This document shows, in pieces, positions 1 through 39,925 of a DNA stretch of 39,925 nt; positions within the stretch are counted from its first letter, which is position 1, and every line of letters begins with the position of its first letter. The notes beneath the pieces were generated by a model, which saw only the letters and a program-made list of their open reading frames with translations, did no database searches and was not told where the DNA came from. Both the position numbers and the translations under genes were made by a program. The DNA lies in the IMG/VR virus record IMGVR_UViG_3300026546_000010, positions 1 through 39,925 of that record, one strand, 5' to 3'. The DNA comes from a virus. Its lineage: Duplodnaviria; Caudoviricetes.

Positions 1-273
1 CAGACACTTGGCTTTGATGATAAGCGCAAGGCAGACATTCTAAAAGTAATGATGGATACATATGCGGTAGTTGCATCAGAAATAGATGCAGACCCTTCTG
101 TTCCAAGTGTATTTACTGCCCCAGCAATACACACACTCGTACTTGATACAATGAGTGATGTTGGTATAGCCATAGGAAACACAACAAGCAAGGCAAAATT
201 CTATTCAGGAGAAATGGGATGGGTAGGGGACTATGCTGGAGAACAACCAATCCAAACAATACCAACAACATAA
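1..273 (+). CDS. Virion structural protein, C-terminal part (N4 gp54-like), 5'-truncated
   Basis: Frame 1 is open from base 1 (QTLGFDDKRKADILKVMMDTY...); position upstream of the gp53-like gene. Confidence 0.5.
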   Translation, partial: QTLGFDDKRKADILKVMMDTYAVVASEIDADPSVPSVFTAPAIHTLVLDTMSDVGIAIGNTTSKAKFYSGEMGWVGDYAGEQPIQTIPTT

Positions 274-283
274 ATGAAATAAA

Positions 284-2548
284 ATGTCCAGTGAATATGA
301 ATTTCATTCTTATATAACGGCGAATCAACTCCAGAAGGAACGAGCACGTAAAGATAAAAAAATAGTAGAGGTCATCTTAGAAAAAAACAAAACGGGTCTC
401 AGTATATCTGACTATATGAGAGACGATATTTTTCATGGCGTAACGCACAGTATAAACAGGTACAACAAACTTGGAATAAAATATTGGTTCGGTGGGCATT
501 ACATGTTTACAGACATGAGCAGCCAGCAAGCAGTAATAGAACAGTTCCTAATAGAAGATGGAGCTAGACAGGCAACTGACTTTTTGTCAATACAAGAAAG
601 AAGACGAGGACTAATAAGCCAACTACTACAGTCACTATCAACATTGTCCCAGAATGATCACGAATTAAGAAAAAAGGAACACACAGAGCAAGGCGATGTC
701 TTTACGGGGTATATTGAAGTAGATGGTCACACATGGCACATGTCAGAATATATAATCGATGAAATTTCTGGAAATATAATTATTCCAATAACAAGATGGG
801 ATGGCACAAACAAAATCGAGGACGAATATGACACAGGCCTTCCAGGAAAGTCAACACAGCAAGGTGACAAAATAGGTGTTGTGCTGCAATACAATGTAGT
901 TTCAGACATTGACTTGTCATACTACTTCTTCTCACAAGATACTAAATATAGAGAAGTAGGGAACACTTCATATAAAGACATGAAGACAATGCCATTTGTT
1001 TCACTAAAAGATGATCAAAATGACGAGAAGCCGTATTACCTACTTGATGAAAAAAATGTGTTGAGAAGAATACGCGAAAAAACACTATCAGCAATAAATG
1101 TAAAATTGAAAGATGTATCCAAGAATATCTTTGAAGGACAAGAAATTCCTGAATTAAACTCAACTGAGTGGAAAAGCAAATTCGGTAAATGGTACAAGCA
1201 TGATAGTGAACTGAAAGAACAGTTCAGCACCGAACAAGAGTATCATGATGATCTGGTAGAAAAAAATGAAAATCAAGACCAGAGCATACGGCAAGTATCC
1301 GATGCTCATATAGGGTTTGCAGTAACACCATTGTATATAAATGAGCTCAGTGCATATGCAGCATATTTCACGCTAAAGCCATTACTGTTGGAATACAAGC
1401 ACAAGGGACCAGTGAAAATAAGAGTAGGATCACTCAGACAAACATGGAGTTTTCATGGTGTACGAATTGTACGCAAACAGGGGGTTCCAAAGAATATCTA
1501 TGACACTGCTACGCGAGTAAATAAAAACAAAACAAAAACAGGATGGTACATAAAGTCATTCTCAAAAAAGAAAGACGAGGATGAAAAATATGTGCACGAT
1601 GAAAACCACTTTACTGAAGAAGGAATTGGTGGCGATGACGATGATCCAATCTTAGAAACCTTGACTGAAGTCGGAGTGATGAACCCCCCCTCAACAGAGG
1701 GGAGAGAGAAAAAAACCATATATGAACTGAGAGTCATAACAGCTCCCAATGAATACACAGAAATACGAATAGTTGGATGGCAAGGAGTAAGCACAACAAC
1801 GCAGAAGCACAATCCAGATTACCCAGATGGAGAAATAGTAACAACGTCATCAGTGGATCTGTGTGATATATACGATACTGCAACGTTCATAAATGGACTT
1901 TTAGTACCATTAACATTCAAGGCGTTCAAGTCTGTTCCAATTTTCAAGAGAGACCGACTAACCAAAGAAACACTTATGATTGTTGTGCAAGGAGTAGCTG
2001 TTTCAGAAACACCGTGGTATGCAACACTACTCTTTAAGATTTTCATGATTGTACTTATTGTGGTGGCCACAATAATATTCGCACCAGCAGGGCAAGTAGG
2101 AGCAGCCCTTTTAAGCCTTGGAATGGGGATGGCTGCCTCATATGCACTAAGCTATATTGCCAAAATGGTTAAGAGCCCATTACTTATGGGAATCATAACA
2201 TTTGCTGTGGGGCTAATCATGCTTGGCGGAGCAATAAGCATGTTAGACATGATTTCTTTGGCAGTTGAGGCAACTGGGACATACATGAACCAGAAGATAA
2301 TGATAAAAGAACTTGAAGTACGCAAGAAAACACGAGAAGCAGAAGAGCATAGAAATAAATTAGCAAGAGACGTAAAGAAACTTGAAGACAAATTTGGGTT
2401 AAATAAAGAAAGCAATACTAAATATTTGCTGTACTTAGCCTCGCTGCCACCAGTAGAACATCCAGATGACTTCTTCGGCAGGGCATTAAACACCAATCTA
2501 AATGAAATCAATATGACTGAGCCACTAAAATTACCAGACATTGGATAA
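284..2548 (+). CDS. Virion protein with C-terminal transmembrane region (N4 gp53-like)
   Basis: 754 aa; PWY..LFKI followed by several hydrophobic helices and a coiled coil; synteny with the N4 late block. Confidence 0.6.
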   Translation: MSSEYEFHSYITANQLQKERARKDKKIVEVILEKNKTGLSISDYMRDDIFHGVTHSINRYNKLGIKYWFGGHYMFTDMSSQQAVIEQFLIEDGARQATDFLSIQERRRGLISQLLQSLSTLSQNDHELRKKEHTEQGDVFTGYIEVDGHTWHMSEYIIDEISGNIIIPITRWDGTNKIEDEYDTGLPGKSTQQGDKIGVVLQYNVVSDIDLSYYFFSQDTKYREVGNTSYKDMKTMPFVSLKDDQNDEKPYYLLDEKNVLRRIREKTLSAINVKLKDVSKNIFEGQEIPELNSTEWKSKFGKWYKHDSELKEQFSTEQEYHDDLVEKNENQDQSIRQVSDAHIGFAVTPLYINELSAYAAYFTLKPLLLEYKHKGPVKIRVGSLRQTWSFHGVRIVRKQGVPKNIYDTATRVNKNKTKTGWYIKSFSKKKDEDEKYVHDENHFTEEGIGGDDDDPILETLTEVGVMNPPSTEGREKKTIYELRVITAPNEYTEIRIVGWQGVSTTTQKHNPDYPDGEIVTTSSVDLCDIYDTATFINGLLVPLTFKAFKSVPIFKRDRLTKETLMIVVQGVAVSETPWYATLLFKIFMIVLIVVATIIFAPAGQVGAALLSLGMGMAASYALSYIAKMVKSPLLMGIITFAVGLIMLGGAISMLDMISLAVEATGTYMNQKIMIKELEVRKKTREAEEHRNKLARDVKKLEDKFGLNKESNTKYLLYLASLPPVEHPDDFFGRALNTNLNEINMTEPLKLPDIG

Positions 2549-2563
2549 AACGAGGACTATAAT

Positions 2564-3427
2564 ATGAGATACACAGACTCACCATTCAAAGCAGCAACGC
2601 AAAACAGCAGTTTCGCATCAGGAAATTCCGGCAAGTGCTGTCAAAGACTAAAATGGACACCAGATGGAGGTGTTACCAAACAGACACCTAAAACAAAAAT
2701 GCTAAGAAGAAGTGCACACGGAAAAGCATCAGCGAGCACAAGAATGTCATCAGGTGGTGGCGGTGGAGGAGGAGGCGGCGGAGGATGGATGCAGGCAGCT
2801 GGATTGATTATTCAAGCAGTATCAACCTTCGCAAACGTCTACTTGGGGTTCAAACAACTAGAAGTTGCGAACAAGCAAGGTGCAGCCGCATCGTCAAATG
2901 ACAGAAACAATGCATGGCTTGCAAAAGAAAAAATCAGAAACTATCATAATAGAGTTGCGAAACAATCTCAGTATCAAATGCATGATCAATCAATAAAAAG
3001 TGACGCATACCTGAGTAGTCTGTATAACTCCTCTGGAGGGTTGGACGCTCAAATGCGAACAAAAGACTATTCCCCAGAAATCAAATCATATGATTGGAAT
3101 AGTGGCTCTGTCAAGGGGTTCAAAGAAGAGGGTCGAAATGAACAAGCATATAACGACTACCAAAAAGAACTCAAAAGAATACAAGGCGGAAAAACGCAAC
3201 AATCAGCATTTGCTCCATCCACACAAAGTAGAACATTAGGCTCAACAGCACAAAGTGCTTTGGCAACAAATGCACTGGGTGGACCAGATACGCAATCACA
3301 AATCATAACAAAGCCTGGAGCAGTGGTACGAAAAAAATCATTGGGAGCAGAACCCAAAGAAAACAAAGAAGAATTAGCAGCAAACGAAGAACTTAAAAAC
3401 AAGAAAAGTCAGTTGGCTACAGCATAA
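2564..3427 (+). CDS. Putative ejection protein (N4 gp52-like)
   Basis: 287 aa; poly-Gly tract then GW...YLGFKQLEVA hydrophobic segment; RBS GAGGA; synteny. Confidence 0.5.
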   Translation: MRYTDSPFKAATQNSSFASGNSGKCCQRLKWTPDGGVTKQTPKTKMLRRSAHGKASASTRMSSGGGGGGGGGGGWMQAAGLIIQAVSTFANVYLGFKQLEVANKQGAAASSNDRNNAWLAKEKIRNYHNRVAKQSQYQMHDQSIKSDAYLSSLYNSSGGLDAQMRTKDYSPEIKSYDWNSGSVKGFKEEGRNEQAYNDYQKELKRIQGGKTQQSAFAPSTQSRTLGSTAQSALATNALGGPDTQSQIITKPGAVVRKKSLGAEPKENKEELAANEELKNKKSQLATA

Positions 3428-3439
3428 GAAGGATCAATT

Positions 3440-5200
3440 ATGGGATCAACATATAAAAGCAAACTAGAAGACGTAAACTATATACCACAAACAAGCTACG
3501 AGGGAGTAAACTCAGCAACAAGAAATGCTGTAGCCCTCTTCAATAAAGCATCAGACAATGCAATGAAGATGGGACAAACCCTGGTTAAGATGGGTGAAGT
3601 AAGAGCAGCCGATGCAAGAAAACTTGCTGCCCAAAAAGCAGCAAGATCTGGAAGCAGAAGCGGTGGTGGTGGTGGTGGCAGAAAAAAATCAGGAAAAAAA
3701 TCCAAAGATGGCAATAAAGATTCTGCATTCATAGATATGATGACTAAACAATTGGGTGATGCAAAAAAACCAATTGTAATGATGACACCAAAAGCTCCAG
3801 AGAAAGAGCCAGTTGTTCTCAACAACAGATTGACAGAAGAGGGGTTCAGGCCACTACCATACGAAGACGGCAAAACCGCAACAAGTGACAGCAAAGAAGC
3901 TGCTGCATCAACATCAAAGCAATCGAGTAGCGACGTAACGCCAATTATGCAAGTAGAGCAACCAGAGAACACGCAAGACGTTGCAAGTAATACAGGAAGA
4001 TTCTCACAATATTTAGATAAAGGTGGAGCAGCAGATACGATTATCTCTGCTGATGCAACGCAGAATCCAACAAGGTGGCCAGCAATAAATGAAGACCCAG
4101 AAAGACAAAATATTCTGGCTCAAGCAGAACAAGTTCAAAAAGACGCTGGAGCAATAGACAAGGGGCAAGAACCCCAATCAACACAAGAACAACAAGGCAT
4201 TGAAGACACGGACATATACGGAACAGAGAGAAGCGATACAAACCCACTTGTTGGATATGCACAGAAAAGAAATCAAGAGTTCAATGAAGAAGCTAAGGCA
4301 TTTAACGCCAAAAACGAAATGGAACAAATTCAAAAGGAAGCCAATGCAAGAGGTGAATTTGTATTTTTTGTCAATGGAGAAAAAGAAAGAAAGATAGTAG
4401 CAGCAACAGCAAAACGAGACTATCTCCAGCTGAAGTTGGCACAAGATACACTGAAGATTTCAGCGGCATACAAAAAACACTATGGTAACAAAAAAAATGT
4501 TCCAAAATCAATACTAAATGCACTGTTAACAAAAACAAAACTACAATATGATGCTGCCAAACAGGAAGCAAAAACAATAACAGAATCGCTCAAAAAGCAA
4601 CAAAGCAAAACAGAATTACAAGCATTTACCCAAGCAAAAGAAACAGAAAAAGCCAAGACAACACTACTTGCAACTGAAGCAGCAAAAAGAAATCAATGCG
4701 ACAAGCTTGATCCAACTGCAAAAGTACAATGCTTACAAATAAGAAAAAATAATGATGTTTATGACAGAAGAAAACGAAAAGACTTGGAAGAACTTGCTGC
4801 GAAGAAAAAAAGTAACTACAGAAGCAAACACATGACTCCAGATGATTTAAAGTATACAGTATCAAGCGCCATGAATGCAGCACCAGACAGAAAAGGGTGG
4901 TCATGGAAGACAGAAGATCTCTATAACAAACTTATACCATGGCGATTCGACCTAAACAAAAAAGAGATGAACACACTTGTCAAAGAGCTTAAATCCAACG
5001 ACGCATATATCACTGACTCAACAGTAGCCGGAGACGCAACACTGATGGGTTCGCATTTCTATCTTGGTGATAGTGGTAGAAAGCAATTGGGTGCAACTAT
5101 AAATGCCCTTGCAAAGGGAATAATTGGCAAAAGAAAAACAAGAATCGAAAAAGCAAAAAAAAGAAAAGCAGCAGCCGCTGCTGCCGCAAATAAGAAATAA
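3440..5200 (+). CDS. Putative ejection/internal virion protein (gp51 position)
   Basis: 586 aa, K/A/Q-rich and helical, Gly tract; RBS AAGGA; lies before the vRNAP genes. Confidence 0.45.
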   Translation: MGSTYKSKLEDVNYIPQTSYEGVNSATRNAVALFNKASDNAMKMGQTLVKMGEVRAADARKLAAQKAARSGSRSGGGGGGRKKSGKKSKDGNKDSAFIDMMTKQLGDAKKPIVMMTPKAPEKEPVVLNNRLTEEGFRPLPYEDGKTATSDSKEAAASTSKQSSSDVTPIMQVEQPENTQDVASNTGRFSQYLDKGGAADTIISADATQNPTRWPAINEDPERQNILAQAEQVQKDAGAIDKGQEPQSTQEQQGIEDTDIYGTERSDTNPLVGYAQKRNQEFNEEAKAFNAKNEMEQIQKEANARGEFVFFVNGEKERKIVAATAKRDYLQLKLAQDTLKISAAYKKHYGNKKNVPKSILNALLTKTKLQYDAAKQEAKTITESLKKQQSKTELQAFTQAKETEKAKTTLLATEAAKRNQCDKLDPTAKVQCLQIRKNNDVYDRRKRKDLEELAAKKKSNYRSKHMTPDDLKYTVSSAMNAAPDRKGWSWKTEDLYNKLIPWRFDLNKKEMNTLVKELKSNDAYITDSTVAGDATLMGSHFYLGDSGRKQLGATINALAKGIIGKRKTRIEKAKKRKAAAAAAANKK

Positions 5201-5211
5201 GGATAAATAAA

Positions 5212-8200
5212 ATGCCATATTCTTCAGTAGAGATTGCAAGCAAGCTTATGGGGGTTGAAAACCCGGGATCAAGAATTGCATCAGATGATCCGAATGATGT
5301 TACAACGACGATACAAAAAGAAGATACGATTATAGAGAGGGAAAGAGAAAAAGCAAAAAAAATATATGGTTCTGCTCCCGTAACATTCTCAACAGAAGAG
5401 GCAATCAAAAAAGAAGAACAATCAGACCAAGGGTGGCAAACAGGAACAGTATATTCTATTATTGATGGAGATGGAATCTTCATCAAGGAAATGGAAGGAC
5501 AAGAACTACGAGCAGCAGGATATGACGCATCAGAAGTAGAACACCCAGGTGAAGAACACACTGAAAGAGAACAAAGAAATGCAAAAAGACTTGCAAACAT
5601 GTGGGGGGTTCCAGCGGATTCTGTAACAACAGAGGATGTATATGAACAGGGTTGGAAGGACACAACAAAATTACTCTTTGGACTTACGAAAACAAATATA
5701 AATGAAAAATTTAAAATAGGAGACACATCCTACTACCGGACACATCCACCAGCGTACAATGATCTTAACATTCCAATACAATACAAAATCATAGACAAGG
5801 GGGCATACGGACGACCAATCGTAATCATGAAGAACCCCATCACTGGTGAAATCGTAAACCAGAGCTTTGACCTTCCTGGATACAGGATGGGGTTCAAAGA
5901 TGCCGCAGAAAAAGCAGGGATGAAAACCTCGGATGAGATTCAACCATTCTTGGCTCCACTTGCTGGTGCATACGGATCAGATAAAAAATATGCATATAAG
6001 CCTAAAAACTGGGATACGATGGATCCACTACAGAGGACTAAGTGGAACCTGGCATCTAAGAAATCACAGAACTATAATCAAGGGGCACTTGAACATGCCT
6101 TTAAATCATTTGCCGGAACAGCAGGATCATTACTTGCTGGAGCAGGAGATGGCCTACTTGATTATGCTTCATCAATTTCTGATGAGGCTCTGGGAACCAC
6201 ATTTGGAAACAGTACGCTATTCGAGGACTTCAAAGATGAAGACATATGGCAAAGAGCCATAGGCTATAATGATATAGAAGAAAAGAAAAATATAGCAGCA
6301 GTCGATCAATACATAAAAAATGGGGACTATGGGAAGGCAGCATTACACTTCGCATCAAATGCAGCAATTGTTGCTCCTCAAATGCTGGGATATTTAGTTC
6401 CAGTTCTTGCGTCTATGCCTGTCGCCGCAACAGTATGGTCTTTCGACCTACTGTCAGACCAAAAAGATGCATACAAAAAAGCAACAAACAAAGATATGAC
6501 ACTCGGAGAGCAAACGGGAGCCCTGGCTCTAAACTATGTAACATCATACCTTGAAGCAATAGTTGGAGGAAAAATCCTAGGTAAAGGAGGATGGGGCGTA
6601 GTAGGGAAACAAATGGGGAAACTCTTTAAGCCATTTACAAAAATGGTTGCTCCACTCGAAAATAAAGCAGTATCAAAAGGGTTTGCAGAAGCAGCAAAAT
6701 TAGCTGCTAAAAAAATCAATCCACAAACATTAACTGGACGAGTAATAAAAAGAGTAGCAGACGCTCCCGGAGCAAAACTTGGTGCTGATGTAGTAATGGA
6801 GATTATTCAAGAAGAAACTGAAAACGTTCACCAAGAATATTGGGCAAAAGGGGGAGACACAAAATATGACTCAATTGGTAAATATATTTCAGAAGTAGCC
6901 AAAGGTCATGTAATATCAAAAGACCAAGCAATAAGCACAGCAGTCCAAGCAGGAGTTGGGCACTTGATGATGAGACCCAAGGCTGTTGCAGCAGATGCAG
7001 CACGCATATCAGGGGTTCCATTCAAGATGGTAGGAAACCATTTTGATAGAAGAGAAGCAGCAAACCTTACAAGAGAAGATGCTGCTGCGCTTCAAGTAGA
7101 CAGAGCAGCGCAAGAAAAAGCGGCAAACGCAGGGCACGCTGAAACAATGAAGACCCTTGAAGCACTAGATAGTGCTCAAACAAAACAAGATCTCATTGAT
7201 AGTGGAGTTGATGCTGATACGCTACAAAAAGTACAAGTCACAAACGGAGAAGAAGTATATAACAAACATACTGACTTAGCAGACAAAACAGTGGAAAAAG
7301 CCATTAGCTTTGTTAATAACTTTAGCGAAGAAGGTAAAAGAGACGCAAAGGACAAGGCTGAATTTGACAGGCAAATGAAAGAAGTCATTAACGCCGTTGG
7401 CATTGAGACAAAAGGGAGAACTAAAGAAGAAATAGCCAATGACCTTGAAACAATGACTGATGAGCAAAAAGGAACTATGCTCGCAATAATTGACTCAACC
7501 ATTAAGGGGGATGTTGGAAGCTCAATGCATGGCATAGCAGCAGACATAAAAGTAGATACAGCACAGCAAGCAGCGCATATATCAAGAGCATACGTAGCAC
7601 AGGCAGCAGCCCTTAGAAAAAAACATGTACGAAATGCAAAAAAAACATCAAATGAAAATAGCTACTTTGTAAGACGAAGACAAAAGAAAGTAGGTGCAGA
7701 TAAGTTATTCCATAACCTGCCAAAACTAATCAACAAGGCAGTATCAAAGGGAAAAACCAACTTTAAATTTATGGATGATTTCACAACAAAAGCTCTCATC
7801 CAAGCAAAACAAGATTTTGCAGGAAACAAGGATGTTGTAGCAAGCATAGATACTGTGCTGAAATCAAGAAAAACAACCTTTAAAAATAGAGCTGACAAAG
7901 TGGATTCACTAATCAGTGAAGACGGAATGGTGGGAATAAGTGGGGAAAAAGAAATAGATATTCGCAGCATCAATGATGCCATTAGCCAGAACCCCACAGA
8001 TGCATTCACCATAGCTACAATCGGGGACAGTATTGACTCGCTTGCTGAAGCAAAAGTTATTTCAAAAGCACAACAAAAGATACTCCACCAAAGACTTGAA
8101 TCCGTTAGTGATGTCAACTCACTGCATTCAAACTTTAAAGAAGAACCAGCTGCATTCTGGAAAACACAAATGGACAAGACCAGACAGCAGATAAAAGACC

Positions 8201-8994
8201 TAACCACTGAGCTGAACAACCTCCCAGTAGAAGAACGGGCAGCTTCGCCAATAAACAAAGAAATAATAACAGCCAAAGCTGATCTACAAGCATTAGTAAA
8301 AAAAGTAAACACGCTTGTAGAAAAGGGGCTAGGGAAGGTAAAAACCAGAAGAGACAAAGTACGAGCAGCGCAGAAGCATTGGCAAAAGAAACCAACGAAA
8401 CAGTCAAACGAACAAACCGAACAGACACCAAAAGATTCCACGCCAGAAACAGAGCAAACAGCTAAACCAGAAACAACACAGCAGTCTCAACAAGAAAGTT
8501 CACAGAAGACGGCACAAGAGCAAGAAAAGCAGCAGGAGGATACCAAGGCACAAGAGCAAGAGAACAGCGCTCAAAATGACAGTGAACCCCCAAAGAAGCA
8601 GAATACGAAAACTGAGCAGAAGCAAGACACCGAAGAACAAAAAACAGAGAAACAAACAACTGAAAATGAACAGACGCAAGAACAAGAGGATAGATCACAG
8701 CAGAAAGAATCAGAGCAAGAAAAAACAATCGACGACATAGATAATGAAGTAATCATCGATTTTTGGAAAAAGCACGAATTCAAACCAGGTGAAGAAGAGA
8801 CAACCGAAGAAACAGAAACAAACGAAGATACAGAAAATGATACAATACAGGCAGTAGATGAAGCTGCATTTGCCGATAAGCGAGCAATTACAGAAGAGGA
8901 TATAAAAACAATGAGCAAAGAAGAGGAATCACTCTTCGACAAAAGACTAGAAGGAATAAAGAAATTCATAGATAATCTCCCAGAGTGCTCATGA
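5212..8994 (+). CDS. Large internal virion protein, probable N-terminal part of a split vRNAP, with an N-terminal SNase/thermonuclease-like domain
   Basis: 1260 aa; IIDGDG..LRAAGYDASE..DKGAYGR match the SNase motifs; Gly/Ala hydrophobic region, EIIQEE motif, Q/E/T/K low-complexity tail; only Cys is the penultimate residue. Confidence 0.6.
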   Translation: MPYSSVEIASKLMGVENPGSRIASDDPNDVTTTIQKEDTIIEREREKAKKIYGSAPVTFSTEEAIKKEEQSDQGWQTGTVYSIIDGDGIFIKEMEGQELRAAGYDASEVEHPGEEHTEREQRNAKRLANMWGVPADSVTTEDVYEQGWKDTTKLLFGLTKTNINEKFKIGDTSYYRTHPPAYNDLNIPIQYKIIDKGAYGRPIVIMKNPITGEIVNQSFDLPGYRMGFKDAAEKAGMKTSDEIQPFLAPLAGAYGSDKKYAYKPKNWDTMDPLQRTKWNLASKKSQNYNQGALEHAFKSFAGTAGSLLAGAGDGLLDYASSISDEALGTTFGNSTLFEDFKDEDIWQRAIGYNDIEEKKNIAAVDQYIKNGDYGKAALHFASNAAIVAPQMLGYLVPVLASMPVAATVWSFDLLSDQKDAYKKATNKDMTLGEQTGALALNYVTSYLEAIVGGKILGKGGWGVVGKQMGKLFKPFTKMVAPLENKAVSKGFAEAAKLAAKKINPQTLTGRVIKRVADAPGAKLGADVVMEIIQEETENVHQEYWAKGGDTKYDSIGKYISEVAKGHVISKDQAISTAVQAGVGHLMMRPKAVAADAARISGVPFKMVGNHFDRREAANLTREDAAALQVDRAAQEKAANAGHAETMKTLEALDSAQTKQDLIDSGVDADTLQKVQVTNGEEVYNKHTDLADKTVEKAISFVNNFSEEGKRDAKDKAEFDRQMKEVINAVGIETKGRTKEEIANDLETMTDEQKGTMLAIIDSTIKGDVGSSMHGIAADIKVDTAQQAAHISRAYVAQAAALRKKHVRNAKKTSNENSYFVRRRQKKVGADKLFHNLPKLINKAVSKGKTNFKFMDDFTTKALIQAKQDFAGNKDVVASIDTVLKSRKTTFKNRADKVDSLISEDGMVGISGEKEIDIRSINDAISQNPTDAFTIATIGDSIDSLAEAKVISKAQQKILHQRLESVSDVNSLHSNFKEEPAAFWKTQMDKTRQQIKDLTTELNNLPVEERAASPINKEIITAKADLQALVKKVNTLVEKGLGKVKTRRDKVRAAQKHWQKKPTKQSNEQTEQTPKDSTPETEQTAKPETTQQSQQESSQKTAQEQEKQQEDTKAQEQENSAQNDSEPPKKQNTKTEQKQDTEEQKTEKQTTENEQTQEQEDRSQQKESEQEKTIDDIDNEVIIDFWKKHEFKPGEEETTEETETNEDTENDTIQAVDEAAFADKRAITEEDIKTMSKEEESLFDKRLEGIKKFIDNLPECS

Positions 8995-9021
8995 TTAATT
9001 GCAAAACAAAGGATAATATAA

Positions 9022-12000
9022 ATGGCCTGCATAAACAAAAAACTAAAAAATAAAATAAAACTCAAAGTCCTACGCTTGGATGCGGACTCATTCAAGAAGA
9101 CATTGGGGTTCGATTTCTATAAATTTCAAGACAATCTTATGGAGAAAATCCTCCATTGGTCATCATCAGATGCATACGTCAAAGAACTAAAAGAAGTGGT
9201 CAAAAACGATGAAATGCGCCAGAAGCTCATTTCTAAACTAAAAAAATCCAATGATGCAAAATGGCTATTTGAGGGAGTTGAGGAGACAGACAAGCTGGGA
9301 ATGATCTCAAGGGCAATAGCGTTCAAACATATTGTGGCAAATGTAAAAATGCAACAAGATATTATCAACAAAACACCAGGAGCAAGAGACGTTGATCTCC
9401 ATGATAAAAAAGGTGAAACAATACAAATAGCAGCAAACTATACATACTTGGCTATTGGAAGAGACATTGCCATTGCAATGGGGGTTCGTCCAACAAGGGT
9501 TCCACCAGCACTAGGAAATGCGTTCTATATGCAAATTGGAAAGGTACAAGTTGAAGCACTAGCTAAGCTACAGAGACAAACAAGAAGCAAAAAAGGTAGT
9601 GGACAAATCAATCTACTGTCTGTTAAAAAACAAGGCAGAACAATTATCAATGGAGAGTATAATAAGGATCATACACCAGTTAAAGGAGAGGGGCCTGTAC
9701 GACAGGCAGAGACTTATGCAATCAATCTAAACTTCTTCGCAAATGGCAATAAGCAAGCAATTGAAGAAGCCTTAATGAAGGGATCGCTTGAAGGAATTGA
9801 TAACACAAACAATAATCTAAGAAACACAATGTCATTTGTCTCTGGGGTAAGTGATCTCTTTGCTCCAAAATTTGAACACCTTCCTTTAAATAAAAGAGAA
9901 GATCAAGGGAAGCCAACTGTAGAAACAGACGGAAGTGTAAGAATAGAACCAAACGAAAAAGACACAAAGAACCTTTCGCCAGAAGGGATAAAAGCTTCAT
10001 TTAGATGGAAAAAAACACTAAGAAGCCTAGCAGAAGGAACGATGGTTGTAAACCAGACCGCACTCAAGGCACTCGGAACCTTGAAGGGGTTCCTTGGCCA
10101 ATTGGACTACCAGGGCAAAGGAATCAGGCTAAGAGATATTAAAAACATCGCAGGATTGACCCCGTACCAGATGCACCAAATATTCGGAACATTCTATCAT
10201 GAATTTTCCTCAAAAGATTCGGAAGCATCAGACTGGGGAGTTTCATCGTCCAAGACAAATCCAATCATAAACACTCTTGTTGGGTTGGACAATTTTATGA
10301 ATAAAAATGGCACAGCGAAGAAACTAATGAATGAAATAGTAGTCTATACAACTACACGTTTTGGGTTTAAAAACAATGTGCTTAATGAGCAATCAAACAA
10401 GCCATTCGCAAGACAAGTCATTGAAGGGCTTCCTGTAAAATACAAAATTGGCGGAACCCAGTTTGGTATACTAGTAAACGGAATGTCAAAAAACTATGGC
10501 ATACCAGAGGCAGATATAGTATCTGGACAGAACAAAAATCTTGAAGCTGTCATAACAAAATATGATCAAATTGCGCAAAAAGATGGGGACTCATTATTGC
10601 AATTCATGGGAGAGCTTGTAAACGGAGAAGTGGAGCTAAATGGCAAAAAATACAAAGTGCCATCAATTGACAATTCGGTCTGGGGGCAACTTGTATTAAT
10701 AGAAAACCTATCCAAGATAAGGGCAGCACAAAGAAGTGGACAAGACGTTGTATCCTTAGCGGCAACAATAGAAGTGGATGCGGTAGGTTCAGGGCCGACA
10801 ATTCAAGCAATGCAATCATTGGGAATCAACGAAGAACCTATACTTAAGTTATTTCAAATGCTAGGCATGACAGAAGAAAGCATAGCTGAAATTGGACCAG
10901 AAAAACTAGCAAATGACTTCTATGGTGTTTTTGGAAACGCCCTTAATGGTACAGAAATAGAAGGGAAAATACAAAAACTTGTTGATCTTAAACTGTTCAG
11001 CAATGAACGAACCATTCATAAAAAAGCAATGATGGTTGTTGGATACGAAGCAGGAAGCGCAACAGCAAAACATGATGTCGCAAATGAGCTGACAAAAGAA
11101 GTCCTCAAGCTTGGAATGGAAGAGGGAATGACGAAAGAAGGACTTGAGTTCCTGAAAAAACAAATCCTAATAATAAATCCTGACCTTGAAATAGGAAATG
11201 TAAAAAATGGAAAAGATCTAGTGCAGACAGCTGGTGTGCAACAAGCAATCCATGAATATTTCTACGACAACTACACAACTGAACTAGACGAAAAGGTGCG
11301 ATTAGTTCTCGACGAATTTCTCGCCAAACGCAAGGGAAAGGTAAGAGACTTTACAGAAACAATACAGAATAACCTACGAAAAGACAAAAAAATAATCACA
11401 AAAATGATGCCCTATGCAGCTAGGGTAATTCTGAATGACCCCGCTCACCCAGATCATAATCCATATGATATGAAAGAAGATTTTCAGGAATGGGCAGCAA
11501 AAGAAAAAAGCAACCTGAAAAAATACGGAATAGAGCTAACGTCAAGACGTATAGTTCTGAAAGACCAAGCAGGTGTAAAAAATGTTCCTGTACAAGAAAA
11601 AATATTCAACATGCTTACTGCAATTGTTAATGCAGTTCACTCAATAGATGCAGGCCAGTTTTTGTTTTCCCATGAAGCAACAATGGCAGAAATCAAAAAG
11701 CAAATAGCCAGTAAAGATACAGACAACTTCACAAAAGAACAATTAAAAATTTCACTTGGGAACAAGAAAAAATTGATGCACGATGGAAATGGTGCAGATG
11801 CATACTACACAGAAGTGTATCAAGAAGAGTATCACAACCAAGCAATAGACGCACACAAACAATATTCAATCGAAGTAGAAATAGCTAAAACAGCACTATT
11901 GTCAACAGACATGGAGCATCAAGAACAAATAGATCACGCAATAGAATTGGTCGCAGAAGCAGAAGCAAGACTCGATGAACAGAAAGAGTCGCTAGAGTTG

Positions 12001-15000
12001 ATCCAAAAGAACAAGAGATTCAAGAAAGGAAAGTTCGCTGATTATTTCACAGATAGCAAAATAGATGCCACCAAACTTCAAGAACATGACTTCGGTACGG
12101 AGCAAGTTGATACCAGCACTCCAGCACGGCTAAAAGAACAATCTCCTGATGTGGAAATGTCCAAGCTAGAGAAAGCAGTCAGAAGCGGTAAAGACGCATA
12201 CATAGACCTTGAGTTTTCATTTGATGAGAACCCCAAGAATGGGCAGAAAGAAATATATCAAATTGCAGCAATCAATAGTAAGGGAGAAGAGTTTGTCAGA
12301 AACTTCTACCCAACCGGAGAGATGGCTGCAAAATACTCAAAAGCGGTAGAAGGGAAAGAGTACCTATCGTTGAAGGAACTAAAAAGTGCAGAAGGCGCAA
12401 AGCCATATTCACAAGAAGCAGTCAATCAAGCACTTGATGAGCTTAATGGACACCTCAATGAAGACTCACTGACAGCCTATGCGGGGTTCTATGCAGACTT
12501 CAAACATATAGACAATTACGAGAACGGGAGAAAACTCCTCTCGTCAAGAGAGCTGATTGATGCACACAAAGCAGCACTACACAAGCTTGGAATGGTAGAC
12601 AATCCGAAGGGATCTACTCAAGGAGAAATAGCCAATAAGCTTGGGGTAGAGCAAGGCACTGACAGCAGAACACATGAAGCGATGTCAGATACAAAAACAC
12701 TGAAAGAGCTGTCAGGGAAATTAGCAAAAAATGATACAAGAGGATCAATATCAGCAATACTAAATGAACTAGGGAAAACAAATGAGTTCCTTGGCGACAT
12801 AGTAAACAAGATTGATTATGATGCACAAGAAAATTCATTTGATCCAAGAACCAGAACACTAAGCTTAAAAAAAGGAGCAAATAGAGAAGCAGTGGGACAT
12901 GAAGTTACACACGCAATAACACTAGATTATATTGCTTCAAGAAAAGGACAACAATCAAGAGAATATAAAAAGATAAAACAAGCATACAAATTCACAAAAA
13001 ATAATATAAAATATTTAAAGCAAAAATTTGCAAATAATCCAGAGATCTTATCATCATTAGAACATATAGCAAATGATAAAGAGAATGTGGGGATTGCAGA
13101 GTTTGTTGCCCTTGGGGCAACAAACACCACATTCAGACAAGACTTAAAATCTGGGTCTATAATAAAAGCAATTAAAGACTTCCTCAAAAATGCAATCAAT
13201 AGACTGCTTAGAAGACCAAAAGACATGAGAGTTACCAATATGGTAGCAGAAGACATGGGACAAGACCTTGTAAAAACCATAGACAAAATCATAAGAGATT
13301 CTGTTGACTTCCAAGACGAAACAAGCTCTGGGCCACAAAAGAAAAAACAACAAACACGGGGAAGAACAGCAACAGAGTTTACCGAAAAACTGGGCATGCC
13401 AAAACAAAATTCCAAGCCAAAGCAAACAACCAAGGAAGTTAGAACCATTCTTAAGGAGCTCGACTGGAAACCATTTAATGACCCCGCTATGTCAAACACC
13501 ATGGATGCACCAATTCTAAAAAGTCTTGAAGATATTAACTCATATACAAGAACAATACTAATTGAATCAATACTTGAGAACCCCACTTTACGTGCAATGA
13601 CAAAAAAACTTGGGGAAAAAATGGATGAGAAATTGTCCAAATATCCAATCTACGCTGATAACAAAAACAGGGCTACTGACCTATGGGAGCACTCACCATT
13701 GCTACAGAAGATGAAAACCTATCTTGCCCCAGAAAGAAGCGGTGATGCCTATACGTTAAACAAGCTTCAAACCTCAATTGCAAATGCAGAAAAGCATGCA
13801 AGACAAATAGAATCAGCCCAGATCAAACAGATCAATGACCTAACAAGGGATCTCTCAAAGGAAGCACAAGAAGGAGTCTTTCACGCTACAACAACTGTTC
13901 CGTTCTTCCATTTATTGAATGATAAAAGTGGAATCGTAAACGAACTTTTACGTTCCAATAACCTTAAGGGGGATATAGAAACAAAGATTGTTGAACTTGC
14001 GAGGGAAAGCCAAATACCAAAAACACATCTTCAGCAGATTGGTGAGTTGGCACAATTACTTGCTCGTAAAAAAGGGCCAAAGGTCATATCACATAAAAAA
14101 ACATTGCCAGTGTACAACCTGCATTCAATTGGTTTCAGTGAACATACACTCCCATATGCCCAAAAGATACTAGCACTACAAACAATGCTCGCAGAACCAA
14201 AGGCTATTGAGGGGTTCAAAGAACTACAAAAGAATCCAGAACTGTTTAAAACAATGGCAGCTGTCTCTGCTGCGCTAAAAACAGCGCATGACAGAGTAAT
14301 GGTCAATGACGCAAACAAGAGAATGTACAAAGAAAATCTTGTTAAAGAACTCTTAAATGAGCCGCTAGAAATGCACGCAATCACAAAAGAAGATTTGGCA
14401 AATGGACACTTTGCAGAATTGAATGGTTGGAGAATTGTCAGACAACCAACTACTGGATATGGTATTGCAGTCCGCAATGCAAAAGACATAACGAACCAAC
14501 CAGGGCTTGGCACAACGTTATCATATAACTTCGCGGATATTACTGTACCAAAAGACAAGTTCATCAAAGCAGATAACTATGTGACTGTCTATGACAGAAA
14601 AGGACAACCGAGAAGAAAACTTGTTTTGACACAAGAAGAGATTGATAGCATAGGAGAAATCAGAACTCCATCAGATGCAATTGTGCGAACATACTCACAA
14701 ATCGCTGCACTAGAGGAAACTGAATCAGCCAGAAAAGCACTGATGTCTGCACAATTCAACAAAAAGCTATCAACAAGAAAGGAAGAGAATCAGTTCGCCG
14801 AAGCACTAAAAGATATGAGAATTGAAGAAGTACCATGGGCAGTATCATTCAATTCAAAAAAAGATGCAATTAAGTGGCTTGCACAAAACAAAGAGGCAAG
14901 ATACAAATACGCTCTTGTTGACAACATGACGCAATTCAATAATGCAAATGAAAAGATACATCTAGTCAGGATTGACATGAAAGATCAACTCATGGGGTTC

Positions 15001-16113
15001 GAGGATGTTGTTGCATTTAAGGATAGCGTATTCTTTAGAAACGCAATGTATACCCTAAGACAAGTAGTGAAAATGACCAAGCTGCATATGACAGTAACCA
15101 ACCCAGCAAAAATAGCAGGAGACACTACATCAAATGTAGCAATCATGCTTGCAATGGGAGTATCACCAACAAGCATTATCAGTGCATTTAAACATGGTCC
15201 TAAGAGACAACGAGAAATCGCTGCACTCCAAATAGAACAAATAGACCTGCGGATGCAAATAGATGCAACCAGCAGCCAGACAAGAAAGAAGAAACTCAGG
15301 GCACAAATGAGAGAGGTCAAAAAGAAGATAGCAGAACATCCATACGGAATGCTACTTATGGAAGGAATGATCCAGTCAATCTCAACAGAAATCCTAGACA
15401 AAGACAAATCAGTCATTGCGGGGGTTCAGCATGACGTAGAAGGATTACTCAACAAATACCTAGCCCTTGAAGACAAGGAAGGAAAAACAGACCTAAACAA
15501 CGCAATAGCAGCACTCCTCTCTAAAGGGATCAACCTTGAGACAATACTTACCTTTATAGGTAAGGGAACAGAGAATAGAAAGGTAGTAGGAACCCTTGGT
15601 AAAACACTGCACAATGCAGGTATAGGCCTTAAAGACATCAAAGCAAATAAAGATGTAGCCAAGTATATTACAGAATGGATGGCAACACCAGAAAGTGGAG
15701 CGGTAAGGGTTGGATCAGCATTGGTAGAAAGTGTTGACATCACATCTCGATATGCACTCCTGCAACATTTAATGAAAAACAAAAAAATGTCAAAAGAAGA
15801 AGCAGTTCCAAAAGTTCTTGAGCTCTTCATTGACTACAAAGTAAATATGCCGAAGGAGCTCAAGTACGCAAGTGACACTGGGGTTCTGCTCTTCCCATCA
15901 TTCTGGATGAGAATACAACGATCTGTGTATAGACTTGCACGACAGAATCCAGCTACAGTCACAGCTGGAATGTCGCTTGAAGCACTTATGGATGTACATA
16001 TCCCTACAATTTATGACTCATTTATAGGGGCGAAGGAACACTTCTTCTATACACCACAGATAGATGAATCAACCTTCTTCCCGACCCATATCTTCGATTT
16101 CGTCCCCAAATAA
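9022..16113 (+). CDS. Virion-encapsidated single-subunit RNA polymerase (N4 vRNAP-like) with DEDDh exonuclease and zincin-like domains
   Basis: Motif A EVDAVGSGP (~10771), motif B RTIHKKAMMVVGY (~11008), VHSIDA, motif C MHDG (~11776); IDLE...AYAGFYAD...HEAMSD (12196-12690); HEVTH...EFVA (12898-13110); 2363 aa with one Cys. Confidence 0.85.
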   Translation: MACINKKLKNKIKLKVLRLDADSFKKTLGFDFYKFQDNLMEKILHWSSSDAYVKELKEVVKNDEMRQKLISKLKKSNDAKWLFEGVEETDKLGMISRAIAFKHIVANVKMQQDIINKTPGARDVDLHDKKGETIQIAANYTYLAIGRDIAIAMGVRPTRVPPALGNAFYMQIGKVQVEALAKLQRQTRSKKGSGQINLLSVKKQGRTIINGEYNKDHTPVKGEGPVRQAETYAINLNFFANGNKQAIEEALMKGSLEGIDNTNNNLRNTMSFVSGVSDLFAPKFEHLPLNKREDQGKPTVETDGSVRIEPNEKDTKNLSPEGIKASFRWKKTLRSLAEGTMVVNQTALKALGTLKGFLGQLDYQGKGIRLRDIKNIAGLTPYQMHQIFGTFYHEFSSKDSEASDWGVSSSKTNPIINTLVGLDNFMNKNGTAKKLMNEIVVYTTTRFGFKNNVLNEQSNKPFARQVIEGLPVKYKIGGTQFGILVNGMSKNYGIPEADIVSGQNKNLEAVITKYDQIAQKDGDSLLQFMGELVNGEVELNGKKYKVPSIDNSVWGQLVLIENLSKIRAAQRSGQDVVSLAATIEVDAVGSGPTIQAMQSLGINEEPILKLFQMLGMTEESIAEIGPEKLANDFYGVFGNALNGTEIEGKIQKLVDLKLFSNERTIHKKAMMVVGYEAGSATAKHDVANELTKEVLKLGMEEGMTKEGLEFLKKQILIINPDLEIGNVKNGKDLVQTAGVQQAIHEYFYDNYTTELDEKVRLVLDEFLAKRKGKVRDFTETIQNNLRKDKKIITKMMPYAARVILNDPAHPDHNPYDMKEDFQEWAAKEKSNLKKYGIELTSRRIVLKDQAGVKNVPVQEKIFNMLTAIVNAVHSIDAGQFLFSHEATMAEIKKQIASKDTDNFTKEQLKISLGNKKKLMHDGNGADAYYTEVYQEEYHNQAIDAHKQYSIEVEIAKTALLSTDMEHQEQIDHAIELVAEAEARLDEQKESLELIQKNKRFKKGKFADYFTDSKIDATKLQEHDFGTEQVDTSTPARLKEQSPDVEMSKLEKAVRSGKDAYIDLEFSFDENPKNGQKEIYQIAAINSKGEEFVRNFYPTGEMAAKYSKAVEGKEYLSLKELKSAEGAKPYSQEAVNQALDELNGHLNEDSLTAYAGFYADFKHIDNYENGRKLLSSRELIDAHKAALHKLGMVDNPKGSTQGEIANKLGVEQGTDSRTHEAMSDTKTLKELSGKLAKNDTRGSISAILNELGKTNEFLGDIVNKIDYDAQENSFDPRTRTLSLKKGANREAVGHEVTHAITLDYIASRKGQQSREYKKIKQAYKFTKNNIKYLKQKFANNPEILSSLEHIANDKENVGIAEFVALGATNTTFRQDLKSGSIIKAIKDFLKNAINRLLRRPKDMRVTNMVAEDMGQDLVKTIDKIIRDSVDFQDETSSGPQKKKQQTRGRTATEFTEKLGMPKQNSKPKQTTKEVRTILKELDWKPFNDPAMSNTMDAPILKSLEDINSYTRTILIESILENPTLRAMTKKLGEKMDEKLSKYPIYADNKNRATDLWEHSPLLQKMKTYLAPERSGDAYTLNKLQTSIANAEKHARQIESAQIKQINDLTRDLSKEAQEGVFHATTTVPFFHLLNDKSGIVNELLRSNNLKGDIETKIVELARESQIPKTHLQQIGELAQLLARKKGPKVISHKKTLPVYNLHSIGFSEHTLPYAQKILALQTMLAEPKAIEGFKELQKNPELFKTMAAVSAALKTAHDRVMVNDANKRMYKENLVKELLNEPLEMHAITKEDLANGHFAELNGWRIVRQPTTGYGIAVRNAKDITNQPGLGTTLSYNFADITVPKDKFIKADNYVTVYDRKGQPRRKLVLTQEEIDSIGEIRTPSDAIVRTYSQIAALEETESARKALMSAQFNKKLSTRKEENQFAEALKDMRIEEVPWAVSFNSKKDAIKWLAQNKEARYKYALVDNMTQFNNANEKIHLVRIDMKDQLMGFEDVVAFKDSVFFRNAMYTLRQVVKMTKLHMTVTNPAKIAGDTTSNVAIMLAMGVSPTSIISAFKHGPKRQREIAALQIEQIDLRMQIDATSSQTRKKKLRAQMREVKKKIAEHPYGMLLMEGMIQSISTEILDKDKSVIAGVQHDVEGLLNKYLALEDKEGKTDLNNAIAALLSKGINLETILTFIGKGTENRKVVGTLGKTLHNAGIGLKDIKANKDVAKYITEWMATPESGAVRVGSALVESVDITSRYALLQHLMKNKKMSKEEAVPKVLELFIDYKVNMPKELKYASDTGVLLFPSFWMRIQRSVYRLARQNPATVTAGMSLEALMDVHIPTIYDSFIGAKEHFFYTPQIDESTFFPTHIFDFVPK

Positions 16114-16461
16114 AAACGGTGATACACTGAGAAGAGTATTCGATTTTTCAGGATCGAGTCTCGTCTCAACACTGCCATTATTTTTAAGAATGTACAGGTA
16201 TTCAGCACCAACTCTACTATCATGGGAGAGAACCCCCCATCCAGTTATCTTGGACTGGTCCAAGCCGAACTTCTCGCCATCTCTCTCCGAAGAGCGAAGC
16301 AACTGTGCAAACTCGTACTCTGGATCAATACCACGTGTCTCAAGAAATGTTCTATGAAATTCAATCAACCATGGTAGAGTAGCATCAGGATAGCCATCCC
16401 AATGCTTATAGATCTTAACATATTCAACACCTTCAACTTCAATTACGCACCTTGTAGCCAT
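16069..16461 (-). CDS. Conserved phage hypothetical protein (IYxHWDGYP family)
   Basis: MATRCVI...KIYKHWDGYP...EYLY pattern; RBS AAGGA; convergent 45-nt overlap with the vRNAP 3' end. Confidence 0.7.
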   Translation of the reverse strand: MATRCVIEVEGVEYVKIYKHWDGYPDATLPWLIEFHRTFLETRGIDPEYEFAQLLRSSERDGEKFGLDQSKITGWGVLSHDSRVGAEYLYILKNNGSVETRLDPEKSNTLLSVSPFLFGDEIEDMGREEG

Positions 16462-16473
16462 TACAGTATCCTT

Positions 16474-16683
16474 TTATTGTTGAGCAATACATTGCTCCAT
16501 TATGTCCTGAAGGTCAAAATAAGCGATCATAGGGTGTTTGTACCCTATGCATTTCTGCGGAGCAGATTCAACGCCATATACCTCCATAGCAACCATACAT
16601 TCATCAACCTCTTCACAGAGATACTCTGGAATGTAATCAGCATGTAATATACCAATGATCAATATAGTAAAAAAGATTTTCAT
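16474..16683 (-). CDS. Small exported protein
   Basis: 69 aa; signal-peptide-like N-terminus, four Cys; RBS AAGGA. Confidence 0.55.
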   Translation of the reverse strand: MKIFFTILIIGILHADYIPEYLCEEVDECMVAMEVYGVESAPQKCIGYKHPMIAYFDLQDIMEQCIAQQ

Positions 16684-16692
16684 GTTACATCC

Positions 16693-17019
16693 TTACGTCT
16701 CTGCCGCAAATGTGCATACACCATTGTTCTCGATAAGAGCTACTTTGATTTCCAATCCAAGGCGAAGACTACCACCATTGAAGCAGTAAATACCTTTCTC
16801 ATCCAATGCAAAGTAAATATCATCAGCTGTATCAGGGGTAGGAGTATCTGGCTTCCATTCTTGCCATAGTGCATCTAATTGACGAGAATCAAAATCATCA
16901 ACATCAACATAATAATTAATGACATCAGATTCACGAGCTCCAAACTGATTGGCGTCATCACTGTTTTGATCAGCAACACAGAATTTGCCCTCAATGTCGC
17001 CGTAATAAAATCTTCCCAT
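16693..17019 (-). CDS. Conserved phage hypothetical protein (MGRxYxGDIEGKF family)
   Basis: Start reassigned to ATG at 17019 after AAGGAAAAACA. Confidence 0.65.
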   Translation of the reverse strand: MGRFYYGDIEGKFCVADQNSDDANQFGARESDVINYYVDVDDFDSRQLDALWQEWKPDTPTPDTADDIYFALDEKGIYCFNGGSLRLGLEIKVALIENNGVCTFAAET

Positions 17020-17043
17020 TGTTTTTCCTTTAAAATAATTCTG

Positions 17044-17079
17044 GAACCCCCATGCACGATAACATTGTGGTAGGGGTTC
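17044..17079 (-). other. Intergenic stem-loop closed by two inverted GGGGTTC motifs
   Basis: GAACCCC at 17044 and GGGGTTC at 17073 with inner CAC/GTG pairing. Confidence 0.5.
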
Positions 17080-17083
17080 TAAA

Positions 17084-17257
17084 TTACTTCCACTTGTCGT
17101 GCTTGTCAATTTCCTCTTGTGACACAACTAAATATATCACAAACAGAATAACACCTATAATTGGCAAAATATTGAAAGCTACAAACTTCAATATAGTGAA
17201 AATGCCAATTACTCCAATAACTACAGTAACCAATACGGCAGCATCTTTAAAGTCCAT
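17084..17257 (-). CDS. Small two-helix membrane protein (57 aa, not in ORF track)
   Basis: MDFKDAAVLVTVVIGVIGIFTILKFVAFNILPIIGVILFVIYLVVSQEEIDKHDKWK; RBS AGGA; fills the gap after rusA. Confidence 0.7.
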   Translation of the reverse strand: MDFKDAAVLVTVVIGVIGIFTILKFVAFNILPIIGVILFVIYLVVSQEEIDKHDKWK

Positions 17258-17268
17258 CGATCGTCCTA

Positions 17269-17697
17269 TTATGCAAATGGCTCATTTGAGAAAGAAGCCA
17301 CAACCTCAATCATTGTTTCGGCAATAGCTCTCTCACTGTCAATAATTGCAGGAAGCAATATGACAACAACTTGATCATCGTCAACAAGGTATCCTTTTCT
17401 AACGAAGAGATCTTGTACCCACTTATTCGTAAAGCCAAAAGCATCAGCATCAATCTTGCGCTTACTGTCACGATGAATGCGATACGAAATTTGACCATAC
17501 TTGTATGGGGGTTCTGTTGACTCGGCGATATGCCATGATCCCAATGTCTCAATGAGTTCATTTTTAATTGCAGTACGATTATATCTTAGCCAATATTGAA
17601 CGTTGTTCATGGTGGCGAGATGCCCCTTCCGTTTGCCGGAAGGGATTTTTGGTGGTGGAAAAATAAAGCTTATGGTTTCTCCCCGTTGGGGTTCCAC
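17269..17697 (-). CDS. rusA: RusA-like Holliday junction resolvase
   Basis: RKIDAD...KWVQDLF...GYLVDDDQV motif; follows SSB as in N4-like phages. Confidence 0.75.
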   Translation of the reverse strand: MEPQRGETISFIFPPPKIPSGKRKGHLATMNNVQYWLRYNRTAIKNELIETLGSWHIAESTEPPYKYGQISYRIHRDSKRKIDADAFGFTNKWVQDLFVRKGYLVDDDQVVVILLPAIIDSERAIAETMIEVVASFSNEPFA

Positions 17698-17699
17698 AA

Positions 17700-18320
17700 T
17701 TACCAGCCCTTGGGCACTTCAGGGGCTCTACCACCTACTGCCGGAGAACTTGCTTGAGCTTTATTTGCCAGACGCTTAATGGGATTGCGAGCAAGAAATG
17801 CTGCAACATCTTCTGCAATATTTTCCCCATTATCTCCTGTTCCATCTGGAGCCATCCAGTGAGAAATCATGTTACGGATAGAAGTTGTTCCATTATAGAA
17901 ATTCTCATATTGACGAACCCCAACAAGGACTTTCAGACCAATTGTTTCCTTCAAGATGAAAGCACCAATAGTATCATCTCTGAACTTGACTTTACCATCT
18001 TCGCCCTCAATTGACTCATTGCCAGTTGTAACACGCTCATAGCGAATCAGTTCCTGAAGACCGGGAAGCAAGAACGTCTTATTGTTCTTGGTGAAAGTAG
18101 CTGACCCTGTTCTGCTCTTAACAGCAGTGGAGTAGAACAATGTACGATCTCCATCTGGAAGATAGAGCTCTACTTCCCACATGGAAGCACCACTATCTGT
18201 TTTACGAATAAAAGAATTCTTGATCTCGGCAGCATAAACTCCAGAATCAATTGGGCCGTCAGAAACTTTCTGAGCAGCAACGTTTTTAGCCAAGTTGGCA
18301 TCTACATCAAATGTAGCCAT
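17700..18320 (-). CDS. ssb: Single-stranded DNA-binding protein (N4 gp45-like)
   Basis: Start MATFDVDAN at 18320 (RBS AAGGA); DSGVY..I..S...TDSGA, TF.K..K...LPG, flexible tail ending in W. Confidence 0.65.
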   Translation of the reverse strand: MATFDVDANLAKNVAAQKVSDGPIDSGVYAAEIKNSFIRKTDSGASMWEVELYLPDGDRTLFYSTAVKSRTGSATFTKNNKTFLLPGLQELIRYERVTTGNESIEGEDGKVKFRDDTIGAFILKETIGLKVLVGVRQYENFYNGTTSIRNMISHWMAPDGTGDNGENIAEDVAAFLARNPIKRLANKAQASSPAVGGRAPEVPKGW

Positions 18321-18361
18321 GTAACGTCCTTTGTTACTGCAATCATGCAGTAGAAAAATTT

Positions 18362-18438
18362 TGGTTGGCAAGAAGGGACTCGAACCCCTATTGTATCGGT
18401 TATGAGCCGACAGCATTAACCAGTTATGCTACTTGCCA
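18362..18438 (-). tRNA. tRNA with CAT anticodon (Met elongator or Ile2)
   Basis: TGGCAAG/CTTGCCA acceptor stem, loop CTCATAA, T-arm GGTTCGAGTCC, encoded ACCA end. Confidence 0.93.
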
Positions 18439-18444
18439 ATAAAT

Positions 18445-18477
18445 AAAAGAGTAGAAAACGGCAACCAAAAGGTTGCC
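18445..18477 (-). terminator. Intrinsic terminator
   Basis: GGCAACC-TTTT-GGTTGCC followed by a T-rich tail, just after the stop at 18481. Confidence 0.7.
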
Positions 18478-18480
18478 ATT

Positions 18481-19236
18481 CTAACTAAATAAACTTTCAG
18501 TAAAGAACTTACGAATAGAATCTTCATTGCTCTGAAATCCATCATCATTATAGTTAAATATGAAACAGGACGAAGATGAGTTTAGTGCCTCAGCAGAGAA
18601 GGTTGAGCCTTCTCCCTCACGACTGTGAACACGATAAACATAATCATCATAAGGAACAGAAGAAATTTCATCTTTGAAATGATTATAATATATGTTCTCA
18701 AAAACAGCAGGACCAGTTGCTTGGTCAAGAAGTCCATATTCAGCAATAATATCAAGCACCTTGTTCTTGCGAAAGAAGAATGGCATGTGCGTTACAAAGT
18801 CAGTAATGACTTCATCTCTTTTCTTGGCGACAAGATAATATGAATAATTTAAAAAGAACTCAAAACCATGAGCATCTTGAATTTCAGTAAATGATGTATT
18901 GCGATGATATATTGTTTTAAGCATTTCATCCGTTGTCTCTTTAACAAGAAACATATCATCATGAATCAATATAAATTCATCTTCAGGAAAAAAGTTAAAA
19001 GAATAAACTACCTTAGAAAGAACCTCTTTCGGCGAATACGATTTGGGTTTCTGCGAATAGTCTATATAAGAAATATTCTTAGAATGAAACTCCTCTTTAA
19101 CATGTGCAGGGGTATTTCCAACAACAAATAGCTTGTCGGTAAACCCATATCTCCATTGAAACAACGATCGTATAGCCATTCTAAGATTATAAACATCGTC
19201 ATCAGTACGCTTTAAAAACGGTAAAACAAAAATCAT
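18481..19236 (-). CDS. Stealth-like/GT-A-like sugar(-phosphate) transferase
   Basis: LRMAIRSL, LFVVG..P, FILIHDDMFL, THMP motifs; start MIFVLPF after AAGGA. Confidence 0.55.
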   Translation of the reverse strand: MIFVLPFLKRTDDDVYNLRMAIRSLFQWRYGFTDKLFVVGNTPAHVKEEFHSKNISYIDYSQKPKSYSPKEVLSKVVYSFNFFPEDEFILIHDDMFLVKETTDEMLKTIYHRNTSFTEIQDAHGFEFFLNYSYYLVAKKRDEVITDFVTHMPFFFRKNKVLDIIAEYGLLDQATGPAVFENIYYNHFKDEISSVPYDDYVYRVHSREGEGSTFSAEALNSSSSCFIFNYNDDGFQSNEDSIRKFFTESLFS

Positions 19237-19238
19237 AT

Positions 19239-19628
19239 CTATTCCTTTGGTAGGGGTTCTAAACAAAAATCTTCATATGCGTTGATGAGTTTTGTATACT
19301 TTTTGTACCGTGGTGCCATTGCATTATATCCAAAAACAAACGAAGCGTTAAATATTTTAGCAACAGAAGGAGCGAAGCTGTAATATCCAAGGGAGACAAC
19401 ATATCTTCCAAATGCATTCATTTTTCTCTTGCCAACAAGATCATAATAAATATCATGAAACCTATTAACAAGGGCATCAAATTCCTTAACGAAAGCATTA
19501 TACCCATCACAGTAATTACCATTACCTAGATCCATCATGTGATCATATATGTCCCTATGGTAATGCCTCATTGTGGCAAATGTTGCTTTCTGAATTTCTA
19601 ACGATTCCTCACACTCTGTTCTAGTCAT
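19239..19628 (-). CDS. Hypothetical protein
   Basis: 129-aa ORF tightly packed in the operon. Confidence 0.6.
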   Translation of the reverse strand: MTRTECEESLEIQKATFATMRHYHRDIYDHMMDLGNGNYCDGYNAFVKEFDALVNRFHDIYYDLVGKRKMNAFGRYVVSLGYYSFAPSVAKIFNASFVFGYNAMAPRYKKYTKLINAYEDFCLEPLPKE

Positions 19629-19633
19629 TTTGC

Positions 19634-20125
19634 CTATCTCCCTGTACTGCCAAATCCACCTGTACGTTCTACTTTCTCACCTACAGCTATCATTCCCGTA
19701 TTGTGGCTCATTAAAATTGCCTGACCTATTCTGTCACCCTTGTGAACATGGTATGGATCATCGCTATTTATATTGGTAATAACCATTTTAATTTCATTTG
19801 GATAGTCCAAATCAACGATGCCGACACCATTTGCAAGTATAAGTCCCCTCAAAGAGAGAGAGCTACGAATCATCAACTGAAGGTAGCTTGAAGCCATGAA
19901 CACCTCATATACATGTTTAATGTCCATGCCAAATCCATAATCTGAATCGTTGATTTTATCCAAAATTGCTTGAGTATCTATAACGATACCAAGACCAACA
20001 AGTTTTGTTTGCCCAATTTCAATACTAACATCTTCGTTGGCATATAAATCAACAGCCGCTGAATACTTTGTACTACGTTTAGGTGGGGTTCCGCCATTAA
20101 TTGTTTTCAGTATTTCGTACTTCAT
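19634..20125 (-). CDS. dut: Trimeric dUTPase
   Basis: All five motifs: AAVDL, RSS, GIVDLDY, RIGQ, RTGGFGSTG. Confidence 0.93.
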   Translation of the reverse strand: MKYEILKTINGGTPPKRSTKYSAAVDLYANEDVSIEIGQTKLVGLGIVIDTQAILDKINDSDYGFGMDIKHVYEVFMASSYLQLMIRSSLSLRGLILANGVGIVDLDYPNEIKMVITNINSDDPYHVHKGDRIGQAILMSHNTGMIAVGEKVERTGGFGSTGR

Positions 20126-20751
20126 TTGTTTGATTCCTTTTTGTGTAATTCATTGCAGTATTTGTTAGCCTTGTCCCAAGTCACTTCTGTCTTGGAGGAC
20201 TCAGACCACTCTAATTTTCCCTTCTTTATCCTTTTGACACAACGAACATAGGATGCACTATACTTATAGAAACTGTTCGTATATCCACTGTTGAAATTAA
20301 TAAACCACGCCATATGTGGATTATCAGCACGTATTGTAGAGCTCCAGTATGCCTTAGAAACAAAGCCATTTATCTTCAAGCCACCTTTGTCGTAATCAAA
20401 CATACCTTGAAGCTCCATAATTGTTGGCAGCTTCCATTCTATGTTCAATTCATTACAATATTGGTTTGCCTTGTCCCAAGACATCGCGGATTCAGAAGAT
20501 TCTGACCATATTAAGTCACCAGTTTCGGTCTCTCTGACACAACGCACACAAAAAGTAAAGGATTTATCATAATAATCTGTATGACCATTGTCAAAATCGA
20601 CGACCCATGCAACGCCAGTTTTGTATGCATATGTGGTAGAACCCCAGTAATCATCTGAATTGAAGCCACTTATCTTCGGCTTCCCTTTCTCTCTATCAAA
20701 CATGCGAGAGAGTTCATCTATTGTCGGTAGCCTCCACTTACCTCTCATCAT
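20122..20751 (-). CDS. DUF1566 (Lcl C-terminal, C-type lectin fold) protein, two permuted units
   Basis: Two copies of W(R/K)LPT..EL...YW.ST...AW...F..G...VRCV...L.WS....W..A..YC. Confidence 0.85.
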   Translation of the reverse strand: MMRGKWRLPTIDELSRMFDREKGKPKISGFNSDDYWGSTTYAYKTGVAWVVDFDNGHTDYYDKSFTFCVRCVRETETGDLIWSESSESAMSWDKANQYCNELNIEWKLPTIMELQGMFDYDKGGLKINGFVSKAYWSSTIRADNPHMAWFINFNSGYTNSFYKYSASYVRCVKRIKKGKLEWSESSKTEVTWDKANKYCNELHKKESNK

Positions 20752-21665
20752 TCATCCTTTTACAGTGTTCGCTTGCTTCATCCCACGTCATTTTATTTTC
20801 AAGGGATTTAGACCACTTGAGACCCCCATCGTCACCTTCCCTAACACAACGCACGTAACAGCTACCGTCCTTATCGTAGTTGCTCTGGTAGCCATTGTAG
20901 AAATCGACATACCACGCATAGCCGGTGTAGCCTTCATAGGTGGTAGAAGACCAGTAATAGTCAGACGCGAATCCATCTATTTTTGGCTTGCTATCTTCGT
21001 AATCAAAAACACCTTGTAGCTCATTGACTGTTGGCAATCGCCATTTACTTTTCATTGCTTAGCCTTTCGCAGTATTTCTTTGCTTCGCTCCATGTCATTT
21101 CATCTTTAGAGGGTCTTGACCATTCCAGCTTACCCTTTTCAATTTCCTTAACGCAACGGACGTAATAGGTGAAGGACTTACCGTTGTAGTCCGTGTTGCC
21201 AGTATGGAAATAGACGATCCACGCATAGTCTGTGTGGTGGACATGCGTAGTAGAACTCCAATAGCCGTTCGAGGTGAATCCATCTATTTTTGGCTTCCCA
21301 CATTCATAATCGAAAGCATTACGTAGCTCCTCTATGGTTGGCAAACGCAAGTTACTTTTTTCATTGTTCAGCTCCTCGCAATATTTCTTTGCTTCGCTCA
21401 ATGTCATTCTATTTTTGGTAGATTCCGACCATTTCAATTTACCTTTTTTATTTTCTCTCACACAGCGCACGCAATAGGTACTAAGCTTATTGCCGTTGTA
21501 CGCGTAGCCACGATGGAAATGAACGATCCATACACCGTTCATATTGTGAGAATACGGGGTAGAGCTCCAATAGTAGTATGGAGTAAATCCATCTACTTTT
21601 GGTCTTCCATTTTTGTAATCAAACGCTTCATGAAGTTCATCCACTGTTGGTAAACGCCAGTTTCC
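20130..21665 (-). repeat. Tandem array of five ~300-bp DUF1566 units
   Basis: Protein-level repeat; shared DNA such as AAAATAGATGGATTC and GCAGTATTTCTTTGCTTCGCTC / GCAATATTTCTTTGCTTCGCTC. Confidence 0.85.
20738..21055 (-). CDS. DUF1566 protein, single permuted unit
   Basis: WRLPTVNEL...YWSSTT...AWYVDFYNG...YVRCVR...LKWS...MTWDEASEHC. Confidence 0.85.
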   Translation of the reverse strand: MKSKWRLPTVNELQGVFDYEDSKPKIDGFASDYYWSSTTYEGYTGYAWYVDFYNGYQSNYDKDGSCYVRCVREGDDGGLKWSKSLENKMTWDEASEHCKRMNDER

Positions 21666-21992
21666 ACTTTTACCACTTTCGTAGGTGTATTTCTTAGTTT
21701 CCACAATCTCACAAGCTTTTACGACATACTCTTTAAGTATCGTATTGCTAAATCGTTTTGCCGCGTCAATCATCTTTTTAGAGGGGACTGTTCCGTCGCC
21801 ATCAATGTCACCGTATTCTTCGTCAAGGTCCTCTATCAATGGAGACAGGATGTCATTTATTGGATCAATACTTGCTTGCTTCGTTTTAAGCCTATTTACA
21901 ACCACGGGAAAGTTCAAGTTGCCCTCTGCTTCAATCGCTTCTTTAGGCGTATCATATAGATTGTCAGTTCCCTCTACTGCGTAATATGTCAT
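21045..21992 (-). CDS. Acidic phage domain fused to two DUF1566 units
   Basis: Start MTYYAVEG at 21992 (RBS AAGGA); two RLPT...VRCV...MT units. Confidence 0.82.
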   Translation of the reverse strand: MTYYAVEGTDNLYDTPKEAIEAEGNLNFPVVVNRLKTKQASIDPINDILSPLIEDLDEEYGDIDGDGTVPSKKMIDAAKRFSNTILKEYVVKACEIVETKKYTYESGKSGNWRLPTVDELHEAFDYKNGRPKVDGFTPYYYWSSTPYSHNMNGVWIVHFHRGYAYNGNKLSTYCVRCVRENKKGKLKWSESTKNRMTLSEAKKYCEELNNEKSNLRLPTIEELRNAFDYECGKPKIDGFTSNGYWSSTTHVHHTDYAWIVYFHTGNTDYNGKSFTYYVRCVKEIEKGKLEWSRPSKDEMTWSEAKKYCERLSNEK

Positions 21993-22036
21993 TTGTTCAT
22001 CCTTGTATTCTTCTTCTGTTTTCAAAAAAACATGAA

Positions 22037-22645
22037 TTATACACCTCCACCAAGCAAAGGAGGCAGTGTATTTGCAAGCTGGAGGAGGGGTTCCTTCCAG
22101 CGACCCCACCATTCCAAGGATTCAAGATCCATTCCATCAATTACATTGTCGGGGAAATTCTTCCATTCCTCAATAAGATACCGTTTGCACCCTATCTTCA
22201 TATGGTTGTCAACGATAACCACAACATACTTACCGGTATAAACTAAGAGATACTTTTCTGTTGGAAAGCCAAAAATCTTCATCTCTGGAACGTGCATTGT
22301 TTGAACAACAATAGCTTCATTGGCTTGAACAAATTCAGCCTCTATAATATCAGCCTTTAGGCGATTGGTAACGAGTCGTCTGCATACAATCTTATTTGCA
22401 ACAACGCTTCTTGCTTCAAATTCGTTAACTTTAAAACAATTCCCAGTGACTGTAATAACATGAGCTTTGAGCTTGAGGTTACCATAGAGACCTTTTCCTG
22501 CTTTGATATGACCTCTAACCTTTAGGCGAGGAACAATGATCTCAATATCATCATCACAAACAATGCTTTCATCCAGAACATACCATTCTTCGTTATCTAT
22601 CGTTTCCGTATAGATGCCAGGATAATTTGTGTTTATTACCATCAT
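22037..22645 (-). CDS. Beta-helix-like protein with C-terminal IGC..W..F.D..I..MD...WW domain
   Basis: Short alternating hydrophobic repeats; the C-terminal domain resembles that on phage pentapeptide-repeat proteins. Confidence 0.55.
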   Translation of the reverse strand: MMVINTNYPGIYTETIDNEEWYVLDESIVCDDDIEIIVPRLKVRGHIKAGKGLYGNLKLKAHVITVTGNCFKVNEFEARSVVANKIVCRRLVTNRLKADIIEAEFVQANEAIVVQTMHVPEMKIFGFPTEKYLLVYTGKYVVVIVDNHMKIGCKRYLIEEWKNFPDNVIDGMDLESLEWWGRWKEPLLQLANTLPPLLGGGV

Positions 22646-22656
22646 ATATCCTTGTA

Positions 22657-23112
22657 TTATATTTCATTTGCACCAAACATTGCTCCATCATGAGAGATAA
22701 GCATTGCATCAGCAACAATACTCCCCTCTGGAATGACAATATCATTGGGGCTCAAATTGTGCAAAGGTAGGTACAAGTTGCCAACACTATTCAGTGGAAT
22801 GGCAATGGAACCCCCCGCAACAACAGCACCAAGTTCTCCAAGAGAGGGCTTAACAGTAAACGTTAGAAATCGAGAGCGAATGAATTCATTAACAAAATCA
22901 TTCTTACGTTTATTGTAATGGAACGACCCGTACTCATATTTAGCAATGATCAACTCCAGTAGCTTGTCATAGTTGATTTTAACACCAAGATCAATCTTGA
23001 CAATTGCCTGAGACTCCACTTTGTAGTCATGTACTGCAAATACATTTACGCCGGGAGAATAAAAGTTGCCACGAAACGGGGTGAATTTCTCATTAGATGC
23101 CTGTAATATCAT
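22657..23112 (-). CDS. Degenerate dUTPase paralog (catalytic motifs lost)
   Basis: Aligns end to end with the 19634 dUTPase (SPGVNV~SAAVDL, KPSL~RSSL, AMLISH~AILMSH) but lacks DxDY, Q and motif V. Confidence 0.7.
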   Translation of the reverse strand: MILQASNEKFTPFRGNFYSPGVNVFAVHDYKVESQAIVKIDLGVKINYDKLLELIIAKYEYGSFHYNKRKNDFVNEFIRSRFLTFTVKPSLGELGAVVAGGSIAIPLNSVGNLYLPLHNLSPNDIVIPEGSIVADAMLISHDGAMFGANEI

Positions 23113-23596
23113 CATGAACTCCAACTTCTTTCACATACATATCAAACGCAACAATAATCTCCTTGCTGCATGATTGGTGAATGAGCTTTTTAAGATTATG
23201 CTGAAGTCTTTGCACCTCACCATAATATGCCTCCATAGCTTGGTAATGTTCTGCCTCAGCAGACTCCTCTGGTCCAATTGTCGCAAACTCGTGTATTTTT
23301 CCAAGCATATTTTTCCTTTCGTCATCAGATATATCCGCTTTCTCGATAATTAAGCGAATAAGAGCATACGCTTGAATAGCGTATTGTTCTTTCATTTCAG
23401 CAGAAGATTCCTGGGACATAAAAGCCTCATAAGTTGGTCTGAAATCATTAATTGCATTTTGTTGACTACTATCAAATAGTATCTTGTGAAAAGACTCATT
23501 TGATGCTTCATAGTTCTTTAAATTCAAATGAAGATCCTTGAGAGAAATCTCATTTATTCGCTGAAACTGTTGAATGCATTTTTGTACATCAATCAT
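23093..23596 (-). CDS. Hypothetical helical protein
   Basis: Start MIDVQKC after GAGGAG; overlaps both neighbours. Confidence 0.6.
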   Translation of the reverse strand: MIDVQKCIQQFQRINEISLKDLHLNLKNYEASNESFHKILFDSSQQNAINDFRPTYEAFMSQESSAEMKEQYAIQAYALIRLIIEKADISDDERKNMLGKIHEFATIGPEESAEAEHYQAMEAYYGEVQRLQHNLKKLIHQSCSKEIIVAFDMYVKEVGVHDDITGI

Positions 23597-24293
23597 TGTC
23601 GTACTCCTCAATGAGTTCAATTACTCTCTTGATCCCACCCTCTTCAAGAAACGGTTCAGGATAAAAATCCTCTGGTGTTTTCACACTAAGATTTTTACTG
23701 TCCTTTGTCTTTGACAATTGAAGTCGGTATTTAAGACCAGTAAGGCTTTCCTCATCATCATCGTTTGTGATATTAGTATAAATTACAAACTGGAAGAATG
23801 ACTCAATACCAACATTTTTAGTTGATCCCTTTACAAATGCCTTAATAGGAATTTGATTATTCTCAAGATCACCTTCTACAGTATGAGAAAGAAAGATCCA
23901 TGTTTTCTTTGAGGTGCTAGTAGCAAAATCAAGCAGCTCAAACAAAGCTTGTTGATAAACCTTCCCCCAAGCACCACGACTATCATCTGAATTGACAACA
24001 TATTTTTGCTCAAGCTTACGAAGCCAATGAGACAAAGTGTCAACAATAATATACTCACTGGCAGGATCATCTTCGAGCAACTGGAGGTTGTTGACCAAGG
24101 TCAAGGGATCAGTGGGGACAATCCAATCATGAATTTTGTTTTTCCCACGAAAAGGTAAAGCATTTTTACCATCAATGTCAATAAAGGTGATCTTTTCACC
24201 TTCCGCCATTACTAGCTCTTTCAAAGAGAACGTTTTACCAGTTCCACTTCCTCCAAGAACAAGTAGTGTTTTTTTGTTGGTTGTAACAGACAT
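23589..24293 (-). CDS. AAA-24/Sak4-like ATPase (N4 gp44-like)
   Basis: Walker A GGSGTGKT, IDIDGK, Walker B IIVDTLS, IFLSH; start MSVTT after AAGGA. Confidence 0.8.
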   Translation of the reverse strand: MSVTTNKKTLLVLGGSGTGKTFSLKELVMAEGEKITFIDIDGKNALPFRGKNKIHDWIVPTDPLTLVNNLQLLEDDPASEYIIVDTLSHWLRKLEQKYVVNSDDSRGAWGKVYQQALFELLDFATSTSKKTWIFLSHTVEGDLENNQIPIKAFVKGSTKNVGIESFFQFVIYTNITNDDDEESLTGLKYRLQLSKTKDSKNLSVKTPEDFYPEPFLEEGGIKRVIELIEEYDND

Positions 24294-24340
24294 GTGAATC
24301 CTTTTTTTTGTTTTTACTGTCAGTGTGCATATTAACACAC

Positions 24341-24484
24341 ATTTGCAAAAATAGTAATAAATTTCATAAAAAAATATACTATTCTTGCAAATACATGTAG
24401 TAAGTAGAAGAAGTAAGCATTAAACAAACCAAAGGTTATTCTTGCAATTCTTTTGCATAAGTTTCAATATGGTATTATGCATAA
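24341..24484. promoter_or_regulatory. Divergent promoter region with inverted repeat and extended -10
   Basis: ATTTGCAAAAATAGTA (24341-56) / TACTATTCTTGCAAAT (24377-92), 15/16 inverted; third TATTCTTGCAA copy at ~24437; TGGTATTAT at 24470-78. Confidence 0.5.
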
Positions 24485-24517
24485 CAATCAAAAAAAAAGT
24501 GATAAATTATGATAAAT

Positions 24518-24988
24518 ATGTTGGATAAAATACTCTGTACAATTAAAGGCTTTGGAACAATGATGTTGGGCATGTTTGCGGGGGTTCTCACCTATGCAGA
24601 CATAGACAAAGATGTGTTCAAGCTCTATACGCTGTTTTTATTCATCGATGTAGGTACAGGATTATATAAAGCATATAGATTGAAAGTCAAGATAGAATCA
24701 TCAAAAATGATCGAACGAATTTCTGCAAAAATTATAACACTATTTATTCCAGTTCTTATCGGAGTTGCCGTCAAGATGATGGAAGGAGATTGGCACTTCT
24801 TCTATACATATGTTATGAATCTGCTCATAGTAGCAGAAGTATATAGCATCATCGGTAACGCATACTCTGGAGCAACCAAACAGGATATTCCTGAGTGGGA
24901 TGCAGTAACGGACATAACCAAGTTCATAAGAAATTTAGTTTTCAAAGAAAGGACAACATCAAATGAATTGGATGATAGACAAAATTAA
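24518..24988 (+). CDS. Holin (phage holin family 4-like)
   Basis: Three hydrophobic segments; ID..TG..KA...I.SSK...KI and E.YSIIGN pattern; first gene of the lysis cassette (alternative TTG start at 24509). Confidence 0.8.
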   Translation: MLDKILCTIKGFGTMMLGMFAGVLTYADIDKDVFKLYTLFLFIDVGTGLYKAYRLKVKIESSKMIERISAKIITLFIPVLIGVAVKMMEGDWHFFYTYVMNLLIVAEVYSIIGNAYSGATKQDIPEWDAVTDITKFIRNLVFKERTTSNELDDRQN

Positions 24989-25229
24989 GTCATATGCACA
25001 GTGGGGATGGATAGCCATCTCAACCATACTTGGGGGGTTCCTGTTTCTACAAAACAAGCAACTCAAGAATAATAATGAAGATCTTCAAGCAGAGAATAAC
25101 TACCTGCACCTAAAGAATAAAACCGTTAAAGCACAAACAAAAGTAGATGATAGTCTTAGCAGCGCAAAAGACATTTACAAATTGGAACCACAGGAGAACC
25201 CCAATGAAATCGTTACTGTTGACGCTTAG
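24963..25229 (+). CDS. Inner-membrane spanin (Rz-like)
   Basis: N-terminal TM helix then coiled coil; overlaps a lipoprotein gene. Confidence 0.6.
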   Translation: MNWMIDKIKSYAQWGWIAISTILGGFLFLQNKQLKNNNEDLQAENNYLHLKNKTVKAQTKVDDSLSSAKDIYKLEPQENPNEIVTVDA

Positions 25230-25440
25230 CATTGTCGCAATATCAGGATGCGCAACCAATCAAAAATATATTGGTTTAAAACAATACACATTGCCAATTC
25301 TACCAACCGAGAAAAAACTCAAGGTGGAGAAACGAGGAGCAATTCTTATCAAGAATCTACGAAAACAAAATGAATTCTATCGATTCCAAGTCAAGCAAAA
25401 CAACAATCTCCTAAAGGAAAATAATGCCACACATTTTTAA
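25204..25440 (+). CDS. Outer-membrane spanin lipoprotein (Rz1-like)
   Basis: MKSLLLTLSIVAISGC lipobox; RBS AGGAG; Pro-containing segment. Confidence 0.65.
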   Translation: MKSLLLTLSIVAISGCATNQKYIGLKQYTLPILPTEKKLKVEKRGAILIKNLRKQNEFYRFQVKQNNNLLKENNATHF

Positions 25441-26239
25441 AATGCCAATGTCTCTTAAATTTCTCCAGCAGTCCCTTCAACTTAAAGGGCTTTACACAGG
25501 ACAAATAGATGGACGATATGGCCCAATGACAAAAAAAGCCATTATATCGTTACAAAAAGTTTTGCATGGATATAATGTCTTTTGGTCAAAATATACAGGC
25601 ATATATGATGAACAAACGCAGGAGGCTGTTGCAAGATGGCAACAGCTACACCCACCTCTAATACCAGACGGAATCATAGGTCCAAAAACAATGGAGGCTC
25701 TCATCCCATCCCATATAGCAGACAGGGAGGACATAAGAGAAAGCCATAATACCTACAGGTCTCAAGCAACTGGACGACACTACCCCCATGAATCAAGGGC
25801 AGCAGAATACTATGGTCATCCAGGGAGAAACCAAACAAGAATTCTTCTACCATACAAAGTAAAAATTGCATGGAATACAGATAAAAAAATTAACCGAATT
25901 ACATGTCATAAGCTCATCGCTGAGGACTTACAGGGGGTTTATGAAGAAACACTGAAGGAATATGGCCTCGATGGCATTCAACAGCTAGGATTGGATCTAT
26001 GGGGTGGGGTTCTCAACGTAAGAAGGATACGAGGCGGAACTCGTTATTCTATGCATGCATATGGAATAGCAGAGGATATTGATCCAGCACACAATCAGCT
26101 TAGATGGCACACACCTAAAGCTAGGTTATCTGGACTTGAATATCAACGATATTGGGAAATATGTGAATATCATGGAGCATACTCTCTAGGCAGAGAGAGG
26201 AATTATGATTGGATGCACAAACAATGGGCTCATCGCTAA
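25424..26239 (+). CDS. Endolysin: peptidoglycan-binding domains plus M15-family peptidase
   Basis: DGRYGPMT and DGIIGPKT PG-binding repeats; R..RGG...SMHAYGIAEDID and DWMH zinc motifs. Confidence 0.88.
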   Translation: MPHIFKMPMSLKFLQQSLQLKGLYTGQIDGRYGPMTKKAIISLQKVLHGYNVFWSKYTGIYDEQTQEAVARWQQLHPPLIPDGIIGPKTMEALIPSHIADREDIRESHNTYRSQATGRHYPHESRAAEYYGHPGRNQTRILLPYKVKIAWNTDKKINRITCHKLIAEDLQGVYEETLKEYGLDGIQQLGLDLWGGVLNVRRIRGGTRYSMHAYGIAEDIDPAHNQLRWHTPKARLSGLEYQRYWEICEYHGAYSLGRERNYDWMHKQWAHR

Positions 26240-26589
26240 ACATCAACATAAATGTTGGCAAGCGGAAACAATCTACATGCAGCAAGGTAGTCAGAGGCTA
26301 CCTCTAAGAGATCATCGAAAGAACCCCAATTGTTCTCAGGAGAATAATTGAGAAGCTCTTTTTTGTTTTTGTGCATAGTCTCAAGCCCATTTGCTATCGG
26401 GTCAATTAGATCTCCTGCTTTTTGAGCCCCAAGTTCATTGGGTCTCCACAGGGGAAGATACAGACCAGCTGCTTCCGCCATCTCTGTAAGATTATGGGTG
26501 ATCCCGCTATTAAATACTTCAAAATAAGCCTCTGGAGCGGCAACACTTCCCGTCTTTACAGTAAATTCAAGAGAAATATTTAATCCCAT
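26236..26589 (-). CDS. Conserved phage protein (ITHNL..MA family)
   Basis: ITHNLTEMAEAAGLY..LW.P...PENNWGS...YLAAC..FP. Confidence 0.7.
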   Translation of the reverse strand: MGLNISLEFTVKTGSVAAPEAYFEVFNSGITHNLTEMAEAAGLYLPLWRPNELGAQKAGDLIDPIANGLETMHKNKKELLNYSPENNWGSFDDLLEVASDYLAACRLFPLANIYVDV

Positions 26590-26627
26590 TATAATTACTC
26601 CAATAAAATAAAAATCAAAATTCCTAA

Positions 26628-26649
26628 TCCAACTTCAAAGGAAGTTGGA
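26628..26649 (-). terminator. Perfect 9-bp hairpin, probable terminator
   Basis: TCCAACTTC-N4-GAAGTTGGA with a T-rich tract downstream on the minus strand. Confidence 0.55.
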
Positions 26650-26653
26650 ATAA

Positions 26654-27007
26654 CTACCTCTTAACCTCTATCTTTGCCACTGGAAAGTCTTTGCAAGCAG
26701 CAAGATATTCCTTGGCAAACTGTAGTAGGTCTTCAGAGGTTCCTTTTTTACTTCTTGGCTCAAGATACGAAAAGTATTTTCGTTCTTTGATTAAAATGTC
26801 TATACCCTTTTGAAGATGCTCAATTAAGTCACTAGCCTGTACAGCCCCAAGAGAGCTTGGGTCCCATATGGGATCGTATAGGCTCGACTCTATAGCTATT
26901 CCAGTTAAAATGTTCTCGATTTTACCAGTATAGACTTCAGTCGCCTCATGTGAATGCTCATTATCGCTTGTGTCAGACACAAGATATAGCAAGACATTTA
27001 ATGTCAT
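26654..27007 (-). CDS. Tandem paralog of 26236..26589
   Basis: Same length (117 aa); shared LY.P.W.P..LGA..A.DLI and YLAAC..FP.A.I. Confidence 0.7.
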   Translation of the reverse strand: MTLNVLLYLVSDTSDNEHSHEATEVYTGKIENILTGIAIESSLYDPIWDPSSLGAVQASDLIEHLQKGIDILIKERKYFSYLEPRSKKGTSEDLLQFAKEYLAACKDFPVAKIEVKR

Positions 27008-27020
27008 TTAATACTCCTTT

Positions 27021-27377
27021 TTAGTCGCCAAAGGGGTTATCCAAAAAAGCCTGATAGCATTCTGGAAACTGCTCTTTGCCTCTATTCATGATCTCAATAA
27101 CCGTCTTTTTACTTACACGCATATATGTTATCGAAGCAGAGGACACAATCCCCTTAACGATGTCACGATATGTAATTTTACATATGTGTTTTAAGTAAAA
27201 AATGAAATCATAGGCTTCCATCGCAGTGGCTTCTTCTAGTCTGACTTCAGTTTGGTACCTCTCAATATCAAACTGCTTAGGGCTACCATCAATAATGTAT
27301 TTAACATATTTAGATGATACATAAATACGAGAACTATTTACCCCAATAATGTCAGCAGCCTCAGCAATGGAAGTCAA
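27021..27377 (-). CDS. Putative HTH DNA-binding protein
   Basis: SIAEAADIIGVNSSRIY N-terminal HTH-like pattern; TTG start overlapping the upstream stop. Confidence 0.5.
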   Translation of the reverse strand: MTSIAEAADIIGVNSSRIYVSSKYVKYIIDGSPKQFDIERYQTEVRLEEATAMEAYDFIFYLKHICKITYRDIVKGIVSSASITYMRVSKKTVIEIMNRGKEQFPECYQAFLDNPFGD

Positions 27378-27457
27378 TAGTCTTCCGTTGTCCAGAATAA
27401 AATAATGACAAGTATAAAACCAACAGCCATAAACAATGATGAGTAGTTAATCTCCAT
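27374..27457 (-). CDS. 27-aa single-pass membrane peptide (not in ORF track)
   Basis: MEINYSSLFMAVGFILVIILFWTTEDY; RBS AAGGA; TTGA overlap with the next start. Confidence 0.55.
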   Translation of the reverse strand: MEINYSSLFMAVGFILVIILFWTTEDY

Positions 27458-27806
27458 TACTTTCCTTTTGATTAAAATTGTACCACTTTTCATAATCTTC
27501 AAGGAATTTTATCCACTGAAGATGCTCAACTACGTTGAACTTATCATGAACAATCCTAAAGGAAATTCGATGATAAAAATGATGATATGAGTTGAACGTT
27601 TTGTGTGCAACCTGACGAAAAATATGCATCATACCAAACTCTTCATTAAAGAAGATATTTGTTAATGCTCGTTGAACTTCATATCTAATGGAAGTGTATC
27701 CACATCCAGCATCTATGAGGTATTTATAGCTATCTGGATGATGCTTTTTGTAGTAACTGATCTGAGCGCGAGAAATCTCTAAGCAATCAGCAAGTTCTTT
27801 ATGCAT
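27447..27806 (-). CDS. Putative HTH DNA-binding protein
   Basis: HKELADCLEISRAQISYYKK HTH-like; start reassigned downstream of the primase stop. Confidence 0.55.
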   Translation of the reverse strand: MHKELADCLEISRAQISYYKKHHPDSYKYLIDAGCGYTSIRYEVQRALTNIFFNEEFGMMHIFRQVAHKTFNSYHHFYHRISFRIVHDKFNVVEHLQWIKFLEDYEKWYNFNQKESNGD

Positions 27807-27822
27807 CAACAATATGTCCTCC

Positions 27823-29907
27823 TTATCGATTTTGTTGCTTACGAACAATATTCTCAAGTTCGGTATCACCAAGAGGGTTTGCAAGCATATTATTGATATA
27901 CATGCACTCACTCAGCACACTATGATCACCAATGTCAATCAAGAACGTAGCATATCTCATGATCATGCTATTCCTATTGCCATCTGAGGTATTCATAAGA
28001 ATATACTTCTGCATCCCAAGTTTTCTGCGATCAATTTCGTCATCCATGTCAACCATGCTTCCAAGGGAAGACAGGTTCGGGACAATAACCTGAGAACGCT
28101 CTGTATCTGGAATACAGCAATTTGCATCAAATAGATCTGCTTCATTTTTAAAAATCTCACATCCACCAGAGGTAAACCATAATCGTGAAACATTACGAGT
28201 AGATACGTCATAAATAGGCAATTCAAGAATCTCAGAGATATTCTCATAGAGTTGCTTATGTTGTTCTGGATCGACATGAAACAATGTCTTGGTAGGGAGT
28301 AAGATACGAAAACGATCAGTTACAATACCATTCTTCTCCACTTGATGAGATTTTGTGGTATAAATAATATAAGTATATTTATCCAAAAGAAGCTTCGCAT
28401 CATCAAGTGAGAACCCCTCATCAATATCAAAGGCAATCAAGTTTTGACCTGGGATATGATTTGCTGCCTTTCTGTGACCATCAGGAGCAGAGGTAGAAGG
28501 ACTAAAATGAGACAAACAGAATGACTGAATGTCGGGATTTTGAACCAATGCCTCAACAGAGGGAGCCTCACCAAAGAATGGATACTCCTTTGGAGTAAAG
28601 TTCGTAGCCTTCTCTGGGTGCTTGTTATATCCAGAAGAGATGGATATTAGCATCTTGCTTAGGTTAGTCTCTGGGAGGGGTTCTACTTTGAATCGCTTAC
28701 CTTTCATGGTAAGCTTCATCCCCTTAAATCGGGTATAGTCCTCAAGTAGTTCAAGCTGATAAGCAAGATCTTGTTTTGTAGCAAACACAACACCATACTC
28801 TTCTACATCAAAGATAGAAATGTAATCATTTTTATTTTTGGCAGTAGAGAACATAATCTTATGAGCACTTGGTGGAACAAGAACCTTCTTAAGCGCATCC
28901 ATAGAAGACGAAAGTATAGTAATCGTTTCCTCCATATCTGCCTTAGTAACATTCTTATTCATGTTTGCAATAGCAACAAGAGCAGAAGTTCGCTCAAGAT
29001 TGTCAATCATTCGAGCAAACATGTTATTGAGTGAACTCAAATCCTCGTTATACTCACTGATCTTTTGACGAGCAAAGGCATCAGCAACCTCAGCTGCTTC
29101 TGGAGTAATGTGGATAATAGTAGAAGGAATATCATTCAACATAGTTCCAAGTTCTTGGACGTATTCTTTTAGAACGGTGGCCTCACTGTCACCATGCTGT
29201 ACTGACTCCATAGGAGTAAAATCAGTCCAGCTAAAATTACTACGTCTCCCAAGACCAGAAGTAATCATCTCAACGAGAACCCCATGCTTCTGCTTTGACC
29301 TACGAAATGGCTCTGGTGAGCCAAACAGAAGAATGTTTGTAGGTACTTCGCTGACAGGCGGGTACTTCTCATTGACATTGGTACTACCATCGCTCTTGCC
29401 ATCCTGCCAAAGCTTCATTAGAATCGAAAGAGTATCAGCAGTAATTTCATGCCCAAACTCAGTCGAGACTACGTTCAGTGATCCAATCTCAGTATTGTTG
29501 TAGAAGTTGGCAACTCTCATCATACCTTCGATAGAACCCCTCAATGCTACCTTGTATTGCTTTGGGATGATTACATTTGTATCATCACTAGCAGCATCAT
29601 TGGGGGTTCCAGCTGTTAATCTACGGAAGTCCTGTTCGATATTTGGAAGATATGATTCAAACACCTCACTAAACATTTCTTCACATACATTCAGAGATGT
29701 ATCCTTTCCATACCCTTGGTTAGCAAAGGTAACAGCAAAAAAGTTTGCATATCTCAATATACTAGAGTCTGGCTTTTTCACCATGAACCGCTTGCGCCCT
29801 AGAGCAGAAGAAAGTACAAACAGAAATGAGTTTCGTACAATACTCATCTCGACAGTTGTGCCAGTTCGTCGTTCAACCTCTCGTTTCACGAAGTTTAATA
29901 TTTCCAT
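27823..29907 (-). CDS. DNA primase/helicase-like replication protein (N4 gp43-like)
   Basis: P-loop ANQGYGKD, EFG, NILLFGSP; primase-like AFDID, YTTKSH, DRFRILLP; PriCT-like GNRNS tail. Confidence 0.78.
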   Translation of the reverse strand: MEILNFVKREVERRTGTTVEMSIVRNSFLFVLSSALGRKRFMVKKPDSSILRYANFFAVTFANQGYGKDTSLNVCEEMFSEVFESYLPNIEQDFRRLTAGTPNDAASDDTNVIIPKQYKVALRGSIEGMMRVANFYNNTEIGSLNVVSTEFGHEITADTLSILMKLWQDGKSDGSTNVNEKYPPVSEVPTNILLFGSPEPFRRSKQKHGVLVEMITSGLGRRSNFSWTDFTPMESVQHGDSEATVLKEYVQELGTMLNDIPSTIIHITPEAAEVADAFARQKISEYNEDLSSLNNMFARMIDNLERTSALVAIANMNKNVTKADMEETITILSSSMDALKKVLVPPSAHKIMFSTAKNKNDYISIFDVEEYGVVFATKQDLAYQLELLEDYTRFKGMKLTMKGKRFKVEPLPETNLSKMLISISSGYNKHPEKATNFTPKEYPFFGEAPSVEALVQNPDIQSFCLSHFSPSTSAPDGHRKAANHIPGQNLIAFDIDEGFSLDDAKLLLDKYTYIIYTTKSHQVEKNGIVTDRFRILLPTKTLFHVDPEQHKQLYENISEILELPIYDVSTRNVSRLWFTSGGCEIFKNEADLFDANCCIPDTERSQVIVPNLSSLGSMVDMDDEIDRRKLGMQKYILMNTSDGNRNSMIMRYATFLIDIGDHSVLSECMYINNMLANPLGDTELENIVRKQQNR

Positions 29908-29930
29908 TATTTATTTCCTTTCAAAGAAAG

Positions 29931-30293
29931 CTATTCATCGTCAAACATAAGCAAGTCACCAAGATTGACATTCTTAAATTGTTCAATGTGGCGAGTTGCA
30001 ACATATAGAACAACACCATCATTAAATGCCTTGCCTCCATTACGGAGACCAAGGCGATTTTTTCTAGCCCAAGAAGACATTTCAGTAAGCTTACCAGTCC
30101 TTACAACGCTATCAATATAGCATCCACATGTCTTAATCCTTGGAGGAACAAGATGATCCTGTCTAAAGAGTTTAATTGTGTCACAATTCATACATTGTCC
30201 TAGAATCATCCTCCTGTAACGAGGAGGACCAGCCGTGCCCACATCCTTTAAAAACCTGATTTTTGTACCAGGGTAAATGTCTCCACGTTTCAT
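29931..30293 (-). CDS. Zn-binding protein resembling the N-terminal module of phage HNH/AP2 endonucleases
   Basis: CMNC...KTCGC; no HNH motif follows. Confidence 0.5.
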   Translation of the reverse strand: MKRGDIYPGTKIRFLKDVGTAGPPRYRRMILGQCMNCDTIKLFRQDHLVPPRIKTCGCYIDSVVRTGKLTEMSSWARKNRLGLRNGGKAFNDGVVLYVATRHIEQFKNVNLGDLLMFDDE

Positions 30294-30604
30294 GGGATAA
30301 TTTCAAAATGAGCCTGTATCAACGATAAAGCCTCAAGATATTTTGAACCATATAGCCTCCTATGTTTTCTTTCCATAGGAGTAAGCCCTAAATGAAACTT
30401 ATAATATGTATCTCTAAGAAGATTGTAAACAGTTTGTGCTTTCCAGCACACACAGCTCCTTTTTTGAGTTCTAACATAGTAGAAATCAGGATCAACATTC
30501 TTGGCATATGCCAAATTAAGATAAGTAGAATACGCAATAGAGTATCCCATTATTTCTGACCAGTTGCCAGCGTTTAATCCTTCGCATTCTTTACATGGTC
30601 TCAT
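30290..30604 (-). CDS. Hypothetical Cys-containing protein
   Basis: 104 aa; CxxC and CxC; ATGA overlaps on both sides. Confidence 0.6.
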   Translation of the reverse strand: MRPCKECEGLNAGNWSEIMGYSIAYSTYLNLAYAKNVDPDFYYVRTQKRSCVCWKAQTVYNLLRDTYYKFHLGLTPMERKHRRLYGSKYLEALSLIQAHFEIIP

Positions 30605-30861
30605 TTGTTTTCTCCTTCTGTCAAGCTATCATCAACCATTTCCTGGAAACGATACTCTTCAGCAGTGGCCTGCTCGTCAGCAAGATATTTCTCACAAAAT
30701 ATAGCGTATTCCTCAGAATACAAAGCAATACCATCACTGGTGTCAAACACTAGGCTACGAAACATCTCAATAGCTTCGTCCCTATCGGTACGAAGCTTAT
30801 GTTCTATCCATTCAAGTTCGACATCAAAGTCGTCAATAATATCCTCAATTGAATCAATCAT
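30601..30861 (-). CDS. Small acidic protein
   Basis: Start MIDSIED after GAGG; D/E-rich. Confidence 0.6.
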   Translation of the reverse strand: MIDSIEDIIDDFDVELEWIEHKLRTDRDEAIEMFRSLVFDTSDGIALYSEEYAIFCEKYLADEQATAEEYRFQEMVDDSLTEGENK

Positions 30862-31183
30862 CGAATGCCTCTCTTGTTCTCCTCCAGCCGTCAATAATTC
30901 CTGCAATCAAATCAGAAATGCTGTCATAGCCATTATCTTTATAGAAAGCAGAAAGAGATCTGCATTGGTACCAAGTCTTATCACTTGGATCATTAACGTT
31001 GCGACGAACAACGGTAAGTCCTATGTCTTTACTGTGATTTTCGCTAACCTCTATGATCATTTCATCTCTATAGTTATAGTACCCAATAACAATAGGGGTA
31101 ATAGCATTTGTATGACCGTTATAAACCTGTCGCAAAATGTCACGATCATGATAGTTGTGAGTAATATGATACTTTCTACTCAT
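30854..31183 (-). CDS. Hypothetical protein
   Basis: Start MSRKYH after AAGGAG. Confidence 0.6.
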   Translation of the reverse strand: MSRKYHITHNYHDRDILRQVYNGHTNAITPIVIGYYNYRDEMIIEVSENHSKDIGLTVVRRNVNDPSDKTWYQCRSLSAFYKDNGYDSISDLIAGIIDGWRRTREAFDD

Positions 31184-31196
31184 TGTTTCTCCTTGT

Positions 31197-32861
31197 TTAA
31201 AATGGTATTTCTTCGTCACCAAACTCGTTCTCAATAACAATGTCATATGAGACGTTAGTTTTATTTTTCTCCTCTGCAAGTCTATAAGCATAAACATATG
31301 GCGGTTTTTCCTTCACAAACGCAGGAAGAGTTTTGATTTCGGAGATCCTACGACCTTTTTGTACTTTTAGCTGAAGATTGCGTTTAAATACAACCATTAA
31401 GCGAGCACGGTACTCAGGTATCTCATCGATAATTTTATTGAGGGGTTCTAGCGTATCCTCGACTTCATCGTCAGAGTAATAGAACCCATATTTTCTAAAG
31501 AAAAATTCATAAGCAACTTTCACCGCAACAAATAAATCATTGGTAGCAGTAAACAGTGCAGCCAAACGACTGCTAGACAAATCACGGATTTGCCGTTCAG
31601 CCTTCTTGATTTCTTCTGTAGCGGACAATACAAGCTCTCGTGTAATTTCAAGAGGGATTCTTGTCTCATTCTGAGAATGAATAAAGTTCACTTCAGAGAT
31701 GGCATGCTCTTCATTGAGACGCTTTAGTGCTTCTTTGTCACCAGCAGGAGCAGGGATGTACTCAGTATCGGGGAACCCCAATCTCTCAATAAGTCCAGAG
31801 AGGTCAAGGATCTCACCATGCTTCTTTCCAGGGGCAGTACGAGTCAGTCGCAATGCCATTTGGTAATACAGCGAGCGTCTCTTTGTTGGACGACACAGAA
31901 CCCCTGCATGGAGGTCTGGTACATCCCATCCAATAGAAATCTTGGAGACAGAGACAACACACAGTGGGGGTTTATTCCCCTCATGGAATAAGTTCTCATC
32001 CATGAGACCACCATTTTTAAAGTGGTACATGAGCTTAGTCGTATCATCCCCAGCTTTACTATGATAGGCAAAGGACCGAAAACCTGCCTTCACCAATGCT
32101 TCATTCAATAAATCAGCAGTAGCAATACTGTTAGTAAACACTGCTACCTTCTTATCTTTGTACCCACGATCAATCATAGATTTAACCGCGAGACGAATGT
32201 AGCTCTCAGAGCCTACAAGCTCTTCAATGGACTCGGCAGCATATTCCCCTGCAACAAGCGGTAAGTCGTCATATGATAGATCCTGAGACCATCTAGGCAC
32301 ATAAAATTTCAATGGAGAGAGATGGCCAGCATTGGTAAGCTCTTCTACAGTAGCAACAGTAATGCTGTCACTAACTTTATCAAGAGCATAACCATTTGCC
32401 GTCCAAGGGGTTGCACTCCATAAAATAGTCATAGTGGGGCGAACTACAGAAAGAATAATTCGAGTTCGCTCTCCAGTCCATGCAACGTGACCTTCGTCAA
32501 TTTGAACAATATCGAAGCTATGTTTAAATGTCAACTTGTCCTGTCTGGCAAAAAAGGTTTGAGCCATAACAAGTTGAATTTGTTGTGATGGATCAAACTT
32601 TTCTTCTTGTCCTGCCTTGAGTACAGAATGTTTGATACCCATTGAAGTTAATGTTTCATTAAGTTGATCTAACAAATTAGAAAAACTAATTACGATCATT
32701 ACACCTGAATCCTTAAACTTCTCAGCAACAGCGCATAGCATAACAGCTTTACCAGAACCCCCCGGGGATTTAACCACTAGGGTTTCTGTACCGAATGCAT
32801 AGTGGGACTCTATTGAGTCCACTGTTTTTGCTTGGTAATCTCGTAGCTGAATCATGACCAT
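31197..32861 (-). CDS. Superfamily 2 DExH helicase
   Basis: LRDYQ, SPGGSGK, DEGH, SATP, GWDVP, YYQMALRLTR; C-terminal DEEIPF. Confidence 0.88.
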   Translation of the reverse strand: MVMIQLRDYQAKTVDSIESHYAFGTETLVVKSPGGSGKAVMLCAVAEKFKDSGVMIVISFSNLLDQLNETLTSMGIKHSVLKAGQEEKFDPSQQIQLVMAQTFFARQDKLTFKHSFDIVQIDEGHVAWTGERTRIILSVVRPTMTILWSATPWTANGYALDKVSDSITVATVEELTNAGHLSPLKFYVPRWSQDLSYDDLPLVAGEYAAESIEELVGSESYIRLAVKSMIDRGYKDKKVAVFTNSIATADLLNEALVKAGFRSFAYHSKAGDDTTKLMYHFKNGGLMDENLFHEGNKPPLCVVSVSKISIGWDVPDLHAGVLCRPTKRRSLYYQMALRLTRTAPGKKHGEILDLSGLIERLGFPDTEYIPAPAGDKEALKRLNEEHAISEVNFIHSQNETRIPLEITRELVLSATEEIKKAERQIRDLSSSRLAALFTATNDLFVAVKVAYEFFFRKYGFYYSDDEVEDTLEPLNKIIDEIPEYRARLMVVFKRNLQLKVQKGRRISEIKTLPAFVKEKPPYVYAYRLAEEKNKTNVSYDIVIENEFGDEEIPF

Positions 32862-33718
32862 AGTCCCGGATCAGCAACTCGTTTAGAGATAGGGGGAACT
32901 TCGGATTTATAGAAGGGACAATTGTCCTTAACGGAACAGTACCAAACACATTTGGTTGGGACGGTTACTCCGTCTATTTTACGAATCCATCTGTCCTTAC
33001 ATCCATCCTTGAGCCTATTGTCTGCTACAGCATCATGCATTTCGCGAACCTCATCAAAGATTTCACTTTGAATATCGGCAAGCATAGCATGTACTTCTTT
33101 CATGGTGAACACTTCGTCCACCCAGTTTGTTTTCTCAAATACTCTTTGCTTTCGGCTAAACATAGCATCTCTGACAAAAAACGTATTAGAGAGGATAATG
33201 TGTACCCTATCATTCTCATCAGCATCTATATCGTCACGAAGAGGGGAAAAAAACAAATACAAAAGCATTTGAAGCTGGGGAAGGTATCGAGCAGCAGTTT
33301 CCTCACGTTTCTCGTGTAACGCCTTCATTTGGTACGATGACGTAAGCTTATAATCAATAATCTCAATAGTTCGTATGGCTTGATCCTCTGAATCTGTACC
33401 AACCAAAATAAGATCAGCCGTACCATGCAATGCACAAGAGACAGAATCAATTTGAACAACATGACCCATGTAATGTTCGGGCATAGTTGACTTATCAAAT
33501 AGCAACTTCTTGTCACTGATCAAAGCATCCATGCCTGCATGAAAAATTGTACCAATTGTATTCATACCAATATTGGTTTGACTCTCTTCTGGGAAGGAGA
33601 TACGCAGTGCATTCTGCACTGGATCTGCTCCTCGCATAGACGCTGAATACCGTATAGTACCAGGTAGGAAACGGCTATTGTATTTAGTTGCCTCCATGAG
33701 ACGTTGCTCAAAATTCAT
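32852..33718 (-). CDS. Cas4-like PD-(D/E)XK exonuclease
   Basis: GTIFH, GTADL, IIDYK, QLQM and C-terminal C...CVWYC..C cluster. Confidence 0.8.
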   Translation of the reverse strand: MNFEQRLMEATKYNSRFLPGTIRYSASMRGADPVQNALRISFPEESQTNIGMNTIGTIFHAGMDALISDKKLLFDKSTMPEHYMGHVVQIDSVSCALHGTADLILVGTDSEDQAIRTIEIIDYKLTSSYQMKALHEKREETAARYLPQLQMLLYLFFSPLRDDIDADENDRVHIILSNTFFVRDAMFSRKQRVFEKTNWVDEVFTMKEVHAMLADIQSEIFDEVREMHDAVADNRLKDGCKDRWIRKIDGVTVPTKCVWYCSVKDNCPFYKSEVPPISKRVADPGLWS

Positions 33719-33727
33719 AATTACTCC

Positions 33728-35140
33728 TTATTGATAATACTCGTTAAACATCTGAATGATTGCAGCATCAGACATATCCTCAAGATAGTCATCTACTTCA
33801 AGAAGAATCCGAAGCATTCTGACGACAATTACACGCTTCATAGAAGCAGGCTCCGCATTAAATGTGTTCACAAACACAAGTATTTTACCAGAAAAGTGCA
33901 TATTGCTGAATGACAACAATGGAGCCCCAATATTACCCATAAACTCAAACAAGGAGACAAGCTCTTCATCAGAGAATGTTCCTAACAATTCATTAGTAGC
34001 CGACAGGGTAAACCTCTCAAATGGAGACATAGGTTGGGGTTCACCCATATCTGCAAACAAGCTTTTGCTATGATTGCCTCTATAAGTAACCTTTCTGCCT
34101 TGGAGCTCATATGGAGTATGATGGGTCGTAGATGTAACAATTGAAGTAGTAATATTGTCTGGGTCGATCAAGCTGTAATCAACAGGAAAGTATTCATTGT
34201 CCCACTTTTCAAGCAAGAAACGAAACAAATCAGTCTTAAGCCCAGCACTTTTATCTTTTAGGTCAAGAAGTACATAGCTATACTTTGCCTTCTCGGAAGG
34301 CTCTTGATCAGGCTCTATCCCGAACAATTCATGAATTGGGGTCGGTTGAACAGTGGGGGCAGGGAAAAATTGTCTTCCGCCAACAATGGTAACATTTTGG
34401 CCACGAAGATAATTTAACTTATCATCGGAACTACTGAACAGTCTATATTCACTATGGATCAGCTCAGCCAGCTTATCACCGTGCTGTAAAATTCCACTAA
34501 ATGAAGGAATGTTCTGACCATCTTGCAGTGGGTAGACAACACCCGGGTTGCTAGAATCTTTCCTTAGATCAACAGTAGAAAAGTTCGAGATACCAGTATG
34601 ACTATACCGATATTCTCCATCGCTGCCAATAGCGAGAACCGATTCATTCTCCTTGACCTTCCTGAACGTAAGCCCTTCACCTGGGTGAGCATGAATAGTA
34701 TTGAACCCCACAAGGTTCCATTCTACATGTTCAAACAAATGACTAATGAACTGGAATGTTTTGCTTTTGTAAAGCTCTTTAATCTTTTTATGAGACTTTT
34801 TGATGGCTTTTTCGTTTGCAGCAGAAACATCATCAAGATGAAAATGGACAGAACCATAACTCACTTGCTGTGGATAATTATAAGCCACCAGTGGGAATCC
34901 AATGTATAAAAGAGTGTTATCTATAAGCACTTTTCCAACAAGAGCAGTATAATGGAACTGCCATTCATTCTTGAACTCACGAACTTCACCAGAAGCAGCC
35001 TGGATTTCTTCCAGAGCACGATTGCTCCAGAAGAGTAAACTAAACAAGTTAGTTCCAGCCTTGTCTGTTATTTCCTTAGTCTCCTGCTTGTTATTCATCA
35101 GCTGAGACCTCATCGCTGTCGTCTTCTTGTTGTACTGCAT
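33728..35140 (-). CDS. JAB/MPN+ metalloisopeptidase-like protein
   Basis: NEWQ glutamate, YPQQVS..SV, IHAHP (~34682-34693), FSTVD (~34568-34582). Confidence 0.72.
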   Translation of the reverse strand: MQYNKKTTAMRSQLMNNKQETKEITDKAGTNLFSLLFWSNRALEEIQAASGEVREFKNEWQFHYTALVGKVLIDNTLLYIGFPLVAYNYPQQVSYGSVHFHLDDVSAANEKAIKKSHKKIKELYKSKTFQFISHLFEHVEWNLVGFNTIHAHPGEGLTFRKVKENESVLAIGSDGEYRYSHTGISNFSTVDLRKDSSNPGVVYPLQDGQNIPSFSGILQHGDKLAELIHSEYRLFSSSDDKLNYLRGQNVTIVGGRQFFPAPTVQPTPIHELFGIEPDQEPSEKAKYSYVLLDLKDKSAGLKTDLFRFLLEKWDNEYFPVDYSLIDPDNITTSIVTSTTHHTPYELQGRKVTYRGNHSKSLFADMGEPQPMSPFERFTLSATNELLGTFSDEELVSLFEFMGNIGAPLLSFSNMHFSGKILVFVNTFNAEPASMKRVIVVRMLRILLEVDDYLEDMSDAAIIQMFNEYYQ

Positions 35141-36401
35141 TTTCTTCCTTTATGTTTCTTAATTGATTAATTGCCTTCTGCAACGCAGGAAATTCCGAAA
35201 GAATAATTTCGTCCGCAAAGCTAGATGACATTACGGCTGATGCAAAGAGCATCTTGAAATCAGCCATCTTTTCATCTGGAATGTCCTCAAGTCCAAGTGA
35301 TGTTATAACATCCTGGATACTACCAACTTTAAGCACTTCTGGCTTCATGCCAATACGTTCCATCGTTCTATCAACAGAGGACCGGTTAAATATCTCAAAG
35401 GAAACAGCAATATTAAGTGCATTCCAAAGAGCATGATCAGGAGCACAAACAGCAGTATTCAGTGGGGAATCAAAATTGCAATAATTCAATGCAGCAAATC
35501 CATGAATGGAATAGGCTGCACCAGAATGTGTGCAAATCCCATAGCGAGCTCCATCATCAAAAGATAACTTATTGTTCTCGTCAATATCAATACTATACTT
35601 GTTGTGATGAACCACAGAGAAGGACATGTTTGCATGAAGCAAAGGTCCTAAACTCCAAGAATTGCCATCATAACCAAGAGCATATCCATAGAAAGGAAAT
35701 ACAAGTCCCTTGTATGAGCCAAGATGCGCTGGAGAAAACATGAAGGCATTATCTGGCGAAGCCAGGTTCCCTTCCGTATCAGTAAAGATCGATGCATAAT
35801 CAACCTTAACTCTGCTATGATGCACCTTCTCAGCGAAGTGCACTTTAGTATAGAGTCTATGCTCGGTAGCAACACGATCATCAATAGCGATATATTTATA
35901 GATAGCAGACTTATAGTCAATATAATTGGACAAATCCTTGTCAACATAGGTACTGTCTGTAACGATGAGGCATGAATACTTACGAGTATCAAGCGGTTCA
36001 CCATTAACAACGAGTCTCTTTGCTATATAAGGATGAAGAAGATTAAACTTATTACGCTCCTTGTCAACAACAATAAGACCAACAAACGATGATCCGGACT
36101 CCAAAAAAACAGAGTACCCAATCTCAATACAGTCATTGAGAGATAGATCAAAGTCGCCAATTTGTGTATATTCATATCCAATAAAGGATGGTCGAGTTAG
36201 AAACTCGGTCTTGGGATAAAACTGTTCAACAGTTTCATTAACCAAATGAATAGCACTATGAGCGTTCACAAAAGCAAATGTAGTTTCGCTAGGAAACTCA
36301 GAGCTAAAGTCCTGTGTGCTTTCTTCCTTTTCACTATTAACTATATTATCAAATTCATCAATGGAATATTGAAGAATTTTATTCTCTAACATTGTGTGCA
36401 T
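35091..36401 (-). CDS. Prokaryotic E2-like (ubiquitin-conjugating fold) protein
   Basis: Start MHTMLE 1 nt after the E1 stop; PLLHANMS...GICT...LNYCNFDSP resembles the E2 HPN..G.IC motif; lies between E1 and JAB. Confidence 0.55.
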   Translation of the reverse strand: MHTMLENKILQYSIDEFDNIVNSEKEESTQDFSSEFPSETTFAFVNAHSAIHLVNETVEQFYPKTEFLTRPSFIGYEYTQIGDFDLSLNDCIEIGYSVFLESGSSFVGLIVVDKERNKFNLLHPYIAKRLVVNGEPLDTRKYSCLIVTDSTYVDKDLSNYIDYKSAIYKYIAIDDRVATEHRLYTKVHFAEKVHHSRVKVDYASIFTDTEGNLASPDNAFMFSPAHLGSYKGLVFPFYGYALGYDGNSWSLGPLLHANMSFSVVHHNKYSIDIDENNKLSFDDGARYGICTHSGAAYSIHGFAALNYCNFDSPLNTAVCAPDHALWNALNIAVSFEIFNRSSVDRTMERIGMKPEVLKVGSIQDVITSLGLEDIPDEKMADFKMLFASAVMSSSFADEIILSEFPALQKAINQLRNIKEENAVQQEDDSDEVSADE

Positions 36402-36402
36402 C

Positions 36403-37602
36403 TTACCACCCCCTTGAAAGAATGCGTTGATCACTAAGATCAAATTCAAATTGCTTCCTGTTGAGACGCACATCATTACGCACGTCCCATAACACTGAAG
36501 AAGATGAATAGCTAAATGAGTCCAAAATCGGAGTATGTGGCACAAGATTATTAGCATCTTGAGTCACAAGCAACTTGGCGAGATCATCATCTACATCTGC
36601 AAGAAATTTAATAAACTCAAATGCTGCAAACATTTGGTTCAGATAAAACTTCTCTAAAGCAATAAGTCCATACGTTTCATTAAGGAACCCCACATCAACT
36701 GGAGGGTTAATCCGAAGAGAGATATATCTCCCTTTGTGAGTTAACGCAAACCAGTTGTGTCCCCTTGCTTGAAGCCTCTGACGAGTAGCCATGTCTGGGG
36801 CTCCAACGATAATATGATCAGTAGGGAATGTGCTAGTATAATAGTCATCATAGATAGCCTTCGGAGTCAACCTATTCATTAATCGTGTAGGAATTGAATT
36901 TATCTTCAATGTACCATTTGTTGGAACAAACGGAATTCTAGGTAAGTTATCAAATTCGTACTTATCATTATCTGCAACCCATATACTTTTAAACAAGCCA
37001 TCATAGTCTGCAATACGAGCAAACTCTGACATCCAGTAAAGCAGGTTAGACCCAGAGCCTCCAACTCCAAGCACAAACAATTGATGTTTTCTTTTCTTAA
37101 GCTTCGAGAGAACCCCTCTAAGCTCAGTCTTGCTATGGCTGATAAACTTGAGAATAACCTTATCAGGAATTTTTCTTACATCAAGATATTCAGCACATGA
37201 GTCAGTAAGAGCAACACATTTTTGACTTCGTATTTGTTTTTCATCATATGACACTGAAGGCTTAGTAACAATCCTAGAGAGCAAAGGAATATTGCGTACA
37301 AGATGTGTCATCAGAAATGCCTCTGCAAAATAATTCTTGTTGTTGTTTGTAACAACTGTTTTCTGAGAAGTTTCACGAAAATAGTATCGATTTACTAATC
37401 GTGACATCAAGGTTTTCCCCAAGTTCATTTCCTTATATCGGAAAAAAACATCGTTCGACAACCCTTTTGCTTTATAGCCATCATTTACAATTTCATGTCC
37501 ATTGGTTGATACCAATGAACCATCATTATCTTTAAAAGATGCCTTGCCATAATACTCCGATCCAGTAAAAAACGGAGCACTATATCCCTGTTTATTGTTC
37601 AT
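36403..37602 (-). CDS. ThiF/E1-like adenylating enzyme
   Basis: VLGVGGSGS, ADNDKYEFDNLPR, LKI, IVGAPD..TR, LNQMFAA. Confidence 0.82.
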   Translation of the reverse strand: MNNKQGYSAPFFTGSEYYGKASFKDNDGSLVSTNGHEIVNDGYKAKGLSNDVFFRYKEMNLGKTLMSRLVNRYYFRETSQKTVVTNNNKNYFAEAFLMTHLVRNIPLLSRIVTKPSVSYDEKQIRSQKCVALTDSCAEYLDVRKIPDKVILKFISHSKTELRGVLSKLKKRKHQLFVLGVGGSGSNLLYWMSEFARIADYDGLFKSIWVADNDKYEFDNLPRIPFVPTNGTLKINSIPTRLMNRLTPKAIYDDYYTSTFPTDHIIVGAPDMATRQRLQARGHNWFALTHKGRYISLRINPPVDVGFLNETYGLIALEKFYLNQMFAAFEFIKFLADVDDDLAKLLVTQDANNLVPHTPILDSFSYSSSSVLWDVRNDVRLNRKQFEFDLSDQRILSRGW

Positions 37603-37672
37603 TCTATCTCCCTTTGTAATATATTAGTAAAGACTAAAAAGATAATCTTAAATAATATATAAACACAAATAG

Positions 37673-37692
37673 GCCACGTATCTCTACGCGGC
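37673..37692 (-). terminator. GNRA-capped hairpin, probable attenuating terminator
   Basis: GCCGCGTA-GAGA-TACGTGGC then CTATTTGTGTTT, just after the 47-aa ORF. Confidence 0.6.
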
Positions 37693-37698
37693 ACAAAT

Positions 37699-37842
37699 TT
37701 AGATCCCAGAGTCACTTGACGCACTAAGTGTTTGTGAGCTAGGGGTTCTCACCTGTATAGGCTGACCGCCATTGGCAGCCCCTTTTTTCTCTACGGCCTC
37801 GCGGATAATCCGCTGAGCTTCTGTCTCTTTTTGCTCGGCCAT
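37699..37842 (-). CDS. 47-aa peptide, candidate conjugated modifier (not in ORF track)
   Basis: MAEQKETEAQRIIREAVEKKGAANGGQPIQVRTPSSQTLSASSDSGI; near-perfect RBS AAGGAGGTG; TAATG coupling to the upstream gene. Confidence 0.78.
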   Translation of the reverse strand: MAEQKETEAQRIIREAVEKKGAANGGQPIQVRTPSSQTLSASSDSGI

Positions 37843-38282
37843 TATTCACCTCCTTTATAAGTATCGTTACTGAAAAGACTAGAGTCGTCACATTCATCAT
37901 CGGCAGACTGCTCATCGACCTCTCCAAAGAGGTCAAACTCGTCAATAGCCTCAATGAATTGGTTCATCATTCCGCGAACATCCACGGAATTACCAAGGTC
38001 ACGCATTGCCGCATCAACCATTGCGGTTGACGCAGCTACCGCGTTGGGCTTGGTTGCGAACCACTTGATAACAACGCCTGCGAAGATGTTTGCCACGACA
38101 GCTTTACCCCAAGGGGTATAGAGATACTTTTTAGCCATCTTGCCTTTCCCTTTCAGGTTCTTGGCAATAATAGCTACAATGCGGTCATTGAGGACCCCAC
38201 CAATCTCTTGCTTCGTGACAGTCTTTGTGGCATCAGCGTTAGCTGCCATTAGTGCGGATAGTACCGCTTTTGTTTCGATCAT
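37842..38282 (-). CDS. Conserved phage protein (YxxTPxGKxVVAN family) with acidic tail
   Basis: 146 aa; RBS AAGGAG; Ala-rich helical; ends YKGGE. Confidence 0.7.
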   Translation of the reverse strand: MIETKAVLSALMAANADATKTVTKQEIGGVLNDRIVAIIAKNLKGKGKMAKKYLYTPWGKAVVANIFAGVVIKWFATKPNAVAASTAMVDAAMRDLGNSVDVRGMMNQFIEAIDEFDLFGEVDEQSADDECDDSSLFSNDTYKGGE

Positions 38283-38395
38283 TAGTTCTCCTTATGCATA
38301 AGAAAGATAGCCTTCAAAAGGCATAGCGACTCGATTGGTCTTACAACAACAGCCAAGCACAAATCATGTACTAGTGACCATGAATGCCAATATAT

Positions 38396-38608
38396 TTATG
38401 TGTGCAATGATTGGTTCTTACGCCTAATAGCTAAGCGATAGAGAACATAAGCACAAATCACACTGTTCCCGACAGGGAACAGTGCTAAGCAAAGAACGAA
38501 TAAGTATTGAAACAAAACATTTTTGTTTCTATACTCTAGTATCTTTCTCTTGAAAAAGCACAGTATAGTGATTGCGCTAAGCACATACATTCCGTAAACA
38601 AACAACAT
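38396..38608 (-). CDS. Small membrane protein
   Basis: 70 aa, two hydrophobic helices; TAATG coupling. Confidence 0.6.
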   Translation of the reverse strand: MLFVYGMYVLSAITILCFFKRKILEYRNKNVLFQYLFVLCLALFPVGNSVICAYVLYRLAIRRKNQSLHT

Positions 38609-39063
38609 TACGTCTCCTTTTTGTTCATTTCTACAAGAGCATTATGAGCATCCAGTAGGGCTTTTCTGTTTTTGTTTAACCAAGCGACACCATCTTTTGT
38701 CCAAGTGGACAAACGGGTGTCTGTCATCTTTGCCCATTGATCAGGGGTAAAGGCCTTACAAGAGATCTTTATCTTTTTCTCTGAAAAAGTAATCGGTCTC
38801 CCATCAACGAAAGAACCAACTAACCACTTAGTGGGGGTTCCCCATGCAGTGATCTTGTCAGCTCGAATTTCAAAATTCGTGACAAGATGACCATGCAAGA
38901 CAAGCTCCTTAACTCTAAGAACCCCATGTACACCGAGGTTCCCTCTAACGAGGAGTTTGTTATATTTTGCTCTACCAAAGATATAAACATCACCCTTGGA
39001 CTCAACAAAATCCTCTCTGTTATACACGTTCTTCGTCGAAACTATGTTGTCAAACAACATCAT
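38608..39063 (-). CDS. Beta-helix-like protein, paralog of 22037..22645
   Basis: LLVRGNLGVHGVLRVKELVLHG repeats; KISCK....DQW...D......W shared C-terminal domain. Confidence 0.6.
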   Translation of the reverse strand: MMLFDNIVSTKNVYNREDFVESKGDVYIFGRAKYNKLLVRGNLGVHGVLRVKELVLHGHLVTNFEIRADKITAWGTPTKWLVGSFVDGRPITFSEKKIKISCKAFTPDQWAKMTDTRLSTWTKDGVAWLNKNRKALLDAHNALVEMNKKET

Positions 39064-39266
39064 GCTTGATTCCTTCTTTCTTCTAGTTCTTTGATTTGGT
39101 CAACGAAATCATTAACACCGTTAGGATCTTCTGGATCAATATTGCTGAATAACTTCAGCATGTCAGAAGCGTAACCTCTCTCACTATCAGAGAGGGTATT
39201 ATCAGCCATAACTAGCATACCGATTCCATCAACCAATTCTTTAAGTTTGTCGTCTGTTATTGTCAT
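39060..39266 (-). CDS. Small acidic hypothetical protein
   Basis: 68 aa; RBS AAGGA; ATGA overlap. Confidence 0.65.
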   Translation of the reverse strand: MTITDDKLKELVDGIGMLVMADNTLSDSERGYASDMLKLFSNIDPEDPNGVNDFVDQIKELEERRNQA

Positions 39267-39359
39267 GTTTGTCCTTTAGGTTGGTATTAGGGCATTTTAC
39301 CCTAAAAACAATAACTTACTCTTGAGGATTTTCACTAAGATAAAAATATGGAAATCATT

Positions 39360-39394
39360 AAAAATAAGGAAAACTATCAGGGACTTTCGTCCCT
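39360..39394 (-). terminator. Intrinsic terminator
   Basis: AGGGAC-GAAA-GTCCCT followed by GATAGTTTTCCTTATTTTT. Confidence 0.65.
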
Positions 39395-39422
39395 AACAGC
39401 CATTATGAAAGGAGGAATAAAG

Positions 39423-39498
39423 TGGGCGAATCTATGAATCGAACATAGAACCGGAAGTGGTCGTATAGGGCTCACACAACCAGTGTACCTACTTCGCC
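39423..39498 (-). ncRNA. tRNA-like RNA or degenerate tRNA
   Basis: GGCGAA/TTCGCC closing stem, perfect T-arm CTATG-TTCGATT-CATAG, central 9-bp stem with 7-nt loop, 3' CCA-like end; no canonical D stem or U33. Confidence 0.5.
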
Positions 39499-39523
39499 AT
39501 AAAAGAGCAACGCGAAAGACGCG

Positions 39524-39757
39524 CTACTGTTCGTGTCTATCAAACTCAGTTACAGGGAAATATCCCCTAAACTCCTGATAGAGTTTTTTACCTCCTTTTT
39601 CTCTCTCCTTGTCTGTCGCCCTACGACAAATAAAGGAAATGTCATCAATAGATATAACAACATAGAAGTTGCTGCTGTACCTATTACCATTTATGCCAAC
39701 AAGCATAGGCTGTTTATTAACATAAACGGTTCTATTGGATAGTGGACCATCTAGCAT
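39524..39757 (-). CDS. Hypothetical protein
   Basis: Start MLDGPL after AAGGAG. Confidence 0.55.
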   Translation of the reverse strand: MLDGPLSNRTVYVNKQPMLVGINGNRYSSNFYVVISIDDISFICRRATDKEREKGGKKLYQEFRGYFPVTEFDRHEQ

Positions 39758-39836
39758 TTTTTCTCCTTTCATGTAGAAATAGAAAGGTACTAAGATAAAG
39801 TACATATCTATTCCTACATAGATAGACATAAAAAGA

Positions 39837-39903
39837 GGAACCCCCCTCTAGCAATGCTATGCATACAGGAGGTGTATTATATCGCAACTTGCTTGGGGGT
39901 TCC
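39837..39903. other. Long imperfect stem-loop closed by GGAACCCCC/GGGGGTTCC
   Basis: Nested pairings GGAACCCCC/GGGGGTTCC, AGCAA/TTGCT, TGC/GCA, ATACA/TGTAT around loop GGAGG. Confidence 0.55.
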
Positions 39904-39925
39904 AGTATTGGCGGGGGTTCTCACC

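Follow-up and report, generated by a model that had tools for sequence, protein, structure and literature searches.

GGGGTTC, a word dispersed through an N4-like phage genome, is a candidate start site for the phage's own helicase-primase

Why would a phage genome spell the same seven letters dozens of times, on both strands and inside its genes, and what would read them? The window analysed here, a stretch of 39,925 nucleotides from a virus of the Caudoviricetes, contains GGGGTTC exactly 58 times, with 32 copies on the + strand and 26 on the − strand, against an order-2 Markov expectation of 2.95 (about 3) in DNA of 39.3% GC. It is the top 7-mer of the window, enriched ~20-fold, and its 21 single-letter variants occur at 0-5 copies apiece. 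The original prediction, which put the count at about 58, with about 2 expected at ~38% GC and few variants, is confirmed, and all 20 of its example coordinates are among the sites.

As shown by the gene map, 51 of these sites lie within the 44 predicted ORFs and 7 outside them, 1 of the 7 being in tRNA-Met (at 18382), where it may reflect the needs of the tRNA. The in-gene sites occupy all six reading phases, in keeping with the several frames first reported, and number 52 for the comparisons below because one site falls in two overlapping ORFs and is counted twice. Shuffling synonymous codons within genes leaves 5.1±2.1 copies (max 13), drawing codons from genome-wide pools leaves 4.0±1.8 and shuffling codon order leaves 2.2±1.4 (300 shuffles each). 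The protein sequence permits the word at 84 places, and it is used at 52 of them. Enrichment thus persists under all three of these codon-shuffled nulls, which upholds the earlier proposal that selection acts on DNA rather than protein.

Contigs from one public sequencing run match long listed pieces of positions 20001-39925 with 0-1 differences; this sole run holding the window may derive from the same sample or source, in which case it is not independent. Since these public contigs reproduce the sequence and kindred words recur in relatives, an assembly artefact is unlikely. The same run also contains 530 strain differences, 40 of them among those listed.

Most relatives over-use related words. 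Using a list of 12 kindred hexamers picked after an unbiased word scan, we found one of them over-used at 76 of 89 related loci, with TGGTTC leading in 54 and no enriched kindred word at the other 13. Coliphage N4 carries TGGTTC 153 vs 60 times in 50 kb, and the word family occurs in phages of E. coli, Pseudomonas and Rhizobium. GGGGTTC itself recurs in L065 (9 copies in 3088 bp), the window's sister in the primase tree (FastTree support 0.93; primase identity 43%), and in three contigs of one MAG bin, L170 (49 in 9468 bp), L171 (7 in 2427) and L172 (12 in 2288), which encode N4-like terminase, portal, capsid, primase and helicase. The T-to-G change from TGGTTC to GGGGTTC is lineage-specific. 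A second complete primase associated with GGGGTTC was not found among these loci: L065 is cut in the helical bundle, L139 comprises residues 1-331 only, and the three full primases of bin G010 are all located on TGGTTC contigs. A single-primase query for related loci gave no match, a primase alignment query did find loci, and a repeat search with a C-terminal primase alignment added no further GGGGTTC lineage. In the window, C almost never stands immediately 5' of the word (1/57; background about 9%); this was considered as a clue to the first nucleotide and dropped because C is common at this position in L170 (18/59).

Judged by its genes, the window is a fragment of an N4-like phage genome (Table 1). 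A gp43-type helicase-primase, Sak4, SSB and gp52/gp53-like genes are present, along with a virion RNA polymerase of 2363 aa (3500 in N4). Capsid, portal and terminase genes of the N4 type are absent from the window fragment and present in related records, among which terminase, portal, capsid protein and virion RNA polymerase are also widely shared. Family A DNA polymerase (gp39) is a core gene of Schitoviridae in the strict sense. Its profile (PF00476) found no match in nine related records, 7 of them at least 90% complete, or in the window, itself a partial genome; N4 gp39 likewise matched 0/7 related records, with PEV2 as positive control.

Table 1. Positions of the word array and of the genes and predicted domains discussed in the text
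Feature	Coordinates	Strand	Basis or remark
Array of 58 GGGGTTC words	1481..39920	both	exact count
N4-like virion RNA polymerase, 2363 aa	9022..16113	+	PHROG 2206 E 7e-24
Single-strand DNA binding protein	17700..18320	−	PHROG 743 E 3e-8
tRNA-Met	18362..18438	−	
Sak4-like annealing protein	23589..24293	−	PHROG 124 E 3e-18
N4 gp43-type helicase-primase, 694 aa; likely word reader	27823..29907	−	PHROG 2135 E 1e-55; tblastn to Schitoviridae primases
C-terminal helical bundle, residues 602-694, HBD/PriCT-like by position	27826..28104	−	predicted structure; PF08708 on some homologues
Predicted AEP primase domain, residues 416-600	28108..28662	−	fold matches, invariant motif residues
Predicted winged-helix domain, residues 341-411; rival word reader	28675..28887	−	AF2 pLDDT 95; many winged-helix matches Z 5.5-7.2
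N-terminal AAA+ part, residues 1-340, MCM/DUF3987-like	28888..29907	−	MCM6 profile match E 0.0018; PF13148 on homologues
SF2 helicase	31197..32861	−	common to 7/7 uncultured relatives, not in N4
PD-(D/E)XK nuclease-like gene adjoining SF2 helicase	32852..33718	−	PF12705 E 7e-4 (weak); 6/8 related genomes

The words are dispersed along each strand rather than clustered at one origin in the manner of origin iterons. Mean gaps are 1240 bp on the + strand (longest 3706 bp) and 1526 bp on the − strand (longest 3644 bp), and the mean per-strand gap CV of 0.66 lies below that of all 420 control words of similar abundance (median 1.04), with a strand-label permutation p of 0.006-0.0075. In 6 of 9 long records (the window, G001, G002, G003, G009 and N4) the family word falls within the lowest 2% of control words for spacing, while G004, G005 and G007 show little or no such regularity; the strand-label test pooled over 18 partial loci, some of them close kin, gives p 0.0013. 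Six long records showed no split of orientation between genome halves (Mann-Whitney p 0.2-0.9). The original prediction of no strong strand bias holds over the window as a whole and is refined within genes, where the coding strand is favoured 35 vs 18, partly because the available places are also skewed (48 vs 36). In each of the 9 long records the strand opposite to the primase gene carries more copies of the family word (804 vs 618 pooled), an excess that holds in both gene orientations; within the window the bias tracks gene direction, not genome polarity.

The helicase-primase occurs in 8/8 related genomes, although 7 of these were picked via this gene, so that its ubiquity is partly circular. 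The AAA+ assignment of its N-terminal part also draws on the description of the N4 dns protein in passages of PMC4889955. The AEP domain retains D494, D496, H521, R534 and D567 as invariant residues, and its predicted fold matches S-2L PrimPol (E 3e-6) and RepB' (E 4e-5; fold comparison of the domain: Z 7.8, rmsd 3.8, 138 aligned); the AEP motif set is intact in what is confidently predicted to be a primase fold. A single-sequence fold of the C-terminus (pLDDT 35) was discarded. The positions that best track word changes among homologues, 555, 541, 632, 543, 571 and 548, all lie in the AEP domain or the bundle, yet with 5 independent pairs the domain-level test falls short of significance (p 0.06). 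Among residues conserved in TGGTTC primases, none is replaced by the same new letter in the window as well as in L065, which has a truncated bundle.

On this genomic and structure-prediction evidence, GGGGTTC is probably a single-strand template start site for the phage's own gp43-type helicase-primase. The AAA+ ring would unwind DNA and expose a strand; recognition of the word there would fall to the AEP domain and the helical bundle, which would start a primer next to it. Wherever either strand ran for long without a word, lagging-strand or restart synthesis would be held up, and selection on synonymous sites would accordingly favour the word at intervals like those of Okazaki fragments. The related uncultured genomes yielded no family A polymerase, so primer extension would be left to a host polymerase or to the AEP itself. 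A wider scenario, which we put forward only tentatively, is that of a deep N4-like clade without its own DNA polymerase, in which one helicase-primase primes at dozens of genome-encoded words with the host polymerase or itself extending, and in which word and enzyme have changed in step on several occasions (TGGTTC, GGGGTTC, TGGCTC, TGGATC, TGGTAC, TGGCTG), forming a natural AEP specificity code readable from genomes alone.

Known priming systems share parts of this arrangement. RSF1010 RepB', which matches the predicted AEP fold of the window primase, combines an AEP with a helical domain and primes sequence-specifically on each strand (ssiA/ssiB), as proposed for the window, but each strand has a single long, structured site in place of dozens of 7-mers. 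The phage helicase-primase T7 gp4 starts primers at short, invariable words scattered over its genome, again as proposed here; it is a DnaG-type enzyme that has a zinc domain and recognises sites of 3-5 letters, whereas the window enzyme is AEP-type with a word of seven letters. In coliphage N4, dns/gp43 is an SF6-like helicase followed by an AEP, as in the window (passages of PMC4889955), and TGGTTC is over-used and evenly spaced per strand; N4 differs in having its own DNA polymerase and in its lower word enrichment (about 2.5-fold vs about 20-fold). No published recognition site was found for N4 gp43.

The phage enzyme NrS-1 PrimPol couples an AEP to a helix bundle and, as predicted for the window phage, starts primers at one particular long word in the template, 5'-TTTGGTTA-3', to which the bundle binds (PMC8718748, PMC7102993). 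Its site shares TGGTT with the N4-family word, and a helicase and SSB are encoded nearby with no separate polymerase annotated. In contrast to a genome-wide array, however, the NrS-1 site is near-unique, with one exact copy in our count, within a cluster of 11 repeats that follows the primase gene, and two copies according to PMC7102993; the domain order is also reversed relative to the window helicase-primase. Profile comparison of the window primase with NrS-1 PrimPol was blank and NrS-1 chains were not among the listed fold matches, results compatible with kinship. A dispersed array was rejected as a general trait of AEP phages, the top words of NrS-1, LY5 and Bloomfield being clustered.

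The closest rival, which we regard as unlikely, keeps the same gp43-type protein as reader but has it recognise the duplex word through its predicted winged helix, so that the sites would serve as dispersed, iteron-like points of helicase loading or restart. Directional loading could also yield per-strand spacing, and the 11 NrS-1 repeats lie in both orientations beside the primase gene. Nevertheless, no iteron-like cluster was seen (at most 3 words per 300 bp in the window, with maxima of 3-5 family words in relatives), and the top covarying residues point, weakly, away from the winged helix. A packaging or ejection handle, one of the options originally listed, would be read by terminase, portal or virion RNA polymerase. 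In its favour, these genes are no less widespread in the family than the primase, and the pooled records link strand bias to genome polarity. We consider it quite improbable, as the word is plentiful in both orientations and regularly spaced in each, which one-way translocation would not require. Much the same low probability attaches to a recombination signal of the Chi type, read by a helicase-nuclease that the phage encodes or by Sak4/SSB. An orientation-dependent signal might likewise be spaced per strand, and an SF2 helicase and nuclease-like gene stand adjacent in the window and most uncultured relatives; these two genes have no tblastn match in N4, though the word family is common to both phages, and N4 gp37 and gp42 have no match in the window.

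Two further options from the original prediction fare worse. That the word is a self-mark, as a modification target or as protection of phage DNA from its own nucleases, appears very improbable: GGGGTTC is a non-palindromic, sharply defined 7-mer and a modifying gene could sit outside the window fragment, but no methyltransferase was found among the 44 window ORFs, 56/105 larger ORFs of two complete relatives or the N4 annotation, and 9 records scanned crudely for motifs gave none either. Least probable of all is phage mimicry of a host signal (Chi or a DNA uptake sequence). The word density does resemble that of known uptake sequences. The claim is nonetheless contradicted by the lack of enrichment in the probable host order, that of bin G010, where GGGGTTC is rarer than its reversed control in 39 of 40 genomes, and by the occurrence of the word family in phages of unrelated hosts; two other contigs of bin G010 carry 3 and 0 copies per 20 kb. 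The lone exception, G014 (23 vs 19.3 expected in 100 kb, 57% GC), was rejected as a word carrier, having no primase match and a count that fits its GC content. The two small ORFs taken as the HTH proteins of the original prediction have homologues in 1/8 and 0/8 related genomes. The general idea of a protein-read site in that prediction is supported, while the listed options, which did not include a helicase-primase, are not favoured.

No printed report of GGGGTTC, TGGTTC or N4-like primase word arrays was found in the openly available main texts searched. The T-to-G switched word and the missing family A polymerase are new here. If GGGGTTC is indeed the start word of the helicase-primase, the N4 helicase-primase start site becomes directly testable, and replication demands would shape synonymous codon choice genome-wide. 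How AEP primases recognise long words in a template is called unclear in PMC7102993, and the family's naturally occurring pairings of enzyme and word would offer a way to study it. The word further provides a cheap signature for binning contigs of such phages, and it exposed phage contigs inside a bacterial bin.

GGGGTTC is the top 7-mer of the window, with 58 copies (32 on +, 26 on −) where an order-2 Markov model predicts 2.95; each single-letter variant has 0-5 copies. The strong over-representation on both strands claimed in the original prediction therefore stands, and the several gene frames it described extend to all six reading phases. The enrichment also persists against a synonymous-codon null: genes carry 52 copies compared with 5.1 ± 2.1 (maximum 13) in 300 within-gene synonymous shuffles, and the word is present at 52 of the 84 places permitted by the protein sequences. 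The long listed pieces of the window recur with 0-1 differences in public contigs from a single run, which may be of the source sample. The palindromes GGATCC (1 site) and CTATAG (2 sites), along with CATG, ACGT, CTAG and GGCC, are under-represented in the window, as expected from restriction avoidance.

PHROG and tblastn identify the window as an N4-like phage fragment, and GGGGTTC is a derived form of a word found across this family. TGGTTC-like words recurred in an unbiased scan of primase-flanking loci of at least 4 kb, after which 12 kindred hexamers were picked and tested on related loci of at least 2.5 kb at P < 0.001. Among 89 such loci, a count that omits duplicates, shorter loci and six distant or partial AEP loci, 76 are enriched for one of the 12, with TGGTTC top in 54 and TGGCTC, TGGCTG, TGGCTT, TGGTTT, TGGATC, TGGTAC, TGCTAC or GGGTTC top in 22, while 13 have no enriched kindred hexamer. 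N4 itself carries 153 copies of TGGTTC versus 60 (first 50 kb), and the favoured word of PEV2 is TTGGCTT. GGGGTTC recurs in L065, a related locus (9 copies in 3088 bp) whose primase is 43% identical to the window's and its sister in the primase tree (support 0.93), and in contigs of the bacterial bin G010 (49 copies in 9468, 7 in 2427 and 12 in 2288 bp; 46-58% GC) encoding N4-like terminase, portal, capsid, primase N-terminus and helicase. This bin holds contigs of at least four N4-like phages (C30, C31 and C53, equivalent to L170-L172; also L136-L138), one contig of which has the densest GGGGTTC seen, every 190 bp.

The copies are spaced more evenly than chance. Mean gaps in the window are 1240 bp (+) and 1526 bp (−), with coefficients of variation of 0.72 and 0.59 where random placement would give about 0.97 (p 0.03 and 0.003). 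The evenness holds for each strand separately: with positions fixed and strand labels shuffled, p is 0.006. The mean coefficient, 0.66, is lower than that of every one of 420 control words of similar abundance; in six of nine long records (window, G001, G002, G003, G009 and N4) the family word is among the lowest 2% of controls, and in G004, G005 and G007 it is not. No origin-like cluster of the family word was found. In all nine records the word is commoner on the strand opposite the primase gene, in either gene orientation (pooled 804 versus 618; singly significant in four), whereas the window's bias tracks the coding strand instead (35 versus 18).

The gp43-type primase is the likely reader of GGGGTTC. 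It is the only one of 44 window proteins that tblastn matches in every one of the eight long genomes compared, a ubiquity that is partly circular because seven of the eight were found through the primase. N4 gp37 and gp42 went unmatched in the window, as did the window's helicase and nuclease in N4. The primase N-terminus is MCM-like, and PMC4889955 describes such an SF6-AEP fusion, essential for replication, for N4 dns. A model of residues 338-694 (pLDDT 95, 75 sequences) comprises a winged helix, an AEP domain and a helical bundle, with best Foldseek matches to S-2L PrimPol (E 3e-6) and RepB' (E 4e-5); a wide fold search agrees on this C-terminal part at a modest Z of 7.8. A tree of 59 primases shows six changes of word class, and the six positions best tracking these changes all fall in the AEP domain or bundle, although there are just five independent pairs and p is 0.06 in the domain-level test.

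From the counts, spacing, family distribution and predicted fold, we infer binding, priming and a cost of gaps. Most likely, at somewhat better than even chances, the helicase-primase would unwind the DNA and prime where the word is met on the exposed strand. Stretches lacking the word would cause delay, and selection would therefore fill synonymous places until a site occurred every 1-1.5 kb per strand. A duplex loading site read by the predicted winged helix is a rather unlikely alternative. Packaging genes, which lie outside the window, are likewise common to relatives, yet a packaging or ejection handle is improbable, as is a phage Chi-like signal. The modification target or self-mark that had been proposed is very unlikely, as no methylase was found among the 44 window ORFs, among 56 of 105 larger ORFs from two complete relatives or by a crude motif scan covering nine records. 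The suggested Chi- or uptake-like host signal is the least probable reading: 39 of 40 genomes of the order of G010, the probable host order, have fewer GGGGTTC than the reversed control, and the count in the one exception fits its 57% GC.

Priming by the helicase-primase would, by analogy, resemble the use of NrS-1, RepB' and T7 primase sites. According to PMC8718748, TTTGGTTA is the priming site of NrS-1 PrimPol; synthesis begins immediately upstream of it, and the helix bundle of the enzyme binds it. The TGGTT shared with the N4-family word is suggestive, although profile comparison did not establish direct kinship. Unlike the dispersed window array, the NrS-1 site occurs once in our analysis, amid clustered repeats; PMC7102993 gives two copies. 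The AAGTGTAAC repeats, which overlap the only TTTGGTTA, are probably the origin. A literature search found no report of such a word array in N4-like phages, and the accessible text of PMC11531552 mentions one Schitoviridae-related Sulfurimonas phage without remarks on primase or polymerase. New from the window are the lineage switched from T to G, the control-word spacing test and a missing polymerase.

The family A DNA polymerase model PF00476 matched none of the nine related N4-like records G001-G009 (seven at least 90% complete) versus 10 of 14 controls, and Pol III alpha none of five. N4 gp39 found no match in seven long records or the window, against 1e-170 in PEV2; PHROG annotation covering 56 of the 105 larger ORFs in two complete records gave no DNA polymerase. 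These phages may encode a divergent DNA polymerase. Among G001-G009 (the records behind L007, L008, L011, L012, L015, L019, L020, L034 and L035), N4-type RNA polymerase II subunits are clearly matched only in G007; G005 encodes a 749-aa protein resembling a single-chain RNA polymerase, and G002 a 1455-aa polymerase adjoining a 3840-aa multi-domain protein.

Features of the window and of NrS-1
Position	Strand	Feature	Basis or remark
5212-8994		1260-aa gene	precedes virion RNA polymerase
9022-16113		virion RNA polymerase, N4-like, 2363 aa	PHROG/tblastn; ~1100 aa shorter than N4's
20122-21995	−	three tandem genes	five Lcl C-terminal (PF07603) domains
27823-29907	−	N4 gp43-type primase	PHROG/tblastn
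33728-37602	−	three adjoining unknown genes, 399, 488, 470 aa	also in G004, G005
24581, 37742, 39914		GGGGTTC extended to GGGGTTCTCACC	two of three intergenic
last 90 bp		three GGGGTTC words	
		gp52/gp53-like, SSB, Sak4, RusA-like, SF2 helicase, nuclease-like, lysis genes	PHROG/tblastn
L147:17062-17369	both	eleven AAGTGTAAC repeats	NrS-1, just after primase gene

Capsid, portal and terminase genes are absent from the window fragment. A Campylobacterota host is probable because four related primase loci sit in a bin titled Sulfurovaceae. The Lcl block may vary between strains, since public contigs show joints among its genes. The three adjoining unknown genes are possibly a ubiquitin-like conjugation module: the 399-aa gene has ThiF/E1-like look-alikes, a lead only, and the HxH stretch of the 470-aa gene may be JAB-like, a reading that databases did not support.

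What the first reader, a model, noticed from the sequence alone, without database searches (positions are those of the whole stretch)
33728..37842. Phage-encoded ubiquitin-like conjugation cluster: peptide, E1, E2 and JAB
Seen: four consecutive co-oriented genes encode a 47-aa peptide, a ThiF/E1-like adenylase (GVGGSGS, DNDKYEFDNLPR), an E2-like protein (HANMS...GICT, Cys ~35533) and a JAB protease (E...HAHP...STVD). The E1-E2 gap is 1 nt and E2 overlaps JAB. Established: E1+E2+JAB is the enzyme set of bacterial Ubl conjugation (CBASS Cap2/Cap3, Bil, PRTRC), mostly host defence or mobile-element systems. Inference: this lytic phage carries its own reversible protein-tagging pathway in the early/middle region next to the exonuclease-helicase block. 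It could modify host or phage proteins or counter host conjugation-based defence.
Basis: partly seen in the sequence, partly recalled or inferred. Interest (0 to 1): 0.93.

Follow-up and report, generated by a model that had tools for sequence, protein, structure and literature searches.

The report
Phage mini-peptide ubiquitin-style tagging cassette
An uncultured N4-like phage carries a four-gene set, conserved in many related phages, that likely trims, activates and attaches a ~45-residue peptide to other proteins the way cells attach ubiquitin; the carrier step is unconfirmed, the target is unknown, and my literature searches found no description of it.

Summary
The four genes are real and travel together. 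E1, Cys protein and JAB lie in this order in 21 of 26 loci picked only by JAB; the other five contigs are cut short. A 38-57-residue peptide precedes E1 in 19 of 19 loci with upstream DNA, always with Ser-Gly plus a disposable 1-8-residue tail.

The E1 has a ThiF fold (Foldseek E 9e-7). It lacks a conserved cysteine and has an invariant ExYG tyrosine, as in Bub. The JAB call rests on its motif. The "E2" has a cysteine invariant in 150 of 150 relatives, but no fold or profile search confirmed a UBC fold.

Best reading (0.6): JAB exposes the peptide's Gly, E1 adenylates it, and the Cys protein carries it to an unknown target. The tag is too short for a ubiquitin fold, so this is not Bil, Bub or PRTRC.

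In 15 of 26 relatives JAB is split into two genes right after HxHP; this phage has a 28-residue insert there. No hit among 50,697 GenBank phage records, and five literature searches found no description. This scan noted the same cassette before on other phage DNA.

The parts
37699..37842 (-). 47-aa peptide, the candidate tag: N-terminal amphipathic stretch, low-complexity linker, C-terminal T-L-S-A-S-S-D-S-G plus a one-residue tail (I47). G46 (codon 37707-37705) is the predicted reactive end after trimming.
   Evidence: S45 and G46 invariant in 15 aligned peptides; 19 of 19 loci, tails of 1-8 aa, strong SD in most
36403..37602 (-). ThiF/E1-like adenylating enzyme, 399 aa, with a poorly modelled N-terminal extension. 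GxGGxG at 179-184, D211, N219-x-x-R222, K233, GAPD 267-270, invariant R274, H289 and E309-x-Y311-G312 (36678-36667). No conserved Cys.
   Evidence: 19 sequences; model, mean pLDDT 71; Foldseek ThiF 1zud E 9.2e-7, prob 1.00; 134 hits at E<=0.001; hhalign to a PRTRC-type ThiF, prob 92%
35091..36401 (-). Conserved-cysteine protein, 436 aa; candidate carrier (E2 role), fold unassigned. Invariant N258, C290 (codon 35534-35532) and S312, numbered from 36401 (= N255, C287, S309 in alignment A7).
   Evidence: 386 clusters at 50% identity, E<=0.001; Cys, Asn, Ser in 150 of 150; model, mean pLDDT 86.5; no fold match; one uncharacterised phage protein, E 6.8e-10
33728..35140 (-). JAB/JAMM-type metalloprotease by motif, 470 aa: E59, H150, H152, S188, D191
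   Evidence: all five invariant in 6 sequences; motifs in further whole JABs; Prok-JAB in 1 of 13 members, E 0.013. Fold not predicted.
34595..34678 (-). 28-aa insert (residues 155-182) between HAHPG and the FSxxD half of the metal site, at the point where 15 of 26 relatives are split into two genes
37842..38282 (-). Upstream neighbour, DUF7566 / phrog_16673 protein. Beside the cassette in this sub-lineage only (L001, L004, L009, L010); not a core part.
31197..33718 (-). Downstream PD-(D/E)XK nuclease (33718-32852) and SF2 helicase (32861-31197); context only

Best explanation
This is a conserved phage four-gene cassette that likely works as a ubiquitin-style ligation relay with a short peptide as the tag: the JAB protease would cut the tail after the invariant Ser-Gly, the ThiF-fold E1 would adenylate the exposed glycine, and the conserved-cysteine protein likely carries the peptide as a thioester to a target not yet known. 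Shown: gene order, co-conservation, E1 fold, the invariant residues. Inferred from known families: tail trimming (as BilC does at Gly97-Ala98, PMC10557695) and adenylation. Inferred with less support: hand-off through the invariant Tyr311 (as Bub's Y370, PMC11601596) or directly from the adenylate; the thioester on Cys290; transfer to a protein lysine; removal by JAB. From gene position among transcription and replication genes I guess a middle-infection role on a phage or host protein; that step is a guess.
For: (1) E1, Cys protein and JAB are adjacent and in this order in 21 of 26 loci found by JAB alone; the other 5 contigs start at, inside or after the Cys-protein gene. For L012-L027, which did not contribute to the profiles, the count is 14 of 16, with 2 cut short. 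(2) A peptide lies upstream in 19 of 19 loci with enough DNA (17 distinct sequences; in L014 a ~1-kb ORF intervenes). None ends in a free Gly, and all have Ser-Gly plus 1-8 unconserved residues, the pattern of a precursor that needs trimming. (3) E1: ThiF/UBA5/Uba4 are the top fold hits, and the ATP-site residues are conserved in 18 of 18 full-length rows. (4) The middle protein has a single Cys invariant in 150 of 150 sequences at mostly 13-22% identity, behind an invariant Asn and before a His present in 136 of 150. Iyer 2006 describes a His C-terminal to the Cys for 6d E2s. (5) The E1 has no conserved Cys, and Y311 is invariant in 19 of 19 just before the last long helix, where Bub E1s have their catalytic Tyr. 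(6) The weak tblastn hits of a related E1 in plasmids (E 0.7 and 0.9) both lie in Prok-E2_D + JAB + ThiF operons.
Against: The carrier is not shown to be an E2. None of 118 relatives (E<=0.5) or 12 further ones matched a UBC or Prok-E2 Pfam family. Profile comparison of its core with 7 Prok-E2_D proteins placed Cys on Cys but scored 17.9 against a maximum of 18.3 in 40 column shuffles. The window's own copy has Tyr where the family has His. The JAB fold was not modelled, and Pfam support is weak. The Tyr311-to-Bub-Y370 match rests on sequence position, not superposition. The E1 N-terminal region has faint winged-helix hits, and PaaA and MccB are among its fold hits, which also fits peptide-maturation chemistry. 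No target, E3 or expression evidence. Several of the 26 loci are near-duplicates.
Confidence: 0.6

Rival explanations
1. RiPP-like maturation. JAB and E1 process the peptide, and the Cys protein is a second tailoring enzyme that attaches a small molecule or closes a ring, giving a modified peptide that acts by itself, for example as an inhibitor of a host or rival-phage enzyme.
For: The peptide has a leader-like helical N-terminus and a Ser/Gly-rich end. The RiPP E1s PaaA (E 4.4e-6, 360 columns) and MccB are among the fold hits. There are faint winged-helix hits at the E1 N-terminus (WH_AprA E 0.17, ArnR E 0.02). The middle protein has no UBC match.
Against: The residues before Ser-Gly vary freely and the tail is 1-8 random residues, which suits a handle better than a bioactive core. 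ThiF, UBA7 and Uba4 rank above PaaA. The E1 N-terminus is poorly modelled (pLDDT mostly under 65) and variable in length. No exporter or immunity gene was seen among the 30 window proteins scanned.
Confidence: 0.17
2. Sulfur-carrier relay. The trimmed peptide is adenylated and turned into a thiocarboxylate using a persulfide on the Cys protein, and donates sulfur to a phage DNA, tRNA or cofactor modification. JAB-trimmed sulfur carriers in siderophore and cysteine pathways are recalled, not tested.
For: ThiF-ThiS is the top fold hit. The E1 lacks a Cys, so a separate Cys protein could supply sulfur. JAB trimming of carriers is discussed in PMC1779556.
Against: No desulfurase, rhodanese or sulfur-acceptor enzyme among the 30 window proteins scanned (the genome is only 48% complete). 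The neighbours that I could identify differ between lineages. The tag lacks the beta-grasp body and Gly-Gly end of ThiS/MoaD.
Confidence: 0.1
3. Counter-defence decoy. The peptide and enzymes mainly jam host conjugation-based defences (CBASS Cap2, Bil): the peptide competes as a tail mimic, or JAB strips host-made conjugates.
For: Host defences use this chemistry against phages (PMC10557695, PMC11601596). The cassette was found almost only on phage-like contigs.
Against: A decoy would not need its own E1 and carrier kept in fixed order with invariant catalytic residues. The host and its defences are unknown. This reading is compatible with the best explanation as its purpose, but nothing here tests it.
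Confidence: 0.08

Closest known systems
Bub (bacterial ubiquitination-like, former 6E; PMC11601596)
   Same: E1 without a catalytic Cys and with one invariant Tyr in the crossover region; JAB exposes the tag's Gly; no E3.
   Different: The Bub tag is a beta-grasp Ubl, its E2 uses Ser, domains are fused, BubE is present, and it is host or mobile-element encoded. Here the tag is a 38-57-aa peptide, the carrier has an invariant Cys (and also an invariant Ser), and the genes are separate and on phages.
Bil (BilABCD, former 6c; PMC10557695)
   Same: Four separate genes for tag, E2, JAB and E1; JAB removes a short tail after the last Gly.
   Different: BilA is beta-grasp; BilD is a multidomain E1 with a catalytic Cys; the gene order differs; Bil is a host anti-phage system.
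PRTRC / operon type 6d (PMC1779556; TIGR03736, PF14460)
   Same: Stand-alone ThiF, JAB and Cys-bearing E2-like gene. Similar motif order around the Cys (P..N-[IV]...V-C-x-G...S-P). PRTRC_ThiF is the most frequent weak NCBIfam hit (6 of 19 E1s, best E 0.015).
   Different: Scores are far below cut-off (12.9 vs 144.75 bits). No PF14460 match. The two PRTRC-type ThiFs examined have a Cys in the crossover region. The PRTRC tag is beta-grasp. No ParB or helical partner was seen.
Type II CBASS Cap2/Cap3
   Same: E1/E2 chemistry and a JAB, acting on a signalling enzyme rather than a Ubl (PMC11601596 Discussion). That the handle is its C-terminal tail is recalled.
   Different: No CD-NTase or effector was seen, E1 and carrier are not fused, and the tag is a free peptide.
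E1-type RiPP enzymes PaaA and MccB
   Same: ThiF-fold enzyme with an N-terminal extension, beside a short peptide gene (fold hits).
   Different: Those clusters have no JAB or Cys carrier (recalled). The peptide here conserves only Ser-Gly and a hydrophobic residue seven positions before the Gly.

Membership tests
ThiF/MoeB/E1 superfamily | Adenylation fold | tested here: met
   Foldseek: ThiF 1zud E 9.2e-7, prob 1.00; 134 matches at E<=0.001
ThiF/MoeB/E1 superfamily | ATP-site motifs GxGG, acidic residue, NxxR, Lys | tested here: met
   G179, G181, G182, D/E211, N219 and R222 in 18 of 18 full-length rows; K233 in 17 of 18
Canonical E1 (Bil-type) | Catalytic Cys in the crossover loop or CYS domain | tested here: not met
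   No conserved Cys column in 19 rows; the window's only Cys are C129 and C136
E2/UBC fold | UBC fold | tested here: inconclusive
   Full-length model only; the VIA lists were filled by other parts, and the Cys domain was not folded alone
E2/UBC fold | Invariant active-site Cys behind an Asn-bearing flap | tested here: met
   C287 and N255 (A7 numbering) in 150 of 150; the His of HPN in only 4 of 150
E2/UBC fold | Profile match to UQ_con or Prok-E2 families | tested here: inconclusive
   No match in 118 + 12 members; hhalign to 7 Prok-E2_D proteins prob 1.4%, not above shuffles
JAB/JAMM (MPN+) | E...HxH...S..D metal motif | tested here: met
   E59, H150, H152, S188, D191 invariant in 6 of 6; HxHP-FSxxD with 5-7 residues between in most whole relatives
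JAB/JAMM (MPN+) | MPN fold or profile match | tested here: inconclusive
   Prok-JAB in 1 of 13 at E 0.013; no PDB sequence hit; no Atlas hit; structure not predicted
Bil | Beta-grasp Ubl | tested here: not met
   Peptides are 38-57 aa, low complexity, with 0-1 aromatic residues; beta-grasp domains align over about 57-73 residues in PMC10557695. Judged by length and composition; not folded.
Bub | Cys-less E1 with invariant crossover Tyr | tested here: met
   Y311 in 19 of 19; equivalence by sequence position, not superposition
Bub | E2 lacking Cys, with catalytic Ser | tested here: not met
   Cys in 150 of 150; an invariant Ser also exists 22 residues later
Bub | BubE (DUF6527) and beta-grasp BubA | tested here: not met
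   No DUF6527 hit in 30 window proteins, including both neighbours; the tag is not beta-grasp sized
PRTRC / 6d | TIGR03736 ThiF and PF14460 E2 above cut-off | tested here: not met
   12.9 vs 144.75 bits; PF14460 gives no match in G000 at E<=10
PRTRC / 6d | Conserved His C-terminal to the E2 Cys | tested here: inconclusive
   His in 136 of 150 relatives, Tyr in the window's copy; equivalence to the 6d His not shown
Type II CBASS | CD-NTase and fused E2-E1 | tested here: not met
   Separate genes; no CD-NTase among scanned proteins
E1-type RiPP cluster | RRE (winged-helix) leader-binding domain on the E1 | tested here: inconclusive
   Faint hits only; N-terminal model has low confidence
Any conjugation system | ATP-dependent covalent transfer of the tag to a target | not testable with these tools
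   Needs biochemistry

The most novel reading that the evidence does not exclude
A phage-run protein-conjugation system in which the modifier is a minimal unfolded peptide, an E1 tyrosine hands it to a cysteine carrier that is not a recognisable UBC enzyme, and the trimming protease can be built from two separately encoded halves whose assembly could act as a switch.
Probability: 0.3. Interest if true: 0.92.

Novelty: new variant of a known kind. Interest (0 to 1): 0.74.

Why it matters
The bacterial E1/E2/JAB pathways characterised in the papers I read (CBASS, Bil, Bub) are host or mobile-element systems tied or proposed to be tied to anti-phage defence, and Bil and Bub use folded ubiquitin-like tags. 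A family of at least 386 divergent clusters, seen mainly on phage contigs, would put the same chemistry in the virus's hands with a 40-50-residue tag. That would show how little an E1 relay needs, test whether Tyr and Cys intermediates can be mixed, and might give a compact, orthogonal protein-labelling tool. The naturally split JAB, cut between its metal ligands, is a separate and directly testable oddity.

Tried and rejected
Sequence searches with no hit:
- Single-protein scans of viral contigs: nothing.
- GTDB genomes: JAB patterns gave 0 of 21 candidates. A Cys-protein pattern gave 2 short contigs in one MAG, one of them carrying an E1 and a Cys protein nearly identical to those of phage locus L016. 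These exact-pattern scans do not prove absence from cells.
- ESM Atlas: no usable hit for the Cys protein or JAB.
- PDB sequence search: nothing for JAB or the Cys protein; E1 profile hits are E1 enzymes at E 0.015 or weaker.
- PF14460 in 151 genomes: none.

Fold and profile searches for the Cys protein:
- Whole-length hhalign to single Prok-E2_D proteins: nothing.
- Complex prediction of E1, peptide and Cys protein was not available, so binding was not modelled.

Explanations of the split JAB that I considered and rejected:
- Ribosomal hopping or a self-splicing intron. Second halves have their own SD and start, gaps range from about 8 to 610 nt, some hold unrelated ORFs, and no conserved matching landing codon or shared intron-like sequence was seen. 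An RNA-family scan was not run.
- An E1 tree did not resolve whether split or whole JAB is ancestral.

Not determined: the host.
Full report
Observation. All quoted motifs were located. Curated libraries barely see these proteins: ThiF at E 0.042, PRTRC_ThiF at E 0.051, a PADLOC E1-E2 model at E 0.0074, and nothing for the other three.

Context. The window is a linear virus record, estimated 48% complete. A 2363-aa protein matches a virion RNA polymerase family (E 6.7e-24). The primase's listed best hits in GenBank are 70-77 kb phages at about 25% identity, which I recall as N4-like. The cassette sits between a DUF7566 gene and a nuclease-helicase-primase block. In other lineages it lies between a single-subunit RNA polymerase, whose best hits carry N4 gp15/gp16 annotations, and a DNA polymerase-like gene. 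The host is unknown.

Co-conservation. JAB-based scans gave 26 loci besides the window. Profiles of the three enzymes found E1, Cys protein and JAB adjacent and in this order in 21 of 26; the other five contigs start at, inside or after the Cys-protein gene. L001-L011 helped build the profiles. Among the 16 later loci, 14 show all three and 2 are cut short. Some loci are near-duplicates (L005/L006, L017-L021, L022/L023, L025/L026), so independent lineages number fewer than 26. A profile of the Cys protein found 386 clusters at 50% identity (E<=0.001), of which the best 150 were returned; their gene context is unknown.

The peptide. All 19 loci with enough upstream DNA, the window included, have a 38-57-aa ORF before E1, 42-108 nt away in 18 and 995 nt away in L014. 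The peptides share an amphipathic N-terminal stretch, a variable linker and, in most, [ST]-hydrophobic-x5-Ser-Gly. Only Ser-Gly is invariant (15 aligned). After it come 1-8 unconserved residues, one residue in 14 of 19. None ends in a free Gly. In Bil, the JAB removes such a tail after Gly97 (PMC10557695, section 7 read). The peptides are too short and too poor in aromatic residues for a beta-grasp fold; this is judged from sequence, and I did not fold them.

The E1. The model (mean pLDDT 71, core mostly above 80) matches ThiF, UBA7, Uba4, UBA5, PaaA and MccB. ATP-site residues are conserved. No Cys column is conserved, while R274, H289 and E309-x-Y311-G312 are invariant in 19 of 19. Bub E1s also lack the Cys and need an invariant crossover Tyr (PMC11601596; abstract, Results parts 1-2 of 3 and Discussion read). 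The two PRTRC-type ThiFs I fetched have a Cys in that region. The Tyr hand-off is therefore a reasoned inference, not shown.

The middle protein. In 150 aligned sequences (the window copy, two close relatives and 147 of the 148 other returned hits) G105, N117, P233, N255, C287 and S309 are invariant, and H304 is in 136. The window has Tyr at 304 and His at 253, a pairing seen in 3 of 150 (numbering from 36392). The model is confident (mean pLDDT 86.5) but matched no solved structure; these full-length searches barely tested the Cys domain. One uncharacterised phage protein matched (E 6.8e-10). No E2 Pfam family matched 118 of the 150 hits scanned, or the first 12 sequences. Against seven Prok-E2_D proteins the core aligned Cys to Cys and Ser-Pro to Ser-Pro, but not above shuffled controls. 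A catalytic cysteine is well supported; membership of the E2 family is open.

The JAB. E59, H150, H152, S188 and D191 are invariant in six sequences, and the motifs recur in further whole copies (in L016 the pattern was not matched). The fold was not modelled. In 15 of 26 loci the gene stops right after HxHP, and the half with FSxxD starts from its own SD and start codon 8-610 nt later, sometimes beyond an unrelated ORF (14 of the 15 inspected at DNA level). The window and its close relatives have a 28-residue insert at that point. It may be a re-fusion, but the E1 tree could not order the events.

Mechanism. The most economical reading is a trimming-activation-transfer relay for a peptide tag (0.6). 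RiPP-like maturation (0.17), sulfur transfer (0.10) and pure decoy action (0.08) remain. Targets and purpose are unknown.

Comparison and novelty. It works like Bil and Bub but fails membership of Bil, Bub, PRTRC and CBASS on tested features. PMC1779556 (passages read) lists operon types 6a-6e in bacteria and mobile elements, and in those passages mentions phage JAB only for tail assembly. Five full-text searches (listings only for papers not named above) showed no paper on a phage-encoded peptide-E1-Cys protein-JAB cassette. Subscription papers and all supplements were unseen and may bear on this. Six phage genomes and relatives gave no GenBank phage match (searches were six protein queries). 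Earlier notes of this scan describe what appears to be the same cassette on other phage DNA. I read them after forming my reading; they are not independent evidence.

Verdict: real, conserved and undescribed as far as I could search; a new variant of ubiquitin-like conjugation with an unconfirmed carrier fold and no known target. Interest 0.74.

Noticed in passing
L002:10387-10396, L011:1487-2098, L012, L013, L017-L027; window 34595-34678: The JAB gene is split into two genes exactly after HxHP in 15 of 26 relatives, separating the two His ligands from the Ser/Asp. In several, an unrelated ORF of 58-199 aa sits between the halves. The window has a 28-aa insert at the same point.
   Followed up: partly
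window 35628-35636 and 35466-35489: The window's Cys protein and its two close relatives have His before the invariant Asn and Tyr at the family's conserved His; 3 of 150 show this pairing, possibly a compensating swap.
   Followed up: partly
L014:5786-6673: A 295-aa Cys-rich ORF, resembling a homing endonuclease by eye (not scanned), separates the peptide gene from E1.
   Followed up: no
window 20122-22112: Two adjacent genes each with two Lcl C-terminal domain matches (PF07603, E 3e-38 and 3e-40), next to dUTPase.
   Followed up: no
window 1-16113: Plus-strand block of very large ORFs (754, 586, 1260 and 2363 aa) with strong AT skew (up to 0.55); the last matches a virion RNA polymerase family.
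   Followed up: no
L001:6009-6608: A 199-aa ORF ending in a G-F-G-D-F-R-P-T-Y-G-R-G motif that recalls Cas7/RAMP-like proteins (recalled, not tested), upstream of the cassette.
   Followed up: no
L033:3176-4751: A reverse-transcriptase-like ORF (YADD motif, probable group II intron) lies within a PRTRC-type plasmid operon, between the JAB start and ThiF.
   Followed up: no
L002 (G002): This relative with a split JAB is classed as a provirus by its source, although it encodes an N4-type RNA polymerase.
   Followed up: no

Follow-up and report, generated by a model that had tools for sequence, protein, structure and literature searches.

A conserved short peptide gene at the head of a putative protein-tagging cassette of phages with E1-type and JAB-fold proteins

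Upstream of a gene for an E1-type enzyme, a single record of 39,925 bases from an uncultured phage (analysed here in full and termed the window; CheckV completeness ~48%) carries a 47-residue open reading frame (ORF) whose product ends in SDSG followed by Ile. This arrangement raises the question of whether so small a peptide could be matured by a JAB-fold protein, activated by the E1-type enzyme and attached to other proteins. Comparison of homologous loci indicates that a four-gene phage cassette begins with this conserved ORF, which is followed by the E1-type enzyme, a protein with one invariant cysteine (the Cys protein) and the JAB-fold protein (Table 1). From composition alone, the peptide is predicted to comprise an N-terminal helix and a disordered tail.

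Table 1. The cassette and its upstream neighbour in the window
Feature	Position	Strand	Remarks
DUF7566-like gene, 146 aa, coupled to the peptide gene	37842..38282	minus	Clade-specific neighbour, no constant part of the cassette
Shine-Dalgarno sequence AAGGAGGTG of the peptide gene	37847..37855	minus	4 nt before the ATG, within the final codons of the upstream gene
Candidate tag precursor gene, 47 aa	37699..37842	minus	ATG start; homologues in 21/21 other loci reaching upstream
Peptide marks			N-terminal helix (predicted), polar linker, V31 (-15), L39 (-7), S43, S45-G46, one-residue tail I47
GAGA-loop hairpin between peptide and E1 genes	37673..37692	minus	8 pairs (5 G-C), begins 6 nt past the stop codon
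ThiF/E1-type adenylating enzyme, 399 aa	36403..37602	minus	ThiF core residues, no invariant Cys
Residues of the E1-type enzyme			G179-x-G181-G182, N219, R222, K233, G267-A-P-D270, R274, H289, E309-T-Y311-G312
Cys protein, 436 aa from the ATG at 36401	35091..36401	minus	Candidate E2-like carrier
JAB/MPN-fold protein, 470 aa	33728..35140	minus	E59, H150-x-H152, S188, D191

An earlier note on this DNA had proposed that the ORF is a genuine gene with a strong ribosome-binding site and TAATG coupling to the gene before it, and our analysis bears out each of these points. An HMM built from 19 homologous peptides, from which the window's own and that of its close relative L003 were excluded, ranks this minus-strand ATG ORF first among 828 six-frame segments of the window (E 2.4e-8, the next segment having E 0.57). 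The ribosome-binding site AAGGAGGTG lies ahead of an ATG that overlaps the stop codon of the 146-aa upstream gene, sharing the last A of the TAA at 37842-37844, and an SD-like word precedes every peptide checked (19/19). Over 36 alignable codons, the peptide genes of the window and L003 differ by eight synonymous and two non-synonymous changes; the last residue goes from Ile in the window to Lys in L003, despite the mostly synonymous changes elsewhere. When SD-led ATG ORFs of 30-200 aa in the window were filtered for a Gly near the end, four passed, only the 47-aa peptide lying within the cassette and having a conserved Gly.

The homologous loci were collected via the enzymes and not via the peptide; single-sequence and two-sequence scans of viral contigs yielded none. 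Every one of the 21 other loci that extend upstream of the E1 gene (20 distinct, as L012 repeats L011) has a 38-52-residue ORF there; with that of the window, this gives 21 peptides, which fall into 17 clusters at 70% identity. This count leaves aside L004-L007, which end before the peptide position, L026, which begins within the peptide gene, L002, which is the window itself, and L027-L037, L039 and L040, which repeat earlier contigs. Two loci (L014 and L020) have an extra gene between peptide and E1 and retain the peptide. The family is rich in Ala, Ser and Thr and nearly devoid of aromatic residues. Counted from the last S/K-G, Gly is present in 21/21 peptides, Ser at -1 in 20/21, Ser at -3 in 16/21, L/I/M at -7 in 16/21 and V/I at -15 in 19/21; the L020 peptide ends in K-G with its register shifted by one. 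The tail after the Gly has one residue in 12 peptides, two in four, three in three, four in one and eight in one, with no common sequence. The conserved feature is thus the fixed register V/I(-15), L(-7), S(-3), S-G, behind which a tail of 1-8 residues varies freely, and not a penultimate Gly as such. The same C-terminal ending occurs in only one of 48 other SD-led ORFs of 30-60 aa from 19 of the loci. The earlier note had expected small Gly-ended ORFs upstream of E1 homologues and held that homologous loci without the ORF or the Gly would speak against its reading; all 21 other loci have both, and its penultimate Gly needs to be restated, as the residue is penultimate in 12 of the 21 peptides and followed by 2-8 residues in the other nine.

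In phage records of up to 205 kb, every flanking gene varies, whereas the peptide remains accompanied by its own E1-type enzyme, Cys protein and JAB-fold protein. The gene upstream of the peptide is DUF7566-like in five loci (the window, L003, L008, L009 and L038), belongs to a family of 81-103 aa in nine and is of other kinds in seven; in L001, the DUF7566 gene lies downstream instead. Since the upstream gene differs among loci, it is the peptide that forms the constant first gene. We also considered the 146-aa upstream protein, which ends in K-G-G-E, as the tag and rejected it, because the K-G-G-E codons form the Shine-Dalgarno sequence of the peptide gene and the gene varies among loci. Its similarity to DUF7566 is confined to the C-terminal third of that family; it also matches two PHROG families, and a 101-aa ORF at 30601-30906 matches the middle of phrog_4263 weakly (E 0.004); the two are possibly a split family. 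The 81-103-aa family, found just upstream of the peptide in L010, L011, L013, L014, L016, L017, L018, L019 and L022 (for example L013:3374-3631), is coupled to the peptide gene and displays a strand-NG-strand-helix-strand pattern.

A beta-grasp modifier was sought with the ThiS and Prok_Ub profiles, two Pfam families, and neither matched at E 0.1 in 16 records, of which eight are at least 90% complete and the window ~48%; the controls of this search were positive in 12 and 2 of 14 genomes. No Ubl family and no Pup family matched among the peptides scanned. The beta-grasp fold takes ~65-75 residues or more, which exceeds the 38-52 residues of the peptide. These searches agree with the earlier observation that no beta-grasp Ubl gene is visible, and they revealed no canonical Ubl elsewhere, which the earlier note had named as evidence against its reading. 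The peptides nevertheless resemble Ubl precursors in combining an invariant Gly (21/21) with an unconserved extension of 1-8 residues.

The E1-type enzyme of the window contains all markers of the E1/ThiF fold, namely the GxGG loop, N-x-x-R, the Lys and D-x-x-x-R (hhalign probability 96.4), and the Mg-binding Asp270, which the window has, occurs in fewer than 55% of the sequences in a 151-sequence alignment. An invariant Cys, such as the catalytic one that canonical conjugating E1 enzymes have in the crossover loop or CYS domain, does not exist across these 151 sequences: the only Cys residues of the window's enzyme, 129 and 136, both precede the ThiF core and are not common to its closest relative, and a Cys at column 294, present in 61% of the family, is absent from the window. 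Tyr311, within E-S/T-Y-G, is invariant (151/151) and lies 11 residues before N322, the PRTRC ThiF Cys lying 14 before the matching Asn (a crossover-loop position placed by eye, beyond the extent of the hhalign alignment). The lack of an invariant Cys together with the invariant Tyr311 therefore suggests a chemistry other than the textbook E1 thioester. The family, with 304 representatives at 50% identity, has PRTRC ThiF TIGR03736 as its nearest NCBIfam match (best E 5e-6, far below the cut-off) and looks almost phage-only: a pattern scan of 185,579 species genomes yielded two short contigs from a single bin, and no member was found among GenBank phages. Many relatives (P0027-P0160) are 450-800 aa long with long, variable N-terminal extensions, after which, ahead of the ThiF core, comes a conserved R-Y...D...P...A-I-S...L-G-Y subdomain, a candidate for the peptide-binding part.

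The Cys protein, numbered here in its 433-aa form (start 36392), has invariant residues P233, Y235-G236, N255, C287 and S309. Searches of Pfam and NCBIfam returned no E2 match, and hhalign against eight Prok-E2_D proteins gave a probability of 0.35, no better than controls. Its structural model is strand-rich (pLDDT 74); compared with the PDB by Foldseek, a wide VIA search and a second VIA look, it gave no E2/UBC or otherwise clear match, C-terminal helices filling the lists, and a BFVD search returned one uncharacterised phage homologue. We take the Asn at -32 followed by I/V-C-T to resemble the 'HPN...C' order of E2 enzymes, a likeness that is non-significant by profile. Of the E2 named in the earlier note, what stands is an operon protein with one invariant Cys; neither profile nor fold searches link it to E2.

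The JAB-fold protein is assigned to the JAB/MPN group by MPN fold matches and by the residues E...HxH...S-x-x-D, of which E59, H152 and D191 are invariant and H150 and S188 conserved in at least 90% of 25 sequences; the Prok-JAB profile matches weakly, in 4/25. A VIA search with the JAB model of the window places BubCD first. In two loci the gene is divided into two ORFs (L011:5876-7592 and L021:5994-7195), with the break directly after H-x-H-P; the F-S-G-x-D part follows beyond a gap (~355 nt in L011), and an intron or a frameshift may interrupt the active site here.

The GAGA-loop hairpin that had been reported ahead of the E1 gene is indeed present. The folding z-score is -3.0 for a 121-nt region and -2.9 for the 50 nt past the peptide stop, and z falls below -2 in those 50 nt in 12/19 loci versus 17/163 other gene ends of the same loci. 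Position and structure of the hairpin are conserved among loci and its sequence is not; it is clearly missing in L010, L014 and L020, and an inserted gene is found in two of these. Its T-run is weak in the window, and T-runs are short across loci. A reasonable inference is that the hairpin acts as a leaky terminator or RNA-stabilising stem, which would yield more peptide than enzyme. Strong intergenic hairpins also occur on the minus strand of the early region at 38460-38485, 39372-39401, 39506-39528 and 39832-39849, and seven terminator-like sites were found versus 2.4 expected; hairpins being frequent in the source genome, the one behind the peptide gene is not unique. Beyond the GC hairpin lies a second stem, rich in AU, at 37600-37672 on the minus strand; in the minimum-energy fold, though not in the centroid, it takes up some of the E1 Shine-Dalgarno sequence by pairing.

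How might these components work together? A tail that varies behind an invariant Gly, in a gene set with a JAB-fold protein, speaks for trimming, and it is very probable that the JAB-fold protein cuts after Gly46 and that the E1-type enzyme adenylates the Gly so exposed. That the Cys protein in turn passes the trimmed and adenylated peptide to target proteins is, on balance, the course we favour. The peptide would be transferred via Tyr311 of the E1-type enzyme, or from the adenylate straight to Cys287, and would finally, early in infection, be joined by an isopeptide bond to lysines on proteins of the host or the phage. We infer a relay through Tyr311 and Cys287 because Tyr311 is invariant, lies three residues (by eye) from the site of the PRTRC loop Cys and has a precedent in Bub, where the E1, devoid of a catalytic Cys, works through an invariant Tyr of its crossover loop, and BubCD Y370F abolishes conjugation (PMC11601596). 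The residues at -15 and -7 would likely replace the last strand of the ubiquitin fold in binding the E1 or the JAB; their fixed spacing suggests ordered binding to a partner. The E1- and JAB-dependent peptide modifier of the earlier note thus agrees with the ThiF core, the JAB metal-site residues and the invariant Gly with its variable tail, and departs from expectation in the lack of an invariant Cys in the E1; its comparison with Pup fits the size and likely disorder of the peptide but not the fixed -15/-7 spacing.

The cassette would work like Bub, Bil and Cap2/Cap3, yet it is a member of none, because its tag is not beta-grasp-sized, its E1 lacks an invariant Cys and its third protein keeps a Cys rather than the Ser of Bub. 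The PRTRC set, composed of the TIGR03736 ThiF, protein A (JAB), protein B (Prok-E2_D) and protein C (Prok_Ub), is likewise a mobile-element cassette, and in L042 the last Gly of protein C is followed by a short tail; the PRTRC set differs from the phage cassette in that its protein C is of the beta-grasp kind and its ThiF loop contains a Cys, and the phage Cys protein has no significant Prok-E2_D match. Pup is a small, probably disordered tag with a helical segment, ligated via a Glu side chain by the glutamine-synthetase-type PafA, with no E1, JAB or C-terminal Gly chemistry. Pup and UBact tags end in Glu/Gln, whereas the phage peptide ends in S-G plus a tail and is paired with a ThiF-type enzyme.

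The host systems allow a closer comparison. In Bub, a JAB trims the precursor after a conserved Gly and an E1 without catalytic Cys has an invariant loop Tyr, much as is predicted for the phage cassette; Bub is bacterial, however, with a beta-grasp Ubl (BubA), an E2 that uses Ser, and JAB-E1 and Ubl-E2 fusions (PMC11601596), whereas the phage cassette has separate genes, a 38-52-aa tag and a third protein that keeps its Cys. Cap2/Cap3 of type II CBASS shares a JAB partner and an E1 substrate that is not ubiquitin-folded and has a single terminal Gly (Ser-Gly in E. coli), but there the tail belongs to a large signalling enzyme, Cap2 combines E2 and E1 in one fusion with catalytic Cys residues and the system serves host defence (PMC10097602). 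BilABCD also has four parts, a tag, E1, E2 and a JAB that pre-processes the tag to expose the Gly, and differs in its beta-grasp Ubl, multidomain E1 with a CYS domain, canonical E2 and role in bacterial defence (PMC10557695).

A non-ubiquitin substrate of an E1 is already known in the cGAS C-terminus (PMC10097602). Bil, Bub and CBASS Cap2 are, in these reports, host systems with defence shown or proposed, and they use a beta-grasp Ubl or an enzyme tail (PMC10557695, PMC11601596, PMC10097602). At abstract level, we found no description of a free phage peptide tag of this size in the open full-text literature, where PMC1779556 and PMC11601596 have operon tables that may be relevant, and none in the accessible portions of PMC1779556 or PMC10557695. 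We give about even chances to the cassette being a phage-only ubiquitin-type pathway with a free, unfolded tag of 38-52 residues, matured by the JAB and activated by a Tyr-type E1 without Cys, and with a Cys carrier not recognisable as an E2. If so, phages would own a protein-tagging tool for host or viral proteins, in which Tyr-type E1 chemistry is paired with a Cys carrier; the beta-grasp fold would be dispensable for a stand-alone E1-dependent modifier, and a free peptide of ~45 residues would define the minimum for E1 recognition.

Other products of such a cassette are conceivable. The ThiF-type enzymes MccB and PaaA adenylate short ribosomal peptides that are not then attached to proteins; neither a JAB nor a Cys carrier accompanies these enzymes, and the peptides they act on are not made as precursors with a tail behind a final Gly. 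The peptide could accordingly be the precursor of a RiPP-like product, trimmed by the JAB and adenylated by the E1 to give a nucleotidylated, cyclised or amidated peptide, with the helix as leader and the Cys protein as tailoring enzyme. The precursor-first order, the strong ribosome-binding site, the 3' hairpin, an E1 without invariant Cys and the lack of an E2 match by profile all agree with such a product, which we nonetheless regard as unlikely: a JAB partner and a Gly with a disposable tail are typical of conjugation systems, the invariant Tyr and Cys suggest a covalent relay, and no exporter or immunity-type gene lies beside the cassette in the loci read by eye. It is quite unlikely that the peptide is a sulfur carrier, whose adenylated Gly would become a thiocarboxylate (cf. 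ThiS, MoaD and Urm1) with Cys287 as the persulfide, for modification of phage DNA, tRNA or a cofactor. A ThiF-type E1 and a single C-terminal Gly would suit this role, and JABs mature sulfur carriers too (PMC1779556). A nuclease-like gene in a DNA-metabolism region follows the cassette in the window, L001, L003 and L008, but genes after the JAB vary between loci and no sulfur-using enzyme is a constant neighbour. The presumed E2-like order around the Cys, non-significant by profile, also argues against a sulfur carrier.

The peptide might instead supply only the last strand and Gly of a ubiquitin fold that is completed by a separate small protein. The 81-103-aa protein just upstream in 9/21 full-peptide loci (L012 set aside) has a suitable pattern of strands and helix, and one of the seven scanned matches ThiS; that match is non-significant (E 0.11), the search of the genomes yielded no ThiS at E 0.1, and in the window's clade the 81-103-aa gene beside the peptide is absent and a DUF7566-like gene stands there instead, which makes a split fold highly improbable. 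Comparisons by hhalign of the peptide and the 81-103-aa proteins with a 'PRTRC-C-like' set carry no weight either way, as only about 3 of the 8 set members are real Ubl-like proteins. Small phage early genes are often anti-defence, and the peptide could be a decoy or inhibitor of host conjugation by Cap2, Bil or Bub, or an unrelated early protein kept by synteny. Given the Ser-Gly end of an E. coli cGAS (PMC10097602), the trimmed peptide could mimic the Cap2 substrate. We consider a decoy or bystander very unlikely, since the peptide and its three partners remain together as the genes around them are all exchanged, and since a single copy per genome, at the cassette, was found in 9/9 records searched (with a profile that included these sequences). 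The reading in which the peptide is trimmed, adenylated and passed on to proteins is the one we retain.

Compared with L003, the window has highly similar flanks (the 146-aa protein is 92% identical), and the E1, Cys protein and JAB are 50-62% identical, which suggests faster change or exchange of the enzyme module between the two. Elsewhere in the window, adjacent minus-strand ORFs of 209, 105 and 355 aa at 20122-22112 are repeats of one ~100-aa domain with the motif W-R-L-P-T ... Y-W-S-S-T ... V-R-C-V, a repeat that also occurs at L001:120-515. The 2363-aa protein encoded at 9022-16113 is, we presume, possibly an N4-like virion RNA polymerase.
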